A stretch of 64,000 nucleotides of DNA from a phage: the sequence record PV806337.1; one strand, 5' to 3'. This document shows, piece after piece, positions 1 to 64,000 of this stretch (positions are counted from its first letter, which is position 1; each line of letters begins with the position of its first letter). The notes under the pieces are model-generated. The model was not told where the DNA came from. It did not search any database and saw nothing but the letters and a program-made list of their open reading frames with translations. Both the position numbers and the translations under genes were made by a program.

Positions 1-483
1 ATGGCAAATGATGTATTAGTACCAGATCTTATGTCCCCTGAAGGGATGGATGTGATTGAAGCTTATTTACAGTGTGGCAGCGATGCGCCTGCCGCAGCAC
101 GTAGTCTTGGAATGTCTGAAATTGCTTTCCGAGATATTATGAATCGTAGTGAAGTTAAGAACTACTTAAATGATATTTTTATGGAGAGTGGATTCCGTAA
201 TAGGGATCGTTTGTTTGGTGTTCTAGATGAAGTTATTAAACGTAAACTAGAGGAGCTAGAAGAAACCGGCATGGGTTCTGACCAAGATATTATGGATATT
301 CTATGGAAAGCTCACAAAATGAAGATGGAAGAAATGAAAATGATGGTGGAGTTAGAGAAAGCTAAAGCCGCCGCTCGAGCTCCTGCTAATCAGACCAATA
401 TTCAGAATAACATTATTGCTGGAGCTGGGGACCAAAACTACATGGACTTAATTACTTCCCTAGCTACTGGAGGTAAGAAGTAA
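1..483 (+). CDS. terminase small subunit (5' end may lie outside window)
   Basis: 160-aa ORF whose stop overlaps the terL start (TAATG at 481-485); position directly upstream of large terminase; charged helical composition. Confidence 0.6.
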
Positions 484-1799
484 TGGAAGTGTCAAGACCC
501 TATGTTAACACAGTAGATGTTATTGATTTCGGTATAGATAAACGTTTCTTTCGTCTACCTGTTTCTGGAATACTGGCGCAAGAAGGTATTACACCTAATG
601 GTCCTCAAATAGCAATTATCAATGCGCTAGAAGATCCTAGACATCGTTTTGTAACGGCATGTGTATCGCGCCGTGTAGGTAAATCCTTCATCGCATACAC
701 ACTTGGGTTCCTAAAATTGCTGGAACCTAATGTGAAAGTGTTAGTAGTTGCTCCTAACTACTCACTGGCCAACATCGGATGGTCTCAGATTCGTGGCCTT
801 ATTAAAAAGTACGGCCTACAGACCGAACGTGAGAACGCTAAAGATAAAGAGATTGAGTTAGCTAATGGTTCTCTATTTAAACTAGCTTCCGCGGCTCAGG
901 CTGACTCCGCAGTTGGACGTTCATATGATTTTATCATCTTTGATGAGGCGGCAATTTCCGATGTGGGTGGTGATGCCTTCAGGGTTCAGCTGCGTCCTAC
1001 CCTAGATAAACCTAATTCTAAGGCTCTATTTATTTCCACCCCTCGTGGAGGTAACTGGTTTAAAGAGTTTTACGCCTACGGATTTGATGATACGTTGCCT
1101 AACTGGGTATCTATTCATGGTACATATCGTGATAACCCACGTGCCGACTTGAATGATATTGAGGAAGCACGTCGTACAGTTAGTAAAAACTACTTCCGCC
1201 AAGAATACGAGGCTGACTTCTCTGTATTCGAAGGACAGATATTTGATACCTTTAATGCTATCGATCATGTTAAAGATCTCAAAGGTATGCGTCACTTCTT
1301 TAAAGATGATGAAGCATTCGAAACGTTGCTTGGTATTGACGTTGGTTATCGTGACCCTACAGCAGTTCTTACTATTAAATATCACTACGATACGGATACT
1401 TACTATGTGTTAGAAGAGTACCAGCAGGCGGAAAAAACTACAGCCCAGCATGCTGCTTATATTCAGCATTGTATAGATCGTTATAAAGTTGATCGTATTT
1501 TTGTTGACTCTGCCGCCGCTCAGTTCCGCCAGGACTTAGCTTATGAGCATGAAATTGCATCGGCTCCAGCTAAAAAATCTGTCCTAGATGGCCTAGCATG
1601 TCTGCAGGCATTATTCCAACAGGGTAAAATTATTGTAGATGCCTCATGTTCCTCCTTAATTCATGCATTGCAGAACTATAAGTGGGACTTCCAAGAAGGT
1701 GAAGAGAAATTATCACGTGAAAAACCACGTCATGATGCTAACTCTCACCTTTGTGATGCGCTCCGCTATGGAATTTACTCTATTTCCCGTGGTAAATAA
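483..1799 (+). CDS. terL: terminase large subunit
   Basis: 438 aa; P-loop-like RRVGKSF, Walker B-like FIIFDEAA, C-terminal acidic nuclease region; GGAGG RBS upstream; length matches T5 TerL from memory. Confidence 0.9.
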   Translation: MEVSRPYVNTVDVIDFGIDKRFFRLPVSGILAQEGITPNGPQIAIINALEDPRHRFVTACVSRRVGKSFIAYTLGFLKLLEPNVKVLVVAPNYSLANIGWSQIRGLIKKYGLQTERENAKDKEIELANGSLFKLASAAQADSAVGRSYDFIIFDEAAISDVGGDAFRVQLRPTLDKPNSKALFISTPRGGNWFKEFYAYGFDDTLPNWVSIHGTYRDNPRADLNDIEEARRTVSKNYFRQEYEADFSVFEGQIFDTFNAIDHVKDLKGMRHFFKDDEAFETLLGIDVGYRDPTAVLTIKYHYDTDTYYVLEEYQQAEKTTAQHAAYIQHCIDRYKVDRIFVDSAAAQFRQDLAYEHEIASAPAKKSVLDGLACLQALFQQGKIIVDASCSSLIHALQNYKWDFQEGEEKLSREKPRHDANSHLCDALRYGIYSISRGK

Positions 1800-1913
1800 A
1801 TAAGTATAGGATGGGATACTACTCAGTTGGTATCCCATTCCTGTATTTTAAAATCCCCTTTACAAATTCGATACGATTATGTATACTATATTCATACAGT
1901 TGAGGAGAACACT

Positions 1914-2351
1914 ATGGCAAGCAATATAAAATATAAACGCGATGCTATATCCCTTATGAGAGACGGAATAAAAAGTCAATATAAAAAAGACTCTCAATGC
2001 GCTATCTGCGGTTGTGCTGAAGAATTAGAGCTTCATCATTACCATACGGTGTCTCTACTAGTTAAAAAATTTGCTAAAGAACTCCAATTGGATTTCACTG
2101 ACGAAGAAACAGTCCTTTCAAATAGGACGGCATTCTATGATCGATATAGGCATGAGCTAGTAGAAGACACTGTTACCCTTTGTGTACACCATCACCAACT
2201 ATTACATAAGGTTTACACAAAAGAACCTCCTTTATTTTCTGCTAATAAGCAAAAAGTATGGGTTCAAAAGCAGAAAGACAAATTACAGAATCCTCAAGAA
2301 AAGACACAAGTCAAGACTGAAATAAAATCAGGATTCGCAAGGTTCTTATAA
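1914..2351 (+). CDS. HNH endonuclease
   Basis: CAICGC...LELHHYH...LCVHHHQLLH zinc/HNH motif; GAGGAG RBS 6 nt before ATG at 1914; the ORF-track start at 1827 is a likely N-terminal over-extension. Confidence 0.7.
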   Translation: MASNIKYKRDAISLMRDGIKSQYKKDSQCAICGCAEELELHHYHTVSLLVKKFAKELQLDFTDEETVLSNRTAFYDRYRHELVEDTVTLCVHHHQLLHKVYTKEPPLFSANKQKVWVQKQKDKLQNPQEKTQVKTEIKSGFARFL

Positions 2352-3568
2352 TGGGTTTAAAAAGCTGGATTACTGAAAAGTTAAATCCGGGTCAACGTAT
2401 TATAAGAGACATGGAACCAGTTAGTCATCGCACTAACCGTAAGCCTTTTACCACTGGACAAGCCTATAGCAAGATTGAGATCCTCAATCGAACTGCCAAT
2501 ATGGTTATAGATAGTGCGGCGGAGTGTTCTTATACTGTCGGAGATAAATATAATATTGTTACGTACGCTAATGGCGTCAAAACAAAGACTCTAGACACTC
2601 TCTTAAATGTACGACCTAATCCATTCATGGATATAAGCACATTCCGTAGACTTGTAGTCACTGACCTACTTTTTGAAGGTTGTGCATACATCTATTGGGA
2701 TGGCACATCGCTTTACCATGTCCCGGCTGCTCTTATGCAGGTCGAGGCAGATGCCAATAAGTTTATCAAAAAATTTATATTTAATAACCAGATAGACTAT
2801 CGCGTAGATGAGATTATCTTTATAAAGGATAACAGTTACGTGTGTGGCACAAATTCTCAAATTTCTGGACAATCTCGTGTTGCTACTGTTATTGACTCTC
2901 TTGAGAAGCGTTCTAAAATGCTTAACTTTAAAGAGAAATTCCTCGATAACGGTACCGTGATTGGTCTTATTCTTGAGACGGATGAAATCCTGAACAAGAA
3001 ATTGCGTGAGCGTAAACAAGAAGAATTACAACTCGATTATAATCCTAGTACGGGTCAGTCTTCTGTCCTGATTCTAGATGGTGGTATGAAAGCTAAACCG
3101 TACTCCCAAATATCCTCTTTTAAAGATCTAGACTTTAAGGAAGACATCGAAGGATTTAATAAATCTATTTGTCTAGCCTTTGGAGTTCCGCAAGTACTGC
3201 TTGATGGTGGTAATAATGCGAATATTCGACCAAACATCGAATTGTTCTATTATATGACTATCATTCCTATGCTGAACAAACTGACTAGTTCTCTTACTTT
3301 CTTTTTTGGTTATAAGATTACTCCTAATACTAAGGAAGTAGCTGCATTAACACCAGATAAAGAAGCTGAGGCTAAACATTTAACCTCATTGGTTAATAAT
3401 GGTATTATGACTGGTAACGAAGCTCGTTTAGAGCTGAACCTTGAACCTTTAGATGATGAGCAGATGGATAAGATTCGTATTCCTGCTAACGTTGCTGGTT
3501 CTGCAACAGGTGTATCTGGTCAAGAAGGTGGTAGACCTCAAGGTTCCACCGAGGGAGATAAAGAATGA
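2351..3568 (+). CDS. portal protein
   Basis: 405 aa directly downstream of terminase; start overlaps upstream stop (TAATG); size and position match T5 pb7. Confidence 0.8.
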   Translation: MGLKSWITEKLNPGQRIIRDMEPVSHRTNRKPFTTGQAYSKIEILNRTANMVIDSAAECSYTVGDKYNIVTYANGVKTKTLDTLLNVRPNPFMDISTFRRLVVTDLLFEGCAYIYWDGTSLYHVPAALMQVEADANKFIKKFIFNNQIDYRVDEIIFIKDNSYVCGTNSQISGQSRVATVIDSLEKRSKMLNFKEKFLDNGTVIGLILETDEILNKKLRERKQEELQLDYNPSTGQSSVLILDGGMKAKPYSQISSFKDLDFKEDIEGFNKSICLAFGVPQVLLDGGNNANIRPNIELFYYMTIIPMLNKLTSSLTFFFGYKITPNTKEVAALTPDKEAEAKHLTSLVNNGIMTGNEARLELNLEPLDDEQMDKIRIPANVAGSATGVSGQEGGRPQGSTEGDKE

Positions 3569-4059
3569 TTGATTATAATGGTCTAAAGACCATTTTTGGT
3601 GAAAAACTGCCAGAATCTCATATCTTCTTTGCTACGGTTGCTGCGCATAAATATGTTCCTAGCTATGCTTTTCTGCGTAGAGAACTAGGGCTTTCATCTG
3701 CGCATACTAACCGTAAAGTATGGAAGAAATTTGTAGAGGCTTATGGTAAAGCAGTTCCTCCTGCTCCACCGGCTCCACCATTAACTCTTTCTAAAGATTT
3801 AACTGCGAGCATGTCAGTTGAAGAGGGAGCAGCATTAACACTTTCTGTTACTGCAGCTGGTGGTACTAGTCCATATACTTATGCATGGACTAAAGATGGT
3901 TCTCCTATTCCGGATGCTTCAGGAGCTACCTATACTAAGCCTACAGCAGCAGCTGAGGATGCCGGCTCTTATAAAGTAACTGTAACAGATAGTAAGCAAG
4001 TAAGTAAGGATTCTACTGCATGTGCTGTGACAGTTAATCCTACTGTTCCTGGAGGCTAA
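3565..4059 (+). CDS. capsid decoration protein with C-terminal Ig-like domain (pb10-like)
   Basis: 164 aa; PPAPPAPP linker followed by a beta-rich Ig-like segment; position between portal and protease. Confidence 0.7.
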   Translation: MIDYNGLKTIFGEKLPESHIFFATVAAHKYVPSYAFLRRELGLSSAHTNRKVWKKFVEAYGKAVPPAPPAPPLTLSKDLTASMSVEEGAALTLSVTAAGGTSPYTYAWTKDGSPIPDASGATYTKPTAAAEDAGSYKVTVTDSKQVSKDSTACAVTVNPTVPGG

Positions 4060-4062
4060 TAA

Positions 4063-4695
4063 ATGACACAAGCTGCTATTGACTATAACAAGTTAAAATC
4101 AGCACCCGTTCATTTAGATGCTTATATTAAATCTATTGATAGCGAATCCAAAGAGGGCGTTGTAAAAATCCGTGGATTCGCTAATACAATTAGTAAAGAT
4201 CGCGCTGGTGATGTAATTCCGGCTTCTGCGTGGAAAACATCTAATGCACTTACTAACTATATGAAAAATCCGATTATTCTTTTCGGACACGATCATCGTC
4301 GTCCAATCGGTAAGTGTATTGATCTTAACCCTACTGAAATGGGTCTCGAAATTGAATGTGAGATCTATGAAAGTTCTGACCCAGCTATCTTTTCACTAAT
4401 TAAAAACGGTGTACTGAAAACTTTTAGTATCGGATTCCGCTGCCTAGATGCAGAGTGGGATGAAGCTACTGATATATTTATTATTAAAGATTTAGAACTA
4501 TACGAAGTTTCGGTAGTTTCTGTACCTTGTAATCAGGACTCAACATTCAATCTCGCTAAGAGCATGAATGGTCATGATTATACTGAATGGCGTAAATCTT
4601 TTACTGCAATAAGTTCTAAAGCTGTCCCAGCTCAAGAACGTAATCTTTCTGAACTAGAAAAACTTGCGATAGCTTTAGGCTACGTTAAAGAATAA
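4063..4695 (+). CDS. prohead maturation protease
   Basis: 210 aa; conserved GHDHRRPIGK segment; position immediately upstream of major capsid gene. Confidence 0.75.
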   Translation: MTQAAIDYNKLKSAPVHLDAYIKSIDSESKEGVVKIRGFANTISKDRAGDVIPASAWKTSNALTNYMKNPIILFGHDHRRPIGKCIDLNPTEMGLEIECEIYESSDPAIFSLIKNGVLKTFSIGFRCLDAEWDEATDIFIIKDLELYEVSVVSVPCNQDSTFNLAKSMNGHDYTEWRKSFTAISSKAVPAQERNLSELEKLAIALGYVKE

Positions 4696-4712
4696 CGGAG
4701 AATTATTTAAAA

Positions 4713-6089
4713 ATGACTATTGATATTAATAAGCTGAAAGAAGAACTTGGTCTGGGTGATCTGGCTAAATCTCTGGAAGGTCTGACCGCTGCTCAGAAAG
4801 CTCAGGAAGCTGAACGTATGCGTAAAGAGCAGGAAGAAAAAGAACTGGCTCGTATGAATGACCTGGTTTCTAAAGCTGTTGGTGAAGACCGTAAGCGTCT
4901 GGAAGAGGCTCTGGATCTGGTTAAGTCTCTGGATGAGAAATCTAAGAAGAGCGCAGAACTGTTTGCACAAACTGTAGAAAAACAACAGGAAACTATTGTT
5001 GGTCTTCAGGACGAAATTAAATCTCTGCTAACAGCTCGTGAAGGTCGTTCCTTTGTTGGTGATAGTGTTGCTAAAGCACTGTACGGTACTCAGGAAAACT
5101 TTGAAGACGAAGTAGAAAAACTGGTTCTGTTGTCTTACGTAATGGAGAAAGGTGTATTCGAAACCGAACACGGTCAAAAACACCTGAAAGCAGTGAATCA
5201 GTCTTCTTCTGTAGAAGTTTCTAGTGAAAGCTATGAAACTATTTTCTCTCAGCGTATTATCCGTGACCTGCAGAAAGAGCTGGTAGTTGGCGCACTGTTC
5301 GAAGAACTGCCGATGTCCAGTAAGATTCTTACTATGCTGGTTGAACCGGATGCTGGTAAAGCTACTTGGGTTGCTGCTTCTACTTATGGTACCGATACAA
5401 CTACTGGTGAGGAAGTTAAAGGCGCTCTTAAAGAGATCCACTTCAGTACTTACAAACTGGCTGCTAAGTCCTTCATTACTGATGAAACTGAAGAAGATGC
5501 AATCTTCTCCCTGCTGCCACTACTGCGTAAACGTCTGATTGAAGCACACGCTGTTTCTATCGAAGAAGCCTTCATGACTGGTGATGGTTCCGGTAAGCCG
5601 AAAGGTCTGCTGACTCTTGCTAGTGAAGATAGTGCTAAAGTTATTACTGAAGCTAAAGCTGATGGTTCCGTACTGGTAACTGCTAAAACTATCTCTAAAC
5701 TGCGTCGTAAACTGGGCCGTCATGGTCTGAAACTGAGCAAACTGGTACTGATCGTATCTATGGATGCTTACTACGATCTGCTGGAAGATGAAGAATGGCA
5801 GGATGTTGCACAGGTTGGTAACGATGCTGTTAAACTGCAGGGTCAGGTTGGTCGTATTTATGGTCTGCCGGTTGTAGTTTCTGAATACTTCCCAGCTAAA
5901 GCTACTTCCGCAGAGTTCGCAGTTATTGTTTATAAAGATAACTTCGTAATGCCACGCCAGCGTGCTGTTACTGTTGAACGTGAGCGCCAAGCTGGTAAAC
6001 AGCGTGACGCATACTACGTTACTCAGCGTGTTAACCTGCAACGTTACTTTGCAAATGGCGTTGTATCTGGTGCTTACGCTGCATCTTAA
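4713..6089 (+). CDS. major capsid protein with N-terminal scaffolding-like domain
   Basis: 458 aa; N-terminal charged coiled-coil region then capsid-fold body; strongly biased high-expression codons (ctg, cgt, ggt); followed by strong terminator. Confidence 0.85.
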   Translation: MTIDINKLKEELGLGDLAKSLEGLTAAQKAQEAERMRKEQEEKELARMNDLVSKAVGEDRKRLEEALDLVKSLDEKSKKSAELFAQTVEKQQETIVGLQDEIKSLLTAREGRSFVGDSVAKALYGTQENFEDEVEKLVLLSYVMEKGVFETEHGQKHLKAVNQSSSVEVSSESYETIFSQRIIRDLQKELVVGALFEELPMSSKILTMLVEPDAGKATWVAASTYGTDTTTGEEVKGALKEIHFSTYKLAAKSFITDETEEDAIFSLLPLLRKRLIEAHAVSIEEAFMTGDGSGKPKGLLTLASEDSAKVITEAKADGSVLVTAKTISKLRRKLGRHGLKLSKLVLIVSMDAYYDLLEDEEWQDVAQVGNDAVKLQGQVGRIYGLPVVVSEYFPAKATSAEFAVIVYKDNFVMPRQRAVTVERERQAGKQRDAYYVTQRVNLQRYFANGVVSGAYAAS

Positions 6090-6110
6090 TACAGGCTTTT
6101 CAGCCGATAA

Positions 6111-6137
6111 GGAGAGCTTCGGCTCTCCTTTTTTATT
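6111..6137 (+). terminator. rho-independent terminator after major capsid gene
   Basis: GGAGAGC-TTCG-GCTCTCC hairpin followed by TTTTTTATT. Confidence 0.8.
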
Positions 6138-6148
6138 GGGAAAAATAA

Positions 6149-6661
6149 ATGCAAATAATCACAGCTGAAGACTATAGATTATATGGCGGGTTAAAACGAC
6201 CTGAATTAGAATCTGGAGTAGAGATGATGATTACTGCTGCCAATGCGCTGATTACTAGCCTTTTAGGTATGGATGATGCTGATGCGGTAGACCAGTTAAT
6301 CAATACAAAACCTACTCGTAAAAAATACTTCTTAAGTTCCCCCTCGGCTACTTCAGTAACCAAAATGACTATTAATGATAAGGAGATAGATCCCGAACAG
6401 TATAAGTTATACTCTGATGGGGTTATACTTCTTAAATTTAGTCCTCCAGAAGGTTATATGGATGTAGAGTACACACAAGGTGGATTTAACCCAATTCCTG
6501 AAGATCTCAAACTTGCAGCATGTATGCTAGTAGATCATTGGCATAAACAGGATTACCGTCAAGCTAAAACAATTGGCGGAGAAACAGTTACTTTTAATAA
6601 TACTAAGTCTGGTATTCCAGAACATATTCGTACTATTATTGAAGTTTACAGGAGAGTATAA
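6149..6661 (+). CDS. head completion / head-tail adaptor protein
   Basis: 170-aa ORF at the head-tail joining position after capsid gene; product assigned by synteny only. Confidence 0.55.
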   Translation: MQIITAEDYRLYGGLKRPELESGVEMMITAANALITSLLGMDDADAVDQLINTKPTRKKYFLSSPSATSVTKMTINDKEIDPEQYKLYSDGVILLKFSPPEGYMDVEYTQGGFNPIPEDLKLAACMLVDHWHKQDYRQAKTIGGETVTFNNTKSGIPEHIRTIIEVYRRV

Positions 6662-7428
6662 TGTCTCTTTCTGATTTAGCTACACAAATTATTAAGGAGC
6701 AGCTAGATAATGTTGGGCGTTCCGAGAACAATAAGAATACTGTTGTATATTCTGTTGAAACAGGACTAAAAGATCCTACTAGGGATGGTACTGTTGCTCA
6801 GGTATCTTTTAAGTTCTCAAAACCTGTATCCCAAGATCTCCTTAATGTTAGGACCGCTTCTATTCTAAAAGCAGTTTCTTCTAGCTTAGATCTAACAGGA
6901 GACTTAGGGGCTTTAGAAAGTCTTATTCAAGCAACCGCCGGTAAAAAATCCTCTGTAGGTAAAAAACGTTCTACTGGTAGAGTTCAAGTAAACTTTGGGG
7001 ATCCTAGAGACGTAGAAGATGGATATTCTGGTGCAGTAACAGGTGCTTCTGGTCGTTTTGTATCAAATAGTAATATGAAGGTTATTCTGGAGTTGGTTGC
7101 TAAAGAATACTTAATAAAGGATATGAAAAAAGCAGGAGCTCCCCTTAAATTTAGAACAGGTCGTTTTGCAAATTCTCTAAAAGTTAAAGATGTTATGCTT
7201 AGAGATGCTGGAACTAGCAAAGGTGCTCCTGAATTAAATGTTACATATAATTATATGGTACGTCCATATTCAGTATTTAATCCTGCAGTATCTACATATC
7301 GAAGATTGTCATTACGACCCTACCCAGGTGCTAGAAACCCCCAAAGACTAATTGGAGAGGCGATAGCTAAAGCTGCAAGAGACTTAATTCACTCCAGGTA
7401 CAAAATTAAGGTTAATCAAGGAACCTAA
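6661..7428 (+). CDS. neck / tail completion protein
   Basis: 255-aa ORF with AGGAGAG RBS; assigned by synteny. Confidence 0.5.
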   Translation: MSLSDLATQIIKEQLDNVGRSENNKNTVVYSVETGLKDPTRDGTVAQVSFKFSKPVSQDLLNVRTASILKAVSSSLDLTGDLGALESLIQATAGKKSSVGKKRSTGRVQVNFGDPRDVEDGYSGAVTGASGRFVSNSNMKVILELVAKEYLIKDMKKAGAPLKFRTGRFANSLKVKDVMLRDAGTSKGAPELNVTYNYMVRPYSVFNPAVSTYRRLSLRPYPGARNPQRLIGEAIAKAARDLIHSRYKIKVNQGT

Positions 7429-7431
7429 TAA

Positions 7432-7917
7432 ATGGATCACAGAACAAGTATAGCACAAGCTCTGGTTGACCGAATAGCCAAACAAATGGATGGCTCTCAA
7501 CCAGATGAATATTTTAATAACTTGTATGGAAACGTCTCACGTCAAACTTATAAGTTTGAGGAAATACGAGAGTTTCCTTATGTTGCAGTTCATATCGGAA
7601 CTGAAACTGGGCAGTATCTTCCCTCAGGTCAACAGTGGATGTTTTTAGAACTTCCTATCCTGGTGTATGATAAAGAGAAAACAGACATTCAAGAGCAACT
7701 TGAAAAACTCGTAGCGGATATAAAAACCGTTATTGACACAGGTGGAAATTTAGAATATACTGTTAGTAAACCTAATGGATCGACCTTCCCATGTGAGGCG
7801 ACTGATATGAGCATTACATCAGTTAGTACAGATGAGGGTCTACTGGCCCCATATGGTTTAGCAGAAATAAATGTAACAGTGAGGTATCAGCCTCCACGTA
7901 GGTCACTTCGCAGATAA
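7432..7917 (+). CDS. tail terminator protein
   Basis: 161-aa ORF directly upstream of tail tube gene; assigned by synteny. Confidence 0.5.
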   Translation: MDHRTSIAQALVDRIAKQMDGSQPDEYFNNLYGNVSRQTYKFEEIREFPYVAVHIGTETGQYLPSGQQWMFLELPILVYDKEKTDIQEQLEKLVADIKTVIDTGGNLEYTVSKPNGSTFPCEATDMSITSVSTDEGLLAPYGLAEINVTVRYQPPRRSLRR

Positions 7918-7943
7918 GTTACAGATTAGGAGAAAATAATTAA

Positions 7944-9350
7944 ATGTCTTTACAACTATTACGTAATACTCGAATCTTCGTGTCTACGGTTAAGACTGGT
8001 CACGATAAGACCAACACGCAAGAGATTCTAGTTCAGGATGATATTTCTTGGGGTCAGGACAGTAACTCAACAGATATTACTGTTAACGAAGCTGGTCCGC
8101 GTCCTACTCGTGGTTCTAAACGTTTTAACGATTCCTTGAATGCGGCTGAGTGGAGTTTTTCTACTTATATTCTGCCATACAAGGATAAAACCTCTAATAA
8201 ACAGATTGTTCCCGACTACATGTTATGGCATGCTCTTTCTAGTGGTAAAGCGTTAAACCTTGAGGGAGACACAGGTGCGCATAATAATGAAGCTAACTTC
8301 ATGGTTAACTTTAAAGATAACTCTTATCATGAGTTGGCTATGCTGCACATCTACATTCTTACTGACAAAGCATGGAGCTATATTGACTCTTGCCAGATCA
8401 ACCAGGCAGAAGTTAACGTTGATATTGAGGATATTGGTCGTGTAACTTGGTCTGGTAATGGTAATCAGCTCATCCCGTTAGATAGCCAACCATTTGATCC
8501 AGATGCACTAGGTATTGATGATGAAACCTATATGACTATTCAGAGTTCTTACATTAAGAACAAGTTAACTATCCTAAAAATTAAGGATATGGATTCTGAT
8601 AAGGCATATGATATTCCTATTACTGGTGGTACTTTTACCATTAATAACAACATCACGTACCTAACCCCGAATATTATGTCACGTGTAAATATTCCAATCG
8701 GCTCATTTACAGGTGCGTTTGAGTTAACGGGTTCTTTGACAGCATACCTTAATGATAAGTCTCTTGGTTCTATGGAACTGTACAAAGATCTTATCAAAAC
8801 CCTTAAGGTAGTTAACCGTTTTGAAATTGCACTTATTTTGGGTGGTGAATACGATGATGAGCGACCGGCAGCTGTGCTAGTTGCTAAACAGGCGCACGTT
8901 AATATCCCTACTATTGAGACTGATGATGTACTTGGTACTTCAGTAGAGTTTAAAGCTATTCCTACTGATTTGGATACTGGTGACGAAGGATACTTAGGCT
9001 TCTCTAACAAGTATACCAAAACTACAATAGCGAATCTAATTGCTACCGGAGATGGTGCTAAAACTCCTCCAGTTCCCGTTAAATCCATTACAGTTAAGTC
9101 GGCAGGTGAGGCTGTTTCTGTAACAAATAGTAATACTTTACAGATGTCTGTTGAGGTAACACCTCCAGAAGCTACTAATAAGGCTGTAACTTGGTCTATT
9201 TCTAGTGGTAACGCAGCTACGATTGATGCAGAATCTGGGTTATTAACAGCTGATGCCTCTAAAACTGGTGCAGTTACTGTGAAGGCTGTAGCTAAAGACG
9301 GTTCTGGTGTAGAAGGTACTAAAACTATCACAGTTAGTGCTGGTGGTTAA
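7944..9350 (+). CDS. tail tube protein with C-terminal Ig-like (Big_2-like) domain (pb6-like)
   Basis: 468 aa; AGGAGA RBS; C-terminal ~85 aa (SITVKSAGEAVSVTNSNTLQMSVEVTPPEATNKAVTWSISSG...) resembles bacterial Ig-like domain. Confidence 0.75.
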   Translation: MSLQLLRNTRIFVSTVKTGHDKTNTQEILVQDDISWGQDSNSTDITVNEAGPRPTRGSKRFNDSLNAAEWSFSTYILPYKDKTSNKQIVPDYMLWHALSSGKALNLEGDTGAHNNEANFMVNFKDNSYHELAMLHIYILTDKAWSYIDSCQINQAEVNVDIEDIGRVTWSGNGNQLIPLDSQPFDPDALGIDDETYMTIQSSYIKNKLTILKIKDMDSDKAYDIPITGGTFTINNNITYLTPNIMSRVNIPIGSFTGAFELTGSLTAYLNDKSLGSMELYKDLIKTLKVVNRFEIALILGGEYDDERPAAVLVAKQAHVNIPTIETDDVLGTSVEFKAIPTDLDTGDEGYLGFSNKYTKTTIANLIATGDGAKTPPVPVKSITVKSAGEAVSVTNSNTLQMSVEVTPPEATNKAVTWSISSGNAATIDAESGLLTADASKTGAVTVKAVAKDGSGVEGTKTITVSAGG

Positions 9351-9354
9351 ATAA

Positions 9355-10257
9355 ATGTACTACTCTCTAATGCGAGAGTCAAAAGTTATAGTTGAGTATG
9401 ATGGTAGGGCATTTCATTTTGATGCCCTATCAAACTATGATATACAGACTTCCTACGAGGAATTCAAGACTCTTCGTAGGACTGTTCATCATAGAACTAA
9501 CTATGCAGACTCTATTATAAATGCTCAAACCCCCTCTTCTATCTCTCTAGCAGTAAATTTCAGTAATACTCTTACAGAGGCTAACTTCTTTGAATGGTTA
9601 GGTTTTGATAGAAAAGGTAATACTTTCTTACTCCCACTATATAGTAGTAATATTGAACCTATTATGTTCAATATCTATATAGTAAATAAAGATAATAACT
9701 GTGTATATTTTGAAAACTGTTATGTATCTACGGTAGATTTTTCTTTAGATAAGAACATACCAATTCTTAATGTTGGTATTGAGTCTGGGAAATTCTCAGA
9801 AGTATCTACCTATAGAGAAGCAGCTTCTATTATACAGGGTGAAGTAATGTCTTACAGCCCAGTAATAGCTTCTACTAATGGCAGCATCTTACCCGGTCTT
9901 ATTTCTGCCTCTTTATCTTTCCAACAGCAGTGCTCCTGGAGAGAGGATAAGAGTGTTTTTGATATAAATAAAATTTATAATAATAAAAGAGCTTATGTAA
10001 ATGAAATGAATGCTTCGGCAACCATTTCTCTATATTACTTAAAACGTTTTGCAGGAGATATGGTTTACAATATCGAACCGGAGACAGATGTACCTTTAAA
10101 TATAAGAAATAATAATATTTCTATAGATTTTCCTTCAGCACGTATTACAAAACGCCTAGATTTCTCAGATGTGTATAGAGTTGAGTGGGATATTATACCT
10201 ACTGCTTCTTCAGACCCAGTGAGAATAGATTTCTTTGGAGAAATTAAAAATGATTAA
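9355..10257 (+). CDS. tail protein (p140-like)
   Basis: 300-aa Asn/Ser-rich ORF between tail tube and tape-measure genes. Confidence 0.5.
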   Translation: MYYSLMRESKVIVEYDGRAFHFDALSNYDIQTSYEEFKTLRRTVHHRTNYADSIINAQTPSSISLAVNFSNTLTEANFFEWLGFDRKGNTFLLPLYSSNIEPIMFNIYIVNKDNNCVYFENCYVSTVDFSLDKNIPILNVGIESGKFSEVSTYREAASIIQGEVMSYSPVIASTNGSILPGLISASLSFQQQCSWREDKSVFDINKIYNNKRAYVNEMNASATISLYYLKRFAGDMVYNIEPETDVPLNIRNNNISIDFPSARITKRLDFSDVYRVEWDIIPTASSDPVRIDFFGEIKND

Positions 10258-10654
10258 TTTAAAAGATATTACTCTTGATACTCGTACTATTACTCTTTCC
10301 TACCCAGGTATGCCGAACTTTAAATTAGAACTTAACTATATGTCTCGTGCTACCTCTAAACGTGTTATTTCTTCTGCTAAACGCGATGAATGGGTTAATG
10401 GTACTTTGATTCAGGTACAGGATGATGATAAGTTCATTGAAGCCTTCGTTGACGCAGCTATTAAAGGTTGGACCGGTTTGACTGTAGGTGACGTTGAAAA
10501 ACTGATGCTGATTGAAACAGATGCTGATCCTGCTACTGAAGTTCCTTTTAGCCGCGATAATGCTGTAATGCTCATGCAGAACTCTGCTGCGTTTGATTCT
10601 TGGATCAACCAGACAGTGTTCCACTTAGACACTTTTCGTAGCCCAAAAGCGTAA
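10250..10654 (+). CDS. putative tail assembly chaperone
   Basis: 134 aa from ATG 10250 with GGAG RBS; classical chaperone position upstream of tape measure; ORF-track start 10235 is a TTG. Confidence 0.45.
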   Translation: MINLKDITLDTRTITLSYPGMPNFKLELNYMSRATSKRVISSAKRDEWVNGTLIQVQDDDKFIEAFVDAAIKGWTGLTVGDVEKLMLIETDADPATEVPFSRDNAVMLMQNSAAFDSWINQTVFHLDTFRSPKA

Positions 10655-10715
10655 AGAACTCCTAGATGCTGTTGCTGATTTTGCAGATAAATGTATTAAA
10701 AGCTCAGCATCTAAA

Positions 10716-11084
10716 ATGACCAAACAACAATATTTAATACTTTGTGAGTCAATGGGTATAGAACCTGATCCTAAGGCTATGCCTGTTGAACTCGAAGATT
10801 TTCCACCTATTGTATCTATTAGTATGAATATCTATAACAGTCTGATTGACTGTTTCATACCGGGTGACTTTCCTATTTTTATAGGTAAGGATAAGGCTGC
10901 ATTAGGTGTTTTATTTGATATTTACGGGATTACTGATCCTATAGAAAAAGAATTTGTTCTACACATTATCAATATATTTGATGCTAAAGCTGTAGATGCT
11001 GCACGTAAACGTGCTGAGCAGCATAAACCGCAAAACGGAAGGATTCCTAACGTTAAGCCACATGCTAGATCTCGTGCACGGTAA
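10716..11084 (+). CDS. putative tail assembly chaperone, second ORF (possible frameshift extension)
   Basis: 122-aa ORF lacking Shine-Dalgarno; its frame is open from 10629 and overlaps the end of the upstream ORF. Confidence 0.4.
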   Translation: MTKQQYLILCESMGIEPDPKAMPVELEDFPPIVSISMNIYNSLIDCFIPGDFPIFIGKDKAALGVLFDIYGITDPIEKEFVLHIINIFDAKAVDAARKRAEQHKPQNGRIPNVKPHARSRAR

Positions 11085-11119
11085 AAGTTTCCTCCAATGG
11101 GCGTTCCACGATGAGGCTT

Positions 11120-11151
11120 GGCTCTGGGTGATTTGCCCAGAGCCTTTTTTA
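11120..11151 (+). terminator. rho-independent terminator
   Basis: GGCTCTGGG-tgatttg-CCCAGAGCC hairpin followed by TTTTTT. Confidence 0.75.
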
Positions 11152-11167
11152 TTGGGAAAAATAAAAC

Positions 11168-14100
11168 ATGACTGATAAGCTAATACGAGAATTACTAATA
11201 GACGTTAAACAGAAGGGGGCAACTCGTACTGCAAAGTCTATTGAAAACGTATCTGATGCGTTGGAAAATGCTGCTGCTGCTTCCGAACTGACAAATGAGC
11301 AGTTAGGTAAAATGCCCAGAACTCTTTATTCCATTGAGAGGGCAGCAGACAGAGCAGCGAAAAGTCTTACTAAAATGCAAGCTAGTAGGGGTATGGCTGG
11401 TATCACTAAATCCATTGACGGTATTGGTGATAAGCTAGACTACCTGGCTATCCAGCTTATTGAAGTAACAGATAAACTAGAAATTGGATTCGATGGAGTT
11501 TCTAGATCTGTTAAAACAATGGGTAATGATGTTGCAGCTGCAACAGAAAAAGTACAAGATAGATTATATGATACTAATAGAGCATTAGGTGGCACAGCTA
11601 GGGGTTTTAATGATACTGCTGGTGCCGCTGGTAGAGCTTCTAGAGCTATTGGTAATACTTCTGGTTCAGCACGTGGTGCAACTCGTGATTTTGCGGCAAT
11701 GGCTAAGATCGGTGGTAGTCTACCTATTATGTACGCAGCTCTTGCTTCCAACATCTTCGTTTTGCAATCAGCATTTGAACAACTTAAACTAGGTGATCAG
11801 CTAAATCGTCTAGAAAAATTTGGTGTTATAGTAGGTACTCAGACAGGTACTCCTGTTCAGACCCTAGCTAGATCACTACAAGAAGCTGCTGGATATGCTA
11901 TTTCTTTTGAGGAAGCAATGAGACAGGCATCTTCAGCATCTGCTTATGGATTTGATGCCGAACAACTTAATAAATTTGGTTTAGTAGCTCGTCGTGCTGC
12001 TGCTGTTCTTGGTGTTGATATGACTGATGCACTTAACCGTGTAATTAAGGGCGTATCTAAACAAGAAATCGAACTTCTGGATGAACTTGGTGTCACCATC
12101 CGTCTTAATGACGCATACGCTGATTATGTTAAACAGTTAAATGCTGCAAACACAGGTATAACATATAATGTTAATAGTCTTACCACTTTCCAGAAACAAC
12201 AAGCATACGCTAACGCGGTAATTGCTGAATCTACTAAGCGGTTTGGCTACCTAGATGAAGTACTACGTGCAACTCCATGGGAGCAATTTGCTGCTAATGC
12301 AGATGCTGCACTAAGAAAAATACAACAAGCTGCTGCTAAGTATTTAGGGCCAGTAATTGATGCTATCAACACAGTATTTTATACATCTCAGGCTTCTATA
12401 TCTGCTGAGGCAGCTAGAGCTCAAGAAAAAACTAATAGACAGATAGACCCTACCAACGTTGGTGCTGTTGCTTTAAGTTTAGCTGCTTCTGAAGAAGGCT
12501 ATAATAAAGCTCTAGATATGTATAAGGAATCTCTTGATAAGCGTAATAAGCTAAAATCTGAGTTCGATAAACGAATGGAACAAGCAGATTTCTATACAAA
12601 ACTAGCTATACGTCAAGTTGGTGAAGGTATTCCTGTTGGTCTTGCAGCAGCAGGTGCTTCGGAGGCCAATAAGCAATTTGTAGCAGAAACTGCAGCTATG
12701 GGTCTACAAGTAACTAGACTTGGTAAGGAAGTAGAGGATTCTACAGAGAATCTCAATGCTTGGAAATCAGCGTATCAAGCTGCTGGGGCCGCTGCTGCAA
12801 AGGCTAGTCCAGAGTTTCAGAAGCAAATTAATCTACAGAGAGATACTACTGACCCTGATGCTGTATACGATTTTAACTCTACTGTATTAAAAGGACTAAC
12901 TGAGCAGCAGAAAGCGTACAATCAGACTAAGAAAACGGCTAGTGACTTAGCTAATGACATACAGAACGTTGCTCAGAATACAGATACTGCTGCTAAAACT
13001 AGTGCTACTTTAGCAGATGCTATAAAAAATATAGAATCTCTATCTCTAGGTACTGGTAAAAGTGCAGATGAGTACGTTAAAAATCTTAACCTAGGCTATA
13101 ACACTCTGTCTGAAATGAAAACTGCGTCTCAGGCCTTATCTGAGTATGTTAAACTAACCGGTAATGAAACTAAAAATCAGTTAGCAGTTCAACAGAAGAT
13201 AGCTGATGTATATAACCAAACTAAGGATAAAGAAAAAGCACAGGAAGCCGGTAGGCGTTTAGAACTCCAACAGTTAGAAGAGCAAGAAGCTGCTTTACGC
13301 CGTGTTCTTCAAACAAACCAGGGAAATAAAGCTGTTGAGAAAGAAATTGAAAAAATTCAGCTGGAGAAACTTAAACTTACCAATCAGGGTATGGAAGCTC
13401 AGAAGAAGGTCAAGGATTACACAGATAAAATTCTTGGTGTAGATCGTGAGATAGCTCTCTTAAATAACCGTACTATGACAGATACTCAGTATCGTCTAGC
13501 ACAGTTAAATCTTGAATTGACCATTGAAAAAGAGAAGTACGAATGGTATACAAAACAAGCGGACAAACAGAAAGAGGCTGAACAGTCTAGACGTTCTCAA
13601 GCCCAAATTGAACGTGAAATATGGAAATTCCGTCAGGACCAGCAAGCTGAAATGACCAGTAAAAGGCAAGAAGCCTTTGAAAATACTCTAACTTCCATGT
13701 TCCCTCTGGCAGGGGAAATGCAAAAAATGGAAATGCAGTTAGATTTTTATACTCAGATGAAAGAACTTACCAAAGGTAATGCTAATGAGCAAATGCGCTG
13801 GAATGCTGAAATAGCTAAGACAAGGGCTCAGATGTCAGCTTTAACAGCACAACGTAATGCTCAGATGCAGCAACAGGTAGGTTCTTCTGTTGGAGCTACT
13901 TATACTCCTACAACTGGTCTATCTGGAGCAGATAAAGATTTTGCTGATATGCAGAATAGGATGTCTTCGTATGACCAAGCAATTTCTAAACTATCTGAGT
14001 TAAATTCCGAAGCAACTGCTGTAGCTCAAAGCATGGGTAATTTAACTAACTCTATGATTCAGTTCTCCCAGGGATCCCTAGATACTACGTCTATGATTGC

Positions 14101-14851
14101 TTCTGGTATGCAGACTGTAGCCTCGATGATTCAATATAGTACTAGCCAACAAGTTAGTGCAATTGATCAGGCTATTGCAGCAGAACAGAAACGTGATGGT
14201 AAATCTGAGGCATCTAAAGCTAAGCTGAAGAAACTAGAAGCTGAAAAGCTGAAGATTCAACAAGACGCAGCTAAGAAGCAGATCATCATCCAAACTGCAG
14301 TAGCAGTTATGCAGGCAGCAACAGCTGTACCATACCCGTTCTCTATCCCTCTGATGATAGCGGCAGGTTTAGCAGGTGCCTTAGCTCTTGCTCAAGCATC
14401 TTCTGCATCTGGCATGTCTAGTATAGGGGATTCTGGGGCTGATACCACTAGTTATTTAACCTTAGGAGAGCGTCAGAAGAATATAGATGTGTCCATGTCT
14501 GCTAATGCAGGTGAACTATCTTATATTCGTGGCGATCAAGGTATAGGGAGTGCCAACTCTTTCGTTCCTCGTGCTGAGGGTGGTAATATGTACCCTGGGG
14601 TTAGCTATCAAATGGGTGAGCATGGTACAGAAGTAGTTACCCCTATGGTTCCTATGAAAGCTACGCCTAATGATGAGCTAAAAACCTCATCTAACTCAAC
14701 TTCAGGAAGACCTATCATCTTGAATATTAGTGCTATGGATGCTGCAAGTTTTAGAGAGTTTGCTTCTAGTAATAGTGGTGCTCTAAGAGACGCAGTAGAA
14801 TTAGCTCTGAATGAGAACGGTGCTAGTCTGAAAACATTAGGAAATTCTTAA
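11168..14851 (+). CDS. tail tape measure protein (pb2-like)
   Basis: 1227 aa; long Ala/Gln-rich coiled coils, hydrophobic segment near C-terminus (PFSIPLMIAAGLAGALALA); position and size typical of TMP. Confidence 0.9.
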   Translation: MTDKLIRELLIDVKQKGATRTAKSIENVSDALENAAAASELTNEQLGKMPRTLYSIERAADRAAKSLTKMQASRGMAGITKSIDGIGDKLDYLAIQLIEVTDKLEIGFDGVSRSVKTMGNDVAAATEKVQDRLYDTNRALGGTARGFNDTAGAAGRASRAIGNTSGSARGATRDFAAMAKIGGSLPIMYAALASNIFVLQSAFEQLKLGDQLNRLEKFGVIVGTQTGTPVQTLARSLQEAAGYAISFEEAMRQASSASAYGFDAEQLNKFGLVARRAAAVLGVDMTDALNRVIKGVSKQEIELLDELGVTIRLNDAYADYVKQLNAANTGITYNVNSLTTFQKQQAYANAVIAESTKRFGYLDEVLRATPWEQFAANADAALRKIQQAAAKYLGPVIDAINTVFYTSQASISAEAARAQEKTNRQIDPTNVGAVALSLAASEEGYNKALDMYKESLDKRNKLKSEFDKRMEQADFYTKLAIRQVGEGIPVGLAAAGASEANKQFVAETAAMGLQVTRLGKEVEDSTENLNAWKSAYQAAGAAAAKASPEFQKQINLQRDTTDPDAVYDFNSTVLKGLTEQQKAYNQTKKTASDLANDIQNVAQNTDTAAKTSATLADAIKNIESLSLGTGKSADEYVKNLNLGYNTLSEMKTASQALSEYVKLTGNETKNQLAVQQKIADVYNQTKDKEKAQEAGRRLELQQLEEQEAALRRVLQTNQGNKAVEKEIEKIQLEKLKLTNQGMEAQKKVKDYTDKILGVDREIALLNNRTMTDTQYRLAQLNLELTIEKEKYEWYTKQADKQKEAEQSRRSQAQIEREIWKFRQDQQAEMTSKRQEAFENTLTSMFPLAGEMQKMEMQLDFYTQMKELTKGNANEQMRWNAEIAKTRAQMSALTAQRNAQMQQQVGSSVGATYTPTTGLSGADKDFADMQNRMSSYDQAISKLSELNSEATAVAQSMGNLTNSMIQFSQGSLDTTSMIASGMQTVASMIQYSTSQQVSAIDQAIAAEQKRDGKSEASKAKLKKLEAEKLKIQQDAAKKQIIIQTAVAVMQAATAVPYPFSIPLMIAAGLAGALALAQASSASGMSSIGDSGADTTSYLTLGERQKNIDVSMSANAGELSYIRGDQGIGSANSFVPRAEGGNMYPGVSYQMGEHGTEVVTPMVPMKATPNDELKTSSNSTSGRPIILNISAMDAASFREFASSNSGALRDAVELALNENGASLKTLGNS

Positions 14852-14856
14852 AACTG

Positions 14857-14887
14857 GAGGAGGACTTTGAGTCCTCCTTTTCTTTAT
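14857..14887 (+). terminator. rho-independent terminator after tape measure gene
   Basis: AGGAGGAC-tttg-GTCCTCC hairpin followed by TTTTCTTTAT. Confidence 0.75.
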
Positions 14888-14904
14888 GGAAAAATAAAAA
14901 TTTC

Positions 14905-14933
14905 TTGATAAAATTTTCTAATACTATTATAAT
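14905..14933 (+). promoter_or_regulatory. sigma70-type promoter upstream of Dit gene
   Basis: TTGATA -35, 17-bp spacer, TATAAT -10; followed by RBS AAAGAGGAGAAATTAACT and ATG at 14961. Confidence 0.55.
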
Positions 14934-14960
14934 ATTGTTATTAAAGAGGAGAAATTAACT

Positions 14961-15575
14961 ATGAGATTACCAGACCCATACACGAATCCAGAACTTTCAG
15001 GCTTAGGATTCGAAAGTGTTAACCTGATTGATAATGACCCAGTAATTCGTGATGAGTTACCAAATGGTAAAGTTAACGAAGTTAAGGTATCTGCTCAATA
15101 CTGGGGTATAAATATTTCTTATCCAGAATTATTTCCAGATGAATATAGTGTTCTAGATGCTTTTATTCTAGAATACAAAAGGACTGGTGGTTATATAGAT
15201 GTTATATTACCCCAATACGAAGCTTTTAGAGTTAGAGGTAATACTAGTCTAGTAAATATACCTGCTGGACAGAAGGGTTCTAATATAACTATGAATACAA
15301 AAGGACTTCTTACAGGTACTCCAAAACCGGGGGATCTATTTAAGCTGTCTAACCACCCAAAAGTATATAAAATAACATCATTTAACAAATCAGGTAATAC
15401 ATGGTCTATAAACTTATACCCTGATTTATTTATAACTACTACTGGAGCGGAGAAGCCAGTATTTAATGGAATACTATTTAGAACAAAACTCATGAATGGT
15501 GATGCTTTTGGATCTACACTAAATAATAACGGAACATATTCCAACATCTCATTAAATTTACGGGAAAGTCTATGA
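14961..15575 (+). CDS. distal tail protein Dit (pb9-like)
   Basis: 204 aa immediately after TMP; strong RBS. Confidence 0.7.
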   Translation: MRLPDPYTNPELSGLGFESVNLIDNDPVIRDELPNGKVNEVKVSAQYWGINISYPELFPDEYSVLDAFILEYKRTGGYIDVILPQYEAFRVRGNTSLVNIPAGQKGSNITMNTKGLLTGTPKPGDLFKLSNHPKVYKITSFNKSGNTWSINLYPDLFITTTGAEKPVFNGILFRTKLMNGDAFGSTLNNNGTYSNISLNLRESL

Positions 15576-18421
15576 AAAAAATATTAGATAGTGCTAGAAA
15601 CTACTTAAAAAATAATAGCAGAATAAAAACTGCTAGTCTAATTTCTCTAGAGTTACCTGGCTCTACTGGTACTAGTACTGCTTTTATTTATTTAACTGAT
15701 TATTTTAGGGATGTACTATATAATGGCATCCTATACCAGGCAGGTAAAGTTAAGTCTATTAGCTCACACAAACAAAATAGAGATTTATCTATTGGTAGTC
15801 TATCTTTTACTATTACTGGTACAGCACAAGATGAAGTACTAAAACTAGTACAAAATGGTGTATCCTTCTTAGATAGAACAGTATCAATTCATCAAGCAAT
15901 TATTACTGAGGATGGTTCTATTCTACCAGTAGACCCAGATACAAATGGTCCTTTACTGTATTTTAGGGGGAGAATTACTGGAGGAGGTATTAAAGATAAC
16001 ATTAGTACCTCTGGAGTAGGAACCTCTACAATTACCTGGAATTGTTCTAACCAATTCTATGACTTTGATAGAGTTAATGGTAGATATACTGATGACGCTT
16101 CCCATAGGGGGCTTGAAGTTGTAGCAGGACAATTAGTTCCATCTAACGGAGCTAAAAGACCTGAGTACCAAGAAGACTATGGGTTCTTTCATGCTAATAA
16201 AAGTATATCTATACTAGCAAAGTACCAAGTACAGGAAGAAAGGTATAAGCTAAAATCAAAGAAAAAACTATTTGGCTTATCTAGAAGCTATAGCCTTAAA
16301 AAGTACTATGAAACTGTTACTAAGGAAGTAGATATAGATTTTAACCTTGCTGCTAAATATATACCAGTAGTTTATGGTGTGCAGAAAATACCGGGAATAC
16401 CTATTTTTGCGGATACAGAACTACACAATCCTAATATAGTTTATGTAGTATATGCCTTTGCTGAAGGGGAGATAGACGGTTTTCTTGATTTTTCCTTTGG
16501 CGATAACCCTATGATTTGTATGAATGATAATGATAGTTCTTCCAGAACCTGCTTTGGTGTTAAAAAAGTGGCTGGGGACACCATGCAAAGAATAGCGTCA
16601 GGAACACCTTCTAGTAGTCCTTCCGTGCATGGGCAGGAGTATAAGTATAATGATGGGAATGGTGACATAAGAATTTGGACGTATCATGGAAAACCTGACC
16701 AAACGGCTTCTGAAGTACTAGTAGATATAGCTAAAGAACGTGGGTTCTACCTTCAGAATATGAATGGCAATGGACCGGAGTACTGGGATGCTAGGTATAA
16801 ACTACTAGATACTGCATACGCAGTGGTGCGCTTCACTATTAATGAAAATAGAACTGAGATTCCTGAAGTTAGTGCTGAAATTCAAGGTAAAAAAGTAAAA
16901 GTCTATCATTCTGATGGTAGAGTAACTGCTAATAGTACTAGTTTAAATGGTATTTGGCAAACACTTGATTACTTAACCTCTGATAGATATGGCGCTAATA
17001 TTACCATTGATCAGTTCCCCCTTCAGCAATTAATACAGGAAGCAGCTATTTTAGATATTATAGATGAATCCTACCAAGTATCTTGGCAGCCATATTGGAG
17101 ATACGTTGGGTGGACTGATCCACTAGCAGAAAATAGACAAATAGTACAAATGAATACTATTCTGGATACATCTGAATCAGTATTTAAAAATGTGCAAGGT
17201 TTGTTAGAGTCCTATGGTGGGGCTATTAACAATTTATCTGGCCAGTATAGGGTTACTGTAGAAAAATACTCTAATACTCCATTAGAGATTAATTTTCTAG
17301 ATACTTACGGTGATTTGGAGCTATCTGATACTACTGGTAGAAATAAATTCAACTCAGTTCAAGCATCTATTGTGGATCCTGCCCTTAGTTGGAAAACTAA
17401 TGCCATTACATTCTATAACTCCAAGTATAAGGAACAGGACAAGAACCTAGATAAAAAACTACAACTATCTTTTGCTAATATTACTAATTATTATACTGCA
17501 AGAAGTTTTGCGGATAGGGAACTTAAGAAATCCAGATACTCAAGAACACTTTCTTTCTCATTGCCATATCAATTCATTGGTATTGAGCCTAATGATGCTA
17601 TTGCATTCACGTATGATCGTTATGGATGGAACAAAAAGTATTTCCTAGTTGATGAGGTTGAAAATTCTAGGGAAGGAAAGATAAATGTTACTCTACAGGA
17701 GTATGGAGAAGATGTATTCATCAACTCTGAGCAGGTTGATAATAGCGGTAATGATATTCCTGATATTAGTAATAATGTCCTTCCTCCTAGAGACTTTAAG
17801 TATACCCCTACTCCTGGCGGTTTAGTAGGCTCTATAGGTAAAAATGGTGAGTTATCCTGGCTTCCGAGTCTAACCAATAATGTAGTTTATTACTCTATTG
17901 TACATTCAGGCCATGCCGAACCTTACATAGTACAACAGTTAGAGACCAACCCTAACGAACGTATGATCCAAGAAATAATTGGAGAACCAGCAGGTCTGGC
18001 TATATTTGAGATAAGGGCAGTAGATATTAATGGTAGAAGAAGTTCCCCGGTGACTCTGTCTATAGAACTTAACTCTGCTAAAAACCTTAGTGTAGTATCC
18101 AATTTTAGGGTAATTAATACTGCTTCCGGAGATGTAACTGAGTTTGTTGGCCCAGATGTGAAACTAGCCTGGGATAGAATACCTGAAGAAGATATAATAG
18201 AGAGTATATTTTATACCCTTGAAATACACGATTCACAAAATAGGATGTTAAGAAGTGTACGTATTGAAAATCAGTACACTTATGACTATTTATTAACGTA
18301 TAATAAGGCAGACTTCGCTCTCCAGAACAGCGGTGCTCTAGGTATAAATAGAAAATTATATTTTCGTATTAGGGCTGAAGGGGATGATGGAGAACAGTCT
18401 GTGGAGTGGGCATCCATTTAA
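15572..18421 (+). CDS. baseplate hub / tail-associated protein (pb3-like)
   Basis: 949 aa following Dit; C-terminal fibronectin-III-like beta-rich repeats. Confidence 0.75.
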   Translation: MKKILDSARNYLKNNSRIKTASLISLELPGSTGTSTAFIYLTDYFRDVLYNGILYQAGKVKSISSHKQNRDLSIGSLSFTITGTAQDEVLKLVQNGVSFLDRTVSIHQAIITEDGSILPVDPDTNGPLLYFRGRITGGGIKDNISTSGVGTSTITWNCSNQFYDFDRVNGRYTDDASHRGLEVVAGQLVPSNGAKRPEYQEDYGFFHANKSISILAKYQVQEERYKLKSKKKLFGLSRSYSLKKYYETVTKEVDIDFNLAAKYIPVVYGVQKIPGIPIFADTELHNPNIVYVVYAFAEGEIDGFLDFSFGDNPMICMNDNDSSSRTCFGVKKVAGDTMQRIASGTPSSSPSVHGQEYKYNDGNGDIRIWTYHGKPDQTASEVLVDIAKERGFYLQNMNGNGPEYWDARYKLLDTAYAVVRFTINENRTEIPEVSAEIQGKKVKVYHSDGRVTANSTSLNGIWQTLDYLTSDRYGANITIDQFPLQQLIQEAAILDIIDESYQVSWQPYWRYVGWTDPLAENRQIVQMNTILDTSESVFKNVQGLLESYGGAINNLSGQYRVTVEKYSNTPLEINFLDTYGDLELSDTTGRNKFNSVQASIVDPALSWKTNAITFYNSKYKEQDKNLDKKLQLSFANITNYYTARSFADRELKKSRYSRTLSFSLPYQFIGIEPNDAIAFTYDRYGWNKKYFLVDEVENSREGKINVTLQEYGEDVFINSEQVDNSGNDIPDISNNVLPPRDFKYTPTPGGLVGSIGKNGELSWLPSLTNNVVYYSIVHSGHAEPYIVQQLETNPNERMIQEIIGEPAGLAIFEIRAVDINGRRSSPVTLSIELNSAKNLSVVSNFRVINTASGDVTEFVGPDVKLAWDRIPEEDIIESIFYTLEIHDSQNRMLRSVRIENQYTYDYLLTYNKADFALQNSGALGINRKLYFRIRAEGDDGEQSVEWASI

Positions 18422-20478
18422 TGATTTCAAATAATGCACCAGCCAAAATGGTCTTAAATAGTATAATGACTGGATATACTTTGGCTTATGTCCAGCACTC
18501 CATCTATACTGATTATGATGTTATTGGTAGATCTTTTTGGTTAAAAATAGGAGAAAGTATAGATAGACGTGATTACACCGGTATAGATACTTTCTTCGTA
18601 ATGATTAATAATCTAACCCCCTCTACCTCCTATGAGATTCAGGGGGCTTTCTATGACTCAATTATTGACTCAGAGCTTTTAAATGCAAAAATTGGTATCA
18701 ACCTCTCTAATGAAACTAACTTTAGAACAAAGGAAAAGCCAATAATTGTTGCAGCAAGATCTGAATCAGAACCCGTCGACGTAGGTGTTGGTGCTCCAAT
18801 AGTTGTTGTAGATACTACTGGTGAAGCTAGTTACTGCACTATTGAATTAAAAAGTACTGCATCAGAAGATAGTGAATGGGTTAAGTATTATATAGGTGCG
18901 CTGGGACCTACTATCAAATTTGGTGGTGTTCCTGTTGGTGACTATAAGATCAGAATATCTGGTCAAGTTACGATGCCAGATGGTGTTACAGTTGACTCAT
19001 CTGGTTATTATGAATATCCTAGCGTTTTCACTGTAGCTTATAATTTCGTACCCCCTACTGCACCTACTAACATTGCCTTTAAAGCTGCACGAATTGCAGA
19101 TGGTAAGGAACGATATGATGTTAGAATAGAATGGGACTGGGAACGTGGTGCTGGTGCTAATGTCCGTGAATTTCTGGTTACTTATATAAACTCTGAAGAA
19201 TATGCCAAGACTGGCTGGGCTAAAGCTCAAAAGATAAACGTTGGAGCTGCTAGAGCTGCAACGATTATATCATTCCCATGGAAAGTTGAGCATACTTTTA
19301 AGGTATCATCAATTGCCTGGGGACCAAATAAGCAAGATATAACAGAATCAGCTCCTGCAACATTTATATTGAATGAAGATACTCCTCTAGACAACAGTTT
19401 TGTCAATGAGACGGGTATTGATGTTAATTATGCCTTTATTAAGGGCAGCATGAAAGATGGAGAAATCTGGAGACAGACATTCTTAATCGACGCAGCTACT
19501 GGTGCTATTAACATTGGTCTGCTAGATGAAGAAGGAAAAGCACCTATTTCTTTTGACCCTATAAACCGTGTTGTTAACGTTGATGGTAAAGTAATTACTA
19601 GAGATATTAATGCTGCGAACTTTATCATGACTAACTTATCAGGTAAGGATAATCCAGCAATTTACACTCAAGGTAAATCTTGGGGGGATAATAATTCAGG
19701 TATTTGGATGGGTATGGATAATACCTCTGCCAAAGCTAAACTAGACATTGGTAATGCTACACAATGGATACGTTATGATGGTACTACTTTGCGTATCTCT
19801 AGTGGTGTAGTAATTGGAACACCAAATGGTGACGTAGATATTGAAACTGGTTTACAAGGTAAACAGACAGTATTTGTTTATAAGTTAGCAACATCTCTAC
19901 CTGCTAAACCACTAGAACAAGATTATCCGCCTCCTGGTTGGTCAAAAACTCCACCTAACCGTACAGATATGACACAGAATATCTATGCCACTACAGGTAC
20001 GCTTGATCCCGTTACTAACAAACTTCTTGAAGGTACTAGCTGGTCTGATGTAGTTCAGTGGAGTGGTACTGAGGGTACTATAGGACATGATGGACAACGT
20101 GGTCCTGGAATGTACTCCTTAGGTATTCCTGGTCTTGGGGGCTGGGATGATGGGCAGGCTAATGCCTTCTTCCAGAATAACTTTGGTAGTCCTCCTGTTA
20201 GATATGATGTATTAACCGAATTTAATAGTAATGCTCCACAATCAGCATTTACAAGGCAATGGAATGGGTCTGGTTGGGTTAGCCCTGCAATGGTTCTCCA
20301 CGGAAACATGATTGTTAATGGGACGGTGACGGCAGATAAAATTGTAGCAGGAAATGCTTTCTTATCTCAGATCGGTGTTAACATCATTTATGATAGAAAT
20401 GCTGCGTTATCCGGGAATCCTGAGGCATACTACAAGATGAAGATAGACCTAAATAGTGGGTATATCCATATAAGGTAA
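18421..20478 (+). CDS. tail tip protein (pb4-like)
   Basis: about 685 aa from ATG 18421 overlapping upstream stop; beta-rich, FN3-like repeats; ORF-track start 18406 is a GTG. Confidence 0.65.
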   Translation: MISNNAPAKMVLNSIMTGYTLAYVQHSIYTDYDVIGRSFWLKIGESIDRRDYTGIDTFFVMINNLTPSTSYEIQGAFYDSIIDSELLNAKIGINLSNETNFRTKEKPIIVAARSESEPVDVGVGAPIVVVDTTGEASYCTIELKSTASEDSEWVKYYIGALGPTIKFGGVPVGDYKIRISGQVTMPDGVTVDSSGYYEYPSVFTVAYNFVPPTAPTNIAFKAARIADGKERYDVRIEWDWERGAGANVREFLVTYINSEEYAKTGWAKAQKINVGAARAATIISFPWKVEHTFKVSSIAWGPNKQDITESAPATFILNEDTPLDNSFVNETGIDVNYAFIKGSMKDGEIWRQTFLIDAATGAINIGLLDEEGKAPISFDPINRVVNVDGKVITRDINAANFIMTNLSGKDNPAIYTQGKSWGDNNSGIWMGMDNTSAKAKLDIGNATQWIRYDGTTLRISSGVVIGTPNGDVDIETGLQGKQTVFVYKLATSLPAKPLEQDYPPPGWSKTPPNRTDMTQNIYATTGTLDPVTNKLLEGTSWSDVVQWSGTEGTIGHDGQRGPGMYSLGIPGLGGWDDGQANAFFQNNFGSPPVRYDVLTEFNSNAPQSAFTRQWNGSGWVSPAMVLHGNMIVNGTVTADKIVAGNAFLSQIGVNIIYDRNAALSGNPEAYYKMKIDLNSGYIHIR

Positions 20479-20484
20479 TAAATA

Positions 20485-20907
20485 ATGAGTACTGAAAATA
20501 GAGTTATAGACTTAGTGATAGATGAGAAAGTACCTTATGGTCTAATGATGCAATTCTTAGATGTTGATGATAGTACTTATCCACCTACAAATACCCCTGT
20601 TAACTTAACGGGGTATTCTCTAAGGGGTACTATAAAGGCCGGGCTTGATGAGAATGCGGAAACTTTGGCATCTTTTACTACTAAAATTATTGATGCTGCT
20701 CAAGGTGCCATAGCTATAAGTTTACCTGTAGAGGCGGTAGATAATATTGGTGAAAAAGCTACCAAAGAGAGAGATAAGTATAACCCTCGCCAACGTTTTG
20801 CAGGATACTATGATATAATTATGACACGAGATGTCATAGGATCAGCTATTAGCTCTTTTCGTATAATGGAGGGTAAAGTATTTATCAGTGATGGGGTAAC
20901 TAGATAA
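20485..20907 (+). CDS. tail collar protein (p132-like)
   Basis: 140-aa ORF between pb4-like and fibre genes. Confidence 0.55.
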
Positions 20908-23015
20908 TGGCAATAACTACTAAGATTATTGTACAACAAATATTAAATATTGATGATACTAAAGCTACTGCTAGTAAATTTCCTAGATACACAGTAACTC
21001 TTGGAAATTCTATTAGCTCTATTACTGCTAATGAGTTAGTATCCTCTATAGAGGCCGCTGCTGCATCCGCTGCTGCTGCAAAAATTAGTGAAGATAAAGC
21101 AAAAATCAGTGAGACTAATGCTGCCGCTTCCGCTGTAGACTCCAGTGGTTTTAGGAATGAGGCGGAAATATTTTCTGAGCAAGCTGCTGCATCGGCATCT
21201 GCGGCAAAAACCTCGGAAACCAATGCAAAAACCTCGGAAACAAAAGCTAAGGCTAGTGAAACTAATGCTGCAGGATCTGCAACTTCTGCCAACCAATCTG
21301 TAACTACTATTCAAGGGCTTAAATCAGATGTTGAACAATTAAAATCTGATACCAAGGCCATTAAAAATAGTGCTGTAACAGAGACAACAGCTTTAAAATC
21401 AGATGTTGAACAATTAAAATCTGATACCCAGGCCATTAAAAATAGTGCTGTAACAGAGACAGCAGCTTTAAAAGCAGATGTTGAGCAATTAAAAACAGAT
21501 ACACAAGGTATTAAGGATAGCACGGTATCTGAGACAACAACTTTAAAAAACCAAGCTGCAACTTCTGCAACTAGTGCTGCTAATTCTGCTACTGAAGCAG
21601 GAAAACAAGCTACTAGTGCTGCCAATAGTGCTAATACTGCTAAAACTGAAGCCGACCGTTCAAAAACTGAGGCTGATAGATCAGAAGCTGCTGCTAATTC
21701 TACCCCCGACATTCAACCTCTTCCAGATGTATGGATACCGTTTAATGATTCTCTAGATATGATCACCGGCTTTGCACCAGGCTATAAAAAAATAACAGTT
21801 GGTGATGAGGAAATAACACTGCCTAGCGACAAGATTGTTAGCTTTACTCGTGCATCAACTGCGACCTATATCAATAAGTCCGGTATATTGACCATTGCTG
21901 AAGTTGACGAACCGCGATTTGAACGTGAAGGTTTGCTGATTGAAGGACAAAGAACTAACCTGCTAATCAATTCAACTGATCCGACTAAATGGAACAAGTC
22001 ATCAAATATGATCTTAGATAGATCAGGTGTAGATGATTTCGGATTCCAGTACGCAAAATTTACATTAAAACCAGAAATGGTAGGGCAAACTTCAGCGATT
22101 AACATAGTAACCGTTTCCGGCAGCAGAGGTTTTGATGTAACAGGAAATGAAAAGTATGTAACCATATCATGCAGGGCGCAAAGTGGGACTCCAAATTTAA
22201 GATGCCGATTACGATTTGAAAACTACGATGGATCTGCTTATACATTTTTGGGTGATGCTTACGTAAATCTGACAGATTTATCAATTGAAAAAACTGGCGG
22301 CGCTGCAAATCGTATTACTGCAAGGGCTGTTAAAGATGAAGCAAGCAAATGGATTTTCTTTGAGGCAACAATTAAAGCACTTGATACAGAAAATATGATC
22401 GGTGCAATGGTGCAGTATGCACCAGCAAAAGGGGGAGGTACTGGTGTAGATGATTATATTTATATTGCGACCCCTCAAGTTGAAGGTGGGGCATGTGCTT
22501 CATCCTTTATTATTACAGAAGCAACTCCAGTGACAAGGGCTAGTGATATGGTTACAATGCCAATCAAAAACAACCTTTACAATTTGCCGTTTACAGTACT
22601 TGTGGAAGCTAATAAAAACTGGAGTATAACGCCAAATGCTGCGCCTCGTGTTTTCGATACTAGAGGTCATCAATCTGGTGCGGCAATTATTCTTGCTTTC
22701 GGATCTGCCGAAGGCGATAATGATGGATTCCCTTATTGCGATATAGGTAAATCAAACAGAAGGGTTTACGAGAATGCAAAACTAAAAAAGATGATTATGG
22801 GAATGAGAGTAAAGAGTGATTACAATAATTGCTGTGTAAGTAATGCCAGAATATCAAGCGAAACAAAAACGGAATGGAGATACATACAATCAACGGCTAC
22901 TATAAGGATTGGAGGACAAACAAATACTGGAGAACGACATTTATTTGGCCATATCCGAAACTTTAGAATCTGGCATAAGGAACTAACTGATAGACAAATG
23001 AAGGAGTATGTATGA
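20907..23015 (+). CDS. L-shaped tail fibre protein, proximal part (LtfA-like) with C-terminal lectin-like domain
   Basis: 702 aa; N-terminal Ala/Ser/Thr-rich region and 25-aa tandem coiled-coil repeats; C-terminal jellyroll/LamG-like segment ending in HIRNFRIWHKELTDRQM. Confidence 0.75.
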   Translation: MAITTKIIVQQILNIDDTKATASKFPRYTVTLGNSISSITANELVSSIEAAAASAAAAKISEDKAKISETNAAASAVDSSGFRNEAEIFSEQAAASASAAKTSETNAKTSETKAKASETNAAGSATSANQSVTTIQGLKSDVEQLKSDTKAIKNSAVTETTALKSDVEQLKSDTQAIKNSAVTETAALKADVEQLKTDTQGIKDSTVSETTTLKNQAATSATSAANSATEAGKQATSAANSANTAKTEADRSKTEADRSEAAANSTPDIQPLPDVWIPFNDSLDMITGFAPGYKKITVGDEEITLPSDKIVSFTRASTATYINKSGILTIAEVDEPRFEREGLLIEGQRTNLLINSTDPTKWNKSSNMILDRSGVDDFGFQYAKFTLKPEMVGQTSAINIVTVSGSRGFDVTGNEKYVTISCRAQSGTPNLRCRLRFENYDGSAYTFLGDAYVNLTDLSIEKTGGAANRITARAVKDEASKWIFFEATIKALDTENMIGAMVQYAPAKGGGTGVDDYIYIATPQVEGGACASSFIITEATPVTRASDMVTMPIKNNLYNLPFTVLVEANKNWSITPNAAPRVFDTRGHQSGAAIILAFGSAEGDNDGFPYCDIGKSNRRVYENAKLKKMIMGMRVKSDYNNCCVSNARISSETKTEWRYIQSTATIRIGGQTNTGERHLFGHIRNFRIWHKELTDRQMKEYV
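21323..21548 (+). repeat. 3 x 75-bp in-frame tandem repeat inside LtfA-like gene
   Basis: units start at about 21323, 21398 and 21473; first two near-identical (ATCAGATGTTGAACAATTAAAATCTGATACC...), third diverged; encode LKSDVEQLKSDTxAIKNSAVTETxA. Confidence 0.85.
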
Positions 23016-23290
23016 GAGATATAATCCTAAAGTTCACAGATAAATCAACATATAAAGATTTTCTCATTCAAATAGGGTGGGATACTAATGAAACTTTGCA
23101 AAACCAAATAATGCTTGATGAAATTGGCTATACTTATACTGAAATCTCTCCGCTAGGCGATGAGGAGCCTAGATGCATCCGTAATGAAGGGTATTATGTT
23201 AATGTAAGGATTCTTGATGAATCCTTTACTTACGAATACTTCGAGCCTTTTATAGTTCAGCTAGAACAGCCTCTTAGAGTATGGGCATAA
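23012..23290 (+). CDS. hypothetical small protein between fibre genes
   Basis: 92 aa; AAGGAG RBS 5 nt upstream of ATG; start overlaps LtfA stop. Confidence 0.45.
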   Translation: MRDIILKFTDKSTYKDFLIQIGWDTNETLQNQIMLDEIGYTYTEISPLGDEEPRCIRNEGYYVNVRILDESFTYEYFEPFIVQLEQPLRVWA

Positions 23291-23299
23291 GGTTTTATA

Positions 23300-25030
23300 A
23301 TGGTAACTAAAACAGTAATTCCTACGGATATTACAAAACTTAAAAATGAGTCACTTAACAAGAATAATAACTTAAGTGACTTAGCAGACCGTGCAGCAGC
23401 ATGGCTAAATGTGTGTCCTATTGGGTCCACCCCTCTTGCGGGGGACCCTGTTGGGGACTACGATGCTGCAACCAAACGTTGGGTAGAGAATAAGATTAAC
23501 ACTGGTACAGTCGGCCCCACTATGAATGGTGTTATGAACTACGGCGTTGGTGATTTCCACCTTCGAGATAGTCGTGCATATATTCAACCATACGAAGTCG
23601 TTTCTGACGGACAGCTTCTTAATAGGGCTGACTGGCCTGAACTTTGGGCGTATGCACAAATGGTTGGGGCTATAGATGATTCAGTTTGGTTAGGAGATAA
23701 ATTCCAGCGCGGTAAGTACTCATCAGGTAATGGAACAACAACCTTTCGTGTTCCAGATAAGAATGGGGTGCAGGAGGGATCAATACGCGCTCTTTATGGC
23801 CGTGGAGATGGTGGGAATAGTGGTGCAAATGGGCAACTGTTCGAATCCGCTGCGCCTAATATTACAGGTTTTTTCACCACATATGCCTCTCAAACCTATG
23901 CCCAGGCATTAGGACATACAGGTGGTTGCTTTAGTGCAAACAATAATGCGTTTCCTGACGGAAGAGGTGACGGAATCGCTCCAGGGTCTGCAGCTCTTGC
24001 TGGACGTTATAATACCTGCGACTTCAATGCCTCAATATCAAGTCCGATTTACGGGGCATCAACAGATGAGATTCTTACACGAAACTTTGTCGGCGTCTGG
24101 GTAATCCGTGCTTCTGGTGGGTTCGTGGCAGCAAATACATCATGGAGTGTTATTAACGCTGATAAAACAACCCCCGATTCAGGTGTTGTTGTTTCTGGTG
24201 GTAGTGTTAAATCTGAATATAAATCTCCCAGTGCAAGTGTAACAGCGGAACTAAAATCAAGTAAAGTAATTAATGGTGCATGGGGTGTTAGCTTAACTAT
24301 AACAGATGATAGAGGGATCCCTGTAAGCATTAAGTATGACAGTAATGGTCAGTTTTCAACATCTCATAGGCCATCTGGAGTCGGTACTGGGAGTTCCTAT
24401 ACTCATTGCGCTTATCGCGCGCCAGACTGGTGGAATAACACAGCATATAGTGCCTTCGTACCAATTCTTGGAGGTGGTAGCGGTAATTCACTAAAGAACT
24501 ATAGATCTTTTGCTTGTTTTGGACAAATATCTTATCCTGATTCTAGTAATAGTTATCCTAGAGCTGCAATTGCTCAAGTAAGGGATTGGGCACTACCAGA
24601 TGGTGAACAAGGTAACGGCAAGAGTATTACCGTGTTTACGTTTATTGATAATTCATTTGACCTTCAATATGGGTACAACGATGGTTCGCTAAACTATATT
24701 TTTTCAAAATCTCCAATTTGTGATGAAAGATTAAAGAAAAATATTGAATCCATTGATACTAATATTGCAATAAGTAATATTAAGCAGATGTCATATAAAT
24801 CATACATCTATAAAAATGACGAGAATGAACAGGTGCGCCGTGGTTTTATAGCTCAGGATTTACAGAAAATAGATCCCCAATATGTACGGGAATATGGAGA
24901 TCCTGGAAGAGAGAAAACGTTGGCCATTGATGAAAACGTTATGTTGCTTGATTCAGTTGCTGCGGTTAAGTGGCTTATTAATAAAGTTGAGGAGTTGCAA
25001 GAAGAAATAAATGTATTGAAAGCTAAGTAA
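23300..25030 (+). CDS. L-shaped tail fibre protein, distal receptor-binding part with C-terminal intramolecular chaperone domain (LtfB-like)
   Basis: 576 aa; N-terminal fibre motif (YDAATKRWVENKI); tail-collar-like segment (ADWPELWAYA...FRVPDKNG); C-terminal ~110 aa resemble S74-type auto-cleaving chaperone domain (…IAQDLQKIDPQYV…LLDSVAAVKWLINKVEELQEEINVLKAK). Confidence 0.8.
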   Translation: MVTKTVIPTDITKLKNESLNKNNNLSDLADRAAAWLNVCPIGSTPLAGDPVGDYDAATKRWVENKINTGTVGPTMNGVMNYGVGDFHLRDSRAYIQPYEVVSDGQLLNRADWPELWAYAQMVGAIDDSVWLGDKFQRGKYSSGNGTTTFRVPDKNGVQEGSIRALYGRGDGGNSGANGQLFESAAPNITGFFTTYASQTYAQALGHTGGCFSANNNAFPDGRGDGIAPGSAALAGRYNTCDFNASISSPIYGASTDEILTRNFVGVWVIRASGGFVAANTSWSVINADKTTPDSGVVVSGGSVKSEYKSPSASVTAELKSSKVINGAWGVSLTITDDRGIPVSIKYDSNGQFSTSHRPSGVGTGSSYTHCAYRAPDWWNNTAYSAFVPILGGGSGNSLKNYRSFACFGQISYPDSSNSYPRAAIAQVRDWALPDGEQGNGKSITVFTFIDNSFDLQYGYNDGSLNYIFSKSPICDERLKKNIESIDTNIAISNIKQMSYKSYIYKNDENEQVRRGFIAQDLQKIDPQYVREYGDPGREKTLAIDENVMLLDSVAAVKWLINKVEELQEEINVLKAK

Positions 25031-25033
25031 AAG

Positions 25034-25068
25034 AAAACCCCAGAGGGATATCCCTCTGGGGTTTATTA
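25034..25068. terminator. bidirectional rho-independent terminator at late/early module junction
   Basis: perfect palindrome AAAACCCCAGAGGGA-TA-TCCCTCTGGGGTTT flanked by A-run and T-run; lies between convergent LtfB and dut genes. Confidence 0.85.
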
Positions 25069-25091
25069 TTATTATTTATTTGATACGTAGA

Positions 25092-25538
25092 TTATTTACT
25101 TCCTGAGCTTCCAAAGCCGCCTTCTCCACGATTAGTCTCCCCTAGTTCGTCAACGATTTCAAAATTATGGGTTGAATAGTGGGGTAGTACCACTAGCTGA
25201 CAAAGTCTTTCAAAATTTTCCAAAGTTTGAATTTCAGAACCATAGTTGAACAGGTTCATCTTAATAGTTCCACGATAGTCTGAGTCGATCACTCCTGCAG
25301 TATTTGCAATCATCAGATGGCGTTTACCTAAAGAGCTGCGTGGAACTACCAAACCGAACCAACCTCGCGGAATTTCCACCGCGACACCGGTGTCAATCAT
25401 TAAGGATTTGCCTGGTGCAATAGCGCGTAAGTCTGCGGCAGGGTTAGTACCAAAGAATGCTCGCAGATCCATACCTGCGGCATCTTCGGAACCAATCTTA
25501 GGCATACAATCTGGATGAGTTAATTTAATTTTAATCAT
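25092..25538 (-). CDS. dut: dUTP diphosphatase
   Basis: 148 aa; dUTPase motifs AGMDLRA, GLVVPRSSLGKRH, GVIDSDYRG, C-terminal RGEGGFGSSG. Confidence 0.9.
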   Translation of the reverse strand: MIKIKLTHPDCMPKIGSEDAAGMDLRAFFGTNPAADLRAIAPGKSLMIDTGVAVEIPRGWFGLVVPRSSLGKRHLMIANTAGVIDSDYRGTIKMNLFNYGSEIQTLENFERLCQLVVLPHYSTHNFEIVDELGETNRGEGGFGSSGSK

Positions 25539-26410
25539 TGTTCTGCAATCTCCAAAATATCTTTTGTAAACTTATCTAATACATCTTGACCTACAGCAGC
25601 AATAGCATCCACACAGTAGGTAGGTAAATCAACCAGAATTAGGTTTCGATAAAGCAATTCTTCCGAAGCATTTAAATTCTGTATATATTTCTGTTTTCCA
25701 GGCAGTGGAAGCTGATCAATAATATCCAGAACGTTACCAAATTCACGAATAATGTTATACCCGCGTTTTGCCCCAATACCTTCAACACCACGGATATTAT
25801 CCCCTAAATCACCCATAATTGCTTTTAGAGAGATAAACTGCTCTACATCATCAACATTATGATGCTCATACATATCACGAAGATGGTATTCACGACGTGT
25901 TGTGAAAGAGAAACGAGAAACCTTATCCGTTAATAAAGTATCCCAGTCACCATCGGTAGAAATTAACCAAACATGATCATATAGATGCCCAATCAGCTTA
26001 ACAATATAAGCTGCCATATCATCTGCTTCTACACCACGAATAGTGAAGGTTGGGAATGTAGTTTCACATAGTTCGAAAGCATCTTTCAAATACTCGAAGA
26101 ACTGCTCATCTAACGCTTTCTCCTCTTCCGTACGCTGAGAGTATTTCTCATCTCGATTTCCTTTATACTCAGGTAAATGCTCTAAGCGGAATGCAGACTT
26201 CCCTTTATCTCCTAAAACTATTGTGGTTCTAGCAGAATAAGATTTTGCAAGAGACTGAATAGTGGAAACATAACTTGAGGCAAATGGTTTTTTACTATTG
26301 TTATGTTTGAAGCGAAAGCCTAAGTTAGTTCCATCGACAATCATTAGGTTACGACGGGAAGCCATTTCAGCTTCCTCTTCTTCAATAAATTTTCCCCAGG
26401 ATTTACTCAT
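25535..26410 (-). CDS. flap endonuclease / 5'-3' exonuclease (D15-like)
   Basis: 291 aa; N-terminal FEN-fold acidic residues (LMIVDGTNLGFR), H3TH-like GDLGDNIRGVEGIGAKRG. Confidence 0.85.
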   Translation of the reverse strand: MSKSWGKFIEEEEAEMASRRNLMIVDGTNLGFRFKHNNSKKPFASSYVSTIQSLAKSYSARTTIVLGDKGKSAFRLEHLPEYKGNRDEKYSQRTEEEKALDEQFFEYLKDAFELCETTFPTFTIRGVEADDMAAYIVKLIGHLYDHVWLISTDGDWDTLLTDKVSRFSFTTRREYHLRDMYEHHNVDDVEQFISLKAIMGDLGDNIRGVEGIGAKRGYNIIREFGNVLDIIDQLPLPGKQKYIQNLNASEELLYRNLILVDLPTYCVDAIAAVGQDVLDKFTKDILEIAEQ

Positions 26411-26892
26411 TATTTAATTAAGTCCTCAACAGATGCATGATGTAGCCACGGCTCAAATAAACCAATTACGATTTCCATGTCTTTCTTATTTAACACCATA
26501 TGGGTACGACTCATTAAGTTGTCAACCATCGGGTCTGAGCTATCCAAAGCTATTAACCACTGTCCTCTGTCTTTCTTGAATATTAATGCAGGTTTGGAGT
26601 TCATCTGCTCACCTTCACGTGAGCACTGCTGCCACCACTTCTCTAGAGTGGATTCACCAACATTAAATAAATTACTTGATATATTATCATCTTTATACCA
26701 CTTAACTTCGAAGCAGTATTTACTAATGTGTCCACTTTGTGGTGGAAGGTAGATGTCACCCTTCAATCCGTGGCTCTGGCCAAAAGCACCAGAACCAGGA
26801 ACACGTTCCCACTCAAGACCCGTACGTTCACGTAAAATATCTCTTACCTGATATTCACCACGTTTACCTTTCTCTCTACTATCTACAGCCAT
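26410..26892 (-). CDS. putative PD-(D/E)xK nuclease, Hjc-like resolvase candidate (D14-like)
   Basis: 160 aa; pattern KGKRGE…GSG…GDIY…FEVKW resembles archaeal-type Holliday junction resolvases; sits in recombination gene cluster. Confidence 0.45.
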   Translation of the reverse strand: MAVDSREKGKRGEYQVRDILRERTGLEWERVPGSGAFGQSHGLKGDIYLPPQSGHISKYCFEVKWYKDDNISSNLFNVGESTLEKWWQQCSREGEQMNSKPALIFKKDRGQWLIALDSSDPMVDNLMSRTHMVLNKKDMEIVIGLFEPWLHHASVEDLIK

Positions 26893-26895
26893 GTT

Positions 26896-28734
26896 TTATT
26901 CTAAGTAGGAAAATCCTTCTGCATCTTTTTTAACAGTAATCTTATGGGCTAATGGATGCGTATGCCCATGAGAAACAATGATAGAATTTAGGCTTTCTTC
27001 CTCATTTAATAATTCAACGAGAGTATCAAGTCCTTTCGTATCAATAAAGCTAATTACTTCATCAAGGAATAGAAGATTAATATTAACTTTACTAATAGAT
27101 GTTAACAGCATCCGAATAGCCAACAGGGTTGCTAGATTAATTCGACTTTGCTGACCAGTAGAGCAGTTCTCCATACTGGTACGGTTTCCATCATTGAAGA
27201 TTACTACTTGTAACTTCGTTTCATCCAGTTCAAATCCAAGTGCGAATTTACCTCCAGTCATAATAGAAAGGTATTTATTAATTAATTCTTCGAATACTTT
27301 CACACTATGCTCTAGTTTATATCCCACCAGATTTTTCAAAGCAGCAATTAGAATATCGAGATCAGCAACAGCTTCTGATACTCCATTCAGTTTGGAAGTA
27401 ATCTCAGACATTTCTGCTTCAGCTTTCTCAATCTGTTCTAGTTTCGCTTTATATTTTGCATTAGCTAATTCGACATTTGCATTATGCTCTTTGGCAATTG
27501 CAACCTTAGAGCGGCCATCAGCGATTTCCTGTTCTAATTGTCGGATTTGCACCTGTAGGATTTGCACGTTGAGTTCTTCAAAAGAAGTATCACTCATTGA
27601 ATTTTTGAACTCGTCTCTAGCTGCCACTGCTTTATCCAAAGCATCCTTTGCTCTATTATACGCAACGTACTCAAGTTGTTCCTTCTTCAACTGTTCTAGC
27701 TTAGCTTCAAGAGATTGCTTCTCTTTGAACAGAGGATCATATTCTATTCTAGCCATATCCATTGCTTTTTGAGCAGCAGTTGTATCCAGATGAGTACCAC
27801 AAGTAGGGCATTCAGTATTTGAAGCCTCTTGCTTGAACTTCTGATAACGTTTCTTAACTTCGCCCGCACGTGAGGTCACAATCGTTAGGTCACGCGTAAC
27901 ACTTGAGATCTCTTCGTTTTGGTCAGTGGGCGCGGGAAGATTTTTATATGGTTCGAAAGATTGTTCGGCAACTTGTACAGCTTTGTCCAAATTACGCAAC
28001 TTAGTAATATTAGCTTCTTGTGCTTTAGCTAATGCCGCCTTAATTTTCGATTCAGTAAGTTCTTGTGCTAATGGTTCTTCATCAAATTCTGGTACTTCTA
28101 CAGGTTCCTGCAAAGTTCCCAGATTATTCTTTCCATTAAGGATTTTCGTAATTACAGCCATCTGGCCCTGTAAATTATTTAAGGTATTTGCTATTTCTTT
28201 ACGGTCAGCCTTAATAGTTTCCGACATTTCTTTGTATTGTTCTTGATTGAACAAATTAACAAGAAAAGCCTTACGTGTTGCATCTGTTGCTTTTAGAAAA
28301 TCTAGGTTGGAACCCACTGATTGATAAATCAGTTTGGTGAATGTTTGAAAGTCACCGCCCATAATCTCTTCAATCATCTTGTATGTTTGGGTTGCCGTAT
28401 GTCCACTAATATCTTCCCCATTCTTAATCAACGTTACTTTAGCAGTTGACTTAACTACTTTATGCAGCTCATACTCATCATCATCTTTTGAAAAGTAAGC
28501 GTGCATATCGTATTCTTTCTTAGGGGCATTCCAAGAGAACAGAGCATCTTTCTTAATACCACGTGAGTTCTTGTTATAAAACAATTCCTCGATAACCGTA
28601 GCGATGGTGGATTTCCCTAGCCCATTGCCACCAATTAGTTGAGTAACTGGATTCTTATCGAAATGAATTACGATGTCCTTACCGTAAGACATAACGTTAC
28701 TAAATTTTAGTGTCTTAATTGTAATCTTTGACAT
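26896..28734 (-). CDS. sbcC: SbcC/Rad50-like recombination ATPase (D13-like)
   Basis: Walker A GGNGLGKST, central coiled coils with zinc-hook CPTCGT, ABC signature LSTGQQSRINLA, Walker B LLFLDEV; start set at ATG 28734 (MSKITIK); ORF-track start 28836 over-extends into sbcD. Confidence 0.85.
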   Translation of the reverse strand: MSKITIKTLKFSNVMSYGKDIVIHFDKNPVTQLIGGNGLGKSTIATVIEELFYNKNSRGIKKDALFSWNAPKKEYDMHAYFSKDDDEYELHKVVKSTAKVTLIKNGEDISGHTATQTYKMIEEIMGGDFQTFTKLIYQSVGSNLDFLKATDATRKAFLVNLFNQEQYKEMSETIKADRKEIANTLNNLQGQMAVITKILNGKNNLGTLQEPVEVPEFDEEPLAQELTESKIKAALAKAQEANITKLRNLDKAVQVAEQSFEPYKNLPAPTDQNEEISSVTRDLTIVTSRAGEVKKRYQKFKQEASNTECPTCGTHLDTTAAQKAMDMARIEYDPLFKEKQSLEAKLEQLKKEQLEYVAYNRAKDALDKAVAARDEFKNSMSDTSFEELNVQILQVQIRQLEQEIADGRSKVAIAKEHNANVELANAKYKAKLEQIEKAEAEMSEITSKLNGVSEAVADLDILIAALKNLVGYKLEHSVKVFEELINKYLSIMTGGKFALGFELDETKLQVVIFNDGNRTSMENCSTGQQSRINLATLLAIRMLLTSISKVNINLLFLDEVISFIDTKGLDTLVELLNEEESLNSIIVSHGHTHPLAHKITVKKDAEGFSYLE

Positions 28735-29692
28735 ATTTCGCAGCTCTAGCCAAGATTCTATCAATGTCGCCTTGAGATAGCTTCTCGACTTCACGGAAGT
28801 AAAGTTCAAGTTCGCCCAACATATCAAGATCAACAAGATTTAACTTAGCATCTTTAGTAACTCGATGGTTAATCTTCTTGTCTAATAAATCAGAGTCTTT
28901 GATAGACTTTAATTGAACAACGTCACCAGTAACTTCGTAGACTACACGATCATAATCACTAGGTTCCATTTCTTCACCTGCTCCGATTGTTTTACGAATC
29001 AGTTGTGGTAAATCACCTAGTTCAATCCATTCTACTTTTAATGTGTCGGTATCAATGATAAAGCAACCATTTGTACCTTTTGTGCGTTCTCTATGGAACG
29101 ATGTAGTTAATGGAGACCCCGGGTAGAGAAGTCTAGTAGATCCGATAGTCTGGCTATTAGTATAAGAATGTAAGTCACCAGCAATTACAGTATCATAACA
29201 GTTGTACTTAGTTAGATCAATTTCTGGTTTTACATGTGGAGGGATTTCACCACGAACATGCGTGAAACATAGTTTTGATTCAGCAGGTTTCCACTTAGAT
29301 TTATGGATTTCGTCATACGGAACAATATCAAATTCAGGGGAACGATATGGTTTGGTAATTACTTCCCACTTACCACTCGTTACTTTATTAATAACTCCTG
29401 CATAATGATATAGGCATGAAATGGTTTTCGTTAACATTTCATGATTTCCAGTAAAGATTTTGCCTGGATGGTCAAGTCTTGACATGAACTGTTCAAGCAG
29501 TTCTACTTCTTCTGATGACGGGTCGGAATGGTCAAATAAATCACCACCAATAATATGAAGATCACAGTTATGATTATGGAATACATCATTTAAACGGCCT
29601 CCCAACATTAAGAATCTCTTCTTTTGCCATTCTTTGGGAATTTTGTCCTGCCCAAGTTTTATATGATGATCTGCGCTAAAGAGTATTTTCAT
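28715..29692 (-). CDS. sbcD: SbcD/Mre11-like nuclease (D12-like)
   Basis: 325 aa; calcineurin-like phosphoesterase motifs ADHH, GGDLFD, GNHE. Confidence 0.8.
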   Translation of the reverse strand: MKILFSADHHIKLGQDKIPKEWQKKRFLMLGGRLNDVFHNHNCDLHIIGGDLFDHSDPSSEEVELLEQFMSRLDHPGKIFTGNHEMLTKTISCLYHYAGVINKVTSGKWEVITKPYRSPEFDIVPYDEIHKSKWKPAESKLCFTHVRGEIPPHVKPEIDLTKYNCYDTVIAGDLHSYTNSQTIGSTRLLYPGSPLTTSFHRERTKGTNGCFIIDTDTLKVEWIELGDLPQLIRKTIGAGEEMEPSDYDRVVYEVTGDVVQLKSIKDSDLLDKKINHRVTKDAKLNLVDLDMLGELELYFREVEKLSQGDIDRILARAAKYVKDYN

Positions 29693-30204
29693 CTTTGTGC
29701 ATACTTTCGCTTTATCTCTTGAATATCTATTCCTTGTTTCAGTTCACTCAAAACTTGGTCTAAGATGCCCTCGAGATCTTTTCGTTCTTTACTAGCCATT
29801 ATATGGTAGTGTTTTTTATTATAGTACAAACGTAGAGTATATGTACTTGATTTGGCATTGTAGCTTATATTTCCAGAATAATTTTCTATATTCTGCATGT
29901 TAGATCGGTGATCACCATTTTTGAGATTGTCCCACCTATTATCGTGTCGTATGCGATTATCATGGTCAATTTCTTCTGGCATCTCCCCGGTTTGCATTAA
30001 CCAAATAAGTCTGTGCAACCTATATTTAGTTCCAAATACCCTAGCGTCTAAATATCCAGACTGCTTAGAGGGAGTTCCCACAGGTTTTCCTACACAATCT
30101 TTAGGAAGCCCATTTGACCATACTTTATAGGTTACAATACCTGTACCTGGATCATATGAGAATCTACGATGACATTCATCGTACAACTTAACTAAATCAT
30201 CCAT
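29689..30204 (-). CDS. HNH homing endonuclease
   Basis: 171 aa; IDHDNRIRHDNRWDNL…GDHRSN HNH motif; inserted between sbcD-like and D11-like genes. Confidence 0.7.
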   Translation of the reverse strand: MDDLVKLYDECHRRFSYDPGTGIVTYKVWSNGLPKDCVGKPVGTPSKQSGYLDARVFGTKYRLHRLIWLMQTGEMPEEIDHDNRIRHDNRWDNLKNGDHRSNMQNIENYSGNISYNAKSSTYTLRLYYNKKHYHIMASKERKDLEGILDQVLSELKQGIDIQEIKRKYAQR

Positions 30205-30207
30205 AAG

Positions 30208-30233
30208 TTAAAAAGAAAGGGGCCGAAGCCCCT
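30208..30233 (-). terminator. rho-independent terminator (reads on - strand)
   Basis: GGGGC-cgaa-GCCCC hairpin; on - strand followed by TTTCTTTTT. Confidence 0.6.
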
Positions 30234-30240
30234 CTATTTA

Positions 30241-31014
30241 TTAGTCATCCAGATCGCTTGCAGCTTCTGTGTCAATACCTTTCTGGGAGCCAGCATTGCT
30301 ATTACCAGATTTGGCATCATCATCTTTATTCTCACGACCCTCCATGAAGGCTTGAATTGCTTCTTTCTGCTCTTCATAGGTAGGAACCGGATAGGTTTGT
30401 TCCAGAGAAGGAACTTTTTCGAACTTAATGATGTCGCCATCTTCATCACACATAGCTTCACCGATCAGATCTACATCCGCAGCATATTGCTTGGATTCCG
30501 CACTGTTAGGATCTTGCAGCTTAATCTGGAACTGCATAGCAGCAATCTGCTGTACATCATACTCAGTATCGAAACCTTTACCTTTTTTCTCGATAGAAAT
30601 ATCAATATCAAACGGAGTTGCCAGACTCAACTGCTTCATGATAGACTGAATGCCTTTCAGGATAGTAGCCTTGACTTCCATTACTTTCAGTTTGTTATCA
30701 GAGCGATCGATAACAAAAGCGATATAGTTTTTCTTCGGTTTCAGCGGAACACGATTACCATCTTTATCCAGCTCTTTCTCGAAGAAGCCCATCTCATGAA
30801 CCGGATCAGCTTTACCGCGAACGAAGCTCTCTTTGTCACGATTAAAACGGAGACATTCGAAAGGAGCTACGTTACCCTCTTTATTAGTCAGCCAATAGAC
30901 ATAACGTGGAAGAACACCAGAAACGATACGAACACGAGTGATACCGTTGTTGAACTTCAGGAATTCGATTTTATCGTTAGAACCGCCGGTAGTTTCGCCC
31001 CAAGACTTAGCCAT
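30241..31014 (-). CDS. hypothetical protein with acidic C-terminal tail (D11-like; possible ssDNA-binding role)
   Basis: 257 aa; strong RBS AGAGGAAA; C-terminal EAASDLDD tail; function inferred weakly. Confidence 0.5.
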   Translation of the reverse strand: MAKSWGETTGGSNDKIEFLKFNNGITRVRIVSGVLPRYVYWLTNKEGNVAPFECLRFNRDKESFVRGKADPVHEMGFFEKELDKDGNRVPLKPKKNYIAFVIDRSDNKLKVMEVKATILKGIQSIMKQLSLATPFDIDISIEKKGKGFDTEYDVQQIAAMQFQIKLQDPNSAESKQYAADVDLIGEAMCDEDGDIIKFEKVPSLEQTYPVPTYEEQKEAIQAFMEGRENKDDDAKSGNSNAGSQKGIDTEAASDLDD

Positions 31015-31291
31015 ATTTTATTTCCTCTTTAAAGATTAATTTTGATTTGTTAATTGCGATTAATGGGTTAGTGTCGATTACTAAACGTGGTATCCATACT
31101 GGAACATATTGCATGTCCAAACTAGGATCGTTTGTAAACTTGTATTCGGCATAATTTCGTAGACTTAAAATTCCTAGATATTCTGCCAGTTGTCTATTAG
31201 ACAATTTATTTGGATTATCAACAATAGTTGATTCATTCAAAATGAATGAGGAACCGACCAACAATTGGTGAGCATCAGGCTCTGTAAGCAT
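31007..31291 (-). CDS. hypothetical protein
   Basis: 94-aa ORF downstream of tandem promoters; weak RBS; may be leader rather than gene. Confidence 0.35.
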   Translation of the reverse strand: MLTEPDAHQLLVGSSFILNESTIVDNPNKLSNRQLAEYLGILSLRNYAEYKFTNDPSLDMQYVPVWIPRLVIDTNPLIAINKSKLIFKEEIKYG

Positions 31292-31398
31292 TCTTTTGAA
31301 TAACTTAATAATTAGGTCGGAATTTCCTCTAGCTAGTAAGTATAGCTTTTCATAATCGAAGAATTTAATTTTTGTTTTCTCCTCGAATTTATGTATAT

Positions 31399-31428
31399 AT
31401 TATACTAGATTTCGAGAGAATTTAGCAA
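31399..31428 (-). promoter_or_regulatory. T5-type sigma70 promoter
   Basis: - strand reads TTGCTA, 18-bp spacer, TATAAT, then ATATACATAAATTCGAGGAG. Confidence 0.65.
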
Positions 31429-31499
31429 CTAAAATTTTTATTTTTCTGCTTCGGACTTCCTTATCAACCCGAAACTTTCTCTCTCAAATTTATGTATAT

Positions 31500-31528
31500 A
31501 TTATACATCATTTATGAGCTGTTGCCAA
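31500..31528 (-). promoter_or_regulatory. T5-type sigma70 promoter (tandem copy)
   Basis: - strand reads TTGGCA, 17-bp spacer, TATAAT, then ATATACATAAATTTGAGAGAG; overlaps 3' end of helicase gene. Confidence 0.55.
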
Positions 31529-32864
31529 ATGCAATTTTAGCTAATTGAACTGCTTTCTCCGGAGTCATAGTAATAGTTTTCCACCCGTTGTTACGATATA
31601 CTGCCATACGTCCCGAAGCCTGTCTTAGTCCAGTGCCACCTTTCATAATTAGATCTACAACAATAGGGTCGAGTTTACCATCGACAATACGTTGAACACG
31701 GCCTGCAAGCTGTTCAATGAGAGATTCATTATTAATGAGGCTTCCCATTATTAAACAAGATAGCTCATTAAGGGAAATACCCTCAGAGAAGATACTTTGA
31801 GCTGCTGCAAGTACACAAGGCCCACCTTTTGCTATATCTTCCTGAATTTTTAATCGGTCATCTAAGTGGGTTGCCCCTATAATTTCATATGTTGTAACAC
31901 CCCGCTGCGTGAGAGCTTCTATTACTGTTTGGATTAACTCTGTTCTATCACTTACAATGAGTACTTTATGCCCCATATTCACATATAAATGTGCTAGGTT
32001 TATAATAGTCTCTCGATATTCAGGATGATTATACACATCGTTAGCACGTAATGCCCATGGTACGTTTTGATTTCCTGATAGCTCAACAGGCACGGAGTAC
32101 CTATGGATTGTAGGAGCAACAGTATTATTAACCGGAGGACTAAAGATTTTATATCCAAAGAAATCTTTGAACATAACTTGCAAGCCATCCTTACGTTTTA
32201 ACGTACCAGATAGTCCAATCTTGTAGCGAGCACATGATATTTCTAGGAAGTTAGTGAAAGTTGTAGCCACACAATGGTGAACTTCATCAACTATAACAGT
32301 ACCGAATACTTTAGAAAGATTATTCGCATGTTTATTCACTGTTTGAATATTACTGACTACAATTGGTGGATCAATATTGTATTTCCCAGAACCTATGATG
32401 CCCGGTTCAAACCCAAACCATTTACGAACTTCTGCCGCCCACATTTCACGAATGGATGTATTCGTACAGATTACCAAAGTTTTCTGGCCAAATTTATACG
32501 CAAGTGCAAGGGCTAGGATAGTTTTACCAAATCCAGGCTTACCATTAATAATACAGGTATCATCGCATTCTTCATATATTGGAAGCTGATCTTCTTCACG
32601 CAGCTTGAACTTAGGTTTTGGTATATCTACCGGAGCTAATGTGCGTTTATCGACTAATTCATATTTTATTCCTTTAGCATCTAGTAAGTCCAGACGCGTA
32701 ATAGGAATCCACTTAATCTCTTTGGCAACAACACCACTATTCTTATACATAATAGGGTATTTACTAGTCATTGTCTCAATGTGATAAGTGGTTTGTTTAC
32801 TACAATAATCCCAAAGTTCATCATCGGGCTTGAAATAGGCTTTATTAGATATAACAACCTTCAT
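31512..32864 (-). CDS. SF2 DNA helicase (D10-like)
   Basis: 450 aa; Walker A GFGKT, DEVH box (VIVDEVHH), motif VI QLAGRVQR. Confidence 0.8.
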   Translation of the reverse strand: MKVVISNKAYFKPDDELWDYCSKQTTYHIETMTSKYPIMYKNSGVVAKEIKWIPITRLDLLDAKGIKYELVDKRTLAPVDIPKPKFKLREEDQLPIYEECDDTCIINGKPGFGKTILALALAYKFGQKTLVICTNTSIREMWAAEVRKWFGFEPGIIGSGKYNIDPPIVVSNIQTVNKHANNLSKVFGTVIVDEVHHCVATTFTNFLEISCARYKIGLSGTLKRKDGLQVMFKDFFGYKIFSPPVNNTVAPTIHRYSVPVELSGNQNVPWALRANDVYNHPEYRETIINLAHLYVNMGHKVLIVSDRTELIQTVIEALTQRGVTTYEIIGATHLDDRLKIQEDIAKGGPCVLAAAQSIFSEGISLNELSCLIMGSLINNESLIEQLAGRVQRIVDGKLDPIVVDLIMKGGTGLRQASGRMAVYRNNGWKTITMTPEKAVQLAKIAFGNSS

Positions 32865-33358
32865 AATTTTATTCTAAGTCTAGGAATTTCAGGCTCCTCT
32901 TGATGGACTTGGTAAATAACAGGGCTATTATTTACCAGAATATAGCTTATATAAGCTGGAACATAGGATAATACAAATGGATATGGAACTTTAGCTACAT
33001 AGCATTGGTATTTTCCGTTGTAAATTCTAGCTGAATGCAAAACTTTAGAGGTGACAACATCATAAAACGTAGTTTTCTTCCAGTTAATAAGATTTCCATC
33101 AGAATCTATAAATTGGCTACGCTTTGACCCAACTAATTGAGACAACATGGATATTCTGCCCCTAATAGGATAGAGCTTATATGGTAATTCTTTCCGTTTC
33201 TCAAATAGAATAAGCCTACGTTGAGAAAAAGTGCCAGGCAACTTCCTGTTATCTAGTACATATTTATTATATCTTGTTGTAATTACGGAATAATCACCTT
33301 CTTGCTCAATTGATACAAAAGCCCGTAAAGCATATACGGGCAATTTGAAATCAAGCAC
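32861..33358 (-). CDS. hypothetical protein
   Basis: 165-aa ORF, GTG start preceded by GAGAAGGA; overlaps polymerase stop. Confidence 0.45.
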   Translation of the reverse strand: MLDFKLPVYALRAFVSIEQEGDYSVITTRYNKYVLDNRKLPGTFSQRRLILFEKRKELPYKLYPIRGRISMLSQLVGSKRSQFIDSDGNLINWKKTTFYDVVTSKVLHSARIYNGKYQCYVAKVPYPFVLSYVPAYISYILVNNSPVIYQVHQEEPEIPRLRIKL

Positions 33359-35918
33359 CGAGAATCCTTCTCACGTTATCCAAATCTTTACATACAGCAA
33401 TAAACTTATCATCCTTGTATTTGCTATGATCTGGATGCTCTTTATCCATTGCAGCTAGTTTCTTATACTCGAATTCTGCATCAAGTAATACACCCTTGAC
33501 ATAACGAGTATATTCATCATCATCAATACAAGCGATTGATGGGTGCTGTTTCTTCATCTTACCACAAGAGTAGTCGCGAGAACCTCCAGCTTCAGAATCT
33601 GAATCAATACCAATCGGACAGCCAGGAATACTAATACCGCGGTCTTTCTGAATATTACGAATCAGGATTTCATTGTATTGGTCGATCAAATCCTCACGAA
33701 CAATAGCAACTACGGAGTCGTGAACCAGCATAACAATCTTCATCTCTTGTTCTAGGCCAAGAGAAATGATCTCATTATCTGCATCTACAGCACCTAAAAG
33801 GAGACTATCAGAAGAAGCAGACTGAATGATTGCGTTAAATCCAGAACGGATTTCTTCACCTTGAACACCACGGTCTTCGGAGTGGATATTATGCAGACGA
33901 CGTTTACGACCAAAGTGACTATAGATAAATCCATGATTCTTGATCTGATCATGGCACTTATCAATCCAACGCTTAAGCTGCGGGAACTGACCGAAGTAAG
34001 TTTCTATATACTCTTTAGCATCTGCAACCGTACACTCTACAAACGGTTCGCCTGTCTTAGCAGCCTGTTCCAGAAGAGCTTCGTTAACAGAATGAGCTAC
34101 TTTAGCTGGGCCAGAACCATACAGAATACCAAAGGTGATTGCTTTAGCTGCTTGACGCAGAGCTGGGAATAACTTTTTAACATCACGAGGCTCGCATTGG
34201 AGCTTAAATACCATGTGTGCGATGTTAGAGTGGAAGTCGGGGTATTTATCTGGTTCATTTCTCATGTTGATAAATACTTGTTGCATATTTCTATCACCAG
34301 ATAGAACAGCAGCATAATAAACTTCCGCAGTTGTTAAGTCCCATGCGATTACACGATACCCAGGAGGAGCTACTACACAACCCTTGATAATAGATTCATC
34401 ACGAGGTAACTGTTGCAAGTTCAGTTTACCGGAAGAACTCAGACGACCAGAAGTAGTCATATGTTCGTGGAAACCAGTACGAATGCAACCATCTGCATCA
34501 ATACTCAGAAGAATCTTCTCAACATAAGTAGAGATCAGCTTAGTTAGCTTACGAATCTCTAGTAGAGTCTTAGCAATTGGATGCTGCGTAGACAATTCGT
34601 TCAGAGCTTCTGCATCTGTAGAATCTGCTCCAGTATCCGTCAATTTACCTGTTGGAGTTAAGCCAACATAATCAAACAGAAGAACACGGAGTTGTTTAAC
34701 AGAGTTTGGGTTAAACGCTTCGTTCTGATCTTTCTCTAGCTGAACGACTTCTGGATAAGTATACAGTTTTTCACGAGCTTTATTCAGATTATGGGTTAAC
34801 TGGTACTGAGCTTCTTTTAAACGATCAATAGAAATAGGTACACCACGATCCTCAACACGCTGGAGAAATACACAACCAGGCATTAGGACATCATAATACA
34901 GACTACAAAGTTTTTCATTCTTCTCAATTTTTGGTAAGAAGAAGTTGTGCAAACGTATGGTAGCATCGGTATCTTTCGCAGCGTAAGGCCACATAATATC
35001 AAACGGAATTAAATCATAGGTGAAATCTTCTTTCTTGATTTTATGTGCTTTGCAGTAATCCTCTTTGAACTTATCTAGTTCGAAGTCATAGTCACCCATA
35101 TCGGTATACTTCATTGCTAGAGATTTCAAGCCATGAGTACCACGACGTTCATCTAGAACATAATGCTGCAACATAGTATCATGGAGCCTGCGTTCTTTAT
35201 GCGCTTTATCAAAAGTAAGTCCCAGATGGTACTTATAAAAGTGCATATCAAACTTCAGGTTGTGAAAAACAATAGTGTGGTTTTCACTATCCAGAATTTT
35301 CTGGAGATAATATACTGCAACCTCTGTGAGACAATCAGAATCGATATATACACCCTGATACTCTTGGTGAGACATAGAAACACCAAGCAGATAACCATCT
35401 CGACAGTATAGTGCTGAGGTTTCGGAGTCGAATGCGACAGGTCCGATAACCATATTATACACCATCTTGATATATTCTTCCGCCTCGTCAGGGTCAGTAA
35501 TAGGACGGTAATCACCAGCTTTTGCAATCTTCTCACGACCATTGATAATATCGTGGATATTCTCTACTGTTGCATCGAAAACTGGTTTCATTTCAGGCTT
35601 AAAGTGTAACTGGGCTGGGCTGATACTCGCAATCCAGTTAGCATATCCATTATACTCTACACGTTTACCGGTATAATCACCAATACCTTTCTTACCTGCA
35701 AAGTACAGGAAAGGTTCGGCACCTACTAGTATAACAAAATCATAATCATTAGGATCAAATGGGTTTTCTGGTGTTCCAATAGTAATGTGCTTTTTAAGCA
35801 AACGACCAGATAACTTCTCGTTACACATATGGAATACATCAACTTCCTCGCCGTATAGCTGGAAATGTTTATCATAACGAGTGTTATTTAGAGCTTTATC
35901 AACTACTGCGATTTTCAA
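33351..35918 (-). CDS. DNA polymerase, family A, with 3'-5' exonuclease domain
   Basis: 855 aa; exo motif VAFDSETSALY; motif B RQAAKAITFGILYG; motif C LVHDSVV; apparent TTG start preceded by AGGAGA. Confidence 0.9.
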   Translation of the reverse strand: MKIAVVDKALNNTRYDKHFQLYGEEVDVFHMCNEKLSGRLLKKHITIGTPENPFDPNDYDFVILVGAEPFLYFAGKKGIGDYTGKRVEYNGYANWIASISPAQLHFKPEMKPVFDATVENIHDIINGREKIAKAGDYRPITDPDEAEEYIKMVYNMVIGPVAFDSETSALYCRDGYLLGVSMSHQEYQGVYIDSDCLTEVAVYYLQKILDSENHTIVFHNLKFDMHFYKYHLGLTFDKAHKERRLHDTMLQHYVLDERRGTHGLKSLAMKYTDMGDYDFELDKFKEDYCKAHKIKKEDFTYDLIPFDIMWPYAAKDTDATIRLHNFFLPKIEKNEKLCSLYYDVLMPGCVFLQRVEDRGVPISIDRLKEAQYQLTHNLNKAREKLYTYPEVVQLEKDQNEAFNPNSVKQLRVLLFDYVGLTPTGKLTDTGADSTDAEALNELSTQHPIAKTLLEIRKLTKLISTYVEKILLSIDADGCIRTGFHEHMTTSGRLSSSGKLNLQQLPRDESIIKGCVVAPPGYRVIAWDLTTAEVYYAAVLSGDRNMQQVFINMRNEPDKYPDFHSNIAHMVFKLQCEPRDVKKLFPALRQAAKAITFGILYGSGPAKVAHSVNEALLEQAAKTGEPFVECTVADAKEYIETYFGQFPQLKRWIDKCHDQIKNHGFIYSHFGRKRRLHNIHSEDRGVQGEEIRSGFNAIIQSASSDSLLLGAVDADNEIISLGLEQEMKIVMLVHDSVVAIVREDLIDQYNEILIRNIQKDRGISIPGCPIGIDSDSEAGGSRDYSCGKMKKQHPSIACIDDDEYTRYVKGVLLDAEFEYKKLAAMDKEHPDHSKYKDDKFIAVCKDLDNVRRILGA

Positions 35919-35979
35919 ATTTAATCTCCTCTTGGTAAGTAAGTATAACTTCAGTGTTTCTTCTCTAACTTACCAATAT

Positions 35980-36008
35980 ATTATATCAAAATATTGGGAT
36001 AATAGCAA
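35980..36008 (-). promoter_or_regulatory. T5-type sigma70 promoter upstream of DNA polymerase
   Basis: - strand TTGCTA, 17-bp spacer, TATAAT. Confidence 0.7.
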
Positions 36009-36011
36009 ATA

Positions 36012-36341
36012 CTATTTATAGGTGTGAAGTAATTTACGCATTTCATTGCGCTGCTTTTCTAGTACCCGAAATTCTTCATCTATACGCAGAAAAGCATCTA
36101 GCGCTTTCATAGATTGCTCAGTATTTTCTACAACAGCCCAATCATATGTTAGGTATACCTCTTGACCTGTATCTTTTACTTTAAAGTAAATATAAGATGC
36201 AGGTAATTTAGGATCACCAAATAAATGGAAATTCTTTCGTTTATTAAGGGACTCCAGTGTTGTAAACCGCTCTAGTTTAACCTCTTTGTGTGTTACACTA
36301 TCATACACTGGAACATCCGCATAAATATATACATATTCCAT
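36012..36341 (-). CDS. hypothetical protein
   Basis: 109-aa ORF with own upstream promoter. Confidence 0.45.
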   Translation of the reverse strand: MEYVYIYADVPVYDSVTHKEVKLERFTTLESLNKRKNFHLFGDPKLPASYIYFKVKDTGQEVYLTYDWAVVENTEQSMKALDAFLRIDEEFRVLEKQRNEMRKLLHTYK

Positions 36342-36366
36342 AGTAGCTCCTCAGTTATTTAGGACT

Positions 36367-36396
36367 ATTATACCAAATCTTTAAGCGATTCAGCAA
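36367..36396 (-). promoter_or_regulatory. T5-type sigma70 promoter
   Basis: - strand TTGCTG, 18-bp spacer, TATAAT; overlaps 3' end of primase gene. Confidence 0.6.
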
Positions 36397-37258
36397 CTAA
36401 AATTTCAATACGTTTTGCTAACGTATCGACTTCTTCTTTATTTAAATCACCAGGATCCTTACCCTCTGGAAGTAAGAAGTTAGCAACTACAGGTGTTAAA
36501 CGTGTTTTTGTACGGATTAGTTTAGCCAGTGCTTGCGCAGCTTTATTACCAGAAGCATCATTATCTAGTAAGATAACAACAACTTTTACACCGGCAATAA
36601 TATAAGGACTGAACTTATCTGCAATGTTATCTGAAGTAAACTGATGTGTACCAAAGCAGCAAGAAGTATAGTCTATACCATTATCCTCTAGGTTCAGCAT
36701 ATCAAAGATGCCTTCAACTAGAATAAGAACTGGAGTATTATATCGTACAGGAAAAATTGGCGGTGAAACTTGTTTTGGTTTTACTAAGTATTTAGGAGGG
36801 GCAGAACTGTTTATAGAACGACCCAAAAATAGGATATTGCGTCCAACAGCATCTGTGATTGGGAATACAATTCTGCCTTCCCAGTCTGCTTGGTGTTGGA
36901 AAGCAAAATATTTCTTCAAGGTCTTAGAACTTATACCTCGGAAATCACCTTCGAAAAGGCAAGCAGATTCAGGAATTGCAAGATTCGTTGATCCATTCCT
37001 AATCTCTGAAATCTTTTTACGTACTTGCGATAGCCTTGGGGACTGTCGGTACTGAGTCTCATTAAAATAATGGTAAATGCTCGGTATACCTTTACCGAAG
37101 CCACAACTCAAGCAGTGCATAATACCTGTTTCAGGGTCAATACGCAAACTTGGGTGTTTATCGTCATGATCTGGATTGAGACAACAGATGAGGATGTCCC
37201 CACCTGTGTCTTTATATTCAATGCCTTTCAGATCAAGTAGTTCTGTTATTCTACTCAT
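36368..37258 (-). CDS. DNA primase (zinc-binding + Toprim)
   Basis: 296 aa; CHC2-like zinc motif CCLNPDHDDKHPSLRIDPETGIMHCLSCG; acidic Toprim residues (LVEGIFD, LDND). Confidence 0.8.
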   Translation of the reverse strand: MSRITELLDLKGIEYKDTGGDILICCLNPDHDDKHPSLRIDPETGIMHCLSCGFGKGIPSIYHYFNETQYRQSPRLSQVRKKISEIRNGSTNLAIPESACLFEGDFRGISSKTLKKYFAFQHQADWEGRIVFPITDAVGRNILFLGRSINSSAPPKYLVKPKQVSPPIFPVRYNTPVLILVEGIFDMLNLEDNGIDYTSCCFGTHQFTSDNIADKFSPYIIAGVKVVVILLDNDASGNKAAQALAKLIRTKTRLTPVVANFLLPEGKDPGDLNKEEVDTLAKRIEILVAESLKDLV

Positions 37259-38727
37259 ATATCGCTGGCCTGTTCACCTGTTGAATTTTCAGTTTTGTCT
37301 TTCTTAGCACGTTTAGGTTGAGCCGGCTTATCCTTCTCAATAGGGATAACGAACTCAGCTTCCATTTGAGATATATCTTCCATTGCTAGATTGGTAGTGT
37401 TATCCATCCGCAGGGTTTCCCAGTTCATTTTAGGCATAAACTTCACGCTATCAGAAGAACGAGTCTTAACGAAGTCAAACATAATAGCACCTTGACCATT
37501 ATCAGCTTTTGCAGCATTAAGATTAGCAGCCATGTCTGCGGAATCAAGAATCCCCTTTGACATACGTGTTCTACCATCTTGATCGATCTGGTAAGGAGCT
37601 ACGCCAGCCACGTTATGTTTCTGGCAGATGGATTTGAAAGACGAGCTAACAACCATCTGTTCTTTCCAGTCATACATATCAATGGTTTTAGAATCTGGAA
37701 GTCGGGTTTGGTTAATATAGTCCAGTAAAGCTACTGTAACTTTATCACCATATCTAGCAACTAATTTATTTAATTCTACGTCAACTGTTGTAATGGACAG
37801 TTCAGGGTCATAAACGATAATCATAGGAGTATGTAGTTCATACCCTTCTATTAGCTTACTCTCCATATCGTAGAAATCACTCATCTTAGCCATTGTATAC
37901 TGTTTAACGAAGTTATCGAAAAGCTCTTCACCACCGTTGAACATTCTAGCTCTAGTTCTGGCTAATCTCAATAGAGCTGCACCTTCTAGAGTATTATTAC
38001 GCATTGCTAGTGCTGATACCCCGGCTAACATGGCTAGATTACGTCTAAATACTTCATGTTCTTTCATCTCAATTGAGAAGTATGGAGCAATATCTCCATT
38101 CAAATATTGCTGAACCTGTATGTTTGAACAGATAATGGATTTACCAGTACCACGCCAACCACCAAGCAGTAACGTTTCTGTGCGAGCTAAACCAATTTGA
38201 GCGTCGAACTCATTACAAATACCAAGAGCGATTAAGTTCAGTTTGGTATCTTCTTCTCTCTGGAAAATACGCATGTTATCTGCGTTGAATACTTTTCCAG
38301 TATTCGTTACTTTCTCTTCTAATTTTAAGTGAAGGGAGGCAACTCGGTTGAGAATTTCTCCCTGATCCAGCATTGTTAAATCTTGAAGCACGTCTGTTTC
38401 TAGAAGCTTCAGGAATAAATCCTGTGTATATTCAGCCTCTAGGACTTCAAGTGCCTGTTCCATGCTCACTTCTGGAATTTGAGTGTTAGCTAAGACGACT
38501 AGAGCTTGAGAAAGGCGGGCGTTCCTATTAGCTTCAAGCATAAGTGCGTCAATGGACGGCATTGTGTTATATTTTTTATAATAATTCTGGACGGCTTGGT
38601 AAATTGAGGAGAAAGCGTCATTAAAATGATCTTTATGCAGTTTTGAGAATGTTTCCAATGCTATTTGCTTCTGTTCGGAAGCTAGAAGCATCTTCAACAC
38701 TACAGCTTGCACGTTAAACAAGGTCAT
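37255..38727 (-). CDS. replicative helicase-like P-loop ATPase (DnaB/RecA-like)
   Basis: Walker A GGWRGTGKS; start set at ATG 38727 (MTLFNV) preceded by AAGGAGA; ORF-track start 38778 likely over-extended. Confidence 0.6.
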   Translation of the reverse strand: MTLFNVQAVVLKMLLASEQKQIALETFSKLHKDHFNDAFSSIYQAVQNYYKKYNTMPSIDALMLEANRNARLSQALVVLANTQIPEVSMEQALEVLEAEYTQDLFLKLLETDVLQDLTMLDQGEILNRVASLHLKLEEKVTNTGKVFNADNMRIFQREEDTKLNLIALGICNEFDAQIGLARTETLLLGGWRGTGKSIICSNIQVQQYLNGDIAPYFSIEMKEHEVFRRNLAMLAGVSALAMRNNTLEGAALLRLARTRARMFNGGEELFDNFVKQYTMAKMSDFYDMESKLIEGYELHTPMIIVYDPELSITTVDVELNKLVARYGDKVTVALLDYINQTRLPDSKTIDMYDWKEQMVVSSSFKSICQKHNVAGVAPYQIDQDGRTRMSKGILDSADMAANLNAAKADNGQGAIMFDFVKTRSSDSVKFMPKMNWETLRMDNTTNLAMEDISQMEAEFVIPIEKDKPAQPKRAKKDKTENSTGEQASDI

Positions 38728-38765
38728 TCTCCTTTGCACGCTTTCGTGCCTTCTAAATGCAAAAA

Positions 38766-38800
38766 GGGGAAGGAGCATAGCCCCCTCCCCTTAGGTTTAA
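38766..38800 (-). terminator. rho-independent terminator (- strand)
   Basis: - strand GGGGAGGGGGCTATGCTCCTTCCCC hairpin followed by TTTTTGCATTT. Confidence 0.6.
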
Positions 38801-38809
38801 TTTACCAGA

Positions 38810-39577
38810 TTATTCAGCAGCCGCAGCTTTTGCATCCAGTTTAGCACGCTTAGCGGCACCATCATAGTCCTTAGCAACCAGACCACGACGAGACAGCATA
38901 GATTTAACACCGCGCTCAGACTTACCAGTTTTCTCAGCGATCTCAGCAACAGTCATGTTAACCAGATCCAGACCTTCTAACAGATCTTCACGAGTTTTAG
39001 CACTTGAGGTTTCCTGTACCGGCATAGCAGCGATACGACCTTCACGAAGCAGGCTCAGAGCTTTACCGCGGATCTGCTTAATATTACGACCGAAGTGAGC
39101 AGCGATAGCTTCAATAGTAGCACCAGCAACAACCTGATTAACAAAATCAGTTTCTTCATCTGGAGTGAAGGAACGAACAGCAGCAGCTTTTTCGGTTGGC
39201 TTAACAGAAGCGGTCATTTCCAGACTCAGAATCTTACCCTGTACCTGCTTAGCACCGAACTGACCACCAGCCACAGCAGCAGCGATTTCAGCATAGGTAT
39301 ACTGACCAGCATGAGCGTTCAGGAAATCAACCAGTTCAGCTTCCTGCTCAGGAGTCCACGGGGATTTCTGTACTTCGTTAGCTTTCTGTACTTCAAAACC
39401 TTCTTTACGCAGTTTAGAGCCAACAGAGCGAGCGGTAACATCTTTGCCAGTTTCAGCGGCCAGTTCAGCAGCGATAGCAGCTACTTGTTCTTGAGAGATT
39501 ACAGCAACACCCAGAGCAGTGGCTTTTGCTTTCAGAGACTCGGTTACACCTTCTACGTTCCAGTTCAGTTTAGACAT
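38810..39577 (-). CDS. abundant DNA-binding protein with four tandem HTH-like repeats (D5-like)
   Basis: 255 aa; four ~30-aa repeats of pattern xxEIAxxxGKxxxxVxxxLSxxGL; high-expression codon bias. Confidence 0.55.
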   Translation of the reverse strand: MSKLNWNVEGVTESLKAKATALGVAVISQEQVAAIAAELAAETGKDVTARSVGSKLRKEGFEVQKANEVQKSPWTPEQEAELVDFLNAHAGQYTYAEIAAAVAGGQFGAKQVQGKILSLEMTASVKPTEKAAAVRSFTPDEETDFVNQVVAGATIEAIAAHFGRNIKQIRGKALSLLREGRIAAMPVQETSSAKTREDLLEGLDLVNMTVAEIAEKTGKSERGVKSMLSRRGLVAKDYDGAAKRAKLDAKAAAAE

Positions 39578-40340
39578 TATTATTTTTCTCCAATAGTTCT
39601 TTAATCGACAGGATTTCTATCCCATTCGTTTCGGCTTTCTTATAAGATGAGGAAGAACGTTTTGATTCATCCTCACAGATTAGGTATTTGACGTCTTTGG
39701 TAACGGATTTCTTAACCGTGTATCCTAGACCTTCTAAGTAGTTTGTTGCATCCGTTCGATTTGCAAAATCTTGCAAAGATCCGGTAATACATACCGCGAT
39801 TCCATTTGGCTGGGCAACTAAATCATCAGTAACGACGGTTTTAGCTTTAGCACCAGTTGAGAATTTCCACGGTAATTCGATAACATCCTTGCCTTGTGGG
39901 GAATTTAGCCAGGCTTTATAATTTTCTCCAGCCTTGCCGTCAGCCTTCACATCATGGAAGCTAGTGCAATTTTGGGATAATTTCTTTGCTGCAACCTCTC
40001 CAATTAGAGGGATTCCTAAAGAACCGAGAACTGAACCAAAGTCAATGTCTCCGCGAACTTTAGTATTTAATTCGCTAATTAACTTAGCGGCAACCTTGCT
40101 ACCCACGGCTCTAACCAAATCTTCTTCGGTTAGGTAAAAGAGTTCTGAAATCTTCGTCAGCTCCAGCTTCTCAATAGTTTTCGGGCCAAAGCCCTTTAAC
40201 TTCATTTTTGAACAGAAGTTCTCAATTAACTTACTTGATTGCGCTGGACAGTTGGACTTATTCCGACAGAATAATTGTCCGTTGACAAGATCTAGCTTAG
40301 AACCACAAGAGGGACATTGTGTTGGAATTTCGATTTTCAT
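39570..40340 (-). CDS. NAD-dependent DNA ligase, C-terminal subunit (Zn finger-HhH-BRCT)
   Basis: C4 zinc finger CPSCGSKLDL…CRNKSNC, HhH (GFGPKTIEKL), C-terminal BRCT-like; ATG at 40338-40340 (track start is a TTG). Confidence 0.8.
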   Translation of the reverse strand: MKIEIPTQCPSCGSKLDLVNGQLFCRNKSNCPAQSSKLIENFCSKMKLKGFGPKTIEKLELTKISELFYLTEEDLVRAVGSKVAAKLISELNTKVRGDIDFGSVLGSLGIPLIGEVAAKKLSQNCTSFHDVKADGKAGENYKAWLNSPQGKDVIELPWKFSTGAKAKTVVTDDLVAQPNGIAVCITGSLQDFANRTDATNYLEGLGYTVKKSVTKDVKYLICEDESKRSSSSYKKAETNGIEILSIKELLEKNNNV

Positions 40341-40370
40341 CAAATTTCTTCCTTATCAATTTATATAAAT

Positions 40371-40399
40371 ATTATAGCAAGTATTTAAGCATTTAGCAA
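40371..40399 (-). promoter_or_regulatory. T5-type sigma70 promoter between the two ligase genes
   Basis: - strand TTGCTA, 17-bp spacer, TATAAT. Confidence 0.7.
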
Positions 40400-40542
40400 C
40401 TACAATTTTAACTAACTTTGCTTACCCTCGCCATAACTTTCTATCCCTCAACTGAATGATAATAGTATATACCTAAGCGGCGAAAATGTCAATAACCACT
40501 TTATAATTCCGATATGGTAGATGGGTAGCAAAGGGTTATGTA

Positions 40543-41514
40543 TTAATCGTATACTCGCTCTACTATGCACGGGATTACACCACCAGCACGAATCACTCGA
40601 ATTTGGCAACCGATCTCTAGATCAAGAGAGTTAATATAATCAACGTTATTAAGAGTCGCTTTAACAATTGTAGCATCATCAATAATTACCGGTTCGAAAT
40701 AACCAACTGGAGTTACTTTACCAGAAGCCCCTACCTGCCATTCAACTTTAGTAAGAGTTGTAATCTCACCTTCTTCATCCTCTTTAATAGCGAATGCTCC
40801 ACGAGGGAATTTATTAGTCCAGCCTTCTCGGAAGAACTTGTTGTTGTCGTTAATACGAACAACTTTACCGTCCGTCGGAATCCATTTAAAGAAGGAACGC
40901 ACATTAACAACTGTTAAGAAGTTCTCATTCTCTAGCCAAAGCATATCTTTTAAATACGCTTCTGTAATACCTACAGATTCAGCAGAACACTGGATACCAT
41001 ATGCAACGAAGATTAAACCACCTTCCCCGATACGTTGTACAAAATCATCACTATCTTTGAGGTTAATAGCACCAGAGGCAAAGTTACGTTTATTTTCTAC
41101 TTCTTTTGTAATTAGAACTTCACCAGTGATTTGAGTAGGTACTTTTTGGGAAATCTTTTTAGGGATGTTCAGCAATCTTACGTTGCTTGTGACATCATTC
41201 CCTAGAATACCATTACCACGAGTTAGTGCTTGAACAAATTCGCCATTAATATATAACAGAGAAATCGCACAACCATCTAACTTATCAGTTTCTACTTGAC
41301 CTAACGGGTTAAATGGGGGTTTATCTCCACGATTATAATAAACTTTCTGTAAAGAATACATACGATACAGATGTGGAATATCACCCTTAGGTCCGATCTC
41401 TTCTTCTAACGGGAAGCGTTTTACCAGGCAATCATACTCCTCATCTGAGATTAAAGACATACCTTGATAATATGCTTCTTGGCAACGTTTAATAAAGTCT
41501 TTTACATTGGTCAT
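40543..41514 (-). CDS. NAD-dependent DNA ligase, N-terminal adenylation subunit
   Basis: 323 aa; active-site KxDG (TDKLDGCAISL); followed by OB-fold region. Confidence 0.8.
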   Translation of the reverse strand: MTNVKDFIKRCQEAYYQGMSLISDEEYDCLVKRFPLEEEIGPKGDIPHLYRMYSLQKVYYNRGDKPPFNPLGQVETDKLDGCAISLLYINGEFVQALTRGNGILGNDVTSNVRLLNIPKKISQKVPTQITGEVLITKEVENKRNFASGAINLKDSDDFVQRIGEGGLIFVAYGIQCSAESVGITEAYLKDMLWLENENFLTVVNVRSFFKWIPTDGKVVRINDNNKFFREGWTNKFPRGAFAIKEDEEGEITTLTKVEWQVGASGKVTPVGYFEPVIIDDATIVKATLNNVDYINSLDLEIGCQIRVIRAGGVIPCIVERVYD

Positions 41515-41787
41515 TTATTCTGCCTCATAGTATGTGGGTTGTCTAGTGGATCCGTGCCATGTATAATTTTTGCAAAGATGCAAATATGTAGTTTTTACTA
41601 GCCTATCTGACAACGGAGAGTATATTTCAGCTACTAATACTTCTTTTTCGTAATGAAGTGAAATCAGCTTATACCCACTTCTAGTTTTAGTATACTTTTC
41701 TCCATTAATCTTCTCCTCCCACATAAGTATAAGAGGCTGTCCGATGTACGGGAAAGGTTTAAGTGTACTTATACTTATCTTTTTCAC
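41515..41787 (-). CDS. hypothetical protein
   Basis: 90-aa ORF, GTG start, own promoter upstream. Confidence 0.45.
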   Translation of the reverse strand: MKKISISTLKPFPYIGQPLILMWEEKINGEKYTKTRSGYKLISLHYEKEVLVAEIYSPLSDRLVKTTYLHLCKNYTWHGSTRQPTYYEAE

Positions 41788-41817
41788 TTTGCAACCCTCT
41801 CATTAATTTATATAAAT

Positions 41818-41846
41818 ATTATATAACAAAACTGAGTTGAAAGCAA
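41818..41846 (-). promoter_or_regulatory. T5-type sigma70 promoter
   Basis: - strand TTGCTT, 17-bp spacer, TATAAT. Confidence 0.7.
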
Positions 41847-41861
41847 GTACATTTATAAAGA

Positions 41862-41890
41862 AAAAGCCAAGAACTAGGCATTCTTGGCTT
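41862..41890 (-). terminator. rho-independent terminator (- strand)
   Basis: - strand GCCAAGAA-tgcctag-TTCTTGGC followed by TTTTTCTTT; includes stop codon of upstream gene. Confidence 0.65.
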
Positions 41891-42182
41891 TGAGTTCTTC
41901 AGCTCGTTTCTGTACTTCATGTAAAACCTCAGATTCGCTAAGAATCTGTGTAAACGCATAGAAAAGCTGTGATGTTGTTTCTAGGGTGTAAGGAAAAGAG
42001 AAGCCAGATTTCGTTGGAAACCATTCATCATTAATATCAAGAAGCCAGTAACGAATACCCATGTATAGATTCCCACGAAATTCAGATACTGTTAATCTTA
42101 CTTGTTCCCCCTCCTTCTCCCAAAGTATGATGGACTGGTCATCAACGTGTCCTTCATAGTTTTGATTTACCTGTTCGCTCAT
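41874..42182 (-). CDS. hypothetical protein
   Basis: 102-aa ORF. Confidence 0.5.
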   Translation of the reverse strand: MSEQVNQNYEGHVDDQSIILWEKEGEQVRLTVSEFRGNLYMGIRYWLLDINDEWFPTKSGFSFPYTLETTSQLFYAFTQILSESEVLHEVQKRAEELKAKNA

Positions 42183-42201
42183 TTACATATCCCAAATACA
42201 C

Positions 42202-42222
42202 AAAAAGCCCCATATAGGGGCT
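42202..42222 (-). terminator. rho-independent terminator (- strand)
   Basis: GCCCC-tatat-GGGGC hairpin followed by TTTTT on - strand. Confidence 0.6.
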
Positions 42223-42232
42223 AATTGGTTTC

Positions 42233-42529
42233 TTATCGGCCTACTGGAGAAGCACGATCTAACTCTGATTGGAGGCTAGTCACACGACGGACTTTCTCGA
42301 CAGGAATAAAACGGAAGCTATCATTAGTACGAGAGAAGACAAGGATCTCATCATCTTTCGCTTTACGAATACGTTCACGTTTAATACGCTCAGCCAGATA
42401 TTTATCTTGGGCTGGATCAAATTCCATCGTACCCTGAAGGTACGTGGTTCCTTTCTGACGAAGTTTCTCGTAATGAAGATAAAACTCACCAAATTTTTCA
42501 CATTGTGCGATAATTTCAGCTTTGGTCAT
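42233..42529 (-). CDS. hypothetical protein
   Basis: 98-aa ORF. Confidence 0.5.
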   Translation of the reverse strand: MTKAEIIAQCEKFGEFYLHYEKLRQKGTTYLQGTMEFDPAQDKYLAERIKRERIRKAKDDEILVFSRTNDSFRFIPVEKVRRVTSLQSELDRASPVGR

Positions 42530-42565
42530 AACTGTGTTCCTTTTGTTGGTGGATTTATCTAAAAA

Positions 42566-42976
42566 TTACTTAGTGATAGCTCGGATTGCTTCTGCCAGAT
42601 GAGCAGCCGCTTTACCGGTCAGTTTGTCGATAATTGCATCATCCAGAAAATCTGGTGCTAGGCCAGCATCAGAGAATGCTGAACGAAGATCGGCATGAGC
42701 TTGGGCTTTGGAAGTGCGAGAACCACCAGAAGCTTTTTCTCCAGTAGATGCACTAGATTTAGAAGCAGAGCCAGCAGCTTTCTTGATATATACACCTGCT
42801 TTGGTCAACTTCATACGAAAACCGTTCGGAGTTACACCATTTTCCTGAGCAATTTCGCTAACAATTTCCATGCTAACACCCGGACGTTCATCCTCTGGGA
42901 ATTGCTCCATACGAGCAACGTATTCGGAAGACATTTTTTCGAACAGTTCATCAGTCCACTGAGTTGGAGTAGTCAT
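42566..42976 (-). CDS. hypothetical protein
   Basis: 136-aa ORF with own promoter; Ser/Ala-rich central linker. Confidence 0.5.
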   Translation of the reverse strand: MTTPTQWTDELFEKMSSEYVARMEQFPEDERPGVSMEIVSEIAQENGVTPNGFRMKLTKAGVYIKKAAGSASKSSASTGEKASGGSRTSKAQAHADLRSAFSDAGLAPDFLDDAIIDKLTGKAAAHLAEAIRAITK

Positions 42977-43033
42977 ATTTTATATTTCCTTAATTAAGAA
43001 TTAAACAGAATAGTTCTTTCAAACTATGAGAAT

Positions 43034-43062
43034 ATTATATCAAGAATTATAGGATTAAGCAA
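43034..43062 (-). promoter_or_regulatory. T5-type sigma70 promoter
   Basis: - strand TTGCTT, 17-bp spacer, TATAAT. Confidence 0.7.
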
Positions 43063-43079
43063 CTGAAATTTTTCTGTAG

Positions 43080-43355
43080 TTACTCCACCAGGCCAACAGC
43101 AAGCATATCATCAATGCTGGCAATCTCCCAATCGTCAGCAATAGCTTCGCATACTGTTAACGTAACAACCTCACTATAGGGATAATTACCAGCTACCCAG
43201 GTATGTTGGGTAACTACATCTGAGTCAGCGTCTAAAGTTAGTAACACTAAGCCATTATTGTCATTATCCCAGCTTCTACGATATAGAGTTTTTACTTCCC
43301 CATCTTTAAGCAAATCTGTTAGCTTACTCACGGCGTTTTCCTTTTTCTTTATCAA
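43080..43355 (-). CDS. hypothetical protein
   Basis: 91-aa ORF. Confidence 0.45.
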   Translation of the reverse strand: MIKKKENAVSKLTDLLKDGEVKTLYRRSWDNDNNGLVLLTLDADSDVVTQHTWVAGNYPYSEVVTLTVCEAIADDWEIASIDDMLAVGLVE

Positions 43356-44028
43356 GTTTCAGGGCAGCCTTAACAGCTTCGTTAATCAACGTAATAATTT
43401 CTTCACGAGTCCACTTATATCCTAGAGATTTTACGTCTACCCCTAACTTTTCCAGATGTTTAACAGAAGCCAGCTCGTAATTCATATAATGAACGTTCTG
43501 TTGTTTGCCTTCTGATAGAAGCCATACACGGTAACAACCAACAGGGTTATCCATTGCTTTTTTGATTTCACCGATACACTGGTATCCAGGAACCCAAACA
43601 AGCTCACCAACTGCAAATTCTTCTGCTACAGCATCATCAGGAATAATTGGAGGATTCAATGGATCTACAATATCATTCAAACGAAGCAGAGCACCATATC
43701 GTTCCAGAACAGATTTAACCATTGCTACAGAGCGGTAATTACGATCGGCAATCTCTTCGAAAGAATCACCAGATAAATACTGCTCAATAACGTTAGCTAA
43801 CTCAATGCCTTCAATGAGTGTGCCACGTTTCTTTTTCTTCATTTCGGCAACTTGAATCTGGCGGTCTTGCCACTCCTCAATCATCCTTTCCATAGTTGGA
43901 TTGGATGATACGCCGAGCATTTCACATGCTGCTTTCTTGGTACCACCGTTCTCCAGATGCTCTATAACCTTTTTAAAGACTTCATCTGGGATTTCATGGA
44001 TATGTTTCTTTCTACGAGAACCGGCCAT
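43324..44028 (-). CDS. putative DNA-binding transcriptional regulator (two HTH-like motifs)
   Basis: 234 aa; N-terminal HTH (GTKKAACEMLGVSSNPTMERMIEEW) and sigma-region-4-like segment (SFEEIADRNYRSVAMVKSVLERY). Confidence 0.5.
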   Translation of the reverse strand: MAGSRRKKHIHEIPDEVFKKVIEHLENGGTKKAACEMLGVSSNPTMERMIEEWQDRQIQVAEMKKKKRGTLIEGIELANVIEQYLSGDSFEEIADRNYRSVAMVKSVLERYGALLRLNDIVDPLNPPIIPDDAVAEEFAVGELVWVPGYQCIGEIKKAMDNPVGCYRVWLLSEGKQQNVHYMNYELASVKHLEKLGVDVKSLGYKWTREEIITLINEAVKAALKLDKEKGKRRE

Positions 44029-44059
44029 ATTTAAACTCCTCTCTCAAATTTATGAATCT

Positions 44060-44088
44060 ATTATACAGAAAAATTTTCCTGAAAGCAA
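44060..44088 (-). promoter_or_regulatory. T5-type sigma70 promoter (resembles classic T5 N25-type promoter)
   Basis: - strand AAATTTATTTGCTTTCAGGAAAATTTTTCTGTATAATAGATTCATAAATTTGAGAGAGGAG; TTGCTT, 17-bp spacer, TATAAT. Confidence 0.8.
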
Positions 44089-44096
44089 ATAAATTT

Positions 44097-44339
44097 TTAC
44101 GATTCCTTGAGCAAAGAAGCAAGTTCAGCATAGACTTTATCTAACTCAAAGCCTATGCGAAGAGACACGTTAGTTTTCCGTTGTTTAAGTAACCACTCGG
44201 ATATGTTAGGGATGCCAGCTAATCTATGTGGTACCACCCTACATAACTTTTCCGAAGTGTCGTAAACAGGAACTTTACGTTCTTTTACTGGGAACTTCCT
44301 TATTTCCCATTTTTTATTCTTCACTGTCATTTCTAGCAC
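44097..44339 (-). CDS. hypothetical protein
   Basis: 80-aa ORF. Confidence 0.4.
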   Translation of the reverse strand: MLEMTVKNKKWEIRKFPVKERKVPVYDTSEKLCRVVPHRLAGIPNISEWLLKQRKTNVSLRIGFELDKVYAELASLLKES

Positions 44340-47103
44340 CTAGTTCTGCCATTGCTTCATCATGCATATGTTTCTCCTCATCAGTCATAAACTTATATGG
44401 GATTGGCATACACTCGATTTTACAATAGGTTCTGTACCAGTCTACAATATTCTCCGTGTTCATATCCTTACCAATACCCATCATACCAAGATACATTCTT
44501 GCATATTTAGGGTTAGCACTCTGACCTGTTTTAAGGAAGAAATCTTTCTTCTTACCTTTCAGAGCTTCTATGAATGGTTTGATAGTGACGTTTGAACACT
44601 TCTTAATATCTTCCCAGAACATCTCGTGCATCTTATGGAAGAATGCAGCCCGATCATTAGGTTTATCCTTGATATATTGTTCAACATGCTCAACTGTTAC
44701 ATCTTTAATAGACTCAAGATGGTAATAGCGAACAAGAAGTAGTTTAGCTTCATACGCATCTGCATGTCGTGGAGCACAATAATCAGGAGTTGAATACAAA
44801 ATGGCTTTGATTCGCTCTTCTGTATACTCTTTACCTGCACCTTCGATAGTTCCCCAGCTTTCACTGAAAATATCAATAGTTGCACCCTGATCAAGCAAGT
44901 AATAACGTAAAGTACTAGTATAGTTCCTAGACTCCAGCTCCCTGCGACGTGCGTATAATTGCTGTGCTAACTCCAGCCAACCTTCATCAATGTTATATTG
45001 TTCAGAACCTGCGGAGAATCCACTCGTAGATTTATCAATAAAATAATAAATGTTCTGAGCACCACGGTCGCGCCTGATTGCTTGGAAACGCATGTTTGGC
45101 GCCTGGTTACTAGTTCTAGTAATAACAAATACGTTATCAAAATAGTTGAAGTCAACTCCACTCGTTACGGATGGACTACATAATAAGCAATCAATTTGTT
45201 GGTCAATTAGCTCATTAGTTGTATAATCCAGAATACGTCTAATATCCACATCAGATGTAGAGTTTGAGTGGATTTCCTTAACTAACGCACCCGTATTACG
45301 ACGCAATGCCATGCCCTTCTCATTCAGTTCATCTGGCCCACAGTCAGATACTAGGATAGATTTCTCACCCATCTCTAGAGAAGTCTGAAGTGCAACCCAA
45401 ATACTGGATTCATCAGGGAACTCATAAGCATGAGCTTTTGATAGCATTTTACGGTGATGATTATAAAATGCAACCGGTTTATCAAACTCAATCAAAGAAC
45501 CATATGCTTCAATTGTTTCTGCACTAATATCCCCATCAGATAATATAATGATTTTTGCAGTTGCAAGAATATCCCGAAGAACCTGAATACATTCACGACG
45601 TTGTTTAACAACCGGGGCGAATAATAGGTCGTTCATTACTGCATCACATTCATCGATAAAGATTGCATCAATTTGACCAATAAAACTCTTGAACTTATGC
45701 AAAGAGTGAATAGTTGTGGACATACGGTCAATAGCACCACGCTTAAAATTAAGCATATCTACAGACTTATCGTATTGTCCTGCACTAAATTTCTTAGCAT
45801 TTGAAGATACCAGTGCTCTAGTATTGGTAATTGCTAAAAAATTACCTTTAATAACTCCTGAATCTAACCAACGCACAACCGCCGTGGTTTTACCTGTGCC
45901 TAAACTCGCTTTTACAAAAGTCATATAACCTTCTGGTGGCACAGTATTTAGTTTCAAGAAATTATCAGTTTCTAGAGAATTAGTTTCTAGCTTTTTAAGT
46001 GGAATACCTTTTAAAATATCGGGTATATCGCGTTTAGAATTATTAACAAACGCTTTCAGAGCCTGCTTACGACCGTTATTAAAATAATCTTGAATATTAC
46101 GACTGTTATCTTTAGTTGCGATATATTCTGATAAGGCTGGACGGATTTCTTTTTCTAGCCATGCAAAATCAACACCATCCTCTAATGCTCTATGGTATAG
46201 TTTGGGGATAATACGCAAGTACACCCCATCCTCAGCTTCTTCTAGTTCGCTGATAGTTTCCTCTACTTTATCAGAGGCAGCTTTTTTACCTTTAATTTGA
46301 TCGAGTAAAGAGTAAAACTCCTCCTTAAACTCACCTCTAGTTGTTTCATAGTCAACCAGATTATTTGGTAAATTTACTTTAGAACCTTTAACAAATACCA
46401 GACGTGAAGCACCCTCCGCTTTAAACGGATCTACTATACCATCGGTAAATAACGGATCTGCAAAATAATGGAGCTGTACGGAAGAGTAATAAGCTAAGTC
46501 GGCAATATCAAAGCCGTACTTTTGTCTACTACTTTCATTGATAGATGTAAATAAGAATTTGATTTGACCCTGAGTTACTTTAACATTAGATTCTAGTATT
46601 AAGTGCATTCGGATACCTGGTTTTAGCCCAGCCGAAGACGATGCATGAGCGATAAACCCTGCATCAAGAGGAAACATATCCTCACTAATACTATTTAACA
46701 TCCTAATAATATGTCGAGCCATGCCAACAAGATCAAACTTGTTACAACCACCTGTATCTACAATACCATCCACGTCCATTGCAATTATATGACTTGGGTT
46801 AGATACATTAAAGTTGCCCTTCTTACGTCGCACATTATTTTTAGGTGCAAGACATCGACCTCGTACCGCAACGATATGAGGGTCAGACGTTAAACGTCTC
46901 ATAAGAGGAAGCATTTCTACTAGGGTTTGAGGATCAACTTCATCAATTACATCAAACTTGAAGGGCATTGAGGCTGGTTTACCTTCAGGATGCTTTGAGG
47001 AAAATCTTTTAGCAAAAAGATAGTCTTCTGCTTTAACTTCTCGCCAATTGCCTGTGGCTAAATCGCGATGAAATCCTGCATGACCTTGTAGGATTGAGAA
47101 CAC
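44314..47103 (-). CDS. large replication-associated P-loop NTPase (helicase-like)
   Basis: Walker A SLGTGKTT, Walker B IFIDECD; start set at GTG 47103 preceded by AGGAG; ORF-track start 47181 adds a hydrophobic junk-like N-terminus. Confidence 0.6.
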   Translation of the reverse strand: MFSILQGHAGFHRDLATGNWREVKAEDYLFAKRFSSKHPEGKPASMPFKFDVIDEVDPQTLVEMLPLMRRLTSDPHIVAVRGRCLAPKNNVRRKKGNFNVSNPSHIIAMDVDGIVDTGGCNKFDLVGMARHIIRMLNSISEDMFPLDAGFIAHASSSAGLKPGIRMHLILESNVKVTQGQIKFLFTSINESSRQKYGFDIADLAYYSSVQLHYFADPLFTDGIVDPFKAEGASRLVFVKGSKVNLPNNLVDYETTRGEFKEEFYSLLDQIKGKKAASDKVEETISELEEAEDGVYLRIIPKLYHRALEDGVDFAWLEKEIRPALSEYIATKDNSRNIQDYFNNGRKQALKAFVNNSKRDIPDILKGIPLKKLETNSLETDNFLKLNTVPPEGYMTFVKASLGTGKTTAVVRWLDSGVIKGNFLAITNTRALVSSNAKKFSAGQYDKSVDMLNFKRGAIDRMSTTIHSLHKFKSFIGQIDAIFIDECDAVMNDLLFAPVVKQRRECIQVLRDILATAKIIILSDGDISAETIEAYGSLIEFDKPVAFYNHHRKMLSKAHAYEFPDESSIWVALQTSLEMGEKSILVSDCGPDELNEKGMALRRNTGALVKEIHSNSTSDVDIRRILDYTTNELIDQQIDCLLCSPSVTSGVDFNYFDNVFVITRTSNQAPNMRFQAIRRDRGAQNIYYFIDKSTSGFSAGSEQYNIDEGWLELAQQLYARRRELESRNYTSTLRYYLLDQGATIDIFSESWGTIEGAGKEYTEERIKAILYSTPDYCAPRHADAYEAKLLLVRYYHLESIKDVTVEHVEQYIKDKPNDRAAFFHKMHEMFWEDIKKCSNVTIKPFIEALKGKKKDFFLKTGQSANPKYARMYLGMMGIGKDMNTENIVDWYRTYCKIECMPIPYKFMTDEEKHMHDEAMAELGARNDSEE

Positions 47104-47602
47104 AACAATACTCCTGTGTTGGAAATAAAATAAGTTTTCTTTAGGACTATTCAGAAAGAATAGAACAACTGTTACTGTCAATTTCTCAACAAATTAATCG
47201 CAAATACTGAAGTGGGGTGGCAACTTCCACTTTCACGCTGCGCTGCTGCTTTGCTATATCGCACAAATCCTTGAGGATGGCCGCTAAGCCAGATTTGCTC
47301 ACCTAATGCTTCATATACTAGCTCATACTAGATGCAATATAACTTACAGAATCACGTCTCGGAGTTTTTCACTCCTCCCATCTCACTTCACAACCACCTC
47401 ATACTAGGTTGCTTCGAGGCCTTACCAGGGTTCCTATGGGACGCAGATCGCTAAGTATTCTATTAACTATTTGTTTAAAAACTAACACGTAACAGTTAAA
47501 ACAACCCTTAATGGGGCAGCCTAACTGTTCCGTATCGCGGATTGTAAACAAGAAAAATTAGCAAAATCAATTTTTACTAATGTCTCTCAATTCAATATAA
47601 AT

Positions 47603-47631
47603 ATTATATCAAGATTTTGGGCATCCTGCAA
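47603..47631 (-). promoter_or_regulatory. T5-type sigma70 promoter heading a long leader
   Basis: - strand TTGCAG, 17-bp spacer, TATAAT, then ATTTATATTGAATTGAGAGAC. Confidence 0.6.
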
Positions 47632-47722
47632 GTAAAATTTTCCGGATGGTGCTATCATTGGTCTTGAGTACGGATAAAACCGAGCCAAAATGACTCGGTA
47701 ATCAGAGTTCAGCTAATAAAAA

Positions 47723-48115
47723 TCATTCATCATTTAAGCCTGGAACATAAATCCCAACACGGTTTAATTGTTCTTTAGCTTCTTTGAGAATATCTGGAGT
47801 GTACTCCCAAATATCATCTTCCACCTGTAAAAGATGGGGCGAACAACCATCATCCGACACACGACATATGGCCAAACCACGTGGGTGGAACAAAGAGAAA
47901 TTTAGGGCAACAATTAAACCCATAGCAGACAACTCATTCCAATCCAACTCCCATTCCCCCGCGTAGCCGGATAGGAAAACACCAACACAGGGATCATCTA
48001 TTTGCTGCTCCGGAAAAGTGAAGGAGGCTTGTCTTACCCCCAACCAACGTTGTAGCAGCTTCTCCGCACGTTTCACCAAACTAGGATCAATCTGACGCCA
48101 ATATACTTGTTCCAT
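47723..48115 (-). CDS. hypothetical protein (paralog of adjacent ORF)
   Basis: 130 aa; AAGGAGG RBS; shares PC(I/V)G…W.EL…MGL(I/V).ALN…LF.P and C-terminal G(Y/I)..PGL with the ORF at 48125-48553. Confidence 0.55.
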   Translation of the reverse strand: MEQVYWRQIDPSLVKRAEKLLQRWLGVRQASFTFPEQQIDDPCVGVFLSGYAGEWELDWNELSAMGLIVALNFSLFHPRGLAICRVSDDGCSPHLLQVEDDIWEYTPDILKEAKEQLNRVGIYVPGLNDE

Positions 48116-48124
48116 TCTGCCTCC

Positions 48125-48553
48125 TTAAGCAGTTAAACCTGGGATCATATACCCGAAACGTCGAAGTTTCTGAATCCCCTCATTTACTTCTTCCGGTGAG
48201 TAAGACCAACCATAACGTTCATTAACCTGAAAACCAGGAGATTCACTAGTTTTATAGTTAACAACAAGGCGATGCTTAGCAGGCATAAACAGCTTATAAT
48301 TTAACGCAAAAACTAAGCCCATTTCGTCTAACTCTTTCCAGCCCACAATCTCTTCAAGACCATCCTCTACCTGCACAATTAAACCAATACAGGGGGCCTC
48401 ATCAATATCATCTTTAAAAGCAAAGGAGATTTCGTTATTCTCACACCATATTTTCAAGGAGTTAATAGCCTCATTATACAGGCTAGCCGGTAGAGTACGC
48501 CAAAAGTTAACCAAAATTGGGTTAGCTTCTTTAGAGAATACATTATTGAACAT
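48125..48553 (-). CDS. hypothetical protein (paralog of adjacent ORF)
   Basis: 142 aa; same motif architecture as 47723-48115. Confidence 0.55.
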   Translation of the reverse strand: MFNNVFSKEANPILVNFWRTLPASLYNEAINSLKIWCENNEISFAFKDDIDEAPCIGLIVQVEDGLEEIVGWKELDEMGLVFALNYKLFMPAKHRLVVNYKTSESPGFQVNERYGWSYSPEEVNEGIQKLRRFGYMIPGLTA

Positions 48554-48555
48554 AT

Positions 48556-49062
48556 TTACACCTTAAATTGTTGTAGGGCTTTACACATTTCAAGATCTGG
48601 ACTAAATTCTAGCATATAGCTAACAGCCATTAAATCTTGAAGATTTATTCCAGTTCTACCGTTGACTATAACCGTTGGATACTGGTACATCATAGCACCA
48701 GCGTCATCCAGAACACACCAATGTTTGAGCTTATGCTTTTCAACGAAGCGAAGAACAGAATTACCCCTAGATAATCCACCCCCAGTAAAATCCGTTGTAC
48801 CAAGAAAACGATCGATAAGACCTAATCCGGTCATAATCTGAACGTTCTCCATCTCATTCCTGACAGAGAACCATGAGGATACTCCAACAATCATTATCGG
48901 AGAAGGACGAATAAAGTCCTGAAAAGCCTTGAGAAGCGGTTTGAAAACCCAATCACTTCCAAAGAAAATCTTTTCGTCATCAGGTGCATGATGGTGGGAG
49001 ATGCTCGAATTGAGCACCCCATCAATATCTAGAAAAATAATTGGAGTATTACTTATTTCCAT
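48556..49062 (-). CDS. HAD-superfamily phosphatase-like protein
   Basis: 168 aa; N-terminal FLDIDGVLN (DxDxV motif I) and later WCVLDD acidic motif. Confidence 0.5.
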   Translation of the reverse strand: MEISNTPIIFLDIDGVLNSSISHHHAPDDEKIFFGSDWVFKPLLKAFQDFIRPSPIMIVGVSSWFSVRNEMENVQIMTGLGLIDRFLGTTDFTGGGLSRGNSVLRFVEKHKLKHWCVLDDAGAMMYQYPTVIVNGRTGINLQDLMAVSYMLEFSPDLEMCKALQQFKV

Positions 49063-49258
49063 TTTTGTTCCTTTCTAAGAACCTATCATACTCAACCGTA
49101 TCAACATATATAACACCATAGTCATCGGATTTATAGTCCATCTCCCACAGCTCACAGCGATAGCACCAACTACCATCCGCCCATACAAATATATCATCGG
49201 GGTGTGTATACACAGATTTAACTATGGACATACCTGTTTCCCTTGCTTCTCGACACAT
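49049..49258 (-). CDS. hypothetical protein
   Basis: 69-aa ORF (possibly 60 aa from internal Met). Confidence 0.35.
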   Translation of the reverse strand: MCREARETGMSIVKSVYTHPDDIFVWADGSWCYRCELWEMDYKSDDYGVIYVDTVEYDRFLERNKNGNK

Positions 49259-50054
49259 AAGGTCTACCCTCTAAATGAGCTTCTACACGAGCAATAAAAT
49301 CAGGATCACTAAAAGCATCTACCGCACCTTTACTCCAGTAAGGGACACCACGTTCTTCCAGCTGGTACATCTCACTACGAGTCATACCTTGATAGCCCGG
49401 TTCCGCCGCGAGGGCACTATCATAGTAGTTAACTACCATAAATTTCGCAGCAGTCCTATTAAGAACAGGAAATAATTCCCAGTAGAAGTTAATTACTTGG
49501 TTAGAGCAACCAACCACAATGATCATATCTTGACTGGTAATACCATCAAAAACATTATACATTTCTGCGTATGCAGGAGCATGCTCTCCAAAGAAGATTA
49601 CATTAGGTTTAACCCATTTATAATCATCTGGATCAATAGAATTGTATCCTACATCAATAATCCGTTTATTGCTACTATTGTAGCTATCAGCTACAACAAC
49701 CTCTTTTAAATATCCGTGAATATGCAGAATGTCACTATGTGGAACGCCAGCACGCTCAATAAGGTCATCAACGTTGGTAGTCAAGTTTACTACTTGACCT
49801 GGATATTGTTTATACCATTCACCAATACGCAAATGCGCAAGATTGGGTTCAACAGTTTTTAGCTCTTCACGACGCTTGTTGTAAAACATATGGGTTTTAT
49901 GATAAAAATTACCACGAAAGGCATGAATATTACATACTTCTTCTAGATCATAGTCATCCCACAATGCTTTACCACTAGCAGTATCAGTACGGAAGGCTCG
50001 TACACCACTTTCAACACTCAAACCCGCACCACTAATAATAATTAATCTACGCAT
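49218..50054 (-). CDS. Sir2-family NAD-binding protein (no zinc-ribbon cysteines)
   Basis: 278 aa; ISGAGLSVESGVRAFR (GAGxS…SG…FR), TTNVDDLIERAG, ILHIHGY (HG), FFGE, IVVGCSNQV (VVGTSxxV-like); lacks the CxxC…CxxC zinc module. Confidence 0.65.
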   Translation of the reverse strand: MRRLIIISGAGLSVESGVRAFRTDTASGKALWDDYDLEEVCNIHAFRGNFYHKTHMFYNKRREELKTVEPNLAHLRIGEWYKQYPGQVVNLTTNVDDLIERAGVPHSDILHIHGYLKEVVVADSYNSSNKRIIDVGYNSIDPDDYKWVKPNVIFFGEHAPAYAEMYNVFDGITSQDMIIVVGCSNQVINFYWELFPVLNRTAAKFMVVNYYDSALAAEPGYQGMTRSEMYQLEERGVPYWSKGAVDAFSDPDFIARVEAHLEGRPYVSRSKGNRYVHS

Positions 50055-50268
50055 TTTTCACCTGTTCTCTGAAGTTTTGCCCAATACTGTCTAATAGCTC
50101 AGCTAATTCTTTATTGCCTTTCTCCATTAAGGTATTAGCAATAACTTCTAGCATAGTAGCGCAGGATTCAACACCATCCTTATAGCCAGTTTCCCACTGC
50201 TGCATTAATGCATTTTCCAAAGCGGAGTTTAAACCCTTATCTGGTAGCATCGGCTTCGAGAATGCCAT
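50047..50268 (-). CDS. hypothetical protein
   Basis: 73-aa ORF. Confidence 0.4.
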   Translation of the reverse strand: MAFSKPMLPDKGLNSALENALMQQWETGYKDGVESCATMLEVIANTLMEKGNKELAELLDSIGQNFREQVKNA

Positions 50269-50461
50269 AAAGTTTCTCCTCTAGTTCCATAACACGATTT
50301 TCATAAGAGGCACGCAACTTTTCAATTGCCAGTGCACGCACTGTAACCTCATTAGAGTTAATAGCTAATTGGGCCAGATCTTCTGTTTCCATACGTCCGT
50401 TGTAAATTAATCGATATTTAAGGTGTTTCACATTCTTAGTCATTATTAAACTCCACTGCAA
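50237..50461 (-). CDS. hypothetical protein
   Basis: 74-aa ORF; true start uncertain. Confidence 0.35.
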   Translation of the reverse strand: MQWSLIMTKNVKHLKYRLIYNGRMETEDLAQLAINSNEVTVRALAIEKLRASYENRVMELEEKLYGILEADATR

Positions 50462-50816
50462 CTGTTTCTAGGTCTTCGTCAGAAAAACTAGAGTATACAT
50501 CTTTAAGATACTGTTTAATACTCCAAGTAATATCTTCGTACCCATTGGGGCTACGTTGGTATACTTTTAACACTCTATTATACACAAATTCAAGATTACA
50601 TTTTACTTCATCTCTGTCTTCATCAAACAAGCAATATGGGTTATAAGGCGATACATCTAGATTTGTTCCCACCCAATCGCCAATAATGGTAGGGTATCCA
50701 ACACCCTCTATATGCGAGTAATCACCTGTGGCAGCAAAGACAGCCTCAGCAATATCATCTACACCCAGATGGAAACTACCACATGTAGATTCAACTATAT
50801 AGGGCTTTAATTCCAT
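50436..50816 (-). CDS. hypothetical acidic protein
   Basis: 126-aa ORF directly downstream of a consensus promoter and GAGAGGAGAA RBS. Confidence 0.5.
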   Translation of the reverse strand: MELKPYIVESTCGSFHLGVDDIAEAVFAATGDYSHIEGVGYPTIIGDWVGTNLDVSPYNPYCLFDEDRDEVKCNLEFVYNRVLKVYQRSPNGYEDITWSIKQYLKDVYSSFSDEDLETVAVEFNND

Positions 50817-50844
50817 ATCTTTCTCCTCTCAAATTTATAAATCT

Positions 50845-50873
50845 ATTATATATAAATTTTTGGCTGAAAGCAA
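50845..50873 (-). promoter_or_regulatory. T5-type sigma70 promoter
   Basis: - strand TTGCTT, 17-bp spacer, TATAAT, then AGATTTATAAATTTGAGAGGAGAA. Confidence 0.75.
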
Positions 50874-50879
50874 ATAAAA

Positions 50880-50910
50880 TAAAAGCCAGGTCGACTAGCA
50901 ACCCGGCTGA
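50880..50910 (-). terminator. rho-independent terminator after nrdD (- strand)
   Basis: - strand GCCGGGTTGCTAGTCGACCTGGC hairpin followed by TTTTATTTTATTT. Confidence 0.55.
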
Positions 50911-50915
50911 TTAGC

Positions 50916-52763
50916 TTACTTAGCTCGAATATCCTGATGTTTCACCCTGCCCATAACCTCATGCTGTTTGCCTGGGTTAAATGGACGAGCACCTGGATTT
51001 CCAAGATACCCACAAACTCGACGAGTTACTTCAAGAGTTTCGGGGTCATGATTACCACAGATAGGGCACTTAAATCCATCTTCGGATGCTATTGTTTCAC
51101 CTAAGAATCCACATTTACCACAAGAATCCACTGGAGTATTAATACCGAAGTAATGAACTTTACTAGCAGCATAATTAATAACCCATTCTAGTGCATCTGG
51201 GAATCGTTTCATATCCGGTAGTTCTACATAGGAAATACACCCACCAGAAGCAATCGGAGTAAAGTTAGATTCATAATCAAATTTCACATTGGGAGCAACT
51301 TTACGTTCCACATCAAGGTGGTGAGAGTTAGTGTAGTATCCTTTGGACAGAATATCTTCATGCTCCGGGAAATATTCACGATCTAAACGGCAAAACCTAT
51401 CACACAGGGACTCTGACGGTGTAGCATACAGGCTATAACCTAACTTAGTTTCTTCCTTCTTCTGATCGACTCTATCTCGCATGTACTGCAATACACGCTG
51501 AACAAACTTGATGCTGGTCTCGGACATTGTGTCTACATCTTTGCCAAACATGAACTGTAGCATTTCATGACAACCAATATATCCTAGAGATACAGAAGCA
51601 CGGTTATAGAAATGATCGAATACGTATTCATCAGGCTCCAAGCGCAGTCCAAAGGCTCCTGACATATAGAGGATGGGTGCAGCTTTAGCTTGAATGTATT
51701 TTAAGCGATCAACTCTCCACTCCAACGCTTTTAATGCTGTATCCACACGTAGCTCAAGCAAATCAAAGAATAGATCAATATTTCCTTCAGCTTCGATAGC
51801 AATTCTAGGCAAGTTTACAGAAACAACACCTAAGTTATTACGACCTGCAGTTTCACCATCTTCTGTAGCAGCTAGGAATGAACGGCAGCCCATAGAAACT
51901 TTATAGTCACCAGTAACTTCCACAACCTTATCATAGCTGATATAATCTGGATACATACGTTCAGCAGTACATTTCATAGCTAACTTCTTGATGTCATAAT
52001 TAACATCCCCTGGTTTCATATTAACGCCATCACGGAGTACAAATACCAGTTTAGGGAAGATAGCTGTACGCTTATTGATACCTAAACCATCCATGCGTAC
52101 TTTCAGTATTGCTTTCTGTACTAGACGTGCTTCCCAAGAAGTTCCTAGACCAAAACCAAAGGTAATAAATGGACTCTGCCCATTAGAGTTGAACATGGTA
52201 TTGATTTCATATTCTAAACCCTGACAAGCGTCATAGACTTCTTTTTCAGTCATCTCCGTAGCCATTACGGATGCTTTGGCTTCATCCTTAGTCCAACGTT
52301 TTGCAAACGCATGATTTTTGTCATAAGATTTACGAACATAAGGGGCTAATACTTCATCAAGGCGATCTACAGAAGTACCACCATACTGATGGGAGCTAAC
52401 CTGAGTGATAATCTGAGCAGTAATAGCCGCCGCAGTAGTGATAGAGTTTGGAGTGCTAATTTCAGCATTACCAACCTTCATACCATTCTTCAACATATCT
52501 TCCAGAGCTACCAGGCAACAGTTAGTCATACCTAATGCAGCATAATCAGCATCATGGAAATGAATATCCCCAATCATATGAGCATTTCGAATCTGAATTG
52601 GCATTTCTTCTAAAATCAGATACTTACTCAATTCACCTGCAAGCATATCCCTTTGTGTAGGGAAACGTTCACTCGGTTTGTTCGCGTTATTAAAAAGTAA
52701 CTCTTCATTGGCAGATCCCTCAATAATTTCCTTACAATTTCTAATCAATTCATCTTTGTTCAT
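50916..52763 (-). CDS. nrdD: anaerobic ribonucleoside-triphosphate reductase (class III)
   Basis: 615 aa; C-terminal zinc-ribbon cysteines (CGKCGF…CPICGN) and glycyl-radical motif RVCGYLG. Confidence 0.9.
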   Translation of the reverse strand: MNKDELIRNCKEIIEGSANEELLFNNANKPSERFPTQRDMLAGELSKYLILEEMPIQIRNAHMIGDIHFHDADYAALGMTNCCLVALEDMLKNGMKVGNAEISTPNSITTAAAITAQIITQVSSHQYGGTSVDRLDEVLAPYVRKSYDKNHAFAKRWTKDEAKASVMATEMTEKEVYDACQGLEYEINTMFNSNGQSPFITFGFGLGTSWEARLVQKAILKVRMDGLGINKRTAIFPKLVFVLRDGVNMKPGDVNYDIKKLAMKCTAERMYPDYISYDKVVEVTGDYKVSMGCRSFLAATEDGETAGRNNLGVVSVNLPRIAIEAEGNIDLFFDLLELRVDTALKALEWRVDRLKYIQAKAAPILYMSGAFGLRLEPDEYVFDHFYNRASVSLGYIGCHEMLQFMFGKDVDTMSETSIKFVQRVLQYMRDRVDQKKEETKLGYSLYATPSESLCDRFCRLDREYFPEHEDILSKGYYTNSHHLDVERKVAPNVKFDYESNFTPIASGGCISYVELPDMKRFPDALEWVINYAASKVHYFGINTPVDSCGKCGFLGETIASEDGFKCPICGNHDPETLEVTRRVCGYLGNPGARPFNPGKQHEVMGRVKHQDIRAK

Positions 52764-53421
52764 TAATTATTTCCTCAATAAACCTTGCTACTACTTCTGG
52801 CTCAATACTAAAAAATTCTGTAGCACCATCAAAATCTTTATATTGACAATTATATTCCTTAAACTGTAAATGGGTTTCTCTCTCAATATGCATAGCTTTT
52901 GATCTATCTGAAAAGCTATACTCCTTAAATATTTTTAAATCATGTATGTTAGAGGAAGTTTTAATATCTCTGAGTCTATCTTTAGTTCTGCTAGACACAC
53001 CTATTTTGGTTCCCACATTACTTACTAAAATATATACGTTAGTAGGATAATTATCCTTCTCTAATAAACATATAGGACAACCAGAATTATGATTTCTAAC
53101 ACTATCAAGTGTAGACTCCCATTTATGATCATTCTCACAGCTGAACATGATTTTACTCTTGGAATTGATATATTTACCTTCCATCTTTATTCCACGGGCA
53201 GCTAAAGATTCATTTACTTCTTTAAGATCTAAAGTACGGCTAGCACAATAAGGGCAACCTCTACCACCTTTTACGTTATCTACTCTAGCCTCCCAACTAT
53301 GCCCATTAGAGCACTTAAATATAGCCTTGGATTTAGCTGATACATACGTGCTTAGCATAACTATTCCTCTAGGAGCAAGTGCTAAGTTCACATCTTCTGT
53401 AGTTATTTTCTTTCTTACCAT
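52750..53421 (-). CDS. T5orf172-type (GIY-YIG-like) domain protein with N-terminal zinc ribbons; homing-endonuclease-like
   Basis: 223 aa; two C-x4-H…C-x2-C repeats; C-terminal VYILV…GTKIGVSS…R…ERETHLQF…DGATEFF pattern. Confidence 0.6.
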   Translation of the reverse strand: MVRKKITTEDVNLALAPRGIVMLSTYVSAKSKAIFKCSNGHSWEARVDNVKGGRGCPYCASRTLDLKEVNESLAARGIKMEGKYINSKSKIMFSCENDHKWESTLDSVRNHNSGCPICLLEKDNYPTNVYILVSNVGTKIGVSSRTKDRLRDIKTSSNIHDLKIFKEYSFSDRSKAMHIERETHLQFKEYNCQYKDFDGATEFFSIEPEVVARFIEEIINEQR

Positions 53422-53442
53422 TAAATTCTCCTTAATTCACAT

Positions 53443-53471
53443 ATTATACATAATTCCACCCCATACGTCAA
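53443..53471 (-). promoter_or_regulatory. sigma70 promoter (divergent region)
   Basis: - strand TTGACG, 17-bp spacer, TATAAT, then AAGGAG RBS and ATG at 53421. Confidence 0.65.
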
Positions 53472-53643
53472 CTACATTTTTCTAATACTATTTGACTTTT
53501 GATTTTTATCAATTTTTATTGATGCTATACAGCATAATATCTTTACATATAAATAAATGATTATCTAGTATCATATTTCTACCTTTATAAGCAAGTAAAT
53601 TTTTTATTTAAAAGCAATATCATAGGTTTATTTAAAATTATAC

Positions 53644-53672
53644 TTGCTTTTTGCTGTAAACCTTGTTATAAT
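53644..53672 (+). promoter_or_regulatory. T5-type sigma70 promoter upstream of phoH
   Basis: TTGCTT, 17-bp spacer, TATAAT. Confidence 0.7.
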
Positions 53673-53748
53673 ATATTTGTAAGTTGATAAACAAGATCTC
53701 TTTGTTGATCCTCTGTTAGAAGCGAAGTACACTATAGGAGTGTTATTT

Positions 53749-54501
53749 ATGGGAAAAGCACGTCAAAAAAGAGAGAACCGCAATGGTTCAAGAAAGCGTG
53801 GCAACAAGTATGAGAATAACGTAATTCAGGCTGATTTTTCTAATGATTACGCTAACCCAGTTGCTAAATCCCTAGTAGGTAAAAACCGCGAGCAAAAATC
53901 ATATATCAATATGATCAAGAACAACACAGTGACTGTGGGCATCGGTGAGCCAGGTACTGGTAAAACCTTTATTCCGTCCGTTCTTGCAGCTCAGGAACTC
54001 GTAGACATTCACTCAGATATTGAGCAAGTGATCCTCGTACGTCCTAATGAACCTCTAGGTAAGTCTCTTGGTATGCTTCCTGGTGATCTAGCAGAAAAGC
54101 TAGAGCCTTGGTTGGAGCCAATAGCTGATGGTATGAAATGGGCCATCGGCGATCATGCCTATAAGGGATATGTCGAACGTCAGAAAATTAAATTTTTGGC
54201 TGTCGAACATGCTCGTGGCAGAACTTTCAACAACTCCTATGTAATTGTCGATGAAGCTCAGAATATTTCCGTTGAGGCAATGATTTGTCTTCTAACTCGT
54301 GTAGGGCAAGACTGCCGTTTAATTATCTGCGGAGATATAGCTCAGAAAGACATTAAAGGTGACTCAGGTCTAGCACTCCTTATGGAAGTCTATGAGAAAT
54401 ACGAAAATGCCCCATTCTCAATGATCGAATTGATTGATAACGTTCGTTCTGTTGAGTCTAAAGCATTCTATGACATCTTTAAAGACATGGGGAAGGTGTA
54501 A
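53749..54501 (+). CDS. phoH: PhoH-like ATPase
   Basis: Walker A GEPGTGKT, Walker B VIVDEAQN; start set at ATG 53749 after GGAG. Confidence 0.85.
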   Translation: MGKARQKRENRNGSRKRGNKYENNVIQADFSNDYANPVAKSLVGKNREQKSYINMIKNNTVTVGIGEPGTGKTFIPSVLAAQELVDIHSDIEQVILVRPNEPLGKSLGMLPGDLAEKLEPWLEPIADGMKWAIGDHAYKGYVERQKIKFLAVEHARGRTFNNSYVIVDEAQNISVEAMICLLTRVGQDCRLIICGDIAQKDIKGDSGLALLMEVYEKYENAPFSMIELIDNVRSVESKAFYDIFKDMGKV

Positions 54502-54502
54502 T

Positions 54503-54724
54503 ATGGGAAACGTCGTTCATCTGAGCCGTAAAACTAAAATACATCGTACTTCACTGAGTGCTGCTAATATGATTACACGTAAGGAAGGGGAAGAAAGTCC
54601 TAAGACAACCCTAGCGTGGAAAATTGTAACCTCAAATCCAAATAAACCATTCAATTATAACGAGTTGAGCACCTCCATAGATATTCTATTAAAAGAAGTA
54701 GCTAGAACTAAAGTAATTGAATAA
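54503..54724 (+). CDS. hypothetical protein
   Basis: 73-aa ORF from ATG 54503 with GGGGAAGG RBS; ORF-track start 54434 overlaps phoH. Confidence 0.45.
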   Translation: MGNVVHLSRKTKIHRTSLSAANMITRKEGEESPKTTLAWKIVTSNPNKPFNYNELSTSIDILLKEVARTKVIE

Positions 54725-54799
54725 GCTAAAAAGCTAGACTGGTAATATACAGGGCCTGGGTATGAAAATACTCGGGCCTTTTCTATCAGAAAATTTTAT

Positions 54800-54828
54800 T
54801 TGCCTAATGACCGATAATAAAGTAGAAT
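54800..54828 (+). promoter_or_regulatory. putative sigma70 promoter upstream of nrdA
   Basis: TTGCCT, 17-bp spacer, TAGAAT. Confidence 0.4.
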
Positions 54829-54866
54829 ATTCCTTAAATCCTGATAACTATAAAAAGGAAAGCCAA

Positions 54867-57197
54867 ATGAGCCATCGCATTGAAAAAGTAATTAAACGTG
54901 ACGGTACTGTAGAAGACTTTGCTCCTGAAAAAATCAATGGTTGGGCAGAGTATGGTTGCAAAACAGTTGATGTAAGCTGGTCAGCCATTACTATGGCTGC
55001 TCAAAAAACTCTGCCTAAAGGGGTTGTAGATTCCGACACTCTGATGGATGCATTAATTAAAGCTGCTGAAAGTCTTATTAAAGATAATCCAGCATACGAT
55101 GTGCCAGCAAAGGAATTACGTCTTGCGCAAATGCGTAAACGCCTTTATGACTCTTTCGAACCACCTTCTTTACGCTTCTTCCATGACCACATGGTTAGCG
55201 TAGGTGCATGGGAAGACATGAGTGCATGGATTACCGATGAGCAATTTGAAGCTCTGAATCAGGTTATCGACCATGATCGTGACCGTCTTTTTACTAGTGG
55301 TGGGCTGAAGCAGTTCTTTGATAAGTATTCCCGTCGTAATATAGCCACTGGTGAAATTTATGAAACCCCGCAATTCGCCTACATGGGTATGGCAATGGCG
55401 ATGTTATCTCAACCTAACTGGACAATTCTAGATGCAATCGACCTCTACAACGCAATGTCGCTCCACAAAATCAACGTTCCTACGCCGCCACTGGTTGGTC
55501 TGCGCTCTAGTGACCGTGGATTTGCTAGTTGCTGTCTCGTGGATTCCACTGACACGTTGGATTCAATCGACACCGCCGAGCACATCGTCTTCAAAATGGT
55601 CGCAGCCAGAGCGGGAATCGGGTATCATCTTGAAAGCCGATCAATTGCTGATCCGGTGCGAAATGGGGCATTCCCGCATTCCGGAAAACTGCCATATTAT
55701 CGACACATTGACCGCTCAGTAAAGGCCAATACTCAGCAAACTCGTGGTGGTTCTGCTACAGTGTCTTATCCATACTTCGACCCTGAAATCATTCAATTGA
55801 TGCAGGTTAAGCAACAACGTGCTACAGATGAGAATAAAATCGATAAGATGGATTATTCTCTGAGCTTTAACAATCTTTTGTTAAAACGTTATCTTAAAAA
55901 CGAAGATATTACGCTAATGTCATACTTCTATGCTCCAGAAGTTCATGAAGCGTTTTATAGTGATGACGAGGCTAAATTTGAAGAAATCTACGTGGCAGCG
56001 GAGAAACGTGTGGCATCTCTTACAAAGATCGACCACGAAGGAAAAACAGTTCCTGCAGCTCCTAAAGTCTCTGCAAAAGAAATCCTAGATACTTGGCTAC
56101 GTATCCGAATGGAAACAGGACGTATGTATGCTCACCACATTGGGGAATCTAATCGTCACGGTAACTTCCTTGATCCGATCCGTATGACAAACCTTTGTGT
56201 TGAAATTACTCAGCCTACACGCCCGTTCCATCACATTACAGAGCTGTACAAGACAAAAGAGCAGCTTGATCAAATGAAGCCGGAGGATATTGGTGAAGTA
56301 TCTCTGTGTAACTTAGGTGGTGTTGTACTTGGACGCATGGAATCTCTGGCTGAGTGGGAAAAAACTTGCTACATCCTTCTGAAGTTTGTTGATACAATTA
56401 TTGAAATTCAGGATTATCCGTTCCCAACTATGGAATATACGGCCAAGAAACGTCGTAATGTCGGTATTGGCCTAATGAACGCAGCAGGTGCAATGGCAGC
56501 AGAAGGTCTGGCTTACGAAGGTATTGAAGCTCGTAACTGGATCCACCGTGAGGCTGAAAAACTGTCTTACTTCCTGCATAAAGCCTCTGTACGCCTGGCT
56601 AAGGAACAGGGTGCATGTGAGTGGTTTGATCGTACTAAACCATCTAAAGGAATTCTGGTAATCGACACGTACAAGAAAACTGTTGATGAGCTGGTATCCG
56701 TAGGTCTAGAAATGGACTGGGAGTCTCTGCGTGCAGATATTCTGAAATATGGTATGCGTAACTCTGTTCTGACTGCTCAGATGCCGGGAGAAAGTTCTTC
56801 TGTTCTGTTAGGTGTTACTAACTCTATCGAACCACCTCGTAAGATTGTATCTATCAAGGGTAGTGCAGTAAATAAAGTAATTGCAATTGCTCCAGGTGCA
56901 ACCGATTGGGAAACGTTAATGAGCTATAAATTGGCTTATGATGTAGATCGTATCGAGTGGATCAAATGGGTAGCAACTATGCAGAAATTCTTCAGCCAGT
57001 CTGTTAGTACTAATATGTACTACGACTACACCAAGTTTGAGAATGAAATTATTCCTGGCCCAGTAGTAGTTCGTGATTTCATGACTGCTGTTAAATACGG
57101 GTGGAAAACTTGGTATTATGCTAACTTCAACACCGCAAATGGTGGTGGTGCTGGAGAAGAAGCAGCTGGTTGTGCATCAGGCGGTTGTACTATTTAA
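54867..57197 (+). CDS. nrdA: ribonucleoside-diphosphate reductase large subunit (class Ia)
   Basis: ATP-cone-like N-terminus (VIKRDGTVEDF), catalytic NLCVEI motif, C-terminal GCASGGC tail; start set at ATG 54867 after AAGGAAAG. Confidence 0.9.
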   Translation: MSHRIEKVIKRDGTVEDFAPEKINGWAEYGCKTVDVSWSAITMAAQKTLPKGVVDSDTLMDALIKAAESLIKDNPAYDVPAKELRLAQMRKRLYDSFEPPSLRFFHDHMVSVGAWEDMSAWITDEQFEALNQVIDHDRDRLFTSGGLKQFFDKYSRRNIATGEIYETPQFAYMGMAMAMLSQPNWTILDAIDLYNAMSLHKINVPTPPLVGLRSSDRGFASCCLVDSTDTLDSIDTAEHIVFKMVAARAGIGYHLESRSIADPVRNGAFPHSGKLPYYRHIDRSVKANTQQTRGGSATVSYPYFDPEIIQLMQVKQQRATDENKIDKMDYSLSFNNLLLKRYLKNEDITLMSYFYAPEVHEAFYSDDEAKFEEIYVAAEKRVASLTKIDHEGKTVPAAPKVSAKEILDTWLRIRMETGRMYAHHIGESNRHGNFLDPIRMTNLCVEITQPTRPFHHITELYKTKEQLDQMKPEDIGEVSLCNLGGVVLGRMESLAEWEKTCYILLKFVDTIIEIQDYPFPTMEYTAKKRRNVGIGLMNAAGAMAAEGLAYEGIEARNWIHREAEKLSYFLHKASVRLAKEQGACEWFDRTKPSKGILVIDTYKKTVDELVSVGLEMDWESLRADILKYGMRNSVLTAQMPGESSSVLLGVTNSIEPPRKIVSIKGSAVNKVIAIAPGATDWETLMSYKLAYDVDRIEWIKWVATMQKFFSQSVSTNMYYDYTKFENEIIPGPVVVRDFMTAVKYGWKTWYYANFNTANGGGAGEEAAGCASGGCTI

Positions 57198-57204
57198 TAA
57201 AAAC

Positions 57205-57232
57205 AAGGAGATCTTCGGGTCTCCTTTTTCTT
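57205..57232 (+). terminator. rho-independent terminator after nrdA
   Basis: AGGAGATC-ttcg-GGTCTCCT hairpin followed by TTTTCTTTG. Confidence 0.75.
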
Positions 57233-57243
57233 TGAAATTTTAC

Positions 57244-57272
57244 TTGCTAATCGCTACCAGATTTGCTATAAT
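57244..57272 (+). promoter_or_regulatory. T5-type sigma70 promoter upstream of nrdB
   Basis: TTGCTA, 17-bp spacer, TATAAT. Confidence 0.75.
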
Positions 57273-57303
57273 ATTCCTGAAATAGTGAGAAAGAGGAAAA
57301 TCA

Positions 57304-58449
57304 ATGACTACTTTACTAAACCTGAATTGGGATCATACTAACGCCGACCTTTTCCTGGGAGATTCTCTCGGTATCGCAGATTATGTACGTGTAGCACATC
57401 CAGAACTAGAACGTCTGGCACTTCTGCAGCGCTCTCAATTTTGGACTGAAACTGAAATCAGTCTGGAAGCAGATAAGAAACAATGGCCTAATCTCCCACG
57501 AGAAATTCAGGAAATTACACTCCTGAACTTAGCATGGCAAACTCAAACTGATTCCTTTATCAGTCGTGCCCCTGAAGCAGCTATTATGCCGCTTGTAAGT
57601 CGTCCAGAATTGGAAGGTATGCTCAAACAGTGGAGCTATTTTGAAGACCTGCATAGTCGTGCTTATAGCAATATTATTCGTAATGTGCTGACTGATCCAG
57701 CAGAATTTATTGATTCTGTAACCAAAAACCAAGAAGCATTCGCGCGCATCGCTGATTCTGTTGAACTATTCGATGAACTGTACCAGTTAGGTCAGTATTT
57801 CATCGCAGTACGCGATCATCGTGGCGACAATACATATCCAGAAACTGAGTTCCCTGAAGTTAAACGTGAAACTCAGGCTAAACTATTAGACGCTTACTTT
57901 GCGATCTATGGTCTGGAAGCAATGCAGTTTTACGCATCCTTTGCATGTACCTTTGCATTAGCAGAGAACGATATTCTGCAAGGTATTGCTAAAAATCTGC
58001 AATTAATCGCTAAAGATGAAGCTCTGCACACTCAGATGTCCAAAGCAATCATCCAGATTATGTTTCAGCAATTTGACAAAGATCTGGTAGATGAAGCAGT
58101 GGCTAAAGCACCAGCACAGCTCCTGAAAACTCTGAAAACTGAAATTGAATGGGGTCATTTCATTTTCAAAGGTCGTAGTCTGATTGGCTTGAATGCAGAA
58201 CTTCTAGAAGAATATCTGTATTTTGTGGGACGTAATGCATTTATGCACATCGGTGTAGAATGGCCTAGTCATTTACCAGTAATCACCAAAAACCCTATTC
58301 CGTGGATTATGAACTGGTTGGATACTACTTCTCTACAGCCTGCTCCACAAGAAATCCAGATTGGTGCAGCCTACCGTGTAGGTCAGGTAACTGAGACCTC
58401 TACTGATACTCTGAAAGATCTGGGTAATGAATTTGGAGATTTCTTATGA
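57304..58449 (+). CDS. nrdB: ribonucleoside-diphosphate reductase small subunit
   Basis: 381 aa; di-iron ligand motifs (FEDLHSRAY, DEALHTQ); AGAGGAAAA RBS. Confidence 0.85.
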   Translation: MTTLLNLNWDHTNADLFLGDSLGIADYVRVAHPELERLALLQRSQFWTETEISLEADKKQWPNLPREIQEITLLNLAWQTQTDSFISRAPEAAIMPLVSRPELEGMLKQWSYFEDLHSRAYSNIIRNVLTDPAEFIDSVTKNQEAFARIADSVELFDELYQLGQYFIAVRDHRGDNTYPETEFPEVKRETQAKLLDAYFAIYGLEAMQFYASFACTFALAENDILQGIAKNLQLIAKDEALHTQMSKAIIQIMFQQFDKDLVDEAVAKAPAQLLKTLKTEIEWGHFIFKGRSLIGLNAELLEEYLYFVGRNAFMHIGVEWPSHLPVITKNPIPWIMNWLDTTSLQPAPQEIQIGAAYRVGQVTETSTDTLKDLGNEFGDFL

Positions 58450-58979
58450 TTACAGCAATGTATGCAGTTGGGCCGAATGGGGAGTTCGGCCTCCGCGGTA
58501 AACTTCCATGGGGTTCCTTCAAAGAAGAACTAGATGCTTTCTATTCTCAACTGGACGTGTTGAATCCAGATAACATCATCATTGGTGCGGGTACTTATTT
58601 AGCTCTTCCATACGCCGTTAGAGAACGTATGATTGGAGCTTCTGACCTATTTATTCGTGCTGATCGTCCACTGCCAGATGATATTACACATGATATTTAC
58701 ACCCCAATTTCTAAGATTGGGGATGCTTTACCTACATTTCTGAAAGATCAGCAGACAGTAGTTCTAGGTGGTGCTAACCTTCTTCTAGAAATGTATCAAT
58801 ATGGTCATATTGAAAGTGCTTTTGTATCCACAATCTTTAGTAATCAAAAACTAGAGGCAGATGTATATCTGGATAATACGATTCTAGATTACAACTATGA
58901 ATCTACTCGTTTAGTTTACGCAACTGGCGCAAACAGTGATAACAGCCTGCGATTTGTACAGGAATTGGTTACTTATTAA
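58446..58979 (+). CDS. frd: dihydrofolate reductase
   Basis: 177 aa; DHFR-like N-terminus ([18 protein letters not shown]), glycine-rich IIGAGTY and VVLGGANLL segments; position between nrdB and thyA. Confidence 0.7.
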
Positions 58980-59833
58980 TGGATCAGTATATAGAAGTTG
59001 GAAAACGTATTCTATCAGAAGGTCAGTGGGTAACGAATCCCAGAACAGGGGTTCGTTGCCTCACCATTATTGATGCAGATTTTACTTTTAACGTAGGTGC
59101 AGGTGAATTCCCACTTATTACTACTCGTAAGGCGTTTGCAAAACAAGCAATAATGGAAATGATTGGGTATCTACGTGGGTATGATTCAGCAGCACAATTC
59201 CGCGCTATTGGTGTTAACACATGGAATGCTAATGCAAATGAAAACTTAGCTTGGCTAGACAATCCATACCGTAAAGGTGAGGATGATATGGGACGAGTCT
59301 ATGGTGTTCAAGGACGTCAGTGGACTAATTCCGATGGTCTTATGTTTGACCAACTAGTCAAGATTTATCATAATCTGAAAAAGGGCATTGATGATCGTGG
59401 GGAAATTCTAACCTTCTGGAATCCGGGGGAGTTCTCAAAGGGTTGCTTACGTCCATGTATGCATACTCATCAGTTCTCTATTTTGGGAGATACATTATAT
59501 CTGAACTCTTTCCAGAGATCTAATGACTTCCTGTTAGGCCAAGTATTTAACATGGTTCAGTGCTATACGCTTCTAGCATTAATGGCACAGATTACAGGCC
59601 TTAAACCAGGAATTGCACGCCAGAAGATTATCAATCTTCATATCTATGAGGATCAGTATAATGTTTTGATGGAGCACAAGCAATTCGATCGTGAACCTTT
59701 TGCACTCCCAACTCTAGAAATTAATCCAAATATTAAGACTTTAGATGACGTATTGACTTGGGTAAGTAAGGATGATTTTACTGTTCAAGGTTATGAACAT
59801 CATCCAGCTATTGCATACCCATTCACTGTTTAA
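58979..59833 (+). CDS. thyA: thymidylate synthase
   Basis: 284 aa; active-site cysteine context [10 protein letters not shown]; overlapping start with upstream stop. Confidence 0.85.
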
Positions 59834-59846
59834 TTTAAAATATTAT

Positions 59847-59876
59847 TTGCTTTAATCCCAGTACTTATAGTATAAT
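59847..59876 (+). promoter_or_regulatory. T5-type sigma70 promoter upstream of HNH gene
   Basis: TTGCTT, 18-bp spacer, TATAAT. Confidence 0.6.
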
Positions 59877-59903
59877 ATCTCCTATATACATTATAGGAGA
59901 TAT
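59875..59903 (+). promoter_or_regulatory. perfect 12-bp inverted repeat overlapping -10 and Shine-Dalgarno of HNH gene
   Basis: ATATCTCCTATA-tacat-TATAGGAGATAT; right arm contains the SD AGGAGA 8 nt before ATG 59908. Confidence 0.7.
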
Positions 59904-59907
59904 ATTT

Positions 59908-60462
59908 ATGATCGTACAAGAGGGGTGGACAAAAGAATCCGCACGTAATAGGTTTATCTATAATCCTCTTACTGGGGAGATTTTAAATAGAATTAACAGT
60001 GGTAGGGCTAAGAAAGGACAGATAGCCGGGTACCTAGACAAGTCTACTGGATATATTCGGGTAACATTGGCAGGAAAAAGAATGAAAGGACATCAGTTAG
60101 CCTTCTTATACATGGAAGGATATATACCTGATACTATAGATCACATCAACAGAATAAAATCTGATAATAGATGGTGTAATTTAAGGGAATCTTCACCCCA
60201 AGAGAATGCTAGAAATATTAAAGCAAGAAGTAAATCTGGTTATTTAGGGGTTGGGTGGCATAAGCCAAGTCAAAAATGGTGGGTATATACTAAAGATGTA
60301 AAAGGAGCGCAGATTAATGGTGGTTACTTTGATTATACGAAATTAGAGGAAGCAGTCAATAAAGCTAATGAACTCCGTCAGCAATTACATGGACATACTG
60401 CTATTTTAGAAGTTTTTAATCCTGATCAACCAATACCTACCATAGAGGAACTTAATAAATGA
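59908..60462 (+). CDS. HNH homing endonuclease
   Basis: 184 aa; IDHINRIKSDNRWCNL HNH motif; paralogous in motif to the HNH at 29689-30204; inserted between thyA and RNase H. Confidence 0.7.
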   Translation: MIVQEGWTKESARNRFIYNPLTGEILNRINSGRAKKGQIAGYLDKSTGYIRVTLAGKRMKGHQLAFLYMEGYIPDTIDHINRIKSDNRWCNLRESSPQENARNIKARSKSGYLGVGWHKPSQKWWVYTKDVKGAQINGGYFDYTKLEEAVNKANELRQQLHGHTAILEVFNPDQPIPTIEELNK

Positions 60463-60935
60463 GTGTTTTCCACATTTACACAGATGGTGCTTGTAAGTCT
60501 AACCCAGGTCCAGGTGCTTGGGGATTTATTGTCTATGATGATAACGATGATCGTTTAGGTTCTAAATCTGGATATAGTCCTAAAACTACAAATAATGAGA
60601 TGGAACTCACGGCTATTGTAGAGGCTCTACGTTGGTCAGTTAAAAAAGATAATAGACCAATTGTTATCTATACTGATTCTGCTTATTGCAAAAATGGTAT
60701 GGAAAGTTGGATGTTTTCTTGGCAAAGGAAAGGCTGGAAGAAAGCAGATGGTGAAGTTCCTCTTAATCTAGAACTTTGGCAGGAAGCATTTAAATTAACA
60801 CAGCAGTATATCAACTTTCATAATACTAACCCTACCTTTATTAAGGTTAAAGGACATTCTGGTATTAGTGGTAATGAAGCTGTAGACGCCTTATGTAACA
60901 CAGTTATTACTGAAGCTGAAATGGCTGAGATGTGA
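60459..60935 (+). CDS. rnh: ribonuclease H
   Basis: 158 aa; RNase H fold motifs (IYTDGAC, NNEMELTAIVEAL, IYTDSAY, …AVDALC). Confidence 0.8.
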   Translation: MSVFHIYTDGACKSNPGPGAWGFIVYDDNDDRLGSKSGYSPKTTNNEMELTAIVEALRWSVKKDNRPIVIYTDSAYCKNGMESWMFSWQRKGWKKADGEVPLNLELWQEAFKLTQQYINFHNTNPTFIKVKGHSGISGNEAVDALCNTVITEAEMAEM

Positions 60936-60956
60936 TAAATAAATTAAAAAATTTTC

Positions 60957-60985
60957 TTGCTTAAAGCCCTCTAATTTAGTATAAT
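60957..60985 (+). promoter_or_regulatory. T5-type sigma70 promoter
   Basis: TTGCTT, 17-bp spacer, TATAAT; flanked by 9-bp inverted repeat AAAGCCCTC / GAGGGCTTT (60963-61012). Confidence 0.7.
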
Positions 60986-61012
60986 ATTCGTATTGAAAGT
61001 GAGGAGGGCTTT

Positions 61013-61291
61013 ATGAGAATTTATAACTCAAATTCATTAGGATTTAAACCGTTGAGAAAACGTGCACAATCACCTCGTCAAATAAGAAAGGCTAATATTG
61101 GTGAGCCAGAAACACGTCTTCCACCTCCTCCGGAACAACGTTTAGTTTATCTGGATGAAGAATTAGCTGAACGCGAAAGAAAAGCTCAAGAAGAGATTGA
61201 GCGTAAGAAAATGTGTACTGCTCCAGCATATAATAAAGGAGCGTATCAATATGTTTCCGATGCAGAACAAGCCAAGATGGTTGGTAGATAA
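61013..61291 (+). CDS. hypothetical basic protein
   Basis: 92 aa; GAGGAGGG RBS; PPPP segment and charged helix. Confidence 0.5.
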   Translation: MRIYNSNSLGFKPLRKRAQSPRQIRKANIGEPETRLPPPPEQRLVYLDEELAERERKAQEEIERKKMCTAPAYNKGAYQYVSDAEQAKMVGR

Positions 61292-61307
61292 TTTTTAAAA
61301 AATTCAT

Positions 61308-61336
61308 TTGCTAAACGCTTCAAATTCTCGTATAAT
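61308..61336 (+). promoter_or_regulatory. T5-type sigma70 promoter
   Basis: TTGCTA, 17-bp spacer, TATAAT. Confidence 0.75.
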
Positions 61337-61374
61337 ATACTTCATAAATTGATAAACAAAAAGGAAAATAAATA

Positions 61375-61890
61375 ATGGCTAAGCAGAAAAACGCAAAAAC
61401 TCAAGCAGCCCCGGCAGTTAAAACTTTCCCTCAGACTGAGGCTAACCGCAAAGCTCGTCTGGAACGCCACCTGCGCAAGCACCCTACTGATGCTCAAGCT
61501 GCACAGGCACTGAATCGTCCGGCTCCGATTCGTCAAAAGCCGAAGGCTAAGAATACCACTCGTTCTGTAGTCCGCCTTGTGACCTATGTACAGGGTTATG
61601 GTCACAAATCTGTTCCAGTAGCACTGAGTTTCAATGCTGGAGCAGAATTGTTCCCTCGTAATGGCATGGCCATGAAAGATTACGAGAAAGCAGTTAACCA
61701 GAAACGCAAACCAACGGCAGATGTATTGCGTGATACTCGTGGACAGTTTGGTTCTGTTAAGCCAAATATCTTCGGTGTAGAGTATAGCAAAGATAATGTT
61801 CGTGCTCTATGTTACGGTGTAGGCATTAAGTTCACGGGTGATTCTGCTCGTAAATCTGCTAAACCAGCTCGTAAACGTAAAGCGAAGTAA
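61375..61890 (+). CDS. hypothetical highly basic protein (probably abundant)
   Basis: 171 aa; Lys/Arg-rich termini; strongly optimal codon usage (ctg, cgt, ccg); AAGGAAAA RBS. Confidence 0.6.
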   Translation: MAKQKNAKTQAAPAVKTFPQTEANRKARLERHLRKHPTDAQAAQALNRPAPIRQKPKAKNTTRSVVRLVTYVQGYGHKSVPVALSFNAGAELFPRNGMAMKDYEKAVNQKRKPTADVLRDTRGQFGSVKPNIFGVEYSKDNVRALCYGVGIKFTGDSARKSAKPARKRKAK

Positions 61891-61899
61891 TAGATAAAT

Positions 61900-61916
61900 A
61901 GGGGCAGAAGCCCCTA
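61900..61916 (+). other. GC hairpin after basic-protein gene (no T-tract)
   Basis: AGGGGC-agaa-GCCCCT; may be RNA stability element or weak terminator. Confidence 0.4.
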
Positions 61917-61954
61917 CAATCTACTAATTCTCTAACTAATCAAGGATATTTTTT

Positions 61955-62170
61955 ATGTTCTCTAAGAAACCACGTTCCGTTACTGAAATCGTTGCTTCCT
62001 TTACCACTATCACTGATGAGCTTCAAGCTCGTATTGAGGCTGATCAAAAAATTGCGGCGGATATTCAGAAACAGCAGGAAGAACTCGCTTTAAAGTTGGC
62101 TGAAACCAACAAGAGTGAAAAATCTGCCCAAACTATTATGGAAAATATCCTTAAACTGCTGGGCAAGTGA
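61955..62170 (+). CDS. hypothetical coiled-coil protein
   Basis: 71 aa; AAGGAT RBS. Confidence 0.5.
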   Translation: MFSKKPRSVTEIVASFTTITDELQARIEADQKIAADIQKQQEELALKLAETNKSEKSAQTIMENILKLLGK

Positions 62171-62179
62171 TTTAAATCA

Positions 62180-62201
62180 GGGGGCGAAAGCCCCTCTTAT
62201 T
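62180..62201 (+). terminator. putative rho-independent terminator
   Basis: GGGGGC-gaaa-GCCCCT hairpin followed by CTTATTT. Confidence 0.5.
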
Positions 62202-62211
62202 TGGAGAAACT

Positions 62212-62448
62212 ATGCGTAATTTTGTAGCAAAGAATGATTTTAACCGTGCTAGCACTCATAAGTCCGCTAGAGATTATACACGACTTTCTAGTCATGAGGT
62301 AATGGACACCTGTTATGAAGAGCTGGAAGGTAGCTGGAATGAATGGCCCGACTTCTCTATGGAAGAGAACTGGGATGTCAGTGAGGATATGCTTCCTGGC
62401 TTTAAAGACCCCAAGAAGTGGGAGTCTATTAAAGAGCTGTCTCTTTAA
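62212..62448 (+). CDS. hypothetical acidic Trp-rich protein
   Basis: 78 aa; GGAGAAAC RBS; acidic C-terminal half (EELEGSWNEWPDFSMEENWDVSEDM). Confidence 0.5.
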   Translation: MRNFVAKNDFNRASTHKSARDYTRLSSHEVMDTCYEELEGSWNEWPDFSMEENWDVSEDMLPGFKDPKKWESIKELSL

Positions 62449-62476
62449 TAGTTTTCTACACAATAAAGGATAAGTT

Positions 62477-63178
62477 ATGAAAGTAAAACCATTTGGTATG
62501 CTAGATATTGAATCTCTGGGAACTCCAGGAGATTGTGGTACTACTCATATCGCAATGCCTTCTTTCGCTTTTGTGGCTATGCATGGAATTGATAAAGACC
62601 CTGATCTAATATTTGTTACTTTGGATGTACAAGATCAGCTTAATTCTGGTGCCAAAGTTACAGCATCTACTCTAGCATTCTGGATGGATCAAGCTAAAAA
62701 TAGCCCGTCTGCTATCCACATTATGGAAGCTATGAAGGAACGTAATCCAAAACTGATTGCCTTCCAAAATGGTAAACATCATTGCACTAATAAACTCGGC
62801 TCTAACTATGCTGCCTACTCTATGGCTAAAAATATTATGGAGTTGGCTTTAGGCGAAAATGCTTTGTATTATGGAAACGGTCCAGAGTTTGATATGACTA
62901 TCTACTCTGCAAACACGTTCCATGCTGGAACCAATGAAGAGGTAGTTCCGTGGAAATTCTGGAATTTGGGTAATGTTCGATCTCTTCGTAACCTCTGGAT
63001 GCAGGCTGGATACAGTTATAAAGCTCTAGAGACCGAAGGTATTAGCTGGGCAATAGCTAAAATGGAGAAGATGGACACCATTCGTTATGGGATCTATCCG
63101 GTTAAGCACGACCCAGCATTTGATGCCTTAGTTGAGAGCTATTGTGTTGCAGCTATGATCGAAAAAATGAAAATTTGA
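62477..63178 (+). CDS. putative DEDDh-type 3'-5' exonuclease
   Basis: 233 aa; Exo I-like MLDIESLG, Exo II-like NGPEFDMTIY, Exo III-like HDPAFDA (H-x4-D). Confidence 0.5.
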   Translation: MKVKPFGMLDIESLGTPGDCGTTHIAMPSFAFVAMHGIDKDPDLIFVTLDVQDQLNSGAKVTASTLAFWMDQAKNSPSAIHIMEAMKERNPKLIAFQNGKHHCTNKLGSNYAAYSMAKNIMELALGENALYYGNGPEFDMTIYSANTFHAGTNEEVVPWKFWNLGNVRSLRNLWMQAGYSYKALETEGISWAIAKMEKMDTIRYGIYPVKHDPAFDALVESYCVAAMIEKMKI

Positions 63179-63179
63179 T

Positions 63180-63208
63180 TTGCTTCCGGCTCCAAAATTC
63201 TGTATAAT
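63180..63208 (+). promoter_or_regulatory. T5-type sigma70 promoter
   Basis: TTGCTT, 17-bp spacer, TATAAT, then ATATTCATAAATTTGAGAAAAC. Confidence 0.75.
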
Positions 63209-63248
63209 ATATTCATAAATTTGAGAAAACAATAAAAGGAAAACAAAT

Positions 63249-63431
63249 ATGCCAGTATCTAAAAATGTTCGTAAAAATGGTAAGAAAGCTACTCGTAATC
63301 TGGGTATCCGTCGTATGGCTGAACGTCAATCAGGTATCCAGAAAATCTTTGATCTGCTAAATCGTGCTAATCCTAAAATTGATAACAGTAACGATACTGT
63401 TCTGCGCACTCTGCTGGCAATTGGTCTGTAA
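63249..63431 (+). CDS. hypothetical small basic protein
   Basis: 60 aa; AAAGGAAAA RBS. Confidence 0.5.
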   Translation: MPVSKNVRKNGKKATRNLGIRRMAERQSGIQKIFDLLNRANPKIDNSNDTVLRTLLAIGL

Positions 63432-63484
63432 TAGACCAACTTTAAACAAATTCAAATCTCAAACTTCATATAAGGAAGCAAATA

Positions 63485-64000
63485 ATGACTACTCGTATCT
63501 CTAAAACTCGCGCTCTGGCAACTATCAAATCTCTGGAAGCTAAAATCCGTAAAGCTACTGAACAACAGCTTCTGATCGCTGTTGGTGAAGGTAAGGATAA
63601 AAATAAGGTTGTAGTTGGCGCTGCAATCGAAGTAGATGATTTATCTGAGCGTATTAAGACAGATTTCCAGTCCCTGCTGGATATGATGTCCCAGCGTGAT
63701 CGTATCAAAGCTGCTCTGATTAAGAGCAATGCAGAAACGATCGTTGAGATAGGCTCTCGTAAAATGACTGTTGCGGAAGCAATTGAAGCTAAGCGTTCTA
63801 TGGAACTTAAAGCCCAACTGCTGGCTAACATGCGTAAGCAGTTCCATGCCGCCACGGTTAAGTTTAATACGCAGAAAGCACAGTTTGATGCTAAATATGA
63901 GCGTTTGCAGGATAGCATGGCTACCCGTGATAAGAAAACTTCCGAAGATGAAGTTAAAATGCAGCTCAACCTGCTGGAACTCAAGAATACTCCATTCTTG
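63485..64000 (+). CDS. hypothetical protein, 3'-truncated by window edge (probably highly expressed)
   Basis: ATG 63485 after AAGGAAG RBS; frame open to last base (172 codons); optimal codon usage; not in ORF track because no stop; the antisense ORF 63466-63984 is therefore likely spurious. Confidence 0.6.
   Translation, partial: MTTRISKTRALATIKSLEAKIRKATEQQLLIAVGEGKDKNKVVVGAAIEVDDLSERIKTDFQSLLDMMSQRDRIKAALIKSNAETIVEIGSRKMTVAEAIEAKRSMELKAQLLANMRKQFHAATVKFNTQKAQFDAKYERLQDSMATRDKKTSEDEVKMQLNLLELKNTPFL

Follow-up and report, generated by a model that had tools for sequence, protein, structure and literature searches.

The window, by which we mean the whole 64,000-nt stretch analysed here (sequence record PV806337.1), is a part of a T5-like genome (Demerecviridae, Tequintavirus type), and 430-469 T5-like records match it at 80-98%. 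We confirmed four nuclease-like open reading frames (ORFs), all of which had been proposed in an earlier note on this DNA together with the conserved genes that adjoin them. On the plus strand, an ORF of 145 aa (1914-2351) lies between terL (483-1799) and the portal gene (2351-3568), and an ORF of 184 aa (59908-60462) between thyA (58979-59833) and rnh (60459-60935). On the minus strand, an ORF of 171 aa (29689-30204) lies between the SbcD-like D12 (28715-29692) and D11 (30241-31014), and an ORF of 223 aa (52750-53421) adjoins nrdD (50916-52763). Judging from the many homologs that each of them has at very low E-values, these are real genes and not chance ORFs.

The gene at 29689..30204 on the minus strand is a free-standing HNH_3 homing endonuclease gene (HEG), inserted exactly at the start codon of D12, and its protein matches Pfam HNH_3 with an E-value of 7e-11 (42 bits against a cutoff of 24.8). 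In T5, the site is an empty spacer of 36 nt. The ATG of the HEG occupies the start context of D12, and D12 regains a start codon in an overlap with the HEG stop (ATGA); the insertion, placed exactly on the start codon, may thereby be translationally coupled to D12. Directly upstream, a terminator scan identified the retained rho-independent terminator of D11 (30216..30235, minus strand), the hairpin of which is identical to the annotated terminator in T5, and no separate promoter-like site for the HEG was found on its strand by this terminator. The 5' end of D12 (29517..29688, minus strand) was co-converted with the HEG, in that it shows only 3 mismatches to Epseptimavirus TrudiGerster, whereas the rest of D12 is 86.7% identical. 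Over 29460-30204 the two phages are 96% identical, with flanks of 85-87%. The TrudiGerster copy of the HEG contains a 7-nt insertion that leads to a frameshift and is, by this sign, visibly decaying.

The HEG beside nrdD is part of a cassette of 806 nt (52749..53554, minus strand) that does not align to T5 and whose junctions were placed by alignment to T5 and MET_P1_100_107. It takes the place of 221 nt upstream of nrdD along with the initial codons of that gene, and the NrdD protein in the window starts with MNKDELIRNCK in place of MNRNDELKYKEMQSLIRNCK. According to Pfam and PHROGs, the ORF (52750..53421, minus strand) encodes two treble-clef/CapR-like zinc fingers and a C-terminal T5orf172 domain. 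The Pfam matches are to the DUF4379 treble-clef zinc finger (E 3.5e-15, 56.4 bits) and to CapR (35.5 bits), each over two stretches, to T5orf172 (E 1.8e-10, 41.7 bits against a cutoff of 20) and to MUG113; the PHROGs match is to the endonuclease family phrog_681 (E 2e-49). This agrees with the previous description of a T5orf172-like gene with zinc domains beside nrdD, and we take the T5orf172 domain, by established classification, to belong to the GIY-YIG superfamily. No solved homolog of the protein was found by sequence. Among the carriers listed, the copies of this gene adjoin nrdD. A putative, promoter-like site (TTGACG-17-TATAAT, 11 of 12 positions matching) at 53443..53471 on the minus strand is borne by the cassette and occupies the position of the nrdD promoter in empty sites, with a layout as in T5 and MET_P1. 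In this way, nrdD would obtain both its new start and a promoter-like site from the HEG. A tract at 52648..53813 was transferred recently; it extends beyond the cassette by about 100 nt within nrdD and, on the other side, by about 260 nt that run up to phoH and enter it. With Epseptimavirus rutana the tract shares 99.6% identity (4 mismatches over 1121 nt), and it is bounded by flank mismatches at 52647 and 53814, whereas the identity to rutana outside the tract is 87.5% in nrdD, 90.7% in phoH and 88.5% in nrdA.

The third HEG (59908..60462, plus strand), also free-standing and of the HNH_3 type (Pfam E 3.6e-12, 46 bits, cutoff again 24.8; PHROGs phrog_99, E 2.5e-56), has a weak AP2-like region at its C-terminus and is situated between thyA and rnh. 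Its protein is 48% identical to T5 hegJ and 52% identical to Bf23 hegE. A 12-bp hairpin was detected by a scan at 59875..59903 on the plus strand, with a predicted RNA fold of -20.3 kcal/mol (z -3.6; none of 200 shuffles was as stable), and its right arm holds the Shine-Dalgarno sequence of the HEG, AGGAGA, at 59895-59900. Upstream, at 59847..59876 on the same strand, we read a putative early promoter of the T5 type (TTGCTT, 18 nt, TATAAT), which we infer to be that of the HEG; it was not reported by a consensus scanner, as TTGCTT shares just 3 of its 6 positions with TTGACA. The HEG would thus have its own ribosome-binding site within the hairpin, and its stop overlaps the rnh start (ATGA). 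In the carriers, the HEG is 99-100% identical and identity is 77-93% at the rnh boundary; the carriers examined are close relatives with a background of 96-98%, such that there is little contrast on the side of thyA, and a clear drop is seen at the rnh boundary only.

Presence/absence mapping, which the earlier note had suggested as a check, recovered the HEG with both flanks in 9 of 446 records at D12, 9 of 445 at nrdD and 12 of 440 at rnh, counts that refer to records rather than independent events, as some of the records are GenBank/RefSeq duplicates or partial contigs. The distribution is thus sporadic, and the numbers of near-identical HNH_3 copies are about the same as the numbers of records that cover the gene and both flanks. 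Junction alignments indicate that the insertion sites of all three HEGs are precise; for the HNH_3 genes, the insertion point is constant in the carriers, the sites are empty in T5 and the junctions were resolved to base level. At the corresponding sites, other phages have either nothing or paralogs with 35-52% identity, such as those at the same junctions in NR01 (35%) and Bf23 (hegE, 52%), while phiLLS has an HNH_3+AP2 gene. The two HNH_3 proteins of the window are 34% identical to each other over 102 aa (E 2e-17), and the IDH...NR...DNRW..NL...N core is intact in both, including the IDH(D/I)NRI(R/K)(H/S)DNRW motif from which a paralogous spread had been suspected. That suspicion is supported, in that the two proteins are related both mutually and to T5 hegH/I/J (28-48% identity), and individual T5-like genomes have up to 6-8 matching places. 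On these features of sequence and distribution, the genes at 29689-30204, 52750-53421 and 59908-60462 are free-standing HEGs.

Our hypothesis is that, during co-infection with a relative without the HEG, the endonuclease would nick or cut the relative's DNA at a target in or near the conserved neighbour, that is D12/sbcD, nrdD or thyA/rnh. The break would then be resected and repaired by recombination templated by the HEG-carrying genome, and this repair would copy the HEG and a few hundred flanking bases into the recipient. Each of the three insertions appears to be built to spare the host genes. Cleavage, target sites and regulation are here what we infer from the sequences.

We also considered the possibility that the three genes are kept for a benefit to the phage, such as exclusion of competitors, promotion of recombination and repair, or gene regulation, and are not purely selfish. 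The genes adjoin recombination and nucleotide-metabolism genes, the insertion of one of them would give nrdD its promoter-like site and its start, and the HEGs of T4 cause marker exclusion that favors the carrier genome (PMC2988022). However, each gene is absent from more than 95% of the relatives and one copy is frameshifted, and we regard such a benefit as rather unlikely. It may be added that this explanation overlaps with homing and does not replace it.

The gene at 1914..2351 on the plus strand is of a different kind and is, by protein identity, structure match and distribution, an ortholog of T5 sciA, a conserved and not a mobile gene, and not the mobile homing endonuclease that had been proposed. 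The assignment as a site-specific nicking endonuclease is based on PDB titles and sequence identity: the protein is 83% identical to T5.153 over its full length (145/145 aa), and the family profile matches the PDB entries 9qgv and 9qgx ("Nicking endonuclease") with an E-value of 1e-64. These are solved structures of the T5 SciA endonuclease with GCGC DNA, from the H42Q and H42A mutants, the title of the former being "SciA(H42Q) endonuclease from phage T5 with GCGC DNA". An AF2 model of the window protein (pLDDT 87.4) matches 9qgv_A in Foldseek with an E-value of 3.5e-17, a TM score of 0.97 on the target and an rmsd of 1.3 A. Seven residues (C29, C32, H41, H42, C90, H94 and H98) are invariant across 56 sequences of the family, PF26848 is present in all homologs, and the homologs reach the Vibrio phages of the family. 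T5 SciA (T5.153; 9qgv, 9qgx; PF26848) and the window protein have the same length, the same position between terL and portal and all of the invariant Cys and His residues, H42 included; we see no notable difference between them, the window protein being an ortholog in another species of the same genus group. The label "HNH" is the one weak element of the earlier description. The protein has an HNH-like Cys/His arrangement, and in the model the conserved His and Cys residues lie amid two strand-helix pairs (strand 38-42 and helix 46-56; strand 86-90 and helix 91-101); "HNH-like" is a reasonable label given this arrangement of zinc and His ligands. However, there was no match in our local copy of Pfam, the PHROGs match to phrog_8048 ("HNH endonuclease") is weak (E 6.5e-6) next to a strong one to phrog_3497, a family of unknown function (E 4e-69), and Foldseek aligned the model to the HNH-containing Cap5 without significance (E 2-4).

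The sciA and sciB genes map to the late region (PMC3517423), and the gene order terS-terL-nickase is conserved in distant Demerecviridae (PMC10194208). Most probably, sciA in the window is likewise a conserved late gene, the product of which would nick single strands at GCGC-containing sites of T5-type virion DNA. The presumed substrate is the T5 major nick site, GGCGCGGG, which is conserved inside D13 (27929..27936, plus strand) and was identified there by a pattern search and by alignment to T5, where it coincides with the annotated "major DNA single-chain interruption". The 8-mer nick consensus was not enriched in the window according to the pattern search, with 2 sites observed and 1.5 expected.

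HK97 gp74 is a precedent for terminase-adjacent HNH proteins in HK97-type phages, and the position of 1914-2351 between terL and portal invites the comparison. In many phages, an HNH endonuclease is encoded beside the terminase genes (PMC3592412), and the protein might mainly assist the terminase, as an HNH cofactor, in cutting the genome ends, instead of being the nickase. We consider this improbable, given that the T5 protein with a solved structure bears the name SciA, a name that genetics gave to a nicking locus, and that its crystals contained GCGC DNA, which forms the core of the nick consensus in T5. Furthermore, one would expect a cofactor of the terminase to be essential, yet phage mutants without nicks are viable (PMC3517423).

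Taken together, we think it highly probable that the window contains three selfish, free-standing HEGs and a conserved sciA nickase. An alternative is that the three sporadic genes are ancestral remnants that have been lost repeatedly in most lineages, with no recent invasion. Rarity alone would be compatible with such losses, as would the visibly decaying copy in TrudiGerster, but two of the HEGs are 96-99.6% identical between the window and Epseptimavirus, another genus, while the surrounding genes are only 85-91% identical, with sharp boundaries and short co-converted tracts. Recent transfer is favored over vertical descent, under which a HEG would be as diverged as its flanks. Protein identities are bimodal for the HEG at D12 (9 records at 90% or more, 1618 below 60%) and the same gap is seen for that at nrdD (21 records at 90% or more, 396 below 60%), which leaves no intermediates between 60% and 90% for these two genes; the HEG at rnh has 9 records at 95% or more, 3 at 60-80% and the rest below 60%. 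The carrier sets are also disjoint, with one of the three HEGs in each of 40 records and two of them in none (40 places in 40 records). Repeated loss is therefore very improbable in our view, and we favor recent acquisition of the three HEGs.

The junction between terL and portal nevertheless varies among the relatives, as had been claimed, and does so in length; the source of this variation is a T5.154-type HEG upstream of 1914-2351, which is absent from the window. Window positions 1-1895 and 1913-11153 align to the T5 sequences that flank T5.154, which places the empty site at 1896..1912. T5, JLBYU43 and others have a T5.154-type T5orf172 HEG of about 720-740 nt here, and relatives have an annotated GIY-YIG or endonuclease gene at this site. 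T5.154, a T5orf172 paralog and the actual HEG of this junction in T5, encodes a protein that is 38% identical to that at 52750-53421 and has the same domain architecture. That all four genes are mobile homing endonucleases is scarcely credible, despite the location of 1914-2351 between two conserved genes, its HNH-like Cys/His pattern, the weak PHROGs match and the variable junction, since this gene was found in 435 of 447 related records (in the rows sampled, the shortfall consists of short contigs and distant phages), has homologs out to the Vibrio phages, is orthologous to a T5 protein with a solved DNA complex, and has a separate T5orf172 gene upstream that explains the variation. Mobility of all four was accordingly rejected: the earlier note had taken universal presence in relatives to speak against it, and near-universal, not sporadic, presence is what was found for 1914-2351. 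Of the four proposed mobile endonucleases, three are supported.

All of the biology described here is already known and the annotation was sound, with 1914-2351 as the one correction. It has been published that HEGs drive mosaicism in T5-like phages and that T5orf172 HEGs occur beside ribonucleotide reductase and terminase genes, and the HEG pattern is covered by several studies (PMC10644984, PMC12639943, PMC10448857, PMC2988022). The HNH endonucleases of T5 (F-TflI/II/IV, as well as hegH, hegI and hegJ, which are P-TflVIII-X) and Bf23 hegE are of the HNH_3 type, like the pair in the window; all are about 170-185 aa and free-standing between conserved early genes in the same phage group. The position of Bf23 hegE upstream of rnh and its 4-nt overlap are as in 59908-60462. 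T5 lacks the three HEGs of the window and has its own at other junctions, which are free of HEGs in the window; its HNH_3 genes are other members of the family and are located at nrdA/nrdB, behind the gene for the origin-binding protein and at D6/primase.

The T5orf172 HEGs described by Barth, Dunham and Seed (2023; PMC10448857) and T5.154 have repeated N-terminal zinc fingers of the CapR/DUF4379 type and a C-terminal T5orf172 domain, as in 52750-53421. In the portions of that paper drawn upon here, which concern vibriophage ICP1 and a survey and do not name T5-like phages, the commonest neighborhoods are ribonucleotide reductase and terminase genes (33% and 35%). The gene in the window adjoins a ribonucleotide reductase gene and its paralog in the relatives a terminase gene, in line with that survey; unlike the HEGs described in those portions, the cassette at 52749..53554 rewrites the first codons of nrdD. 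The seg and mob genes of T4, an unrelated phage family, are likewise intergenic HEGs by nucleotide-metabolism and recombination genes with co-conversion of flanks, for example mobC at nrdG/nrdD and mobE at nrdB/nrdA, in addition to I-TevI in td (PMC2988022), whereas the HEGs in the window involve no introns. I-TevI, segB and Aeh1 mobE have a hairpin that sequesters the ribosome-binding site, with a promoter inside (PMC2988022), and the arrangement upstream of 59908 looks similar on sequence grounds. The HEGs of T4 use late promoters, whereas the putative site upstream of 59908 resembles the early type of T5.

The first 6 kb of the window matched 469 phage records, nearly all of them T5-like phages of Salmonella and Escherichia, and in 430 of these the match spanned 80% or more of the query; the highest identity was 97.5%. 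The gene order of T5 is kept, starting at the small terminase subunit and continuing past the tail genes into the early replication and nucleotide-metabolism genes. Given this identity and gene order, about 450 annotated relatives could be used for a presence/absence test of the four nuclease-like open reading frames (ORFs) that an earlier note had placed at junctions of conserved genes and interpreted as mobile endonucleases. All four were recovered with the expected neighbors: 1914-2351 (+) between terL and portal, 29689-30204 (-) between the SbcD-like gene D12 and D11, 52750-53421 (-) between nrdD and phoH, and 59908-60462 (+) between thyA and rnh. Nuclease domains were identified above the curated Pfam thresholds in the last three, namely HNH_3 in 29689-30204 and 59908-60462, and two treble-clef zinc fingers (DUF4379, with CapR matching them as well) followed by T5orf172 in 52750-53421. 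The two HNH_3 proteins do share the core IDH(D/I)NRI(R/K)(H/S)DNRW, and are 34% identical over 102 residues (E 2e-17). A PDB sequence search with these three proteins gave no meaningful match.

Mapping of presence and absence in relatives, as the earlier note had suggested, separated one universal gene from three rare ones. Every query contained the gene and about 600 bases of flanking sequence per side, and a coverage cutoff of 80% was applied, so that records without the gene fell below the cutoff. The gene at 1914-2351 was found with both flanks in 435 of 447 records, as compared to 9 of 446 for the D12-side gene, 9 of 445 for the nrdD-side gene and 12 of 440 for the rnh-side gene. These are counts of records, in which GenBank/RefSeq duplicates and partial contigs are included, but the contrast is nevertheless unambiguous. 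At the protein level, identities were bimodal, for the D12-side protein (9 records at 90% or above and 1618 below 60%), for the nrdD-side protein (21 records at 90% or above and 396 below 60%) and for the rnh-side protein (9 records at 95% or above, 3 at 60-80% and the remainder below 60%). Joined into a single DNA query, the three rare genes matched 40 places in 40 records, and none of these 40 carriers in the collection searched had two of them; the combination of all three in the window was unseen in any other record of the collection. Taken together, the sequence comparisons indicate that all three rare genes have the properties of homing endonuclease genes (HEGs). The idea of four mobile endonucleases therefore holds for these three and fails for 1914-2351, which is near-universal and is the ortholog of sciA, a core gene of the group.

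The identity of 1914-2351 was obtained from a PDB profile search and a fold search, since the local Pfam copy gave no match and the PHROG match to an HNH family was weak. A profile built from an alignment of 56 family members, in which C29, C32, H41, H42, C90, H94 and H98 are invariant, matched only 9qgv and 9qgx in the PDB, both named "Nicking endonuclease" (E 1e-64). The first of these, released in March 2026, is entitled [quoted passage not shown] and the AlphaFold model of the window protein (pLDDT 87) superimposes on it with a TM score of 0.97 and an rmsd of 1.3 A. The T5 counterpart, T5.153, is 83% identical over the full length. All homologs carry PF26848 and the UniRef name "Nicking endonuclease," and their range includes Vibrio phages within the same family. 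In T5, site-specific nicks in the DNA have been ascribed to two late-region loci, one of which is sciA, and mutants without nicks are viable (PMC3517423). The order small terminase, large terminase and nicking endonuclease has been called typical, even in the distant Erwinia phage Key, which does not have the endonuclease gene located between the terminase and the nickase in T5 (PMC10194208). Our literature search for the study behind SciA returned only the indirect statements in these two articles, and the label "nicking endonuclease" in the BF23 genome paper is given there without justification in the text (PMC10644984).

The mobile element at the terL-portal junction is instead T5.154, a T5orf172 HEG on the terL side in T5. 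It has the same architecture of two zinc fingers and T5orf172 as 52750-53421 in the window, with 36-38% identity, and genes of this type are found at the same junction in JLBYU43 and others. In the window, the site is empty at about 1896-1912. The annotated start of T5.154 is probably too far upstream, judging from codons 1-28 (31522-31606 in the T5 sequence), which are conserved with a 100% amino acid match at 1811-1894 in the window, where the gene itself is missing, and from the homology to other T5orf172 HEGs, which starts at residue 54. The T5.154-type protein in JLBYU43 is annotated as shorter, 224 amino acids. A terminator-like hairpin of 13 bp is located at 1809-1840.

The major nick site of T5, inside D13, is conserved at 27929 in the window. 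The nick consensus RGCGCRGG occurs twice as compared to 1.5 expected, and enrichment is thus not informative. The second exact match (AGCGCAGG) is at 50158-50165 (+), on the same strand as the D13 site and in a segment without a DNA match to T5; it is a candidate for a nick site particular to this lineage, although two matches are what chance predicts. We also observed that the tetranucleotide GCGC, which forms the core of both the T5 nick site and the DNA used in the SciA crystal structures, is underrepresented in the window as a whole, with 57 occurrences against an expectation of 86 +/- 9 and at least 57 in all 100 dinucleotide-preserving shuffles. Avoidance of SciA nicking and avoidance of host restriction are both candidate causes.

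The boundaries of the three rare genes can be read at base level. In T5, the gap between D11 and D12 is 36 bases and contains a terminator, which is kept at 30216-30235 in the window. The start codon of the D12-side HEG sits where that of D12 used to be, and the D12 start is regenerated in an overlap with the HEG stop codon (ATGA). In NR01, exactly the same point is occupied by another HNH_3 gene (35% identical), with the same overlap. At nrdD, a cassette of 806 bases (52749-53554) takes the place of 221 bases of the empty site and carries, besides the ORF and a ribosome-binding site, a promoter-like site near consensus (TTGACG, 17 bases, TATAAT) and a new nrdD start, so that NrdD in the window opens with MNKDELIRNCK rather than MNRNDELKYKEMQSLIRNCK. 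In AKFV33, JLBYU43 and ESCO30, this nrdD-proximal site is occupied by paralogs with 43-46% identity, and phiLLS has an HNH_3 plus AP2 gene in the same spacer. The rnh-side HEG replaces a cassette of a terminator, a promoter and a small ORF that is found in ABTNLsp9 and SUT_E520, the equivalent in T5 being a spacer of only 133 bases. Its stop codon overlaps the rnh start, and the second rnh codon is AGT rather than TCG/TCA, all of which encode serine; hegE in Bf23, 52% identical, has the same position and the same 4-base overlap. The suggestion that such genes mark variable junctions is supported by hegH, hegI and hegJ in T5, which are located at three junctions that are empty in the window.

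Some carriers of the rare genes belong to the other genus, Epseptimavirus. The phage rutana is 99.6% identical to the window over 52640-53760 (4 mismatches in 1121 bases), against a background of 87.5% for nrdD, 90.7% for phoH and 88.5% for nrdA; the tract is bounded by flank mismatches at 52647 and 53814. Likewise, in TrudiGerster the identity is 96-98% for the D12-side HEG together with about 170 bases at the 5' end of D12, whereas D12, D11 and D10 are at 85-87%. In the TrudiGerster copy (4001-4519, the counterpart of window 29689-30204), 7 nt are inserted into an A-run after window position 29811. The resulting frameshift affects about 40 codons at the C-terminal end and leaves the HNH_3 domain intact, and the annotation there gives a shorter "putative homing endonuclease." Such a frameshifted copy is an expected stage in the decay of HEGs. 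For the rnh-side gene, both the HEG and the thyA side were 99-100% identical, with a drop at the rnh boundary, a weaker contrast since the carriers examined are close relatives. Repeated loss rather than gain could in principle produce rare genes, but was rejected for the three HEGs on the contrast in identity between the HEGs and their flanks.

Upstream of 59908, a sequence resembling a T5-type promoter (TTGCTT at 59847-59852, 18 bases, TATAAT at 59871-59876) runs into a 12-bp hairpin at 59875-59903, the right arm of which contains the Shine-Dalgarno sequence. The predicted stability of the hairpin, -20.3 kcal/mol (z -3.6), was matched by none of 200 shuffles. From this arrangement we infer that a read-through transcript from thyA would include the whole hairpin, which may bury the ribosome-binding site of the HEG and keep the transcript translationally silent. 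A transcript initiated about 7 bases past the -10 hexamer would be missing most of the left arm, and the endonuclease may then be made from promoter-initiated transcripts only. The same logic has been documented for I-TevI, I-TevII, I-TevIII, segB and Aeh1 mobE in T4-type phages (PMC2988022), where a hairpin that hides the ribosome-binding site has an internal promoter start, much like the one predicted here. Nothing comparable was identified at the nrdD-side gene.

The neighboring thyA (58979-59833) encodes a thymidylate synthase with only 30% identity to Thy of T5, and no T5 sequence matches the gene at the DNA level. As this allele is also present in other Tequintavirus and in Epseptimavirus records, T5-like phages carry two non-orthologous thyA genes. 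The unaligned block (58990-60464) starts about 10 nt inside thyA, adjoins the HEG and ends at the rnh start. With the HEG at the edge of such a block, HEGs here may move alternative thyA alleles. That a T4-style switch has arisen independently in T5-like phages, with junction HEGs moving whole thyA alleles between lineages, is a rather unlikely scenario.

The earlier interpretation is thus mainly correct, with sciA as the one correction, and the biology is known: the pattern has been published, and other records already contain the three HEGs, at 95-100% identity, under a homing endonuclease annotation. HEGs have been described as the main source of difference among T5-like genomes (PMC10644984), and the same role was reported for HNH genes in a 2025 Tequintavirus paper (PMC12639943). 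Barth and colleagues described repeated zinc-finger DNA-binding domains in T5orf172 HEGs, whose most frequent neighbors were terminase (35%) and ribonucleotide reductase (33%) genes, and found nuclease genes at the boundaries of genetic exchange (PMC10448857). In T4, free-standing HEGs reside beside nrd and td genes and are associated with co-conversion and marker exclusion; cleavage by free-standing HEGs can occur hundreds of bases away from their own gene (PMC2988022). Our findings leave the current understanding unchanged, and their value lies mainly in annotation: the terL-portal gene should be labeled sciA, a core nicking endonuclease rather than a mobile element, and the remaining three free-standing homing endonucleases. 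The latter mark points of DNA exchange in T5-like genomes, of use in studies of mosaicism, phage crosses and engineering for therapy, and the window illustrates transfer between the genera Tequintavirus and Epseptimavirus cleanly, with boundaries at base level.

A six-frame search with the four proteins, hegH, hegI and hegJ of T5, T5.154 and the NR01 HEG identified no extra HEG copy or remnant in the window. The D14 homolog (26410-26892) was considered as a further HEG and rejected, as this PDDEXK nuclease is encoded by a core gene that T5 also has. Five small window-specific ORFs had no Pfam domain; 36012-36341 (-), 41515-41724 (-), 50047-50268 (-) and 61955-62170 (+) lie partly or wholly in segments without a DNA match to T5, one of these small ORFs between the DNA polymerase and primase genes, and may represent more cargo at variable junctions. 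A stretch of 754 nt (46969-47722), upstream of the homolog of the gene for the T5 replication-origin-binding protein, contains no ATG-initiated ORF of at least 45 amino acids in a simple gene call, with no T5 match for the part at 47177-47437. NrdD in T5 (AY543070) is 50 residues shorter than in the window, where these are encoded at 51470-51612 inside nrdD (50916-52763), in a region with about 98% protein identity otherwise. The nrdD lengths in rutana and MET_P1_100_107 are consistent with the longer form, and the difference suggests a T5-specific in-frame deletion. Finally, the lateral tail-fiber module (21030-25090) has no DNA match to the single ltf gene of T5 and consists of two large ORFs and a small one (20907-23015, 23012-23290 and 23300-25030), which agrees with the one-protein and two-protein fibers published for this group.

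What the first reader, a model, noticed from the sequence alone, without database searches (positions are those of the whole stretch)
6129..14900. Identical 20-nt TTTTTTATTGGGAAAAATAA element joining terminators to SD-less late-gene starts
The same 20-mer follows the terminator hairpins at 6129-6148 and 11145-11164 and runs straight into the ATG of the next gene, with no Shine-Dalgarno. A related TTTATGGAAAAATAAAAA follows the tape-measure terminator (14884-14900). It may combine a terminator U-tract with an A/U-rich translation enhancer, or be a late-promoter element.
Basis: seen in the sequence. Interest (0 to 1): 0.45.

Follow-up and report, generated by a model that had tools for sequence, protein, structure and literature searches.

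The report
Terminator tail fused to weak ribosome site
The repeated 20-base motif in this T5-like phage is the U-rich tail of a transcription terminator joined directly to a weak but real ribosome-binding site for the next gene, which is a compact and ordinary arrangement rather than a new signal.

Summary
The window is a T5-like phage (Tequintavirus). The exact 20-mer TTTTTTATTGGGAAAAATAA is real. It occurs only twice in about 110 kb: after the major-capsid-gene terminator (6129-6148) and after the tail-chaperone terminator (11145-11164). Chance expectation is 0.04.

It is a composite, not a unit. TTTTTTATT is the terminator U-tract. GGGA, followed by an A-rich spacer of 7 or 10 nt, is a weak Shine-Dalgarno site (-4.2 kcal/mol, bottom fifth of this phage's genes). 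In distant relatives the same position holds GAGG, AAGGA, AGGTGA, GGAG or AGGAGG, so the starts are not SD-less.

In T5 itself a homing endonuclease gene sits right after TTTTTTATT and replaces the 3' half. That shows the two halves can be separated.

The third "related" site is a different class. It is a terminator followed by the annotated sigma-70 promoter P-G25, with the A-rich run in the UP-element position.

The likely function is leaky termination plus weak translation, which would keep the head-tail adaptor and the tape measure at low levels.

The T5 reference record already annotates all three terminators. Both junctions are conserved well beyond synonymous sites, and the site-1 hairpin is identical across genera. 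That depth of conservation is mildly notable and not fully explained. Low interest.

The parts
4713..6089 (+). major capsid (head) protein gene, upstream unit ended by terminator T1
   Evidence: ORF list. Annotation of relatives NBEco002 and T5.
6094..6105 (+). small GGC-N6-GCC hairpin in the spacer between the stop codon and T1
   Evidence: Stem kept and loop sequence varies in Tequinta-, Priuna-, Sugarland-, Novosib- and Hongcheonvirus. Function not shown.
6109..6130 (+). terminator T1 hairpin AAGGAGAGC-TTCG-GCTCTCCTT (UUCG tetraloop)
   Evidence: Terminator scan. Fold z = -4.1. Annotated as a putative rho-independent terminator in T5 NC_005859. Identical in five genera.
6129..6148 (+). 20-mer copy 1: U-tract TTTTTTATT (6129-6137), weak SD GGGA (6138-6141) and A-rich spacer AAAATAA (6142-6148)
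6149..6661 (+). head-tail adaptor / head completion gene. No promoter of its own before P-J5 (7733-7761).
10716..11084 (+). second tail assembly chaperone ORF, last gene before terminator T2
11088..11119 (+). conserved non-coding block TTTCCTCCAATGGGCGTTCCACGATGAGGCTT just upstream of T2, function unknown
   Evidence: Conserved in at least 5 genera. 1-nt indels exclude coding. One copy per genome. No Rfam hit and no covariation-backed fold.
11120..11144 (+). terminator T2 hairpin GGCTCTGGG-tgatttg-CCCAGAGCC
   Evidence: 7 of 10 stem pairs show compensatory changes across genera. Annotated as a terminator in T5 and in Providencia phage PR1.
11145..11164 (+). 20-mer copy 2: U-tract (11145-11153), weak SD GGGA (11154-11157) and A-rich spacer, which continues with AAC to the ATG
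11168..14851 (+). tape measure protein gene (pb2 homologue). No promoter between T2 and its start.
14856..14880 (+). terminator T3 hairpin after the tape measure gene
   Evidence: Annotated in T5.
14883..14900 (+). related A-rich stretch TTTATGGAAAAATAAAAA: the end of the T3 U-tract plus A/T-rich DNA at about -38 to -57 of promoter P-G25 (UP-element position)
   Evidence: Not conserved outside Tequintavirus.
14905..14933 (+). sigma-70 promoter TTGATA-17-TATAAT (T5 'P-G 25')
   Evidence: Promoter scan 11/12. T5 annotation.
14961..15575 (+). distal tail protein gene with strong SD (GAGGAG, -9.1 kcal/mol)

Best explanation
Each copy of the 20-mer is a composite of two ordinary signals that abut in a very compact genome. 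The first signal is the U-tract (UUUUUUAUU) of an intrinsic terminator. One terminator ends the abundant major-capsid transcript. The other ends the major-tail/chaperone transcript. The second signal is the ribosome-binding site of the next gene, which starts immediately afterwards. It is a weak Shine-Dalgarno GGGA, then an A-rich spacer of 7-10 nt, then AUG.

Most RNA polymerases stop in the U-tract. That would give stable hairpin-ended mRNAs for the high-copy proteins. The downstream genes are the head-tail adaptor and neck genes, and the tape measure. They have no promoter of their own, so they can only be made from read-through transcripts. On those transcripts the hairpin folds and leaves the U/A-rich RBS mostly unpaired, and the weak SD gives modest initiation. 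Leaky termination plus a weak RBS would set the low stoichiometry of these proteins.

Shown here: sequence anatomy, SD complementarity and spacing, hairpin covariation, conservation, and absence of an intervening promoter. Inferred: partial termination, read-through dependence, and any enhancer effect of the U/A-rich context.

The two copies are identical because the junctions follow the same design throughout the family. In Tequinta- and Epseptimavirus they sit at, or have been homogenised to, the same sequence.
For: - Identity of the locus. The window is a Tequintavirus, 96% identical to EC105 and NBEco002. Gene order comes from annotated relatives.
- Terminators. Hairpin plus T-tract at 6109-6137 and 11120-11153. 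Both are annotated as putative rho-independent terminators in T5. Seven of 10 T2 stem pairs have compensatory changes across genera.
- Weak SD. GGGA gives -4.2 kcal/mol at 7 and 10 nt spacing, and 79% of the window's genes have a stronger SD. Real SD-less starts score about 0. TTGGGA-N7-ATG also serves a third terminator-RBS junction at 42222-42180 on the minus strand.
- Positional homology. The same slot holds GAGG and AAGGA (metagenomic L153), AGGTGA (Proteus phage), AGAGG (Pectobacterium phage), AGGAGG and AGGAG (Aeromonas phage), and AAGGAG and GGAG (Vibrio phages).
- Separability. In T5 the HNH endonuclease gene T5.141 begins right after TTTTTTATT at site 2. The tape measure gene then uses a different upstream sequence.
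- Natural variants of site 1. These change T-run length (T13), change GGG to GG, or change GGG to ATTAGG.
- No promoter. None lies between T1 and P-J5 or between T2 and the tape measure start.
- Not a general signal. The motif is absent elsewhere in the genome.
- Generic layout. An unrelated Pseudomonas myovirus has the same arrangement: hairpin, TTTTTCATT, GGAG, ATAAAAAA, ATG.
- Conservation. The whole intergenic regions are more conserved than flanking third codon positions (0.98 and 0.97 against 0.78-0.85). The 20-mer is no more conserved than the rest of the intergenic region.
Against: - No transcript or translation data were available, so termination efficiency, read-through and use of GGGA as an SD are inferred.
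- A generic terminator plus weak RBS does not obviously need the observed depth of conservation. The site-1 hairpin and T-tract are identical in genera whose adaptor proteins are only 20-32% identical. The 49-mer is 100% identical in at least 359 phage records.
- Exact 20/20 identity (25/25 in Epseptimavirus) between two non-homologous junctions is more than shared design strictly requires.
- GGGA at -4.2 kcal/mol is only moderately above background. 15% of random 19-mers are as strong.
Confidence: 0.8

Rival explanations
1. The junction is a specifically recognised regulatory RNA site and not only a passive terminator plus RBS. A conserved phage or host factor would bind the hairpin/UUAUUGGGAAAAAUAA region. 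Candidates are an antiterminator, a translational repressor of the T4 RegA type, CsrA or Hfq, or a processing nuclease. Binding would time or tune expression of the neck genes and the tape measure.
For: - Conservation is far beyond flanking synonymous sites.
- The site-1 hairpin, T-tract and TTGGG are identical across genera with 20-57% identical flanking proteins.
- The 20-25-mers at two different junctions are identical.
- UUAUU/AAUAA can form a weak stem that displays GGGAAA in a loop, as predicted in the site-1 MFE.
- Each terminator is preceded by an extra conserved upstream element, GGC..GCC at site 1 and the 11088-11119 block at site 2.
Against: - The 3' half varies between genera (GGGTAAAAT, GGAAAAAAT, AGGTGAAATT, AGAGGTATATA), so no common recognition sequence survives beyond T-tract plus purines.
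- T5 itself lacks the 3' half at site 2 and is viable.
- The AU stem is not predicted at site 2 and shows no consistent covariation.
- There are only two sites per genome.
- No candidate factor was identified.
Confidence: 0.1
2. SD-independent initiation: the genes are translated through S1-mediated capture of the U/A-rich leader, and GGGA is irrelevant.
For: - The leader is U- and A-rich and predicted to be largely unpaired.
- The SD is weak.
- The window does contain genuinely SD-less starts, including one directly after a terminator at 30233-30204 on the minus strand.
Against: - A purine-rich SD-like element occupies exactly this position in every relative examined, and is canonical in the distant ones.
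- The G-run is among the conserved columns.
- The spacing of 7-10 nt is optimal for an SD.
Confidence: 0.07
3. The 20-mer is, or contains, a late-promoter or UP-like element that drives transcription re-initiation after the terminator.
For: The related A-rich sequence at site 3 lies just upstream of the -35 of a real promoter, P-G25.
Against: - No -35/-10 pair of at least 9/12 lies in or just downstream of either copy.
- A transcript starting downstream of the motif would lack the start codon.
- T5 late promoters are standard sigma-70 promoters (PMC7472727).
- T5 annotates no promoter at either site.
- The motif is absent upstream of the other late genes.
Confidence: 0.03

Closest known systems
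Intrinsic (Rho-independent) terminators used as intra-operon attenuators in phage late operons. These include the putative terminators already annotated in phage T5 (NC_005859) after D20-21/pb8, after T5.142 and after D18-19/pb2.
   Same: GC-rich hairpin, a 9-nt U-tract, a position just after a highly expressed structural gene, and downstream genes without their own promoter. The T5 record annotates the same three sites.
   Different: Nothing structural. What is not in the annotation is that the U-tract abuts the next RBS with no spacer, and that the two junctions share 20-25 identical bases.
Weak Shine-Dalgarno RBS with an A/U-rich spacer, and S1-dependent A/U-rich translational enhancers (established knowledge: Boni et al. 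1991; Komarova et al. 2002, 2005)
   Same: Short SD core (GGGA), 7-10 nt A-rich spacer, and U-rich single-stranded sequence 5' of the SD.
   Different: Here the U-rich tract is primarily the terminator tail. An enhancer role is not demonstrated, and accessibility is only modestly above average.
Terminator-promoter composite junctions of T5 (for example T3 plus P-G25)
   Same: Site 3 and three other sites in the window (57207, 50907, 41888) have a hairpin, then TTTTTCTTT, then A/T-rich DNA, then a -35.
   Different: Sites 1 and 2 have no promoter. An RBS and ATG follow directly.
T4 RegA-type translational operators (AU-rich sites at start codons of several mRNAs)
   Same: An AU-rich sequence next to the AUG that is shared by more than one mRNA.
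   Different: Only two sites. No identified repressor. The sequence is not conserved as such across genera. It is replaceable in T5.

Membership tests
Intrinsic (Rho-independent) terminator | GC-rich stem-loop (stem of at least 5-7 bp, loop 3-8 nt) on the coding strand downstream of a stop codon | tested here: met
   6109-6130 has 9 bp with a UUCG loop and a core dG of -12.0. 11120-11144 has 9-11 bp and dG -19.1. 14856-14880 has dG about -11.9.
Intrinsic (Rho-independent) terminator | U-tract of about 7-9 nt immediately 3' of the stem | tested here: met
   TTTTTTATT follows both stems directly.
Intrinsic (Rho-independent) terminator | Stem maintained by compensatory substitutions in relatives | tested here: met
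   Site 2: 7 of 10 pairs have double changes. Site 1: invariant in enterobacterial genera and replaced by different hairpins of the same style in Aeromonas phages, Vibrio phages and the metagenomic relative L153.
Intrinsic (Rho-independent) terminator | RNA 3' ends and partial or complete termination in vivo or in vitro | not testable with these tools
   No T5 Term-seq or 3'-end mapping was found in the literature searches.
Shine-Dalgarno ribosome-binding site | Complementarity to the 16S rRNA 3' end | tested here: met
   GGGA pairs 4 bp at -4.2 kcal/mol. This is weak: 79% of genes are stronger and 15% of random 19-mers are as strong.
Shine-Dalgarno ribosome-binding site | Spacing of about 5-10 nt to the start codon | tested here: met
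   7 nt at site 1 and 10 nt at site 2.
Shine-Dalgarno ribosome-binding site | Homologous position occupied by an SD in relatives | tested here: met
   GAGG, AAGGA, AGGTGA, AGAGG, AGGAGG, AGGAG, AAGGAG and GGAG occupy the same slot.
SD-less / leaderless initiation | Absence of any SD-like element within about 20 nt upstream of the start | tested here: not met
   GGGA is present. True SD-less starts in the window score +0.2 to -1.7 kcal/mol.
Sigma-70 (T5 late) promoter | -35 and -10 hexamers with a 16-18 nt spacer, positioned to include the downstream start codon in the transcript | tested here: not met
   No match of at least 9/12 overlaps or directly follows 6129-6148 or 11145-11164. The motif ends 0-3 nt from the ATG. 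A promoter is found only downstream of site 3, at 14905-14933 with 11/12.
UP element | A/T-rich block at about -38 to -59 of a promoter | tested here: inconclusive
   Only site 3 lies at that position relative to P-G25. The match to the UP consensus was judged by eye, and the function is not testable here.
Dispersed repeat or mobile element | Multiple copies in varied contexts, with terminal repeats or target duplications | tested here: not met
   There are two copies only, both at the same kind of junction. IMG/VR hits to the 17-mer core are mostly unrelated AT-rich chance matches.

The most novel reading that the evidence does not exclude
The junctions, above all the site-1 unit, are sequence-specifically recognised regulated attenuators or operators. 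The site-1 unit is GGC..GCC, then AAGGAGAGC-UUCG-GCUCUCCUU, then UUUUAUUGGG, and it is invariant across at least five Demerecviridae genera. A conserved phage or host factor would control read-through into, or translation of, the neck genes and the tape measure. The conserved 3'-UTR block at 11088-11119, which carries a CCUCC anti-SD-like motif, would be part of such a system or a 3'-UTR-derived sRNA.
Probability: 0.1. Interest if true: 0.55.

Novelty: already known. Interest (0 to 1): 0.15.

Why it matters
The finding mainly serves as a caution for motif hunting. A statistically striking exact repeat can be two ordinary signals, a terminator U-tract and a weak RBS, placed back to back.

Biologically it fits a simple dosage scheme in T5-like phages. 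Abundant capsid and tail-tube/chaperone messages end at strong hairpins. Low-copy neck proteins and the tape measure are made from read-through transcripts with weak ribosome sites.

Two things could repay an experiment. One is the unusually deep conservation of the site-1 hairpin and junction. The other is the unexplained conserved block upstream of the site-2 terminator. T5 late-gene regulation is still poorly understood (PMC7472727), and Term-seq or ribosome profiling of a T5 infection would settle both cheaply.

Tried and rejected
- **IMG/VR scan for TTTTTTATTGGGNAAAA.** It gave more than 120 hits, mostly in unrelated contigs (low-complexity chance matches). It was uninformative and only a few hits were T5-like.
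- **Late-promoter reading.** Rejected after the promoter scan, the T5 annotation and the literature.
- **Coding explanation for the conserved site-2 upstream block.** A frame-1 ORF (10996-11175) reads through the terminator and the motif. It was rejected because 1-nt indels occur among close and distant relatives.
- **Rfam search of 5500-15500 at E up to 5.** It returned only a chance snoRNA hit.
- **RNAalifold on the site-2 region.** It supports only the terminator stem and gives no fold for the upstream block.
- **Weak AU hairpin UUUAUU/AAUAAA displaying GGGAAA.** It is predicted at site 1 only and was not pursued, because it is AU-only and not conserved.
- **T5 nick-site idea.** The BF23 paper gave no consensus to test, so the idea was dropped.
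- **The search for related loci with a chaperone alignment.** It failed because no stretch was conserved enough.
- **DNA pattern scan for the site-2 block.** It returned only T5-like genomes with no new diversity.
- **Literature searches for T5 transcript-end mapping.** They found nothing usable.
Full report
**What the window is.** The region 5500-15500 is 94-97% identical to many T5-like phages (Tequintavirus, Demerecviridae), for example EC105, NBEco002, S130/S131 and T5 itself. By transfer from annotated relatives and the ORF list, the gene order is as follows:
- portal, decoration/tail protein, protease
- major capsid protein (4713-6089)
- head-tail adaptor (6149-6661), tail completion, tail terminator
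- major tail protein (7944-9350), tail tube/baseplate protein
- two tail assembly chaperone ORFs (about 10250-10654 and 10716-11084)
- tape measure protein (11168-14851)
- distal tail protein (14961-15575), then the pb3 homologue

**The observation.**
- The exact 20-mer TTTTTTATTGGGAAAAATAA is at 6129-6148 and 11145-11164.
- It occurs nowhere else in the window with up to 3 mismatches (0.04 expected by chance).
- It does not occur in the remaining 48 kb of the close relative S131.
- Copy 1 abuts the ATG at 6149.
- Copy 2 is followed by AAC and then the ATG at 11168.
- The 'related' 18-mer is at 14883-14900, one base off from the reported start. It is followed by TTGATA-17-TATAAT and not by a start codon.

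**Anatomy.**
- Each copy begins at the foot of a strong hairpin.
  - T1 is AAGGAGAGC-UUCG-GCUCUCCUU at 6109-6130.
  - T2 is GGCUCUGGG-ugauuug-CCCAGAGCC at 11120-11144.
- TTTTTTATT is therefore a standard terminator U-tract.
- The T5 reference record annotates putative rho-independent terminators at exactly these three places. It also annotates promoter 'P-G 25' after the third, and 'P-J 5' inside the tail-terminator gene, which corresponds to window 7733-7761.
- No promoter is annotated or predicted between T1 and P-J5, or between T2 and the tape measure start.

**The 3' half is a ribosome-binding site.**
- I computed duplex energies between the 16S 3' end and positions -22 to -4 of 56 gene starts in the window. 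The median is -6.0 kcal/mol.
- The two genes score -4.2 kcal/mol (GGGA, 4 bp). That is weaker than 79% of genes and clearly above the genuinely SD-less starts (+0.2 to -1.7).
- The spacing from GGGA to the ATG is 7 and 10 nt.
- TTGGGA-N7-ATG also follows a third terminator, at 42222-42180 on the minus strand. ACGGGAAAGTCTATG precedes the pb3-like gene. GGGA is thus a recurrent weak SD in this phage.
- A-rich spacers such as AAAATAA are the norm for this genome's ribosome sites. An example is TTGGAGAAAAATAATAATG at 39577 on the minus strand.

**Comparative evidence.** I extracted both junctions from 32 IMG/VR relatives and from representatives of other Demerecviridae genera. The layout hairpin, U-tract, purine-rich element, A-rich spacer, ATG is kept at both junctions throughout the family. 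The GGG slot varies as follows:

| Relative | Site 1 | Site 2 |
|---|---|---|
| Metagenomic L153 (57% MCP identity) | GAGG | AAGGA |
| Klebsiella Sugarlandvirus | GGGT | GGAA |
| Proteus Novosibvirus | GGGT | AGGTGA |
| Pectobacterium Hongcheonvirus | AGAGG | GGAA |
| Aeromonas Shenzhenvirus | AGGAGG | AGGAG |
| Vibrio phages | AAGGAG or GGGG | GGAG or AGGT |

- This positional homology with canonical SDs is the main argument that the starts are not SD-less.
- An unrelated Pseudomonas myovirus (PA10) shows the same design: GGGGAGC-TTCG-GCTCCC, TTTTTCATT, GGAG, ATAAAAAA, ATG. The design is therefore generic.

**Separability.**
- In T5 itself the HNH endonuclease gene T5.141 starts right after GAGCCTTTTTTATT at site 2.
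- The GGGAAAAATAA half is gone there, and the tape measure gene is preceded by ...ACAGGAAAACATTAGATG.
- In HildyBeyeler-like phages a homing endonuclease sits between the capsid stop codon and T1 and leaves T1 and the junction intact.
- Natural site-1 variants change the T-run length (T13), change GGG to GG, or change GGG to ATTAGG.
- The 20-mer is therefore not an indivisible element.

**Conservation.**
- Among 27-29 distinct Tequinta- and Epseptimavirus sequences, the intergenic regions are 0.98 (site 1) and 0.97 (site 2) identical to the window.
- Flanking third codon positions are 0.78-0.85 identical.
- The 20-mer is no more conserved than the rest of the intergenic region.
- T2's stem shows compensatory changes in 7 of 10 pairs across genera, which is good evidence for an RNA hairpin.
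- T1's hairpin and U-tract are identical in Tequinta-, Epseptima-, Priuna-, Sugarland-, Novosib- and Hongcheonvirus. The adaptor proteins of these genera are only 20-32% identical (Sugarlandvirus 69%) and their capsid proteins about 56%.
- The 49-mer 6103-6151 is 100% identical in at least 359 phage records.
- In Epseptimavirus the two junctions share 25 identical bases including the ATG.
- This depth of conservation exceeds what a generic terminator needs and is the only unusual aspect.

**Site 3 is a different class.**
- The A-rich run lies about -38 to -57 from the -35 hexamer of P-G25 (14905-14910). That is the UP-element position.
- The next gene has its own strong SD at -9.1 kcal/mol.
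- Three more terminator-promoter composites in the window look alike, with TTTTTCTTT, then A/T-rich DNA, then CTTGC.
- GGAAAAATAA at site 3 is not kept outside Tequintavirus.

**Mechanism (committed).**
- These are leaky intrinsic terminators fused to weak RBSs.
- Most transcripts from upstream late promoters end in the U-tract. That gives hairpin-stabilised mRNAs for the capsid protein and for the tail tube and chaperones.
- Read-through transcripts carry the adaptor and neck genes and the tape measure.
- These are translated at low efficiency from GGGA in an accessible U/A-rich context. The unpaired probability is at the 66th and 82nd percentile of genes.
- This matches the very different copy numbers needed in the virion.
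- Shown: anatomy, SD complementarity and spacing, covariation, conservation, lack of promoters, and separability.
- Inferred: partial termination, read-through dependence, and any S1-type enhancement by the U-tract.
- Confidence is about 0.8.

**Rivals.**
- A specifically recognised regulatory RNA site: 0.1. The deep conservation favours it. Genus-specific 3' halves and the T5 replacement count against it.
- Strictly SD-independent initiation: 0.07.
- A late-promoter or UP element at sites 1 and 2: 0.03. It is contradicted, by the geometry, and by PMC7472727, which states that T5 late genes use strong sigma-70 promoters.

**Comparison with what is known, and novelty.**
- The terminators are already annotated in T5.
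- A weak SD next to a terminator is ordinary.
- The point that the two junctions share an identical 20-25-mer and are deeply conserved appears not to be annotated. It does not define a new kind of element.
- Verdict: a real repeat with an ordinary explanation. Interest is 0.15.

Noticed in passing
window 11088-11119: A conserved non-coding block, TTTCCTCCAATGGGCGTTCCACGATGAGGCTT, lies between the chaperone stop codon and terminator T2. It is kept almost unchanged in Tequinta-, Epseptima-, Priuna-, Sugarland- and Novosibvirus, and more weakly in Hongcheonvirus and L153. 1-nt indels exclude coding. There is one copy per genome, no Rfam match, and no covariation-backed fold. It contains an anti-SD-like CCUCC. 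It could be the body of a 3'-UTR-derived sRNA ending at T2, or a CCUC..GAGG insulating hairpin.
   Followed up: partly
window 6094-6105: A small GGC-N5-6-GCC hairpin lies between the capsid stop codon and terminator T1. The stem is kept and the loop sequence differs in five genera.
   Followed up: partly
window 6103-6151: The T1 hairpin and junction are 100% identical in at least 359 phage records. They are identical across genera whose neighbouring adaptor proteins are only 20-32% identical. This is far more conserved than the adjacent genes.
   Followed up: partly
L002 (T5) 15295-16071; L131, L144 and L157 upstream of the site-1 terminator: Homing endonuclease genes are inserted at both junctions in some relatives. 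T5.141 sits directly after the site-2 U-tract. A homing endonuclease sits between the capsid stop and T1 in HildyBeyeler-like phages. The conserved junctions look like insertion hot spots.
   Followed up: partly
window 10630-10720: The second chaperone ORF (ATG 10716) has no SD (-0.1 kcal/mol). Its frame is open from about 10630 and overlaps the end of the first chaperone ORF (stop 10652-10654) in the +1 frame, near CCA AAA GCG TAA. This may be a programmed frameshift of the G/GT type, but +1 (or -2) rather than -1.
   Followed up: no
window 14940-14966: ATTAAAGAGGAGAAATTAACTATGAGA, the RBS and first codons of the distal tail protein gene downstream of P-G25, matches the 'RBSII' ribosome site of pQE expression vectors as I remember it. 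This is from memory and was not checked with a tool.
   Followed up: no
window 42222-42180 (-) and 30233-30204 (-): Two more terminator-to-start junctions exist. One again uses TTGGGA-N7-ATG. The other (GGGGC-TTCG-GCCCC, then TTCTTTTTAACTT, then ATG) has no SD at all (-1.7 kcal/mol) and is a better candidate for SD-independent initiation than the reported sites.
   Followed up: no
window 57207-57250 (+), 50907-50860 (-), 41888-41840 (-): Terminator-promoter composites share TTTT(T)CTTT/ATTT, then A/T-rich DNA, then a (C)TTGC -35. They are of the same class as site 3. UUCG-tetraloop hairpins recur at 6111-6128, 57207-57224 and 30233-30218.
   Followed up: no
L161 (Pseudomonas phage PA10) 1500-1545: An unrelated myovirus carries a near-copy of the design: GGGGAGC-TTCG-GCTCCC, TTTTTCATT, GGAG, ATAAAAAA, ATG. 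This suggests convergent use of a UUCG-loop terminator fused to an RBS.
   Followed up: partly

What the first reader, a model, noticed from the sequence alone, without database searches (positions are those of the whole stretch)
10250..11084. Possible programmed frameshift joining the two tail-assembly-chaperone ORFs
The ORFs lie at the classical chaperone position before the tape measure. The downstream ORF has no Shine-Dalgarno, and its frame (coordinates divisible by 3) is open from 10629, overlapping the last 26 nt of the upstream ORF. Moving between them needs a +1 (or -2) shift, for example at ACU-UUU-CGU (10631-10639), where tRNA-Phe could re-pair from UUU to UUC. The more usual -1 frame closes after 7 codons.
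Basis: inference. Interest (0 to 1): 0.5.

Follow-up and report, generated by a model that had tools for sequence, protein, structure and literature searches.

The report
T5-type tail chaperone +1 frameshift
In this T5-like phage the two small "tail assembly chaperone" genes are almost certainly read as one fusion protein by a forward (+1) ribosomal slip at UUU_CGU; this is the usual phage tail-chaperone arrangement, reached through a slip site so far described for influenza virus and missed by nearly all genome annotations.

Summary
ORF1 (G, 10250-10654) and ORF2 (T, ATG 10716-11084) differ by +1. The T frame is open from 10629, and ATG 10716 has essentially no Shine-Dalgarno.

- In 30 unique close relatives, the 60-nt "intergenic gap" evolves as coding sequence in the T frame (18 synonymous against 4 non-synonymous variant codons) and has no start codon.
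- ATG 10716 is not conserved.
- Across 13 divergent +1 lineages, the only stretch shared by every G/T overlap is an in-frame UUU_CGN.
- Four more distant homologous lineages put T in the -1 frame, with canonical X_XXY_YYZ heptamers at or near the same codons.

Best reading: a low-level +1 slip of tRNA-Phe from UUU to UUC gives a 277-aa G-T fusion that acts like lambda gpGT.

The kind is known. One relative, Salmonella phage Shivani, already carries a joined CDS, but as a -2 join at an A-run that other lineages lack. The other records I inspected list two CDSs, and one paper says T5 has no frameshift signal. UUU_CGN matches the influenza PA-X motif.

Interest is moderate.

The parts
10250..10654 (+). 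G: tail assembly (tape measure) chaperone ORF, 134 aa, made by standard decoding. SD GGAG lies at 10237-10240.
10631..10639 (+). Proposed +1 shift site ACU_UUU_CGU. P-site tRNA-Phe moves from UUU (10634-10636) to UUC (10635-10637); the next codon read is GUA (10638-10640).
   Evidence: In-frame TTT_CGN is present in all +1-class loci (81 loci, 46 unique junctions, 13 lineages) and is the only stretch shared by every overlap.
10629..10654 (+). 26-nt overlap of the G frame with the open T frame. TAG 10626-10628 closes the T frame upstream.
   Evidence: The one polymorphic site here (10643, C/T) is synonymous in the T frame and non-synonymous in the G frame.
10638..10715 (+). 26 T-frame codons (VAQKRKELLDAVADFADKCIKSSASK) that lie upstream of the annotated ORF2 start and contain no start codon. 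They are translated only if ribosomes arrive from G.
   Evidence: For the 60 nt after the G stop, in 30 unique relatives: variable sites 5/1/14 by T-frame codon position (P=9e-4); 18 synonymous against 4 non-synonymous variant codons in the T frame, against 1 and 23 in the G frame; no T-frame stop in 30 of 30. The peptide is conserved in Erwinia, Klebsiella, Proteus and Vibrio phages.
10716..11084 (+). ORF2 as annotated in databases (122 aa); here it is read as the C-terminal part of the T domain.
   Evidence: phrog_3914 and phrog_313 positions 170-258. SD duplex -0.1 kcal/mol. The ATG is replaced by GTT in Erwinia phage KEY and by ATA in Klebsiella phage Roth39.
10250..11084 (+). Predicted G-T fusion, 277 aa: codons 10250-10636 joined to 10638-11081, junction ...HLDTF|VAQKRK...
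   Evidence: Inference. A 277-aa joined CDS exists in Salmonella phage Shivani, but with a different junction.
10663..10713 (+). Hairpin with a perfect 9-bp stem (10663-10671 / 10705-10713) that ends 2 nt before ATG 10716. It may occlude internal initiation. It is too far (29 nt) from the shift site to act on the slipping ribosome.
   Evidence: one compensatory U-A to C-G change and one U-A to U-G change among 20 unique relatives. Not conserved in distant lineages.
11120..11154 (+). Intrinsic terminator between the chaperone genes and the tape measure gene.
   Evidence: 11-bp stem with 7 GC pairs, followed by a T-run. Annotated as a terminator in T5 and KEY.

Best explanation
These are the gpG/gpGT-type tail assembly chaperone genes of a T5-like siphophage (Tequintavirus).

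Most ribosomes translate G (10250-10654) and stop, giving a 134-aa chaperone. A minority slip forward by one nucleotide when tRNA-Phe sits on UUU (10634-10636) in the P site. Its GAA anticodon re-pairs with UUC (10635-10637), a better match (G-C instead of G-U at the wobble position). Decoding then continues with GUA in the T frame through the start-less stretch 10638-10715 and the annotated ORF2, giving a 277-aa G-T fusion with junction ...DTF|VAQ...

By analogy with lambda, G and the G part of G-T coat the tape measure protein (pb2 homologue, 11168-14851). The T part recruits the tail tube protein (pb6 homologue, 7944-9350). Neither ends up in the virion.

Shown here: the geometry, the coding constraint on the 'gap', conservation of UUU_CGN, canonical -1 sites in homologues, and the chaperone fold of G.

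Inferred: that the shift happens, its direction and exact codon, its low efficiency (probably a few per cent, since no conserved stimulator was found), and the division of labour between G and T.
For: (1) Identity and synteny.
- 99% nucleotide identity to Tequintavirus genomes.
- G matches phrog_313 at positions 12-139 and T at positions 170-258 of the same 258-position 'tail assembly chaperone' profile.
- BFVD matches include frameshift-type chaperones of phages Loki, CcrColossus and Mu FS-gp41.

(2) The gap is coding in the T frame.
- In 30 unique relatives (85-100% identical), 14 of 20 variable sites fall on T-frame third positions (P=9e-4).
- Variant codons are 18 synonymous against 4 non-synonymous in the T frame, against 1 and 23 in the G frame and 1 and 21 in the -1 frame.
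- The T frame never has a stop. The other two frames have one in 30 of 30.

(3) There is no usable start.
- No ATG, GTG or TTG in the T frame from 10629 to 10715.
- ATG 10716 has an SD duplex of -0.1 kcal/mol, the weakest 5% of 62 ORFs.
- That ATG is GTT in Erwinia phage KEY and ATA in Klebsiella phage Roth39, while the upstream peptide is conserved.
- The first T-frame start codon lies anywhere from +4 to +145 nt across lineages.

(4) The frame relation is conserved despite indels.
- In the six divergent phages read by hand, the five distinct distances from the G stop to the annotated T start are 61, 73, 85, 70 and 64 nt, all = 1 mod 3.
- Of 17 lineages with G under 70% identical, 13 are +1, 4 are -1 and none is in frame.

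(5) The site.
- Every +1 locus has an in-frame TTT_CGN (CGT or CGA).
- The intersection of all overlaps is only -5 to +8 nt around it. In two lineages the overlap is just AC_AAC_UUU_CGU_UAA.
- Phe is always UUU in the +1 class, but UUC or UUU at the homologous codon in the -1 class.

(6) Homologous loci with T in the -1 frame, flanked by tube and tape-measure homologues, carry canonical heptamers G_GGA_AAC, A_AAU_UUU, A_AAU_UUC or A_AAA_AAC inside the overlap. All but A_AAA_AAC sit on or next to the homologous Asn-Phe codons; A_AAA_AAC lies a few codons further on.

(7) UCC_UUU_CGU is the experimentally established +1 site of influenza A PA-X (PMC3498833; review PMC5009743).

(8) Of the 10 in-frame TTT_CGN sites in the window's genes, only this one is followed by a long +1 ORF (149 codons, against 2-55 for the others).
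Against: - No protein, ribosome-profiling or reporter data exist. Everything is comparative.
- CGU is the commonest Arg codon of this phage (423 of 894) and of E. coli (20.2 per 1000; table 1 of PMC3498833). The 'slow A-site codon' that normally drives +1 slippage is therefore not evident.
- In-frame TTT_CGN is not clearly avoided elsewhere in the window (10 observed, 13.6 expected), so the motif alone cannot be very shifty.
- No conserved upstream SD-like element or downstream structure was found across lineages.
- The only database record that joins the two ORFs (Shivani) places the junction elsewhere, as a -2 join at UCA_AAA_G.
- A published genome note states that T5 has no predicted frameshift signal (PMC6256483).
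- Conservation of Phe-Arg could partly reflect constraints on the proteins.
Confidence: 0.8

Rival explanations
1. There are two independent proteins, as nearly all databases annotate. ORF2 is initiated at ATG 10716 (or by coupling after the G stop) and no fusion is made.
For: - RefSeq T5 (T5.143 and T5.142) and every other annotated record I inspected except Shivani list two separate CDSs.
- Gene callers in public assemblies always call a separate small T protein. No in-frame G-T fusion appears among 148 representative clusters.
- A genome note says T5 lacks a frameshift signal.
Against: - ATG 10716 has no SD and sits just after a conserved hairpin.
- The ATG is not conserved (GTT and ATA in relatives), and the first start codon wanders by more than 140 nt.
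- The 60 nt upstream with no start codon are under purifying selection in the T frame.
- The frame relation and the overlap are kept in 17 of 17 lineages.
- -1 homologues carry textbook slippery heptamers.
- Some independent initiation in addition to the fusion cannot be excluded.
Confidence: 0.07
2. A fusion is made, but by a different event inside the overlap. One option is a -2 slip at UCA/CCA_AAA_G (10643-10649), as annotated for Salmonella phage Shivani (junction ...FRSSK|KRKELL). Another is a +1 slip of tRNA-Lys from AAA to AAG (10646-10649).
For: - The Shivani joined CDS AJA73579.1 / YP_009194776.1 has exactly the -2 junction at the A-run.
- CAAAAG is conserved within Tequintavirus and Epseptimavirus.
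- tRNA-Lys re-pairs perfectly from AAA to AAG.
Against: - The A-run is absent in at least 6 lineages because G stops before it: KEY, Vibrio Achelous, SJ1 and 70E37-4, Proteus Stubb, and L065.
- It reads AAA_C or AAA_U in the Klebsiella lineage.
- -2 re-pairing on CAA is poor.
- The polymorphic site 10643, between UUU and the A-run, is synonymous in the T frame and non-synonymous in the G frame.
- A lineage-specific extra site cannot be excluded.
Confidence: 0.1
3. A -2 slip occurs at the same UUU codon (tRNA-Phe moves from UUU back to CUU), giving ...DTFFVAQ..., one residue longer than the +1 product.
For: - In the window and its close relatives the sequence is A_CUU_UUC, so CUU offers 2 of 3 pairs.
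- -2 is the mechanism reported for phage Mu gpGT (PMC3498833).
Against: In most lineages the preceding codon is AAC, ACC, UCC or AAU. A -2 move would land on ACU, CCU and the like, with no re-pairing, whereas UUU to UUC is available in all of them.
Confidence: 0.03

Closest known systems
Lambda gpG/gpGT and the conserved tail-assembly-chaperone frameshift of long-tailed phages (Levin 1993; Xu, Hendrix and Duda 2004, 2013, 2014, as summarised in PMC5009743)
   Same: - Two overlapping ORFs lie between the tail tube and tape measure genes.
- The second ORF has no start or SD of its own.
[quoted passage not shown]
   Different: - Lambda shifts -1 on G_GGA_AAG. Here the shift is +1 on UUU_CGU.
- A minor tail protein gene lies between the tube gene and G.
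- A terminator separates T from the tape measure gene.
- No Pfam family matched in the library at hand.
Influenza A virus PA-X +1 frameshift site UCC_UUU_CGU, and the UUU_CGN-type sites proposed for chronic bee paralysis virus, Lake Sinai virus and amalgaviruses (PMC3498833; PMC5009743)
   Same: - The same core, UUU_CGN, with P-site tRNA-Phe able to re-pair on UUC.
- No evident stimulatory structure.
- Two phage lineages (L061, L065) even have UCC_UUU_CGU_U.
   Different: - The host ribosome is bacterial.
- CGU is the most used Arg codon here and in E. coli, so codon rarity cannot explain the pause.
- The product is a morphogenetic chaperone, not a host-shutoff nuclease.
- No experimental proof exists here.
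Other non--1 tail chaperone shifts: phage Mu gpGT (-2) and haloarchaeal virus HSTV-2 (probably +1) (PMC5009743)
   Same: They show that the G-T fusion can be reached by -1, -2 or +1 in different phages. Here both -1 and +1 occur within one protein family.
   Different: The shift sequences differ. I did not examine the Mu and HSTV-2 sites.
Joined CDS 'tape measure chaperone' of Salmonella phage Shivani (AJA73579.1 / YP_009194776.1, 277 aa)
   Same: The same two genes (98% identical G) are annotated as one frameshift-joined product plus the short G.
   Different: The junction is set as a -2 join at UCA_AAA_G (...FRSSK|KRK...), a site absent from many related lineages. It is not discussed in the genome announcement.

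Membership tests
gpG/gpGT-type tail assembly chaperone pair with programmed frameshift | Located directly upstream of the tape measure gene and downstream of the tail tube gene | tested here: met
   Tube homologue 7944-9350, minor tail protein 9355-10257, G 10250-10654, T to 11084, tape measure 11168-14851. The same order is annotated in T5, Th1, KEY and Stubb.
gpG/gpGT-type tail assembly chaperone pair with programmed frameshift | The first ORF has the tail-assembly-chaperone fold or family | tested here: met
gpG/gpGT-type tail assembly chaperone pair with programmed frameshift | The second ORF overlaps the 3' end of the first in another frame and lacks its own initiation signals | tested here: met
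   26-nt overlap, +1 frame. SD duplex -0.1 kcal/mol. The ATG is not conserved and no start codon lies in 10629-10715.
gpG/gpGT-type tail assembly chaperone pair with programmed frameshift | A conserved slippery sequence lies inside the overlap | tested here: met
   UUU_CGN in 13 of 13 +1 lineages. X_XXY_YYZ in 4 of 4 -1 lineages.
gpG/gpGT-type tail assembly chaperone pair with programmed frameshift | A fusion protein is actually produced at a low ratio to G and is required for tail assembly | not testable with these tools
   Needs a western blot or mass spectrometry, plus genetics. The only indirect support is purifying selection on the start-less T-frame stretch.
gpG/gpGT-type tail assembly chaperone pair with programmed frameshift | G binds the tape measure protein and T binds the tail tube protein | not testable with these tools
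   Inferred from lambda (PMC5009743).
UUU_CGN +1 frameshift sites (influenza PA-X type) | An in-frame UUU followed by CGN at the start of a conserved +1 ORF | tested here: met
   10634-10639. All 46 unique +1 junctions have CGT or CGA.
UUU_CGN +1 frameshift sites (influenza PA-X type) | The A-site CGN codon is rare or slowly decoded in the host | tested here: not met
   CGT accounts for 423 of 894 Arg codons in the window's ORFs. E. coli CGU is 20.2 per 1000 (PMC3498833 table 1). CGA, used by the Vibrio and Aeromonas lineages, is rarer.
UUU_CGN +1 frameshift sites (influenza PA-X type) | Junction peptide shown by protein sequencing | not testable with these tools
   No proteomic data are available.

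The most novel reading that the evidence does not exclude
UUU_CGN is a +1 frameshift signal that works on bacterial as well as eukaryotic ribosomes. The whole T5 family (Demerecviridae, over 900 sequenced genomes) uses it to make its G-T tail chaperone. It evolved by switching between -1 (A_AAU_UUU, G_GGA_AAC) and +1 at or next to the same Asn-Phe codons. Because CGU is the commonest Arg codon in these phages and hosts, this would show that the shiftiness of UUU_CGN does not depend on a rare A-site codon, a point left open for influenza PA-X.
Probability: 0.45. Interest if true: 0.7.

Novelty: new member of a known kind. Interest (0 to 1): 0.55.

Why it matters
T5 is a classical model phage, and its relatives are widely sequenced for therapy and biocontrol. 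If the fusion is real, about 900 genome records mis-describe an essential morphogenesis gene: two CDSs, one of them starting at an arbitrary Met. The published remark that T5 lacks a chaperone frameshift signal would also be wrong.

For recoding biology, it would add a prokaryotic family-wide example of +1 slippage at UUU_CGN. It would come with a natural within-family comparison of -1 and +1 solutions, and a system (E. coli plus T5) in which the unexplained role of the CGN codon could be dissected easily.

For annotation pipelines, it gives a concrete motif to add. Current tools look for rare A-site codons or stops when predicting +1 events.

Tried and rejected
- **-1 shift at C_CCA_AAA (10642-10648).** This is a perfect heptamer in the window, but the -1 frame stops after 7 codons, and the heptamer is polymorphic (CTCAAAA in T5 and many relatives). 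Rejected.
- **Transcriptional slippage.** The T-run is only 3-4 nt. Rejected.
- **Sequencing error or pseudogene.** The same geometry appears in hundreds of independent genomes. Rejected.
- **Downstream stimulatory RNA structure.** The hairpin at 10663-10713 is conserved only among close relatives, starts 29 nt from the P-site codon, and no common structure exists in distant lineages. Rfam found nothing.
- **Upstream SD-like stimulator.** Not conserved; GGAG sits 3 nt upstream in only one lineage.
- **Phage tRNAs as a cause of codon 'hunger'.** There are no tRNA genes in the window. Not pursued in whole genomes.
- **Natural in-frame G-T fusions.** None among 148 representative clusters, and none in the tblastn rows listed, where every near-full-length match came in two pieces.
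- **The search for homologous proteins with the artificial fusion.** Returned nothing.
- **Single-sequence AF2 of G.** Useless, pLDDT 39. Redone with an alignment.
- **Papers not held.** Zivanovic et al. 2014 (T5 morphogenesis genes) and Schwartz and Curran 1997 (UUU-pyrimidine frameshifting) could not be read. What they say about T5 or about UUU-Y shiftiness is therefore not verified here. My recollection that UUU-Y is +1 shift-prone in E. coli is from memory only.
Full report
**What the window is.** The region 10200-11200 is 99% identical to Salmonella phage oldekolle and 85% or more identical to 446 T5-like phage records. The surrounding ORFs are the T5 tail module: tail tube (pb6 homologue, 7944-9350), a 300-aa minor tail protein (9355-10257), two small ORFs, the 1227-aa tape measure (pb2 homologue, 11168-14851), then the pb9 and pb3 homologues (annotations of T5, Th1 and MM-2).

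**Checking the observation.**
- ORF1 ("G") runs from ATG 10250 to TAA 10652-10654, with GGAG 9 nt upstream of the ATG.
- ORF2 ("T") has its first ATG at 10716 and ends at 11084.
- The T frame is +1 relative to G. It is closed by TAG 10626-10628 and open from 10629, which gives a 26-nt overlap.
- ACU_UUU_CGU lies at 10631-10639 in the G frame.
- The -1 frame closes after 7 codons from the C_CCA_AAA heptamer.
- ATG 10716 has practically no Shine-Dalgarno. The anti-SD duplex is -0.1 kcal/mol, against a median of -5.75 for 62 ORFs of the window.
- The T frame has no ATG, GTG or TTG between 10629 and 10716.

**Is the 'intergenic gap' translated?** I collected the homologous segment from 55 loci (30 unique sequences, 85-100% identical) and counted substitutions in the 60 nt between the G stop and ATG 10716.
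- Of 20 variable sites, 5, 1 and 14 fall on T-frame codon positions 1, 2 and 3 (binomial P=9e-4). The pattern matches that of G proper (26/4/88) and of T after the ATG (19/12/74).
- Variant codons are 18 synonymous against 4 non-synonymous in the T frame, but 1 against 23 in the G frame and 1 against 21 in the -1 frame.
- The T frame has no stop in any sequence. The other two frames have stops in all 30.
- The single polymorphic site inside the overlap (10643) is synonymous in T and non-synonymous in G.

The stretch is therefore under selection as protein in the T frame, although no start codon gives access to it.

**Distant relatives.** tblastn found homologues of T in 909 phage records: Escherichia, Salmonella, Klebsiella, Erwinia, Proteus, Aeromonas and several Vibrio groups. 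I read six divergent ones.
- T is +1 of G in all of them, and the T frame is always open back into G.
- The five distinct distances from the G stop to the annotated T start are 61, 73, 85, 70 and 64 nt, all equal to 1 mod 3.
- The peptide encoded upstream of the window's ATG is conserved: ELLDAVADFADKCIKSSASK, ELETALQRFAKQINSPAASK, RLLKEIDAFAERCVKGGDSK.
- The ATG itself is GTT in Erwinia phage KEY and ATA in Klebsiella phage Roth39.
- Annotators consequently chose different starts: a TTG inside the overlap in KEY, and a downstream Met in Roth39.

With 66 more loci from IMG/VR, 101 loci in total were analysed by script.

**The shift site.**
- All 82 loci with T in the +1 frame carry an in-frame TTT_CGN (CGT, or CGA in the Vibrio and Aeromonas lineages) inside the overlap, 6-60 nt before the G stop. 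In Aeromonas phage AhSzw-1 (L007) the site was read by hand, because in-frame TAG codons defeated the script.
- Taking the overlaps of all 81 script-analysed loci together, the only part common to every one runs from -5 to +8 relative to the first U of UUU. In Vibrio phage 70E37-4 and in L065 the whole overlap is AC_AAC_UUU_CGU_UAA or its equivalent.
- The G-frame residues after Phe-Arg vary freely in length and sequence (RSPKA, RS, RDSKQEPTA, RN, RTI, R, RG). The T-frame residues after Phe are alignable.
- After clustering G at 70% identity there are 17 lineages: 13 are +1 and all have UUU_CGN, and none has G and T in the same frame.
- The Phe codon is UUU in every +1 lineage, although UUC makes up 43% of Phe codons in the window.
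- UUU to UUC is the only re-pairing available in all lineages, and it improves the wobble pair for the GAA anticodon.
- A -2 move would land on ACU or CCU in most lineages.

**Homologues that use -1.** The other four lineages are metagenomic, 28-40% identical, and flanked by homologues of the same tube and tape measure proteins. They have T in the -1 frame. Each has a textbook X_XXY_YYZ heptamer inside the overlap: G_GGA_AAC (...CUG_GGA_AAC_UUC/U_UAA), A_AAU_UUU (followed by CGG), A_AAU_UUC and A_AAA_AAC. The first three sit on or next to the Asn-Phe codons that are homologous to the N/T-F of the +1 class; A_AAA_AAC lies a few codons further downstream. This is strong independent evidence that the family makes a G-T fusion by recoding, and that the direction of the shift changed during its evolution while the place changed little or not at all. 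In these -1 loci the homologous Phe codon is UUC or UUU, so it is free to vary.

**What the proteins are.**
- G matches phrog_313 ("tail assembly chaperone") at profile positions 12-139, and the T part matches positions 170-258 of the same profile, so that family contains joined G-T sequences. Pfam-A in the local copy gave nothing.
- A single-sequence AlphaFold model was useless.
- With ten homologues the model of G reached pLDDT 83, with residues 130-134, those after the shift codon, disordered.
- Foldseek against viral models finds tail assembly chaperones of many phages, including frameshift-type ones: Loki, CcrColossus and Mu FS-gp41.

**Prior knowledge.**
- The G/GT frameshift is a well-known, widely conserved feature of long-tailed phages. 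The Atkins et al. review states that -1, -2 or +1 is used in different phages (PMC5009743).
- For the T5 group, RefSeq T5 and every other annotated record I inspected except Shivani list two separate CDSs.
- One exception surfaced through the fold search: Salmonella phage Shivani has a 277-aa 'tape measure chaperone', annotated as a two-piece join. By exact-sequence look-up of all possible junctions, its junction is ...DTFRSSK|KRKELL. That is a -2 join at UCA_AAA_G, not at UUU_CGU. The genome note does not mention it.
- That A-run cannot be the general site. In at least six lineages G terminates before it, and in the Klebsiella lineage it reads AAA_C or AAA_U.
- I could not read Zivanovic et al. 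2014 on T5 morphogenesis genes, so an earlier statement there cannot be excluded.

**Relation to known +1 sites.** UCC_UUU_CGU is the experimentally mapped +1 site of influenza A PA-X, and the review says that site guided the spotting of +1 sites in chronic bee paralysis virus, Lake Sinai virus and Amalgaviridae. Two phage lineages even have UCC_UUU_CGU_U. For influenza, Firth et al. suggested that the rarity of CGU in birds and mammals favours slippage, but called the role of the A-site codon uncertain. Here CGU is the commonest Arg codon (423 of 894 in the window; 20.2 per 1000 in E. coli), so rarity does not apply. In-frame TTT_CGN occurs 10 times in the window's genes (13.6 expected), and only the G site is followed by a long +1 ORF. 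The motif is thus tolerated elsewhere, which suggests low intrinsic efficiency. That fits a G:GT ratio like lambda's 30:1.

**Search for stimulators.** I found no conserved SD-like element upstream. A perfect 9-bp hairpin (10663-10671 / 10705-10713; z-score -2.55 for 10637-10760) is kept among close relatives, with one compensatory and one wobble change. It is absent in distant lineages and lies too far downstream to touch a ribosome with UUU in its P site. Because it ends 2 nt before ATG 10716, it may instead suppress internal initiation. Rfam has no match.

**Conclusion.** I put about 0.8 on a programmed fusion with the shift at UUU_CGU in the +1 direction, and most of the remainder on a fusion made at another site in the overlap.

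It is a member of the known gpG/gpGT class rather than a new kind of system. Four things are new relative to what I could find:
- the site and direction of the shift;
- its conservation across the whole T5 family;
- the -1/+1 switch within one protein family;
- the match to the influenza-type UUU_CGN motif in a bacterial setting.

All mechanistic steps beyond the sequence comparison remain inferred.

Noticed in passing
L007 (Aeromonas phage AhSzw-1, NC_047950) 1040-1830: The G and T homologues contain many in-frame TAG codons: 1146, 1218, 1290, 1317 and 1404 in G, and 1453, 1483, 1606 and 1741 in T. G ends at a TGA, and the region is unannotated in RefSeq. This looks like TAG recoding or a suppressor-dependent phage, or else a systematic sequence problem. 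The UUU_CGA +1 geometry is still present.
   Followed up: partly
window 11120-11154: A strong intrinsic terminator (11-bp stem, 7 GC pairs, T-run) lies between the chaperone genes and the tape measure gene. It is annotated as a terminator in T5 and in Erwinia phage KEY. It implies that tape-measure transcription depends on read-through or on a separate promoter.
   Followed up: partly
window 10663-10713: A perfect 9-bp hairpin ends 2 nt before ATG 10716. It is conserved in 20 unique close relatives, with one compensatory U-A to C-G change, and is absent in distant lineages. It may occlude internal initiation.
   Followed up: partly
L104 (T5 NC_005859) 778-1530; one search hit H15 (phage IrisVonRoten): T5 itself carries an endonuclease gene (T5.141) between the chaperone genes and the tape measure gene, which the window lacks. 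IrisVonRoten has a homing endonuclease that splits the match to this region. The locus appears to be a hotspot for homing-endonuclease insertion.
   Followed up: no
L073 1887-1896; L075 1881-1887: The metagenomic homologue L073 reads A_AAU_UUU_CGG. It therefore holds both a canonical -1 heptamer and a UUU_CGN, and its T frame is -1. It could be an evolutionary intermediate between the two solutions.
   Followed up: partly
proteins P0006 (1455 aa) and P0148 (554 aa): Two long proteins in the representative library match the T domain in 8 and 4 separate stretches, so they carry repeated T-like segments. Their origin is unknown.
   Followed up: no
window 18362 and 23744: Other in-frame TTT_CGT sites. 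The one at 18362, 19 codons before the end of the pb3 homologue, is followed by a 23-codon +1 ORF. The one at 23744 is followed by a 55-codon +1 ORF. There is no sign that either is used.
   Followed up: partly
proteins P0149-P0159: Precomputed Pfam tags give PF27119 for most G homologues, but the local Pfam-A copy has no model that matches G. A recent Pfam family for this chaperone probably exists and could not be inspected.
   Followed up: no
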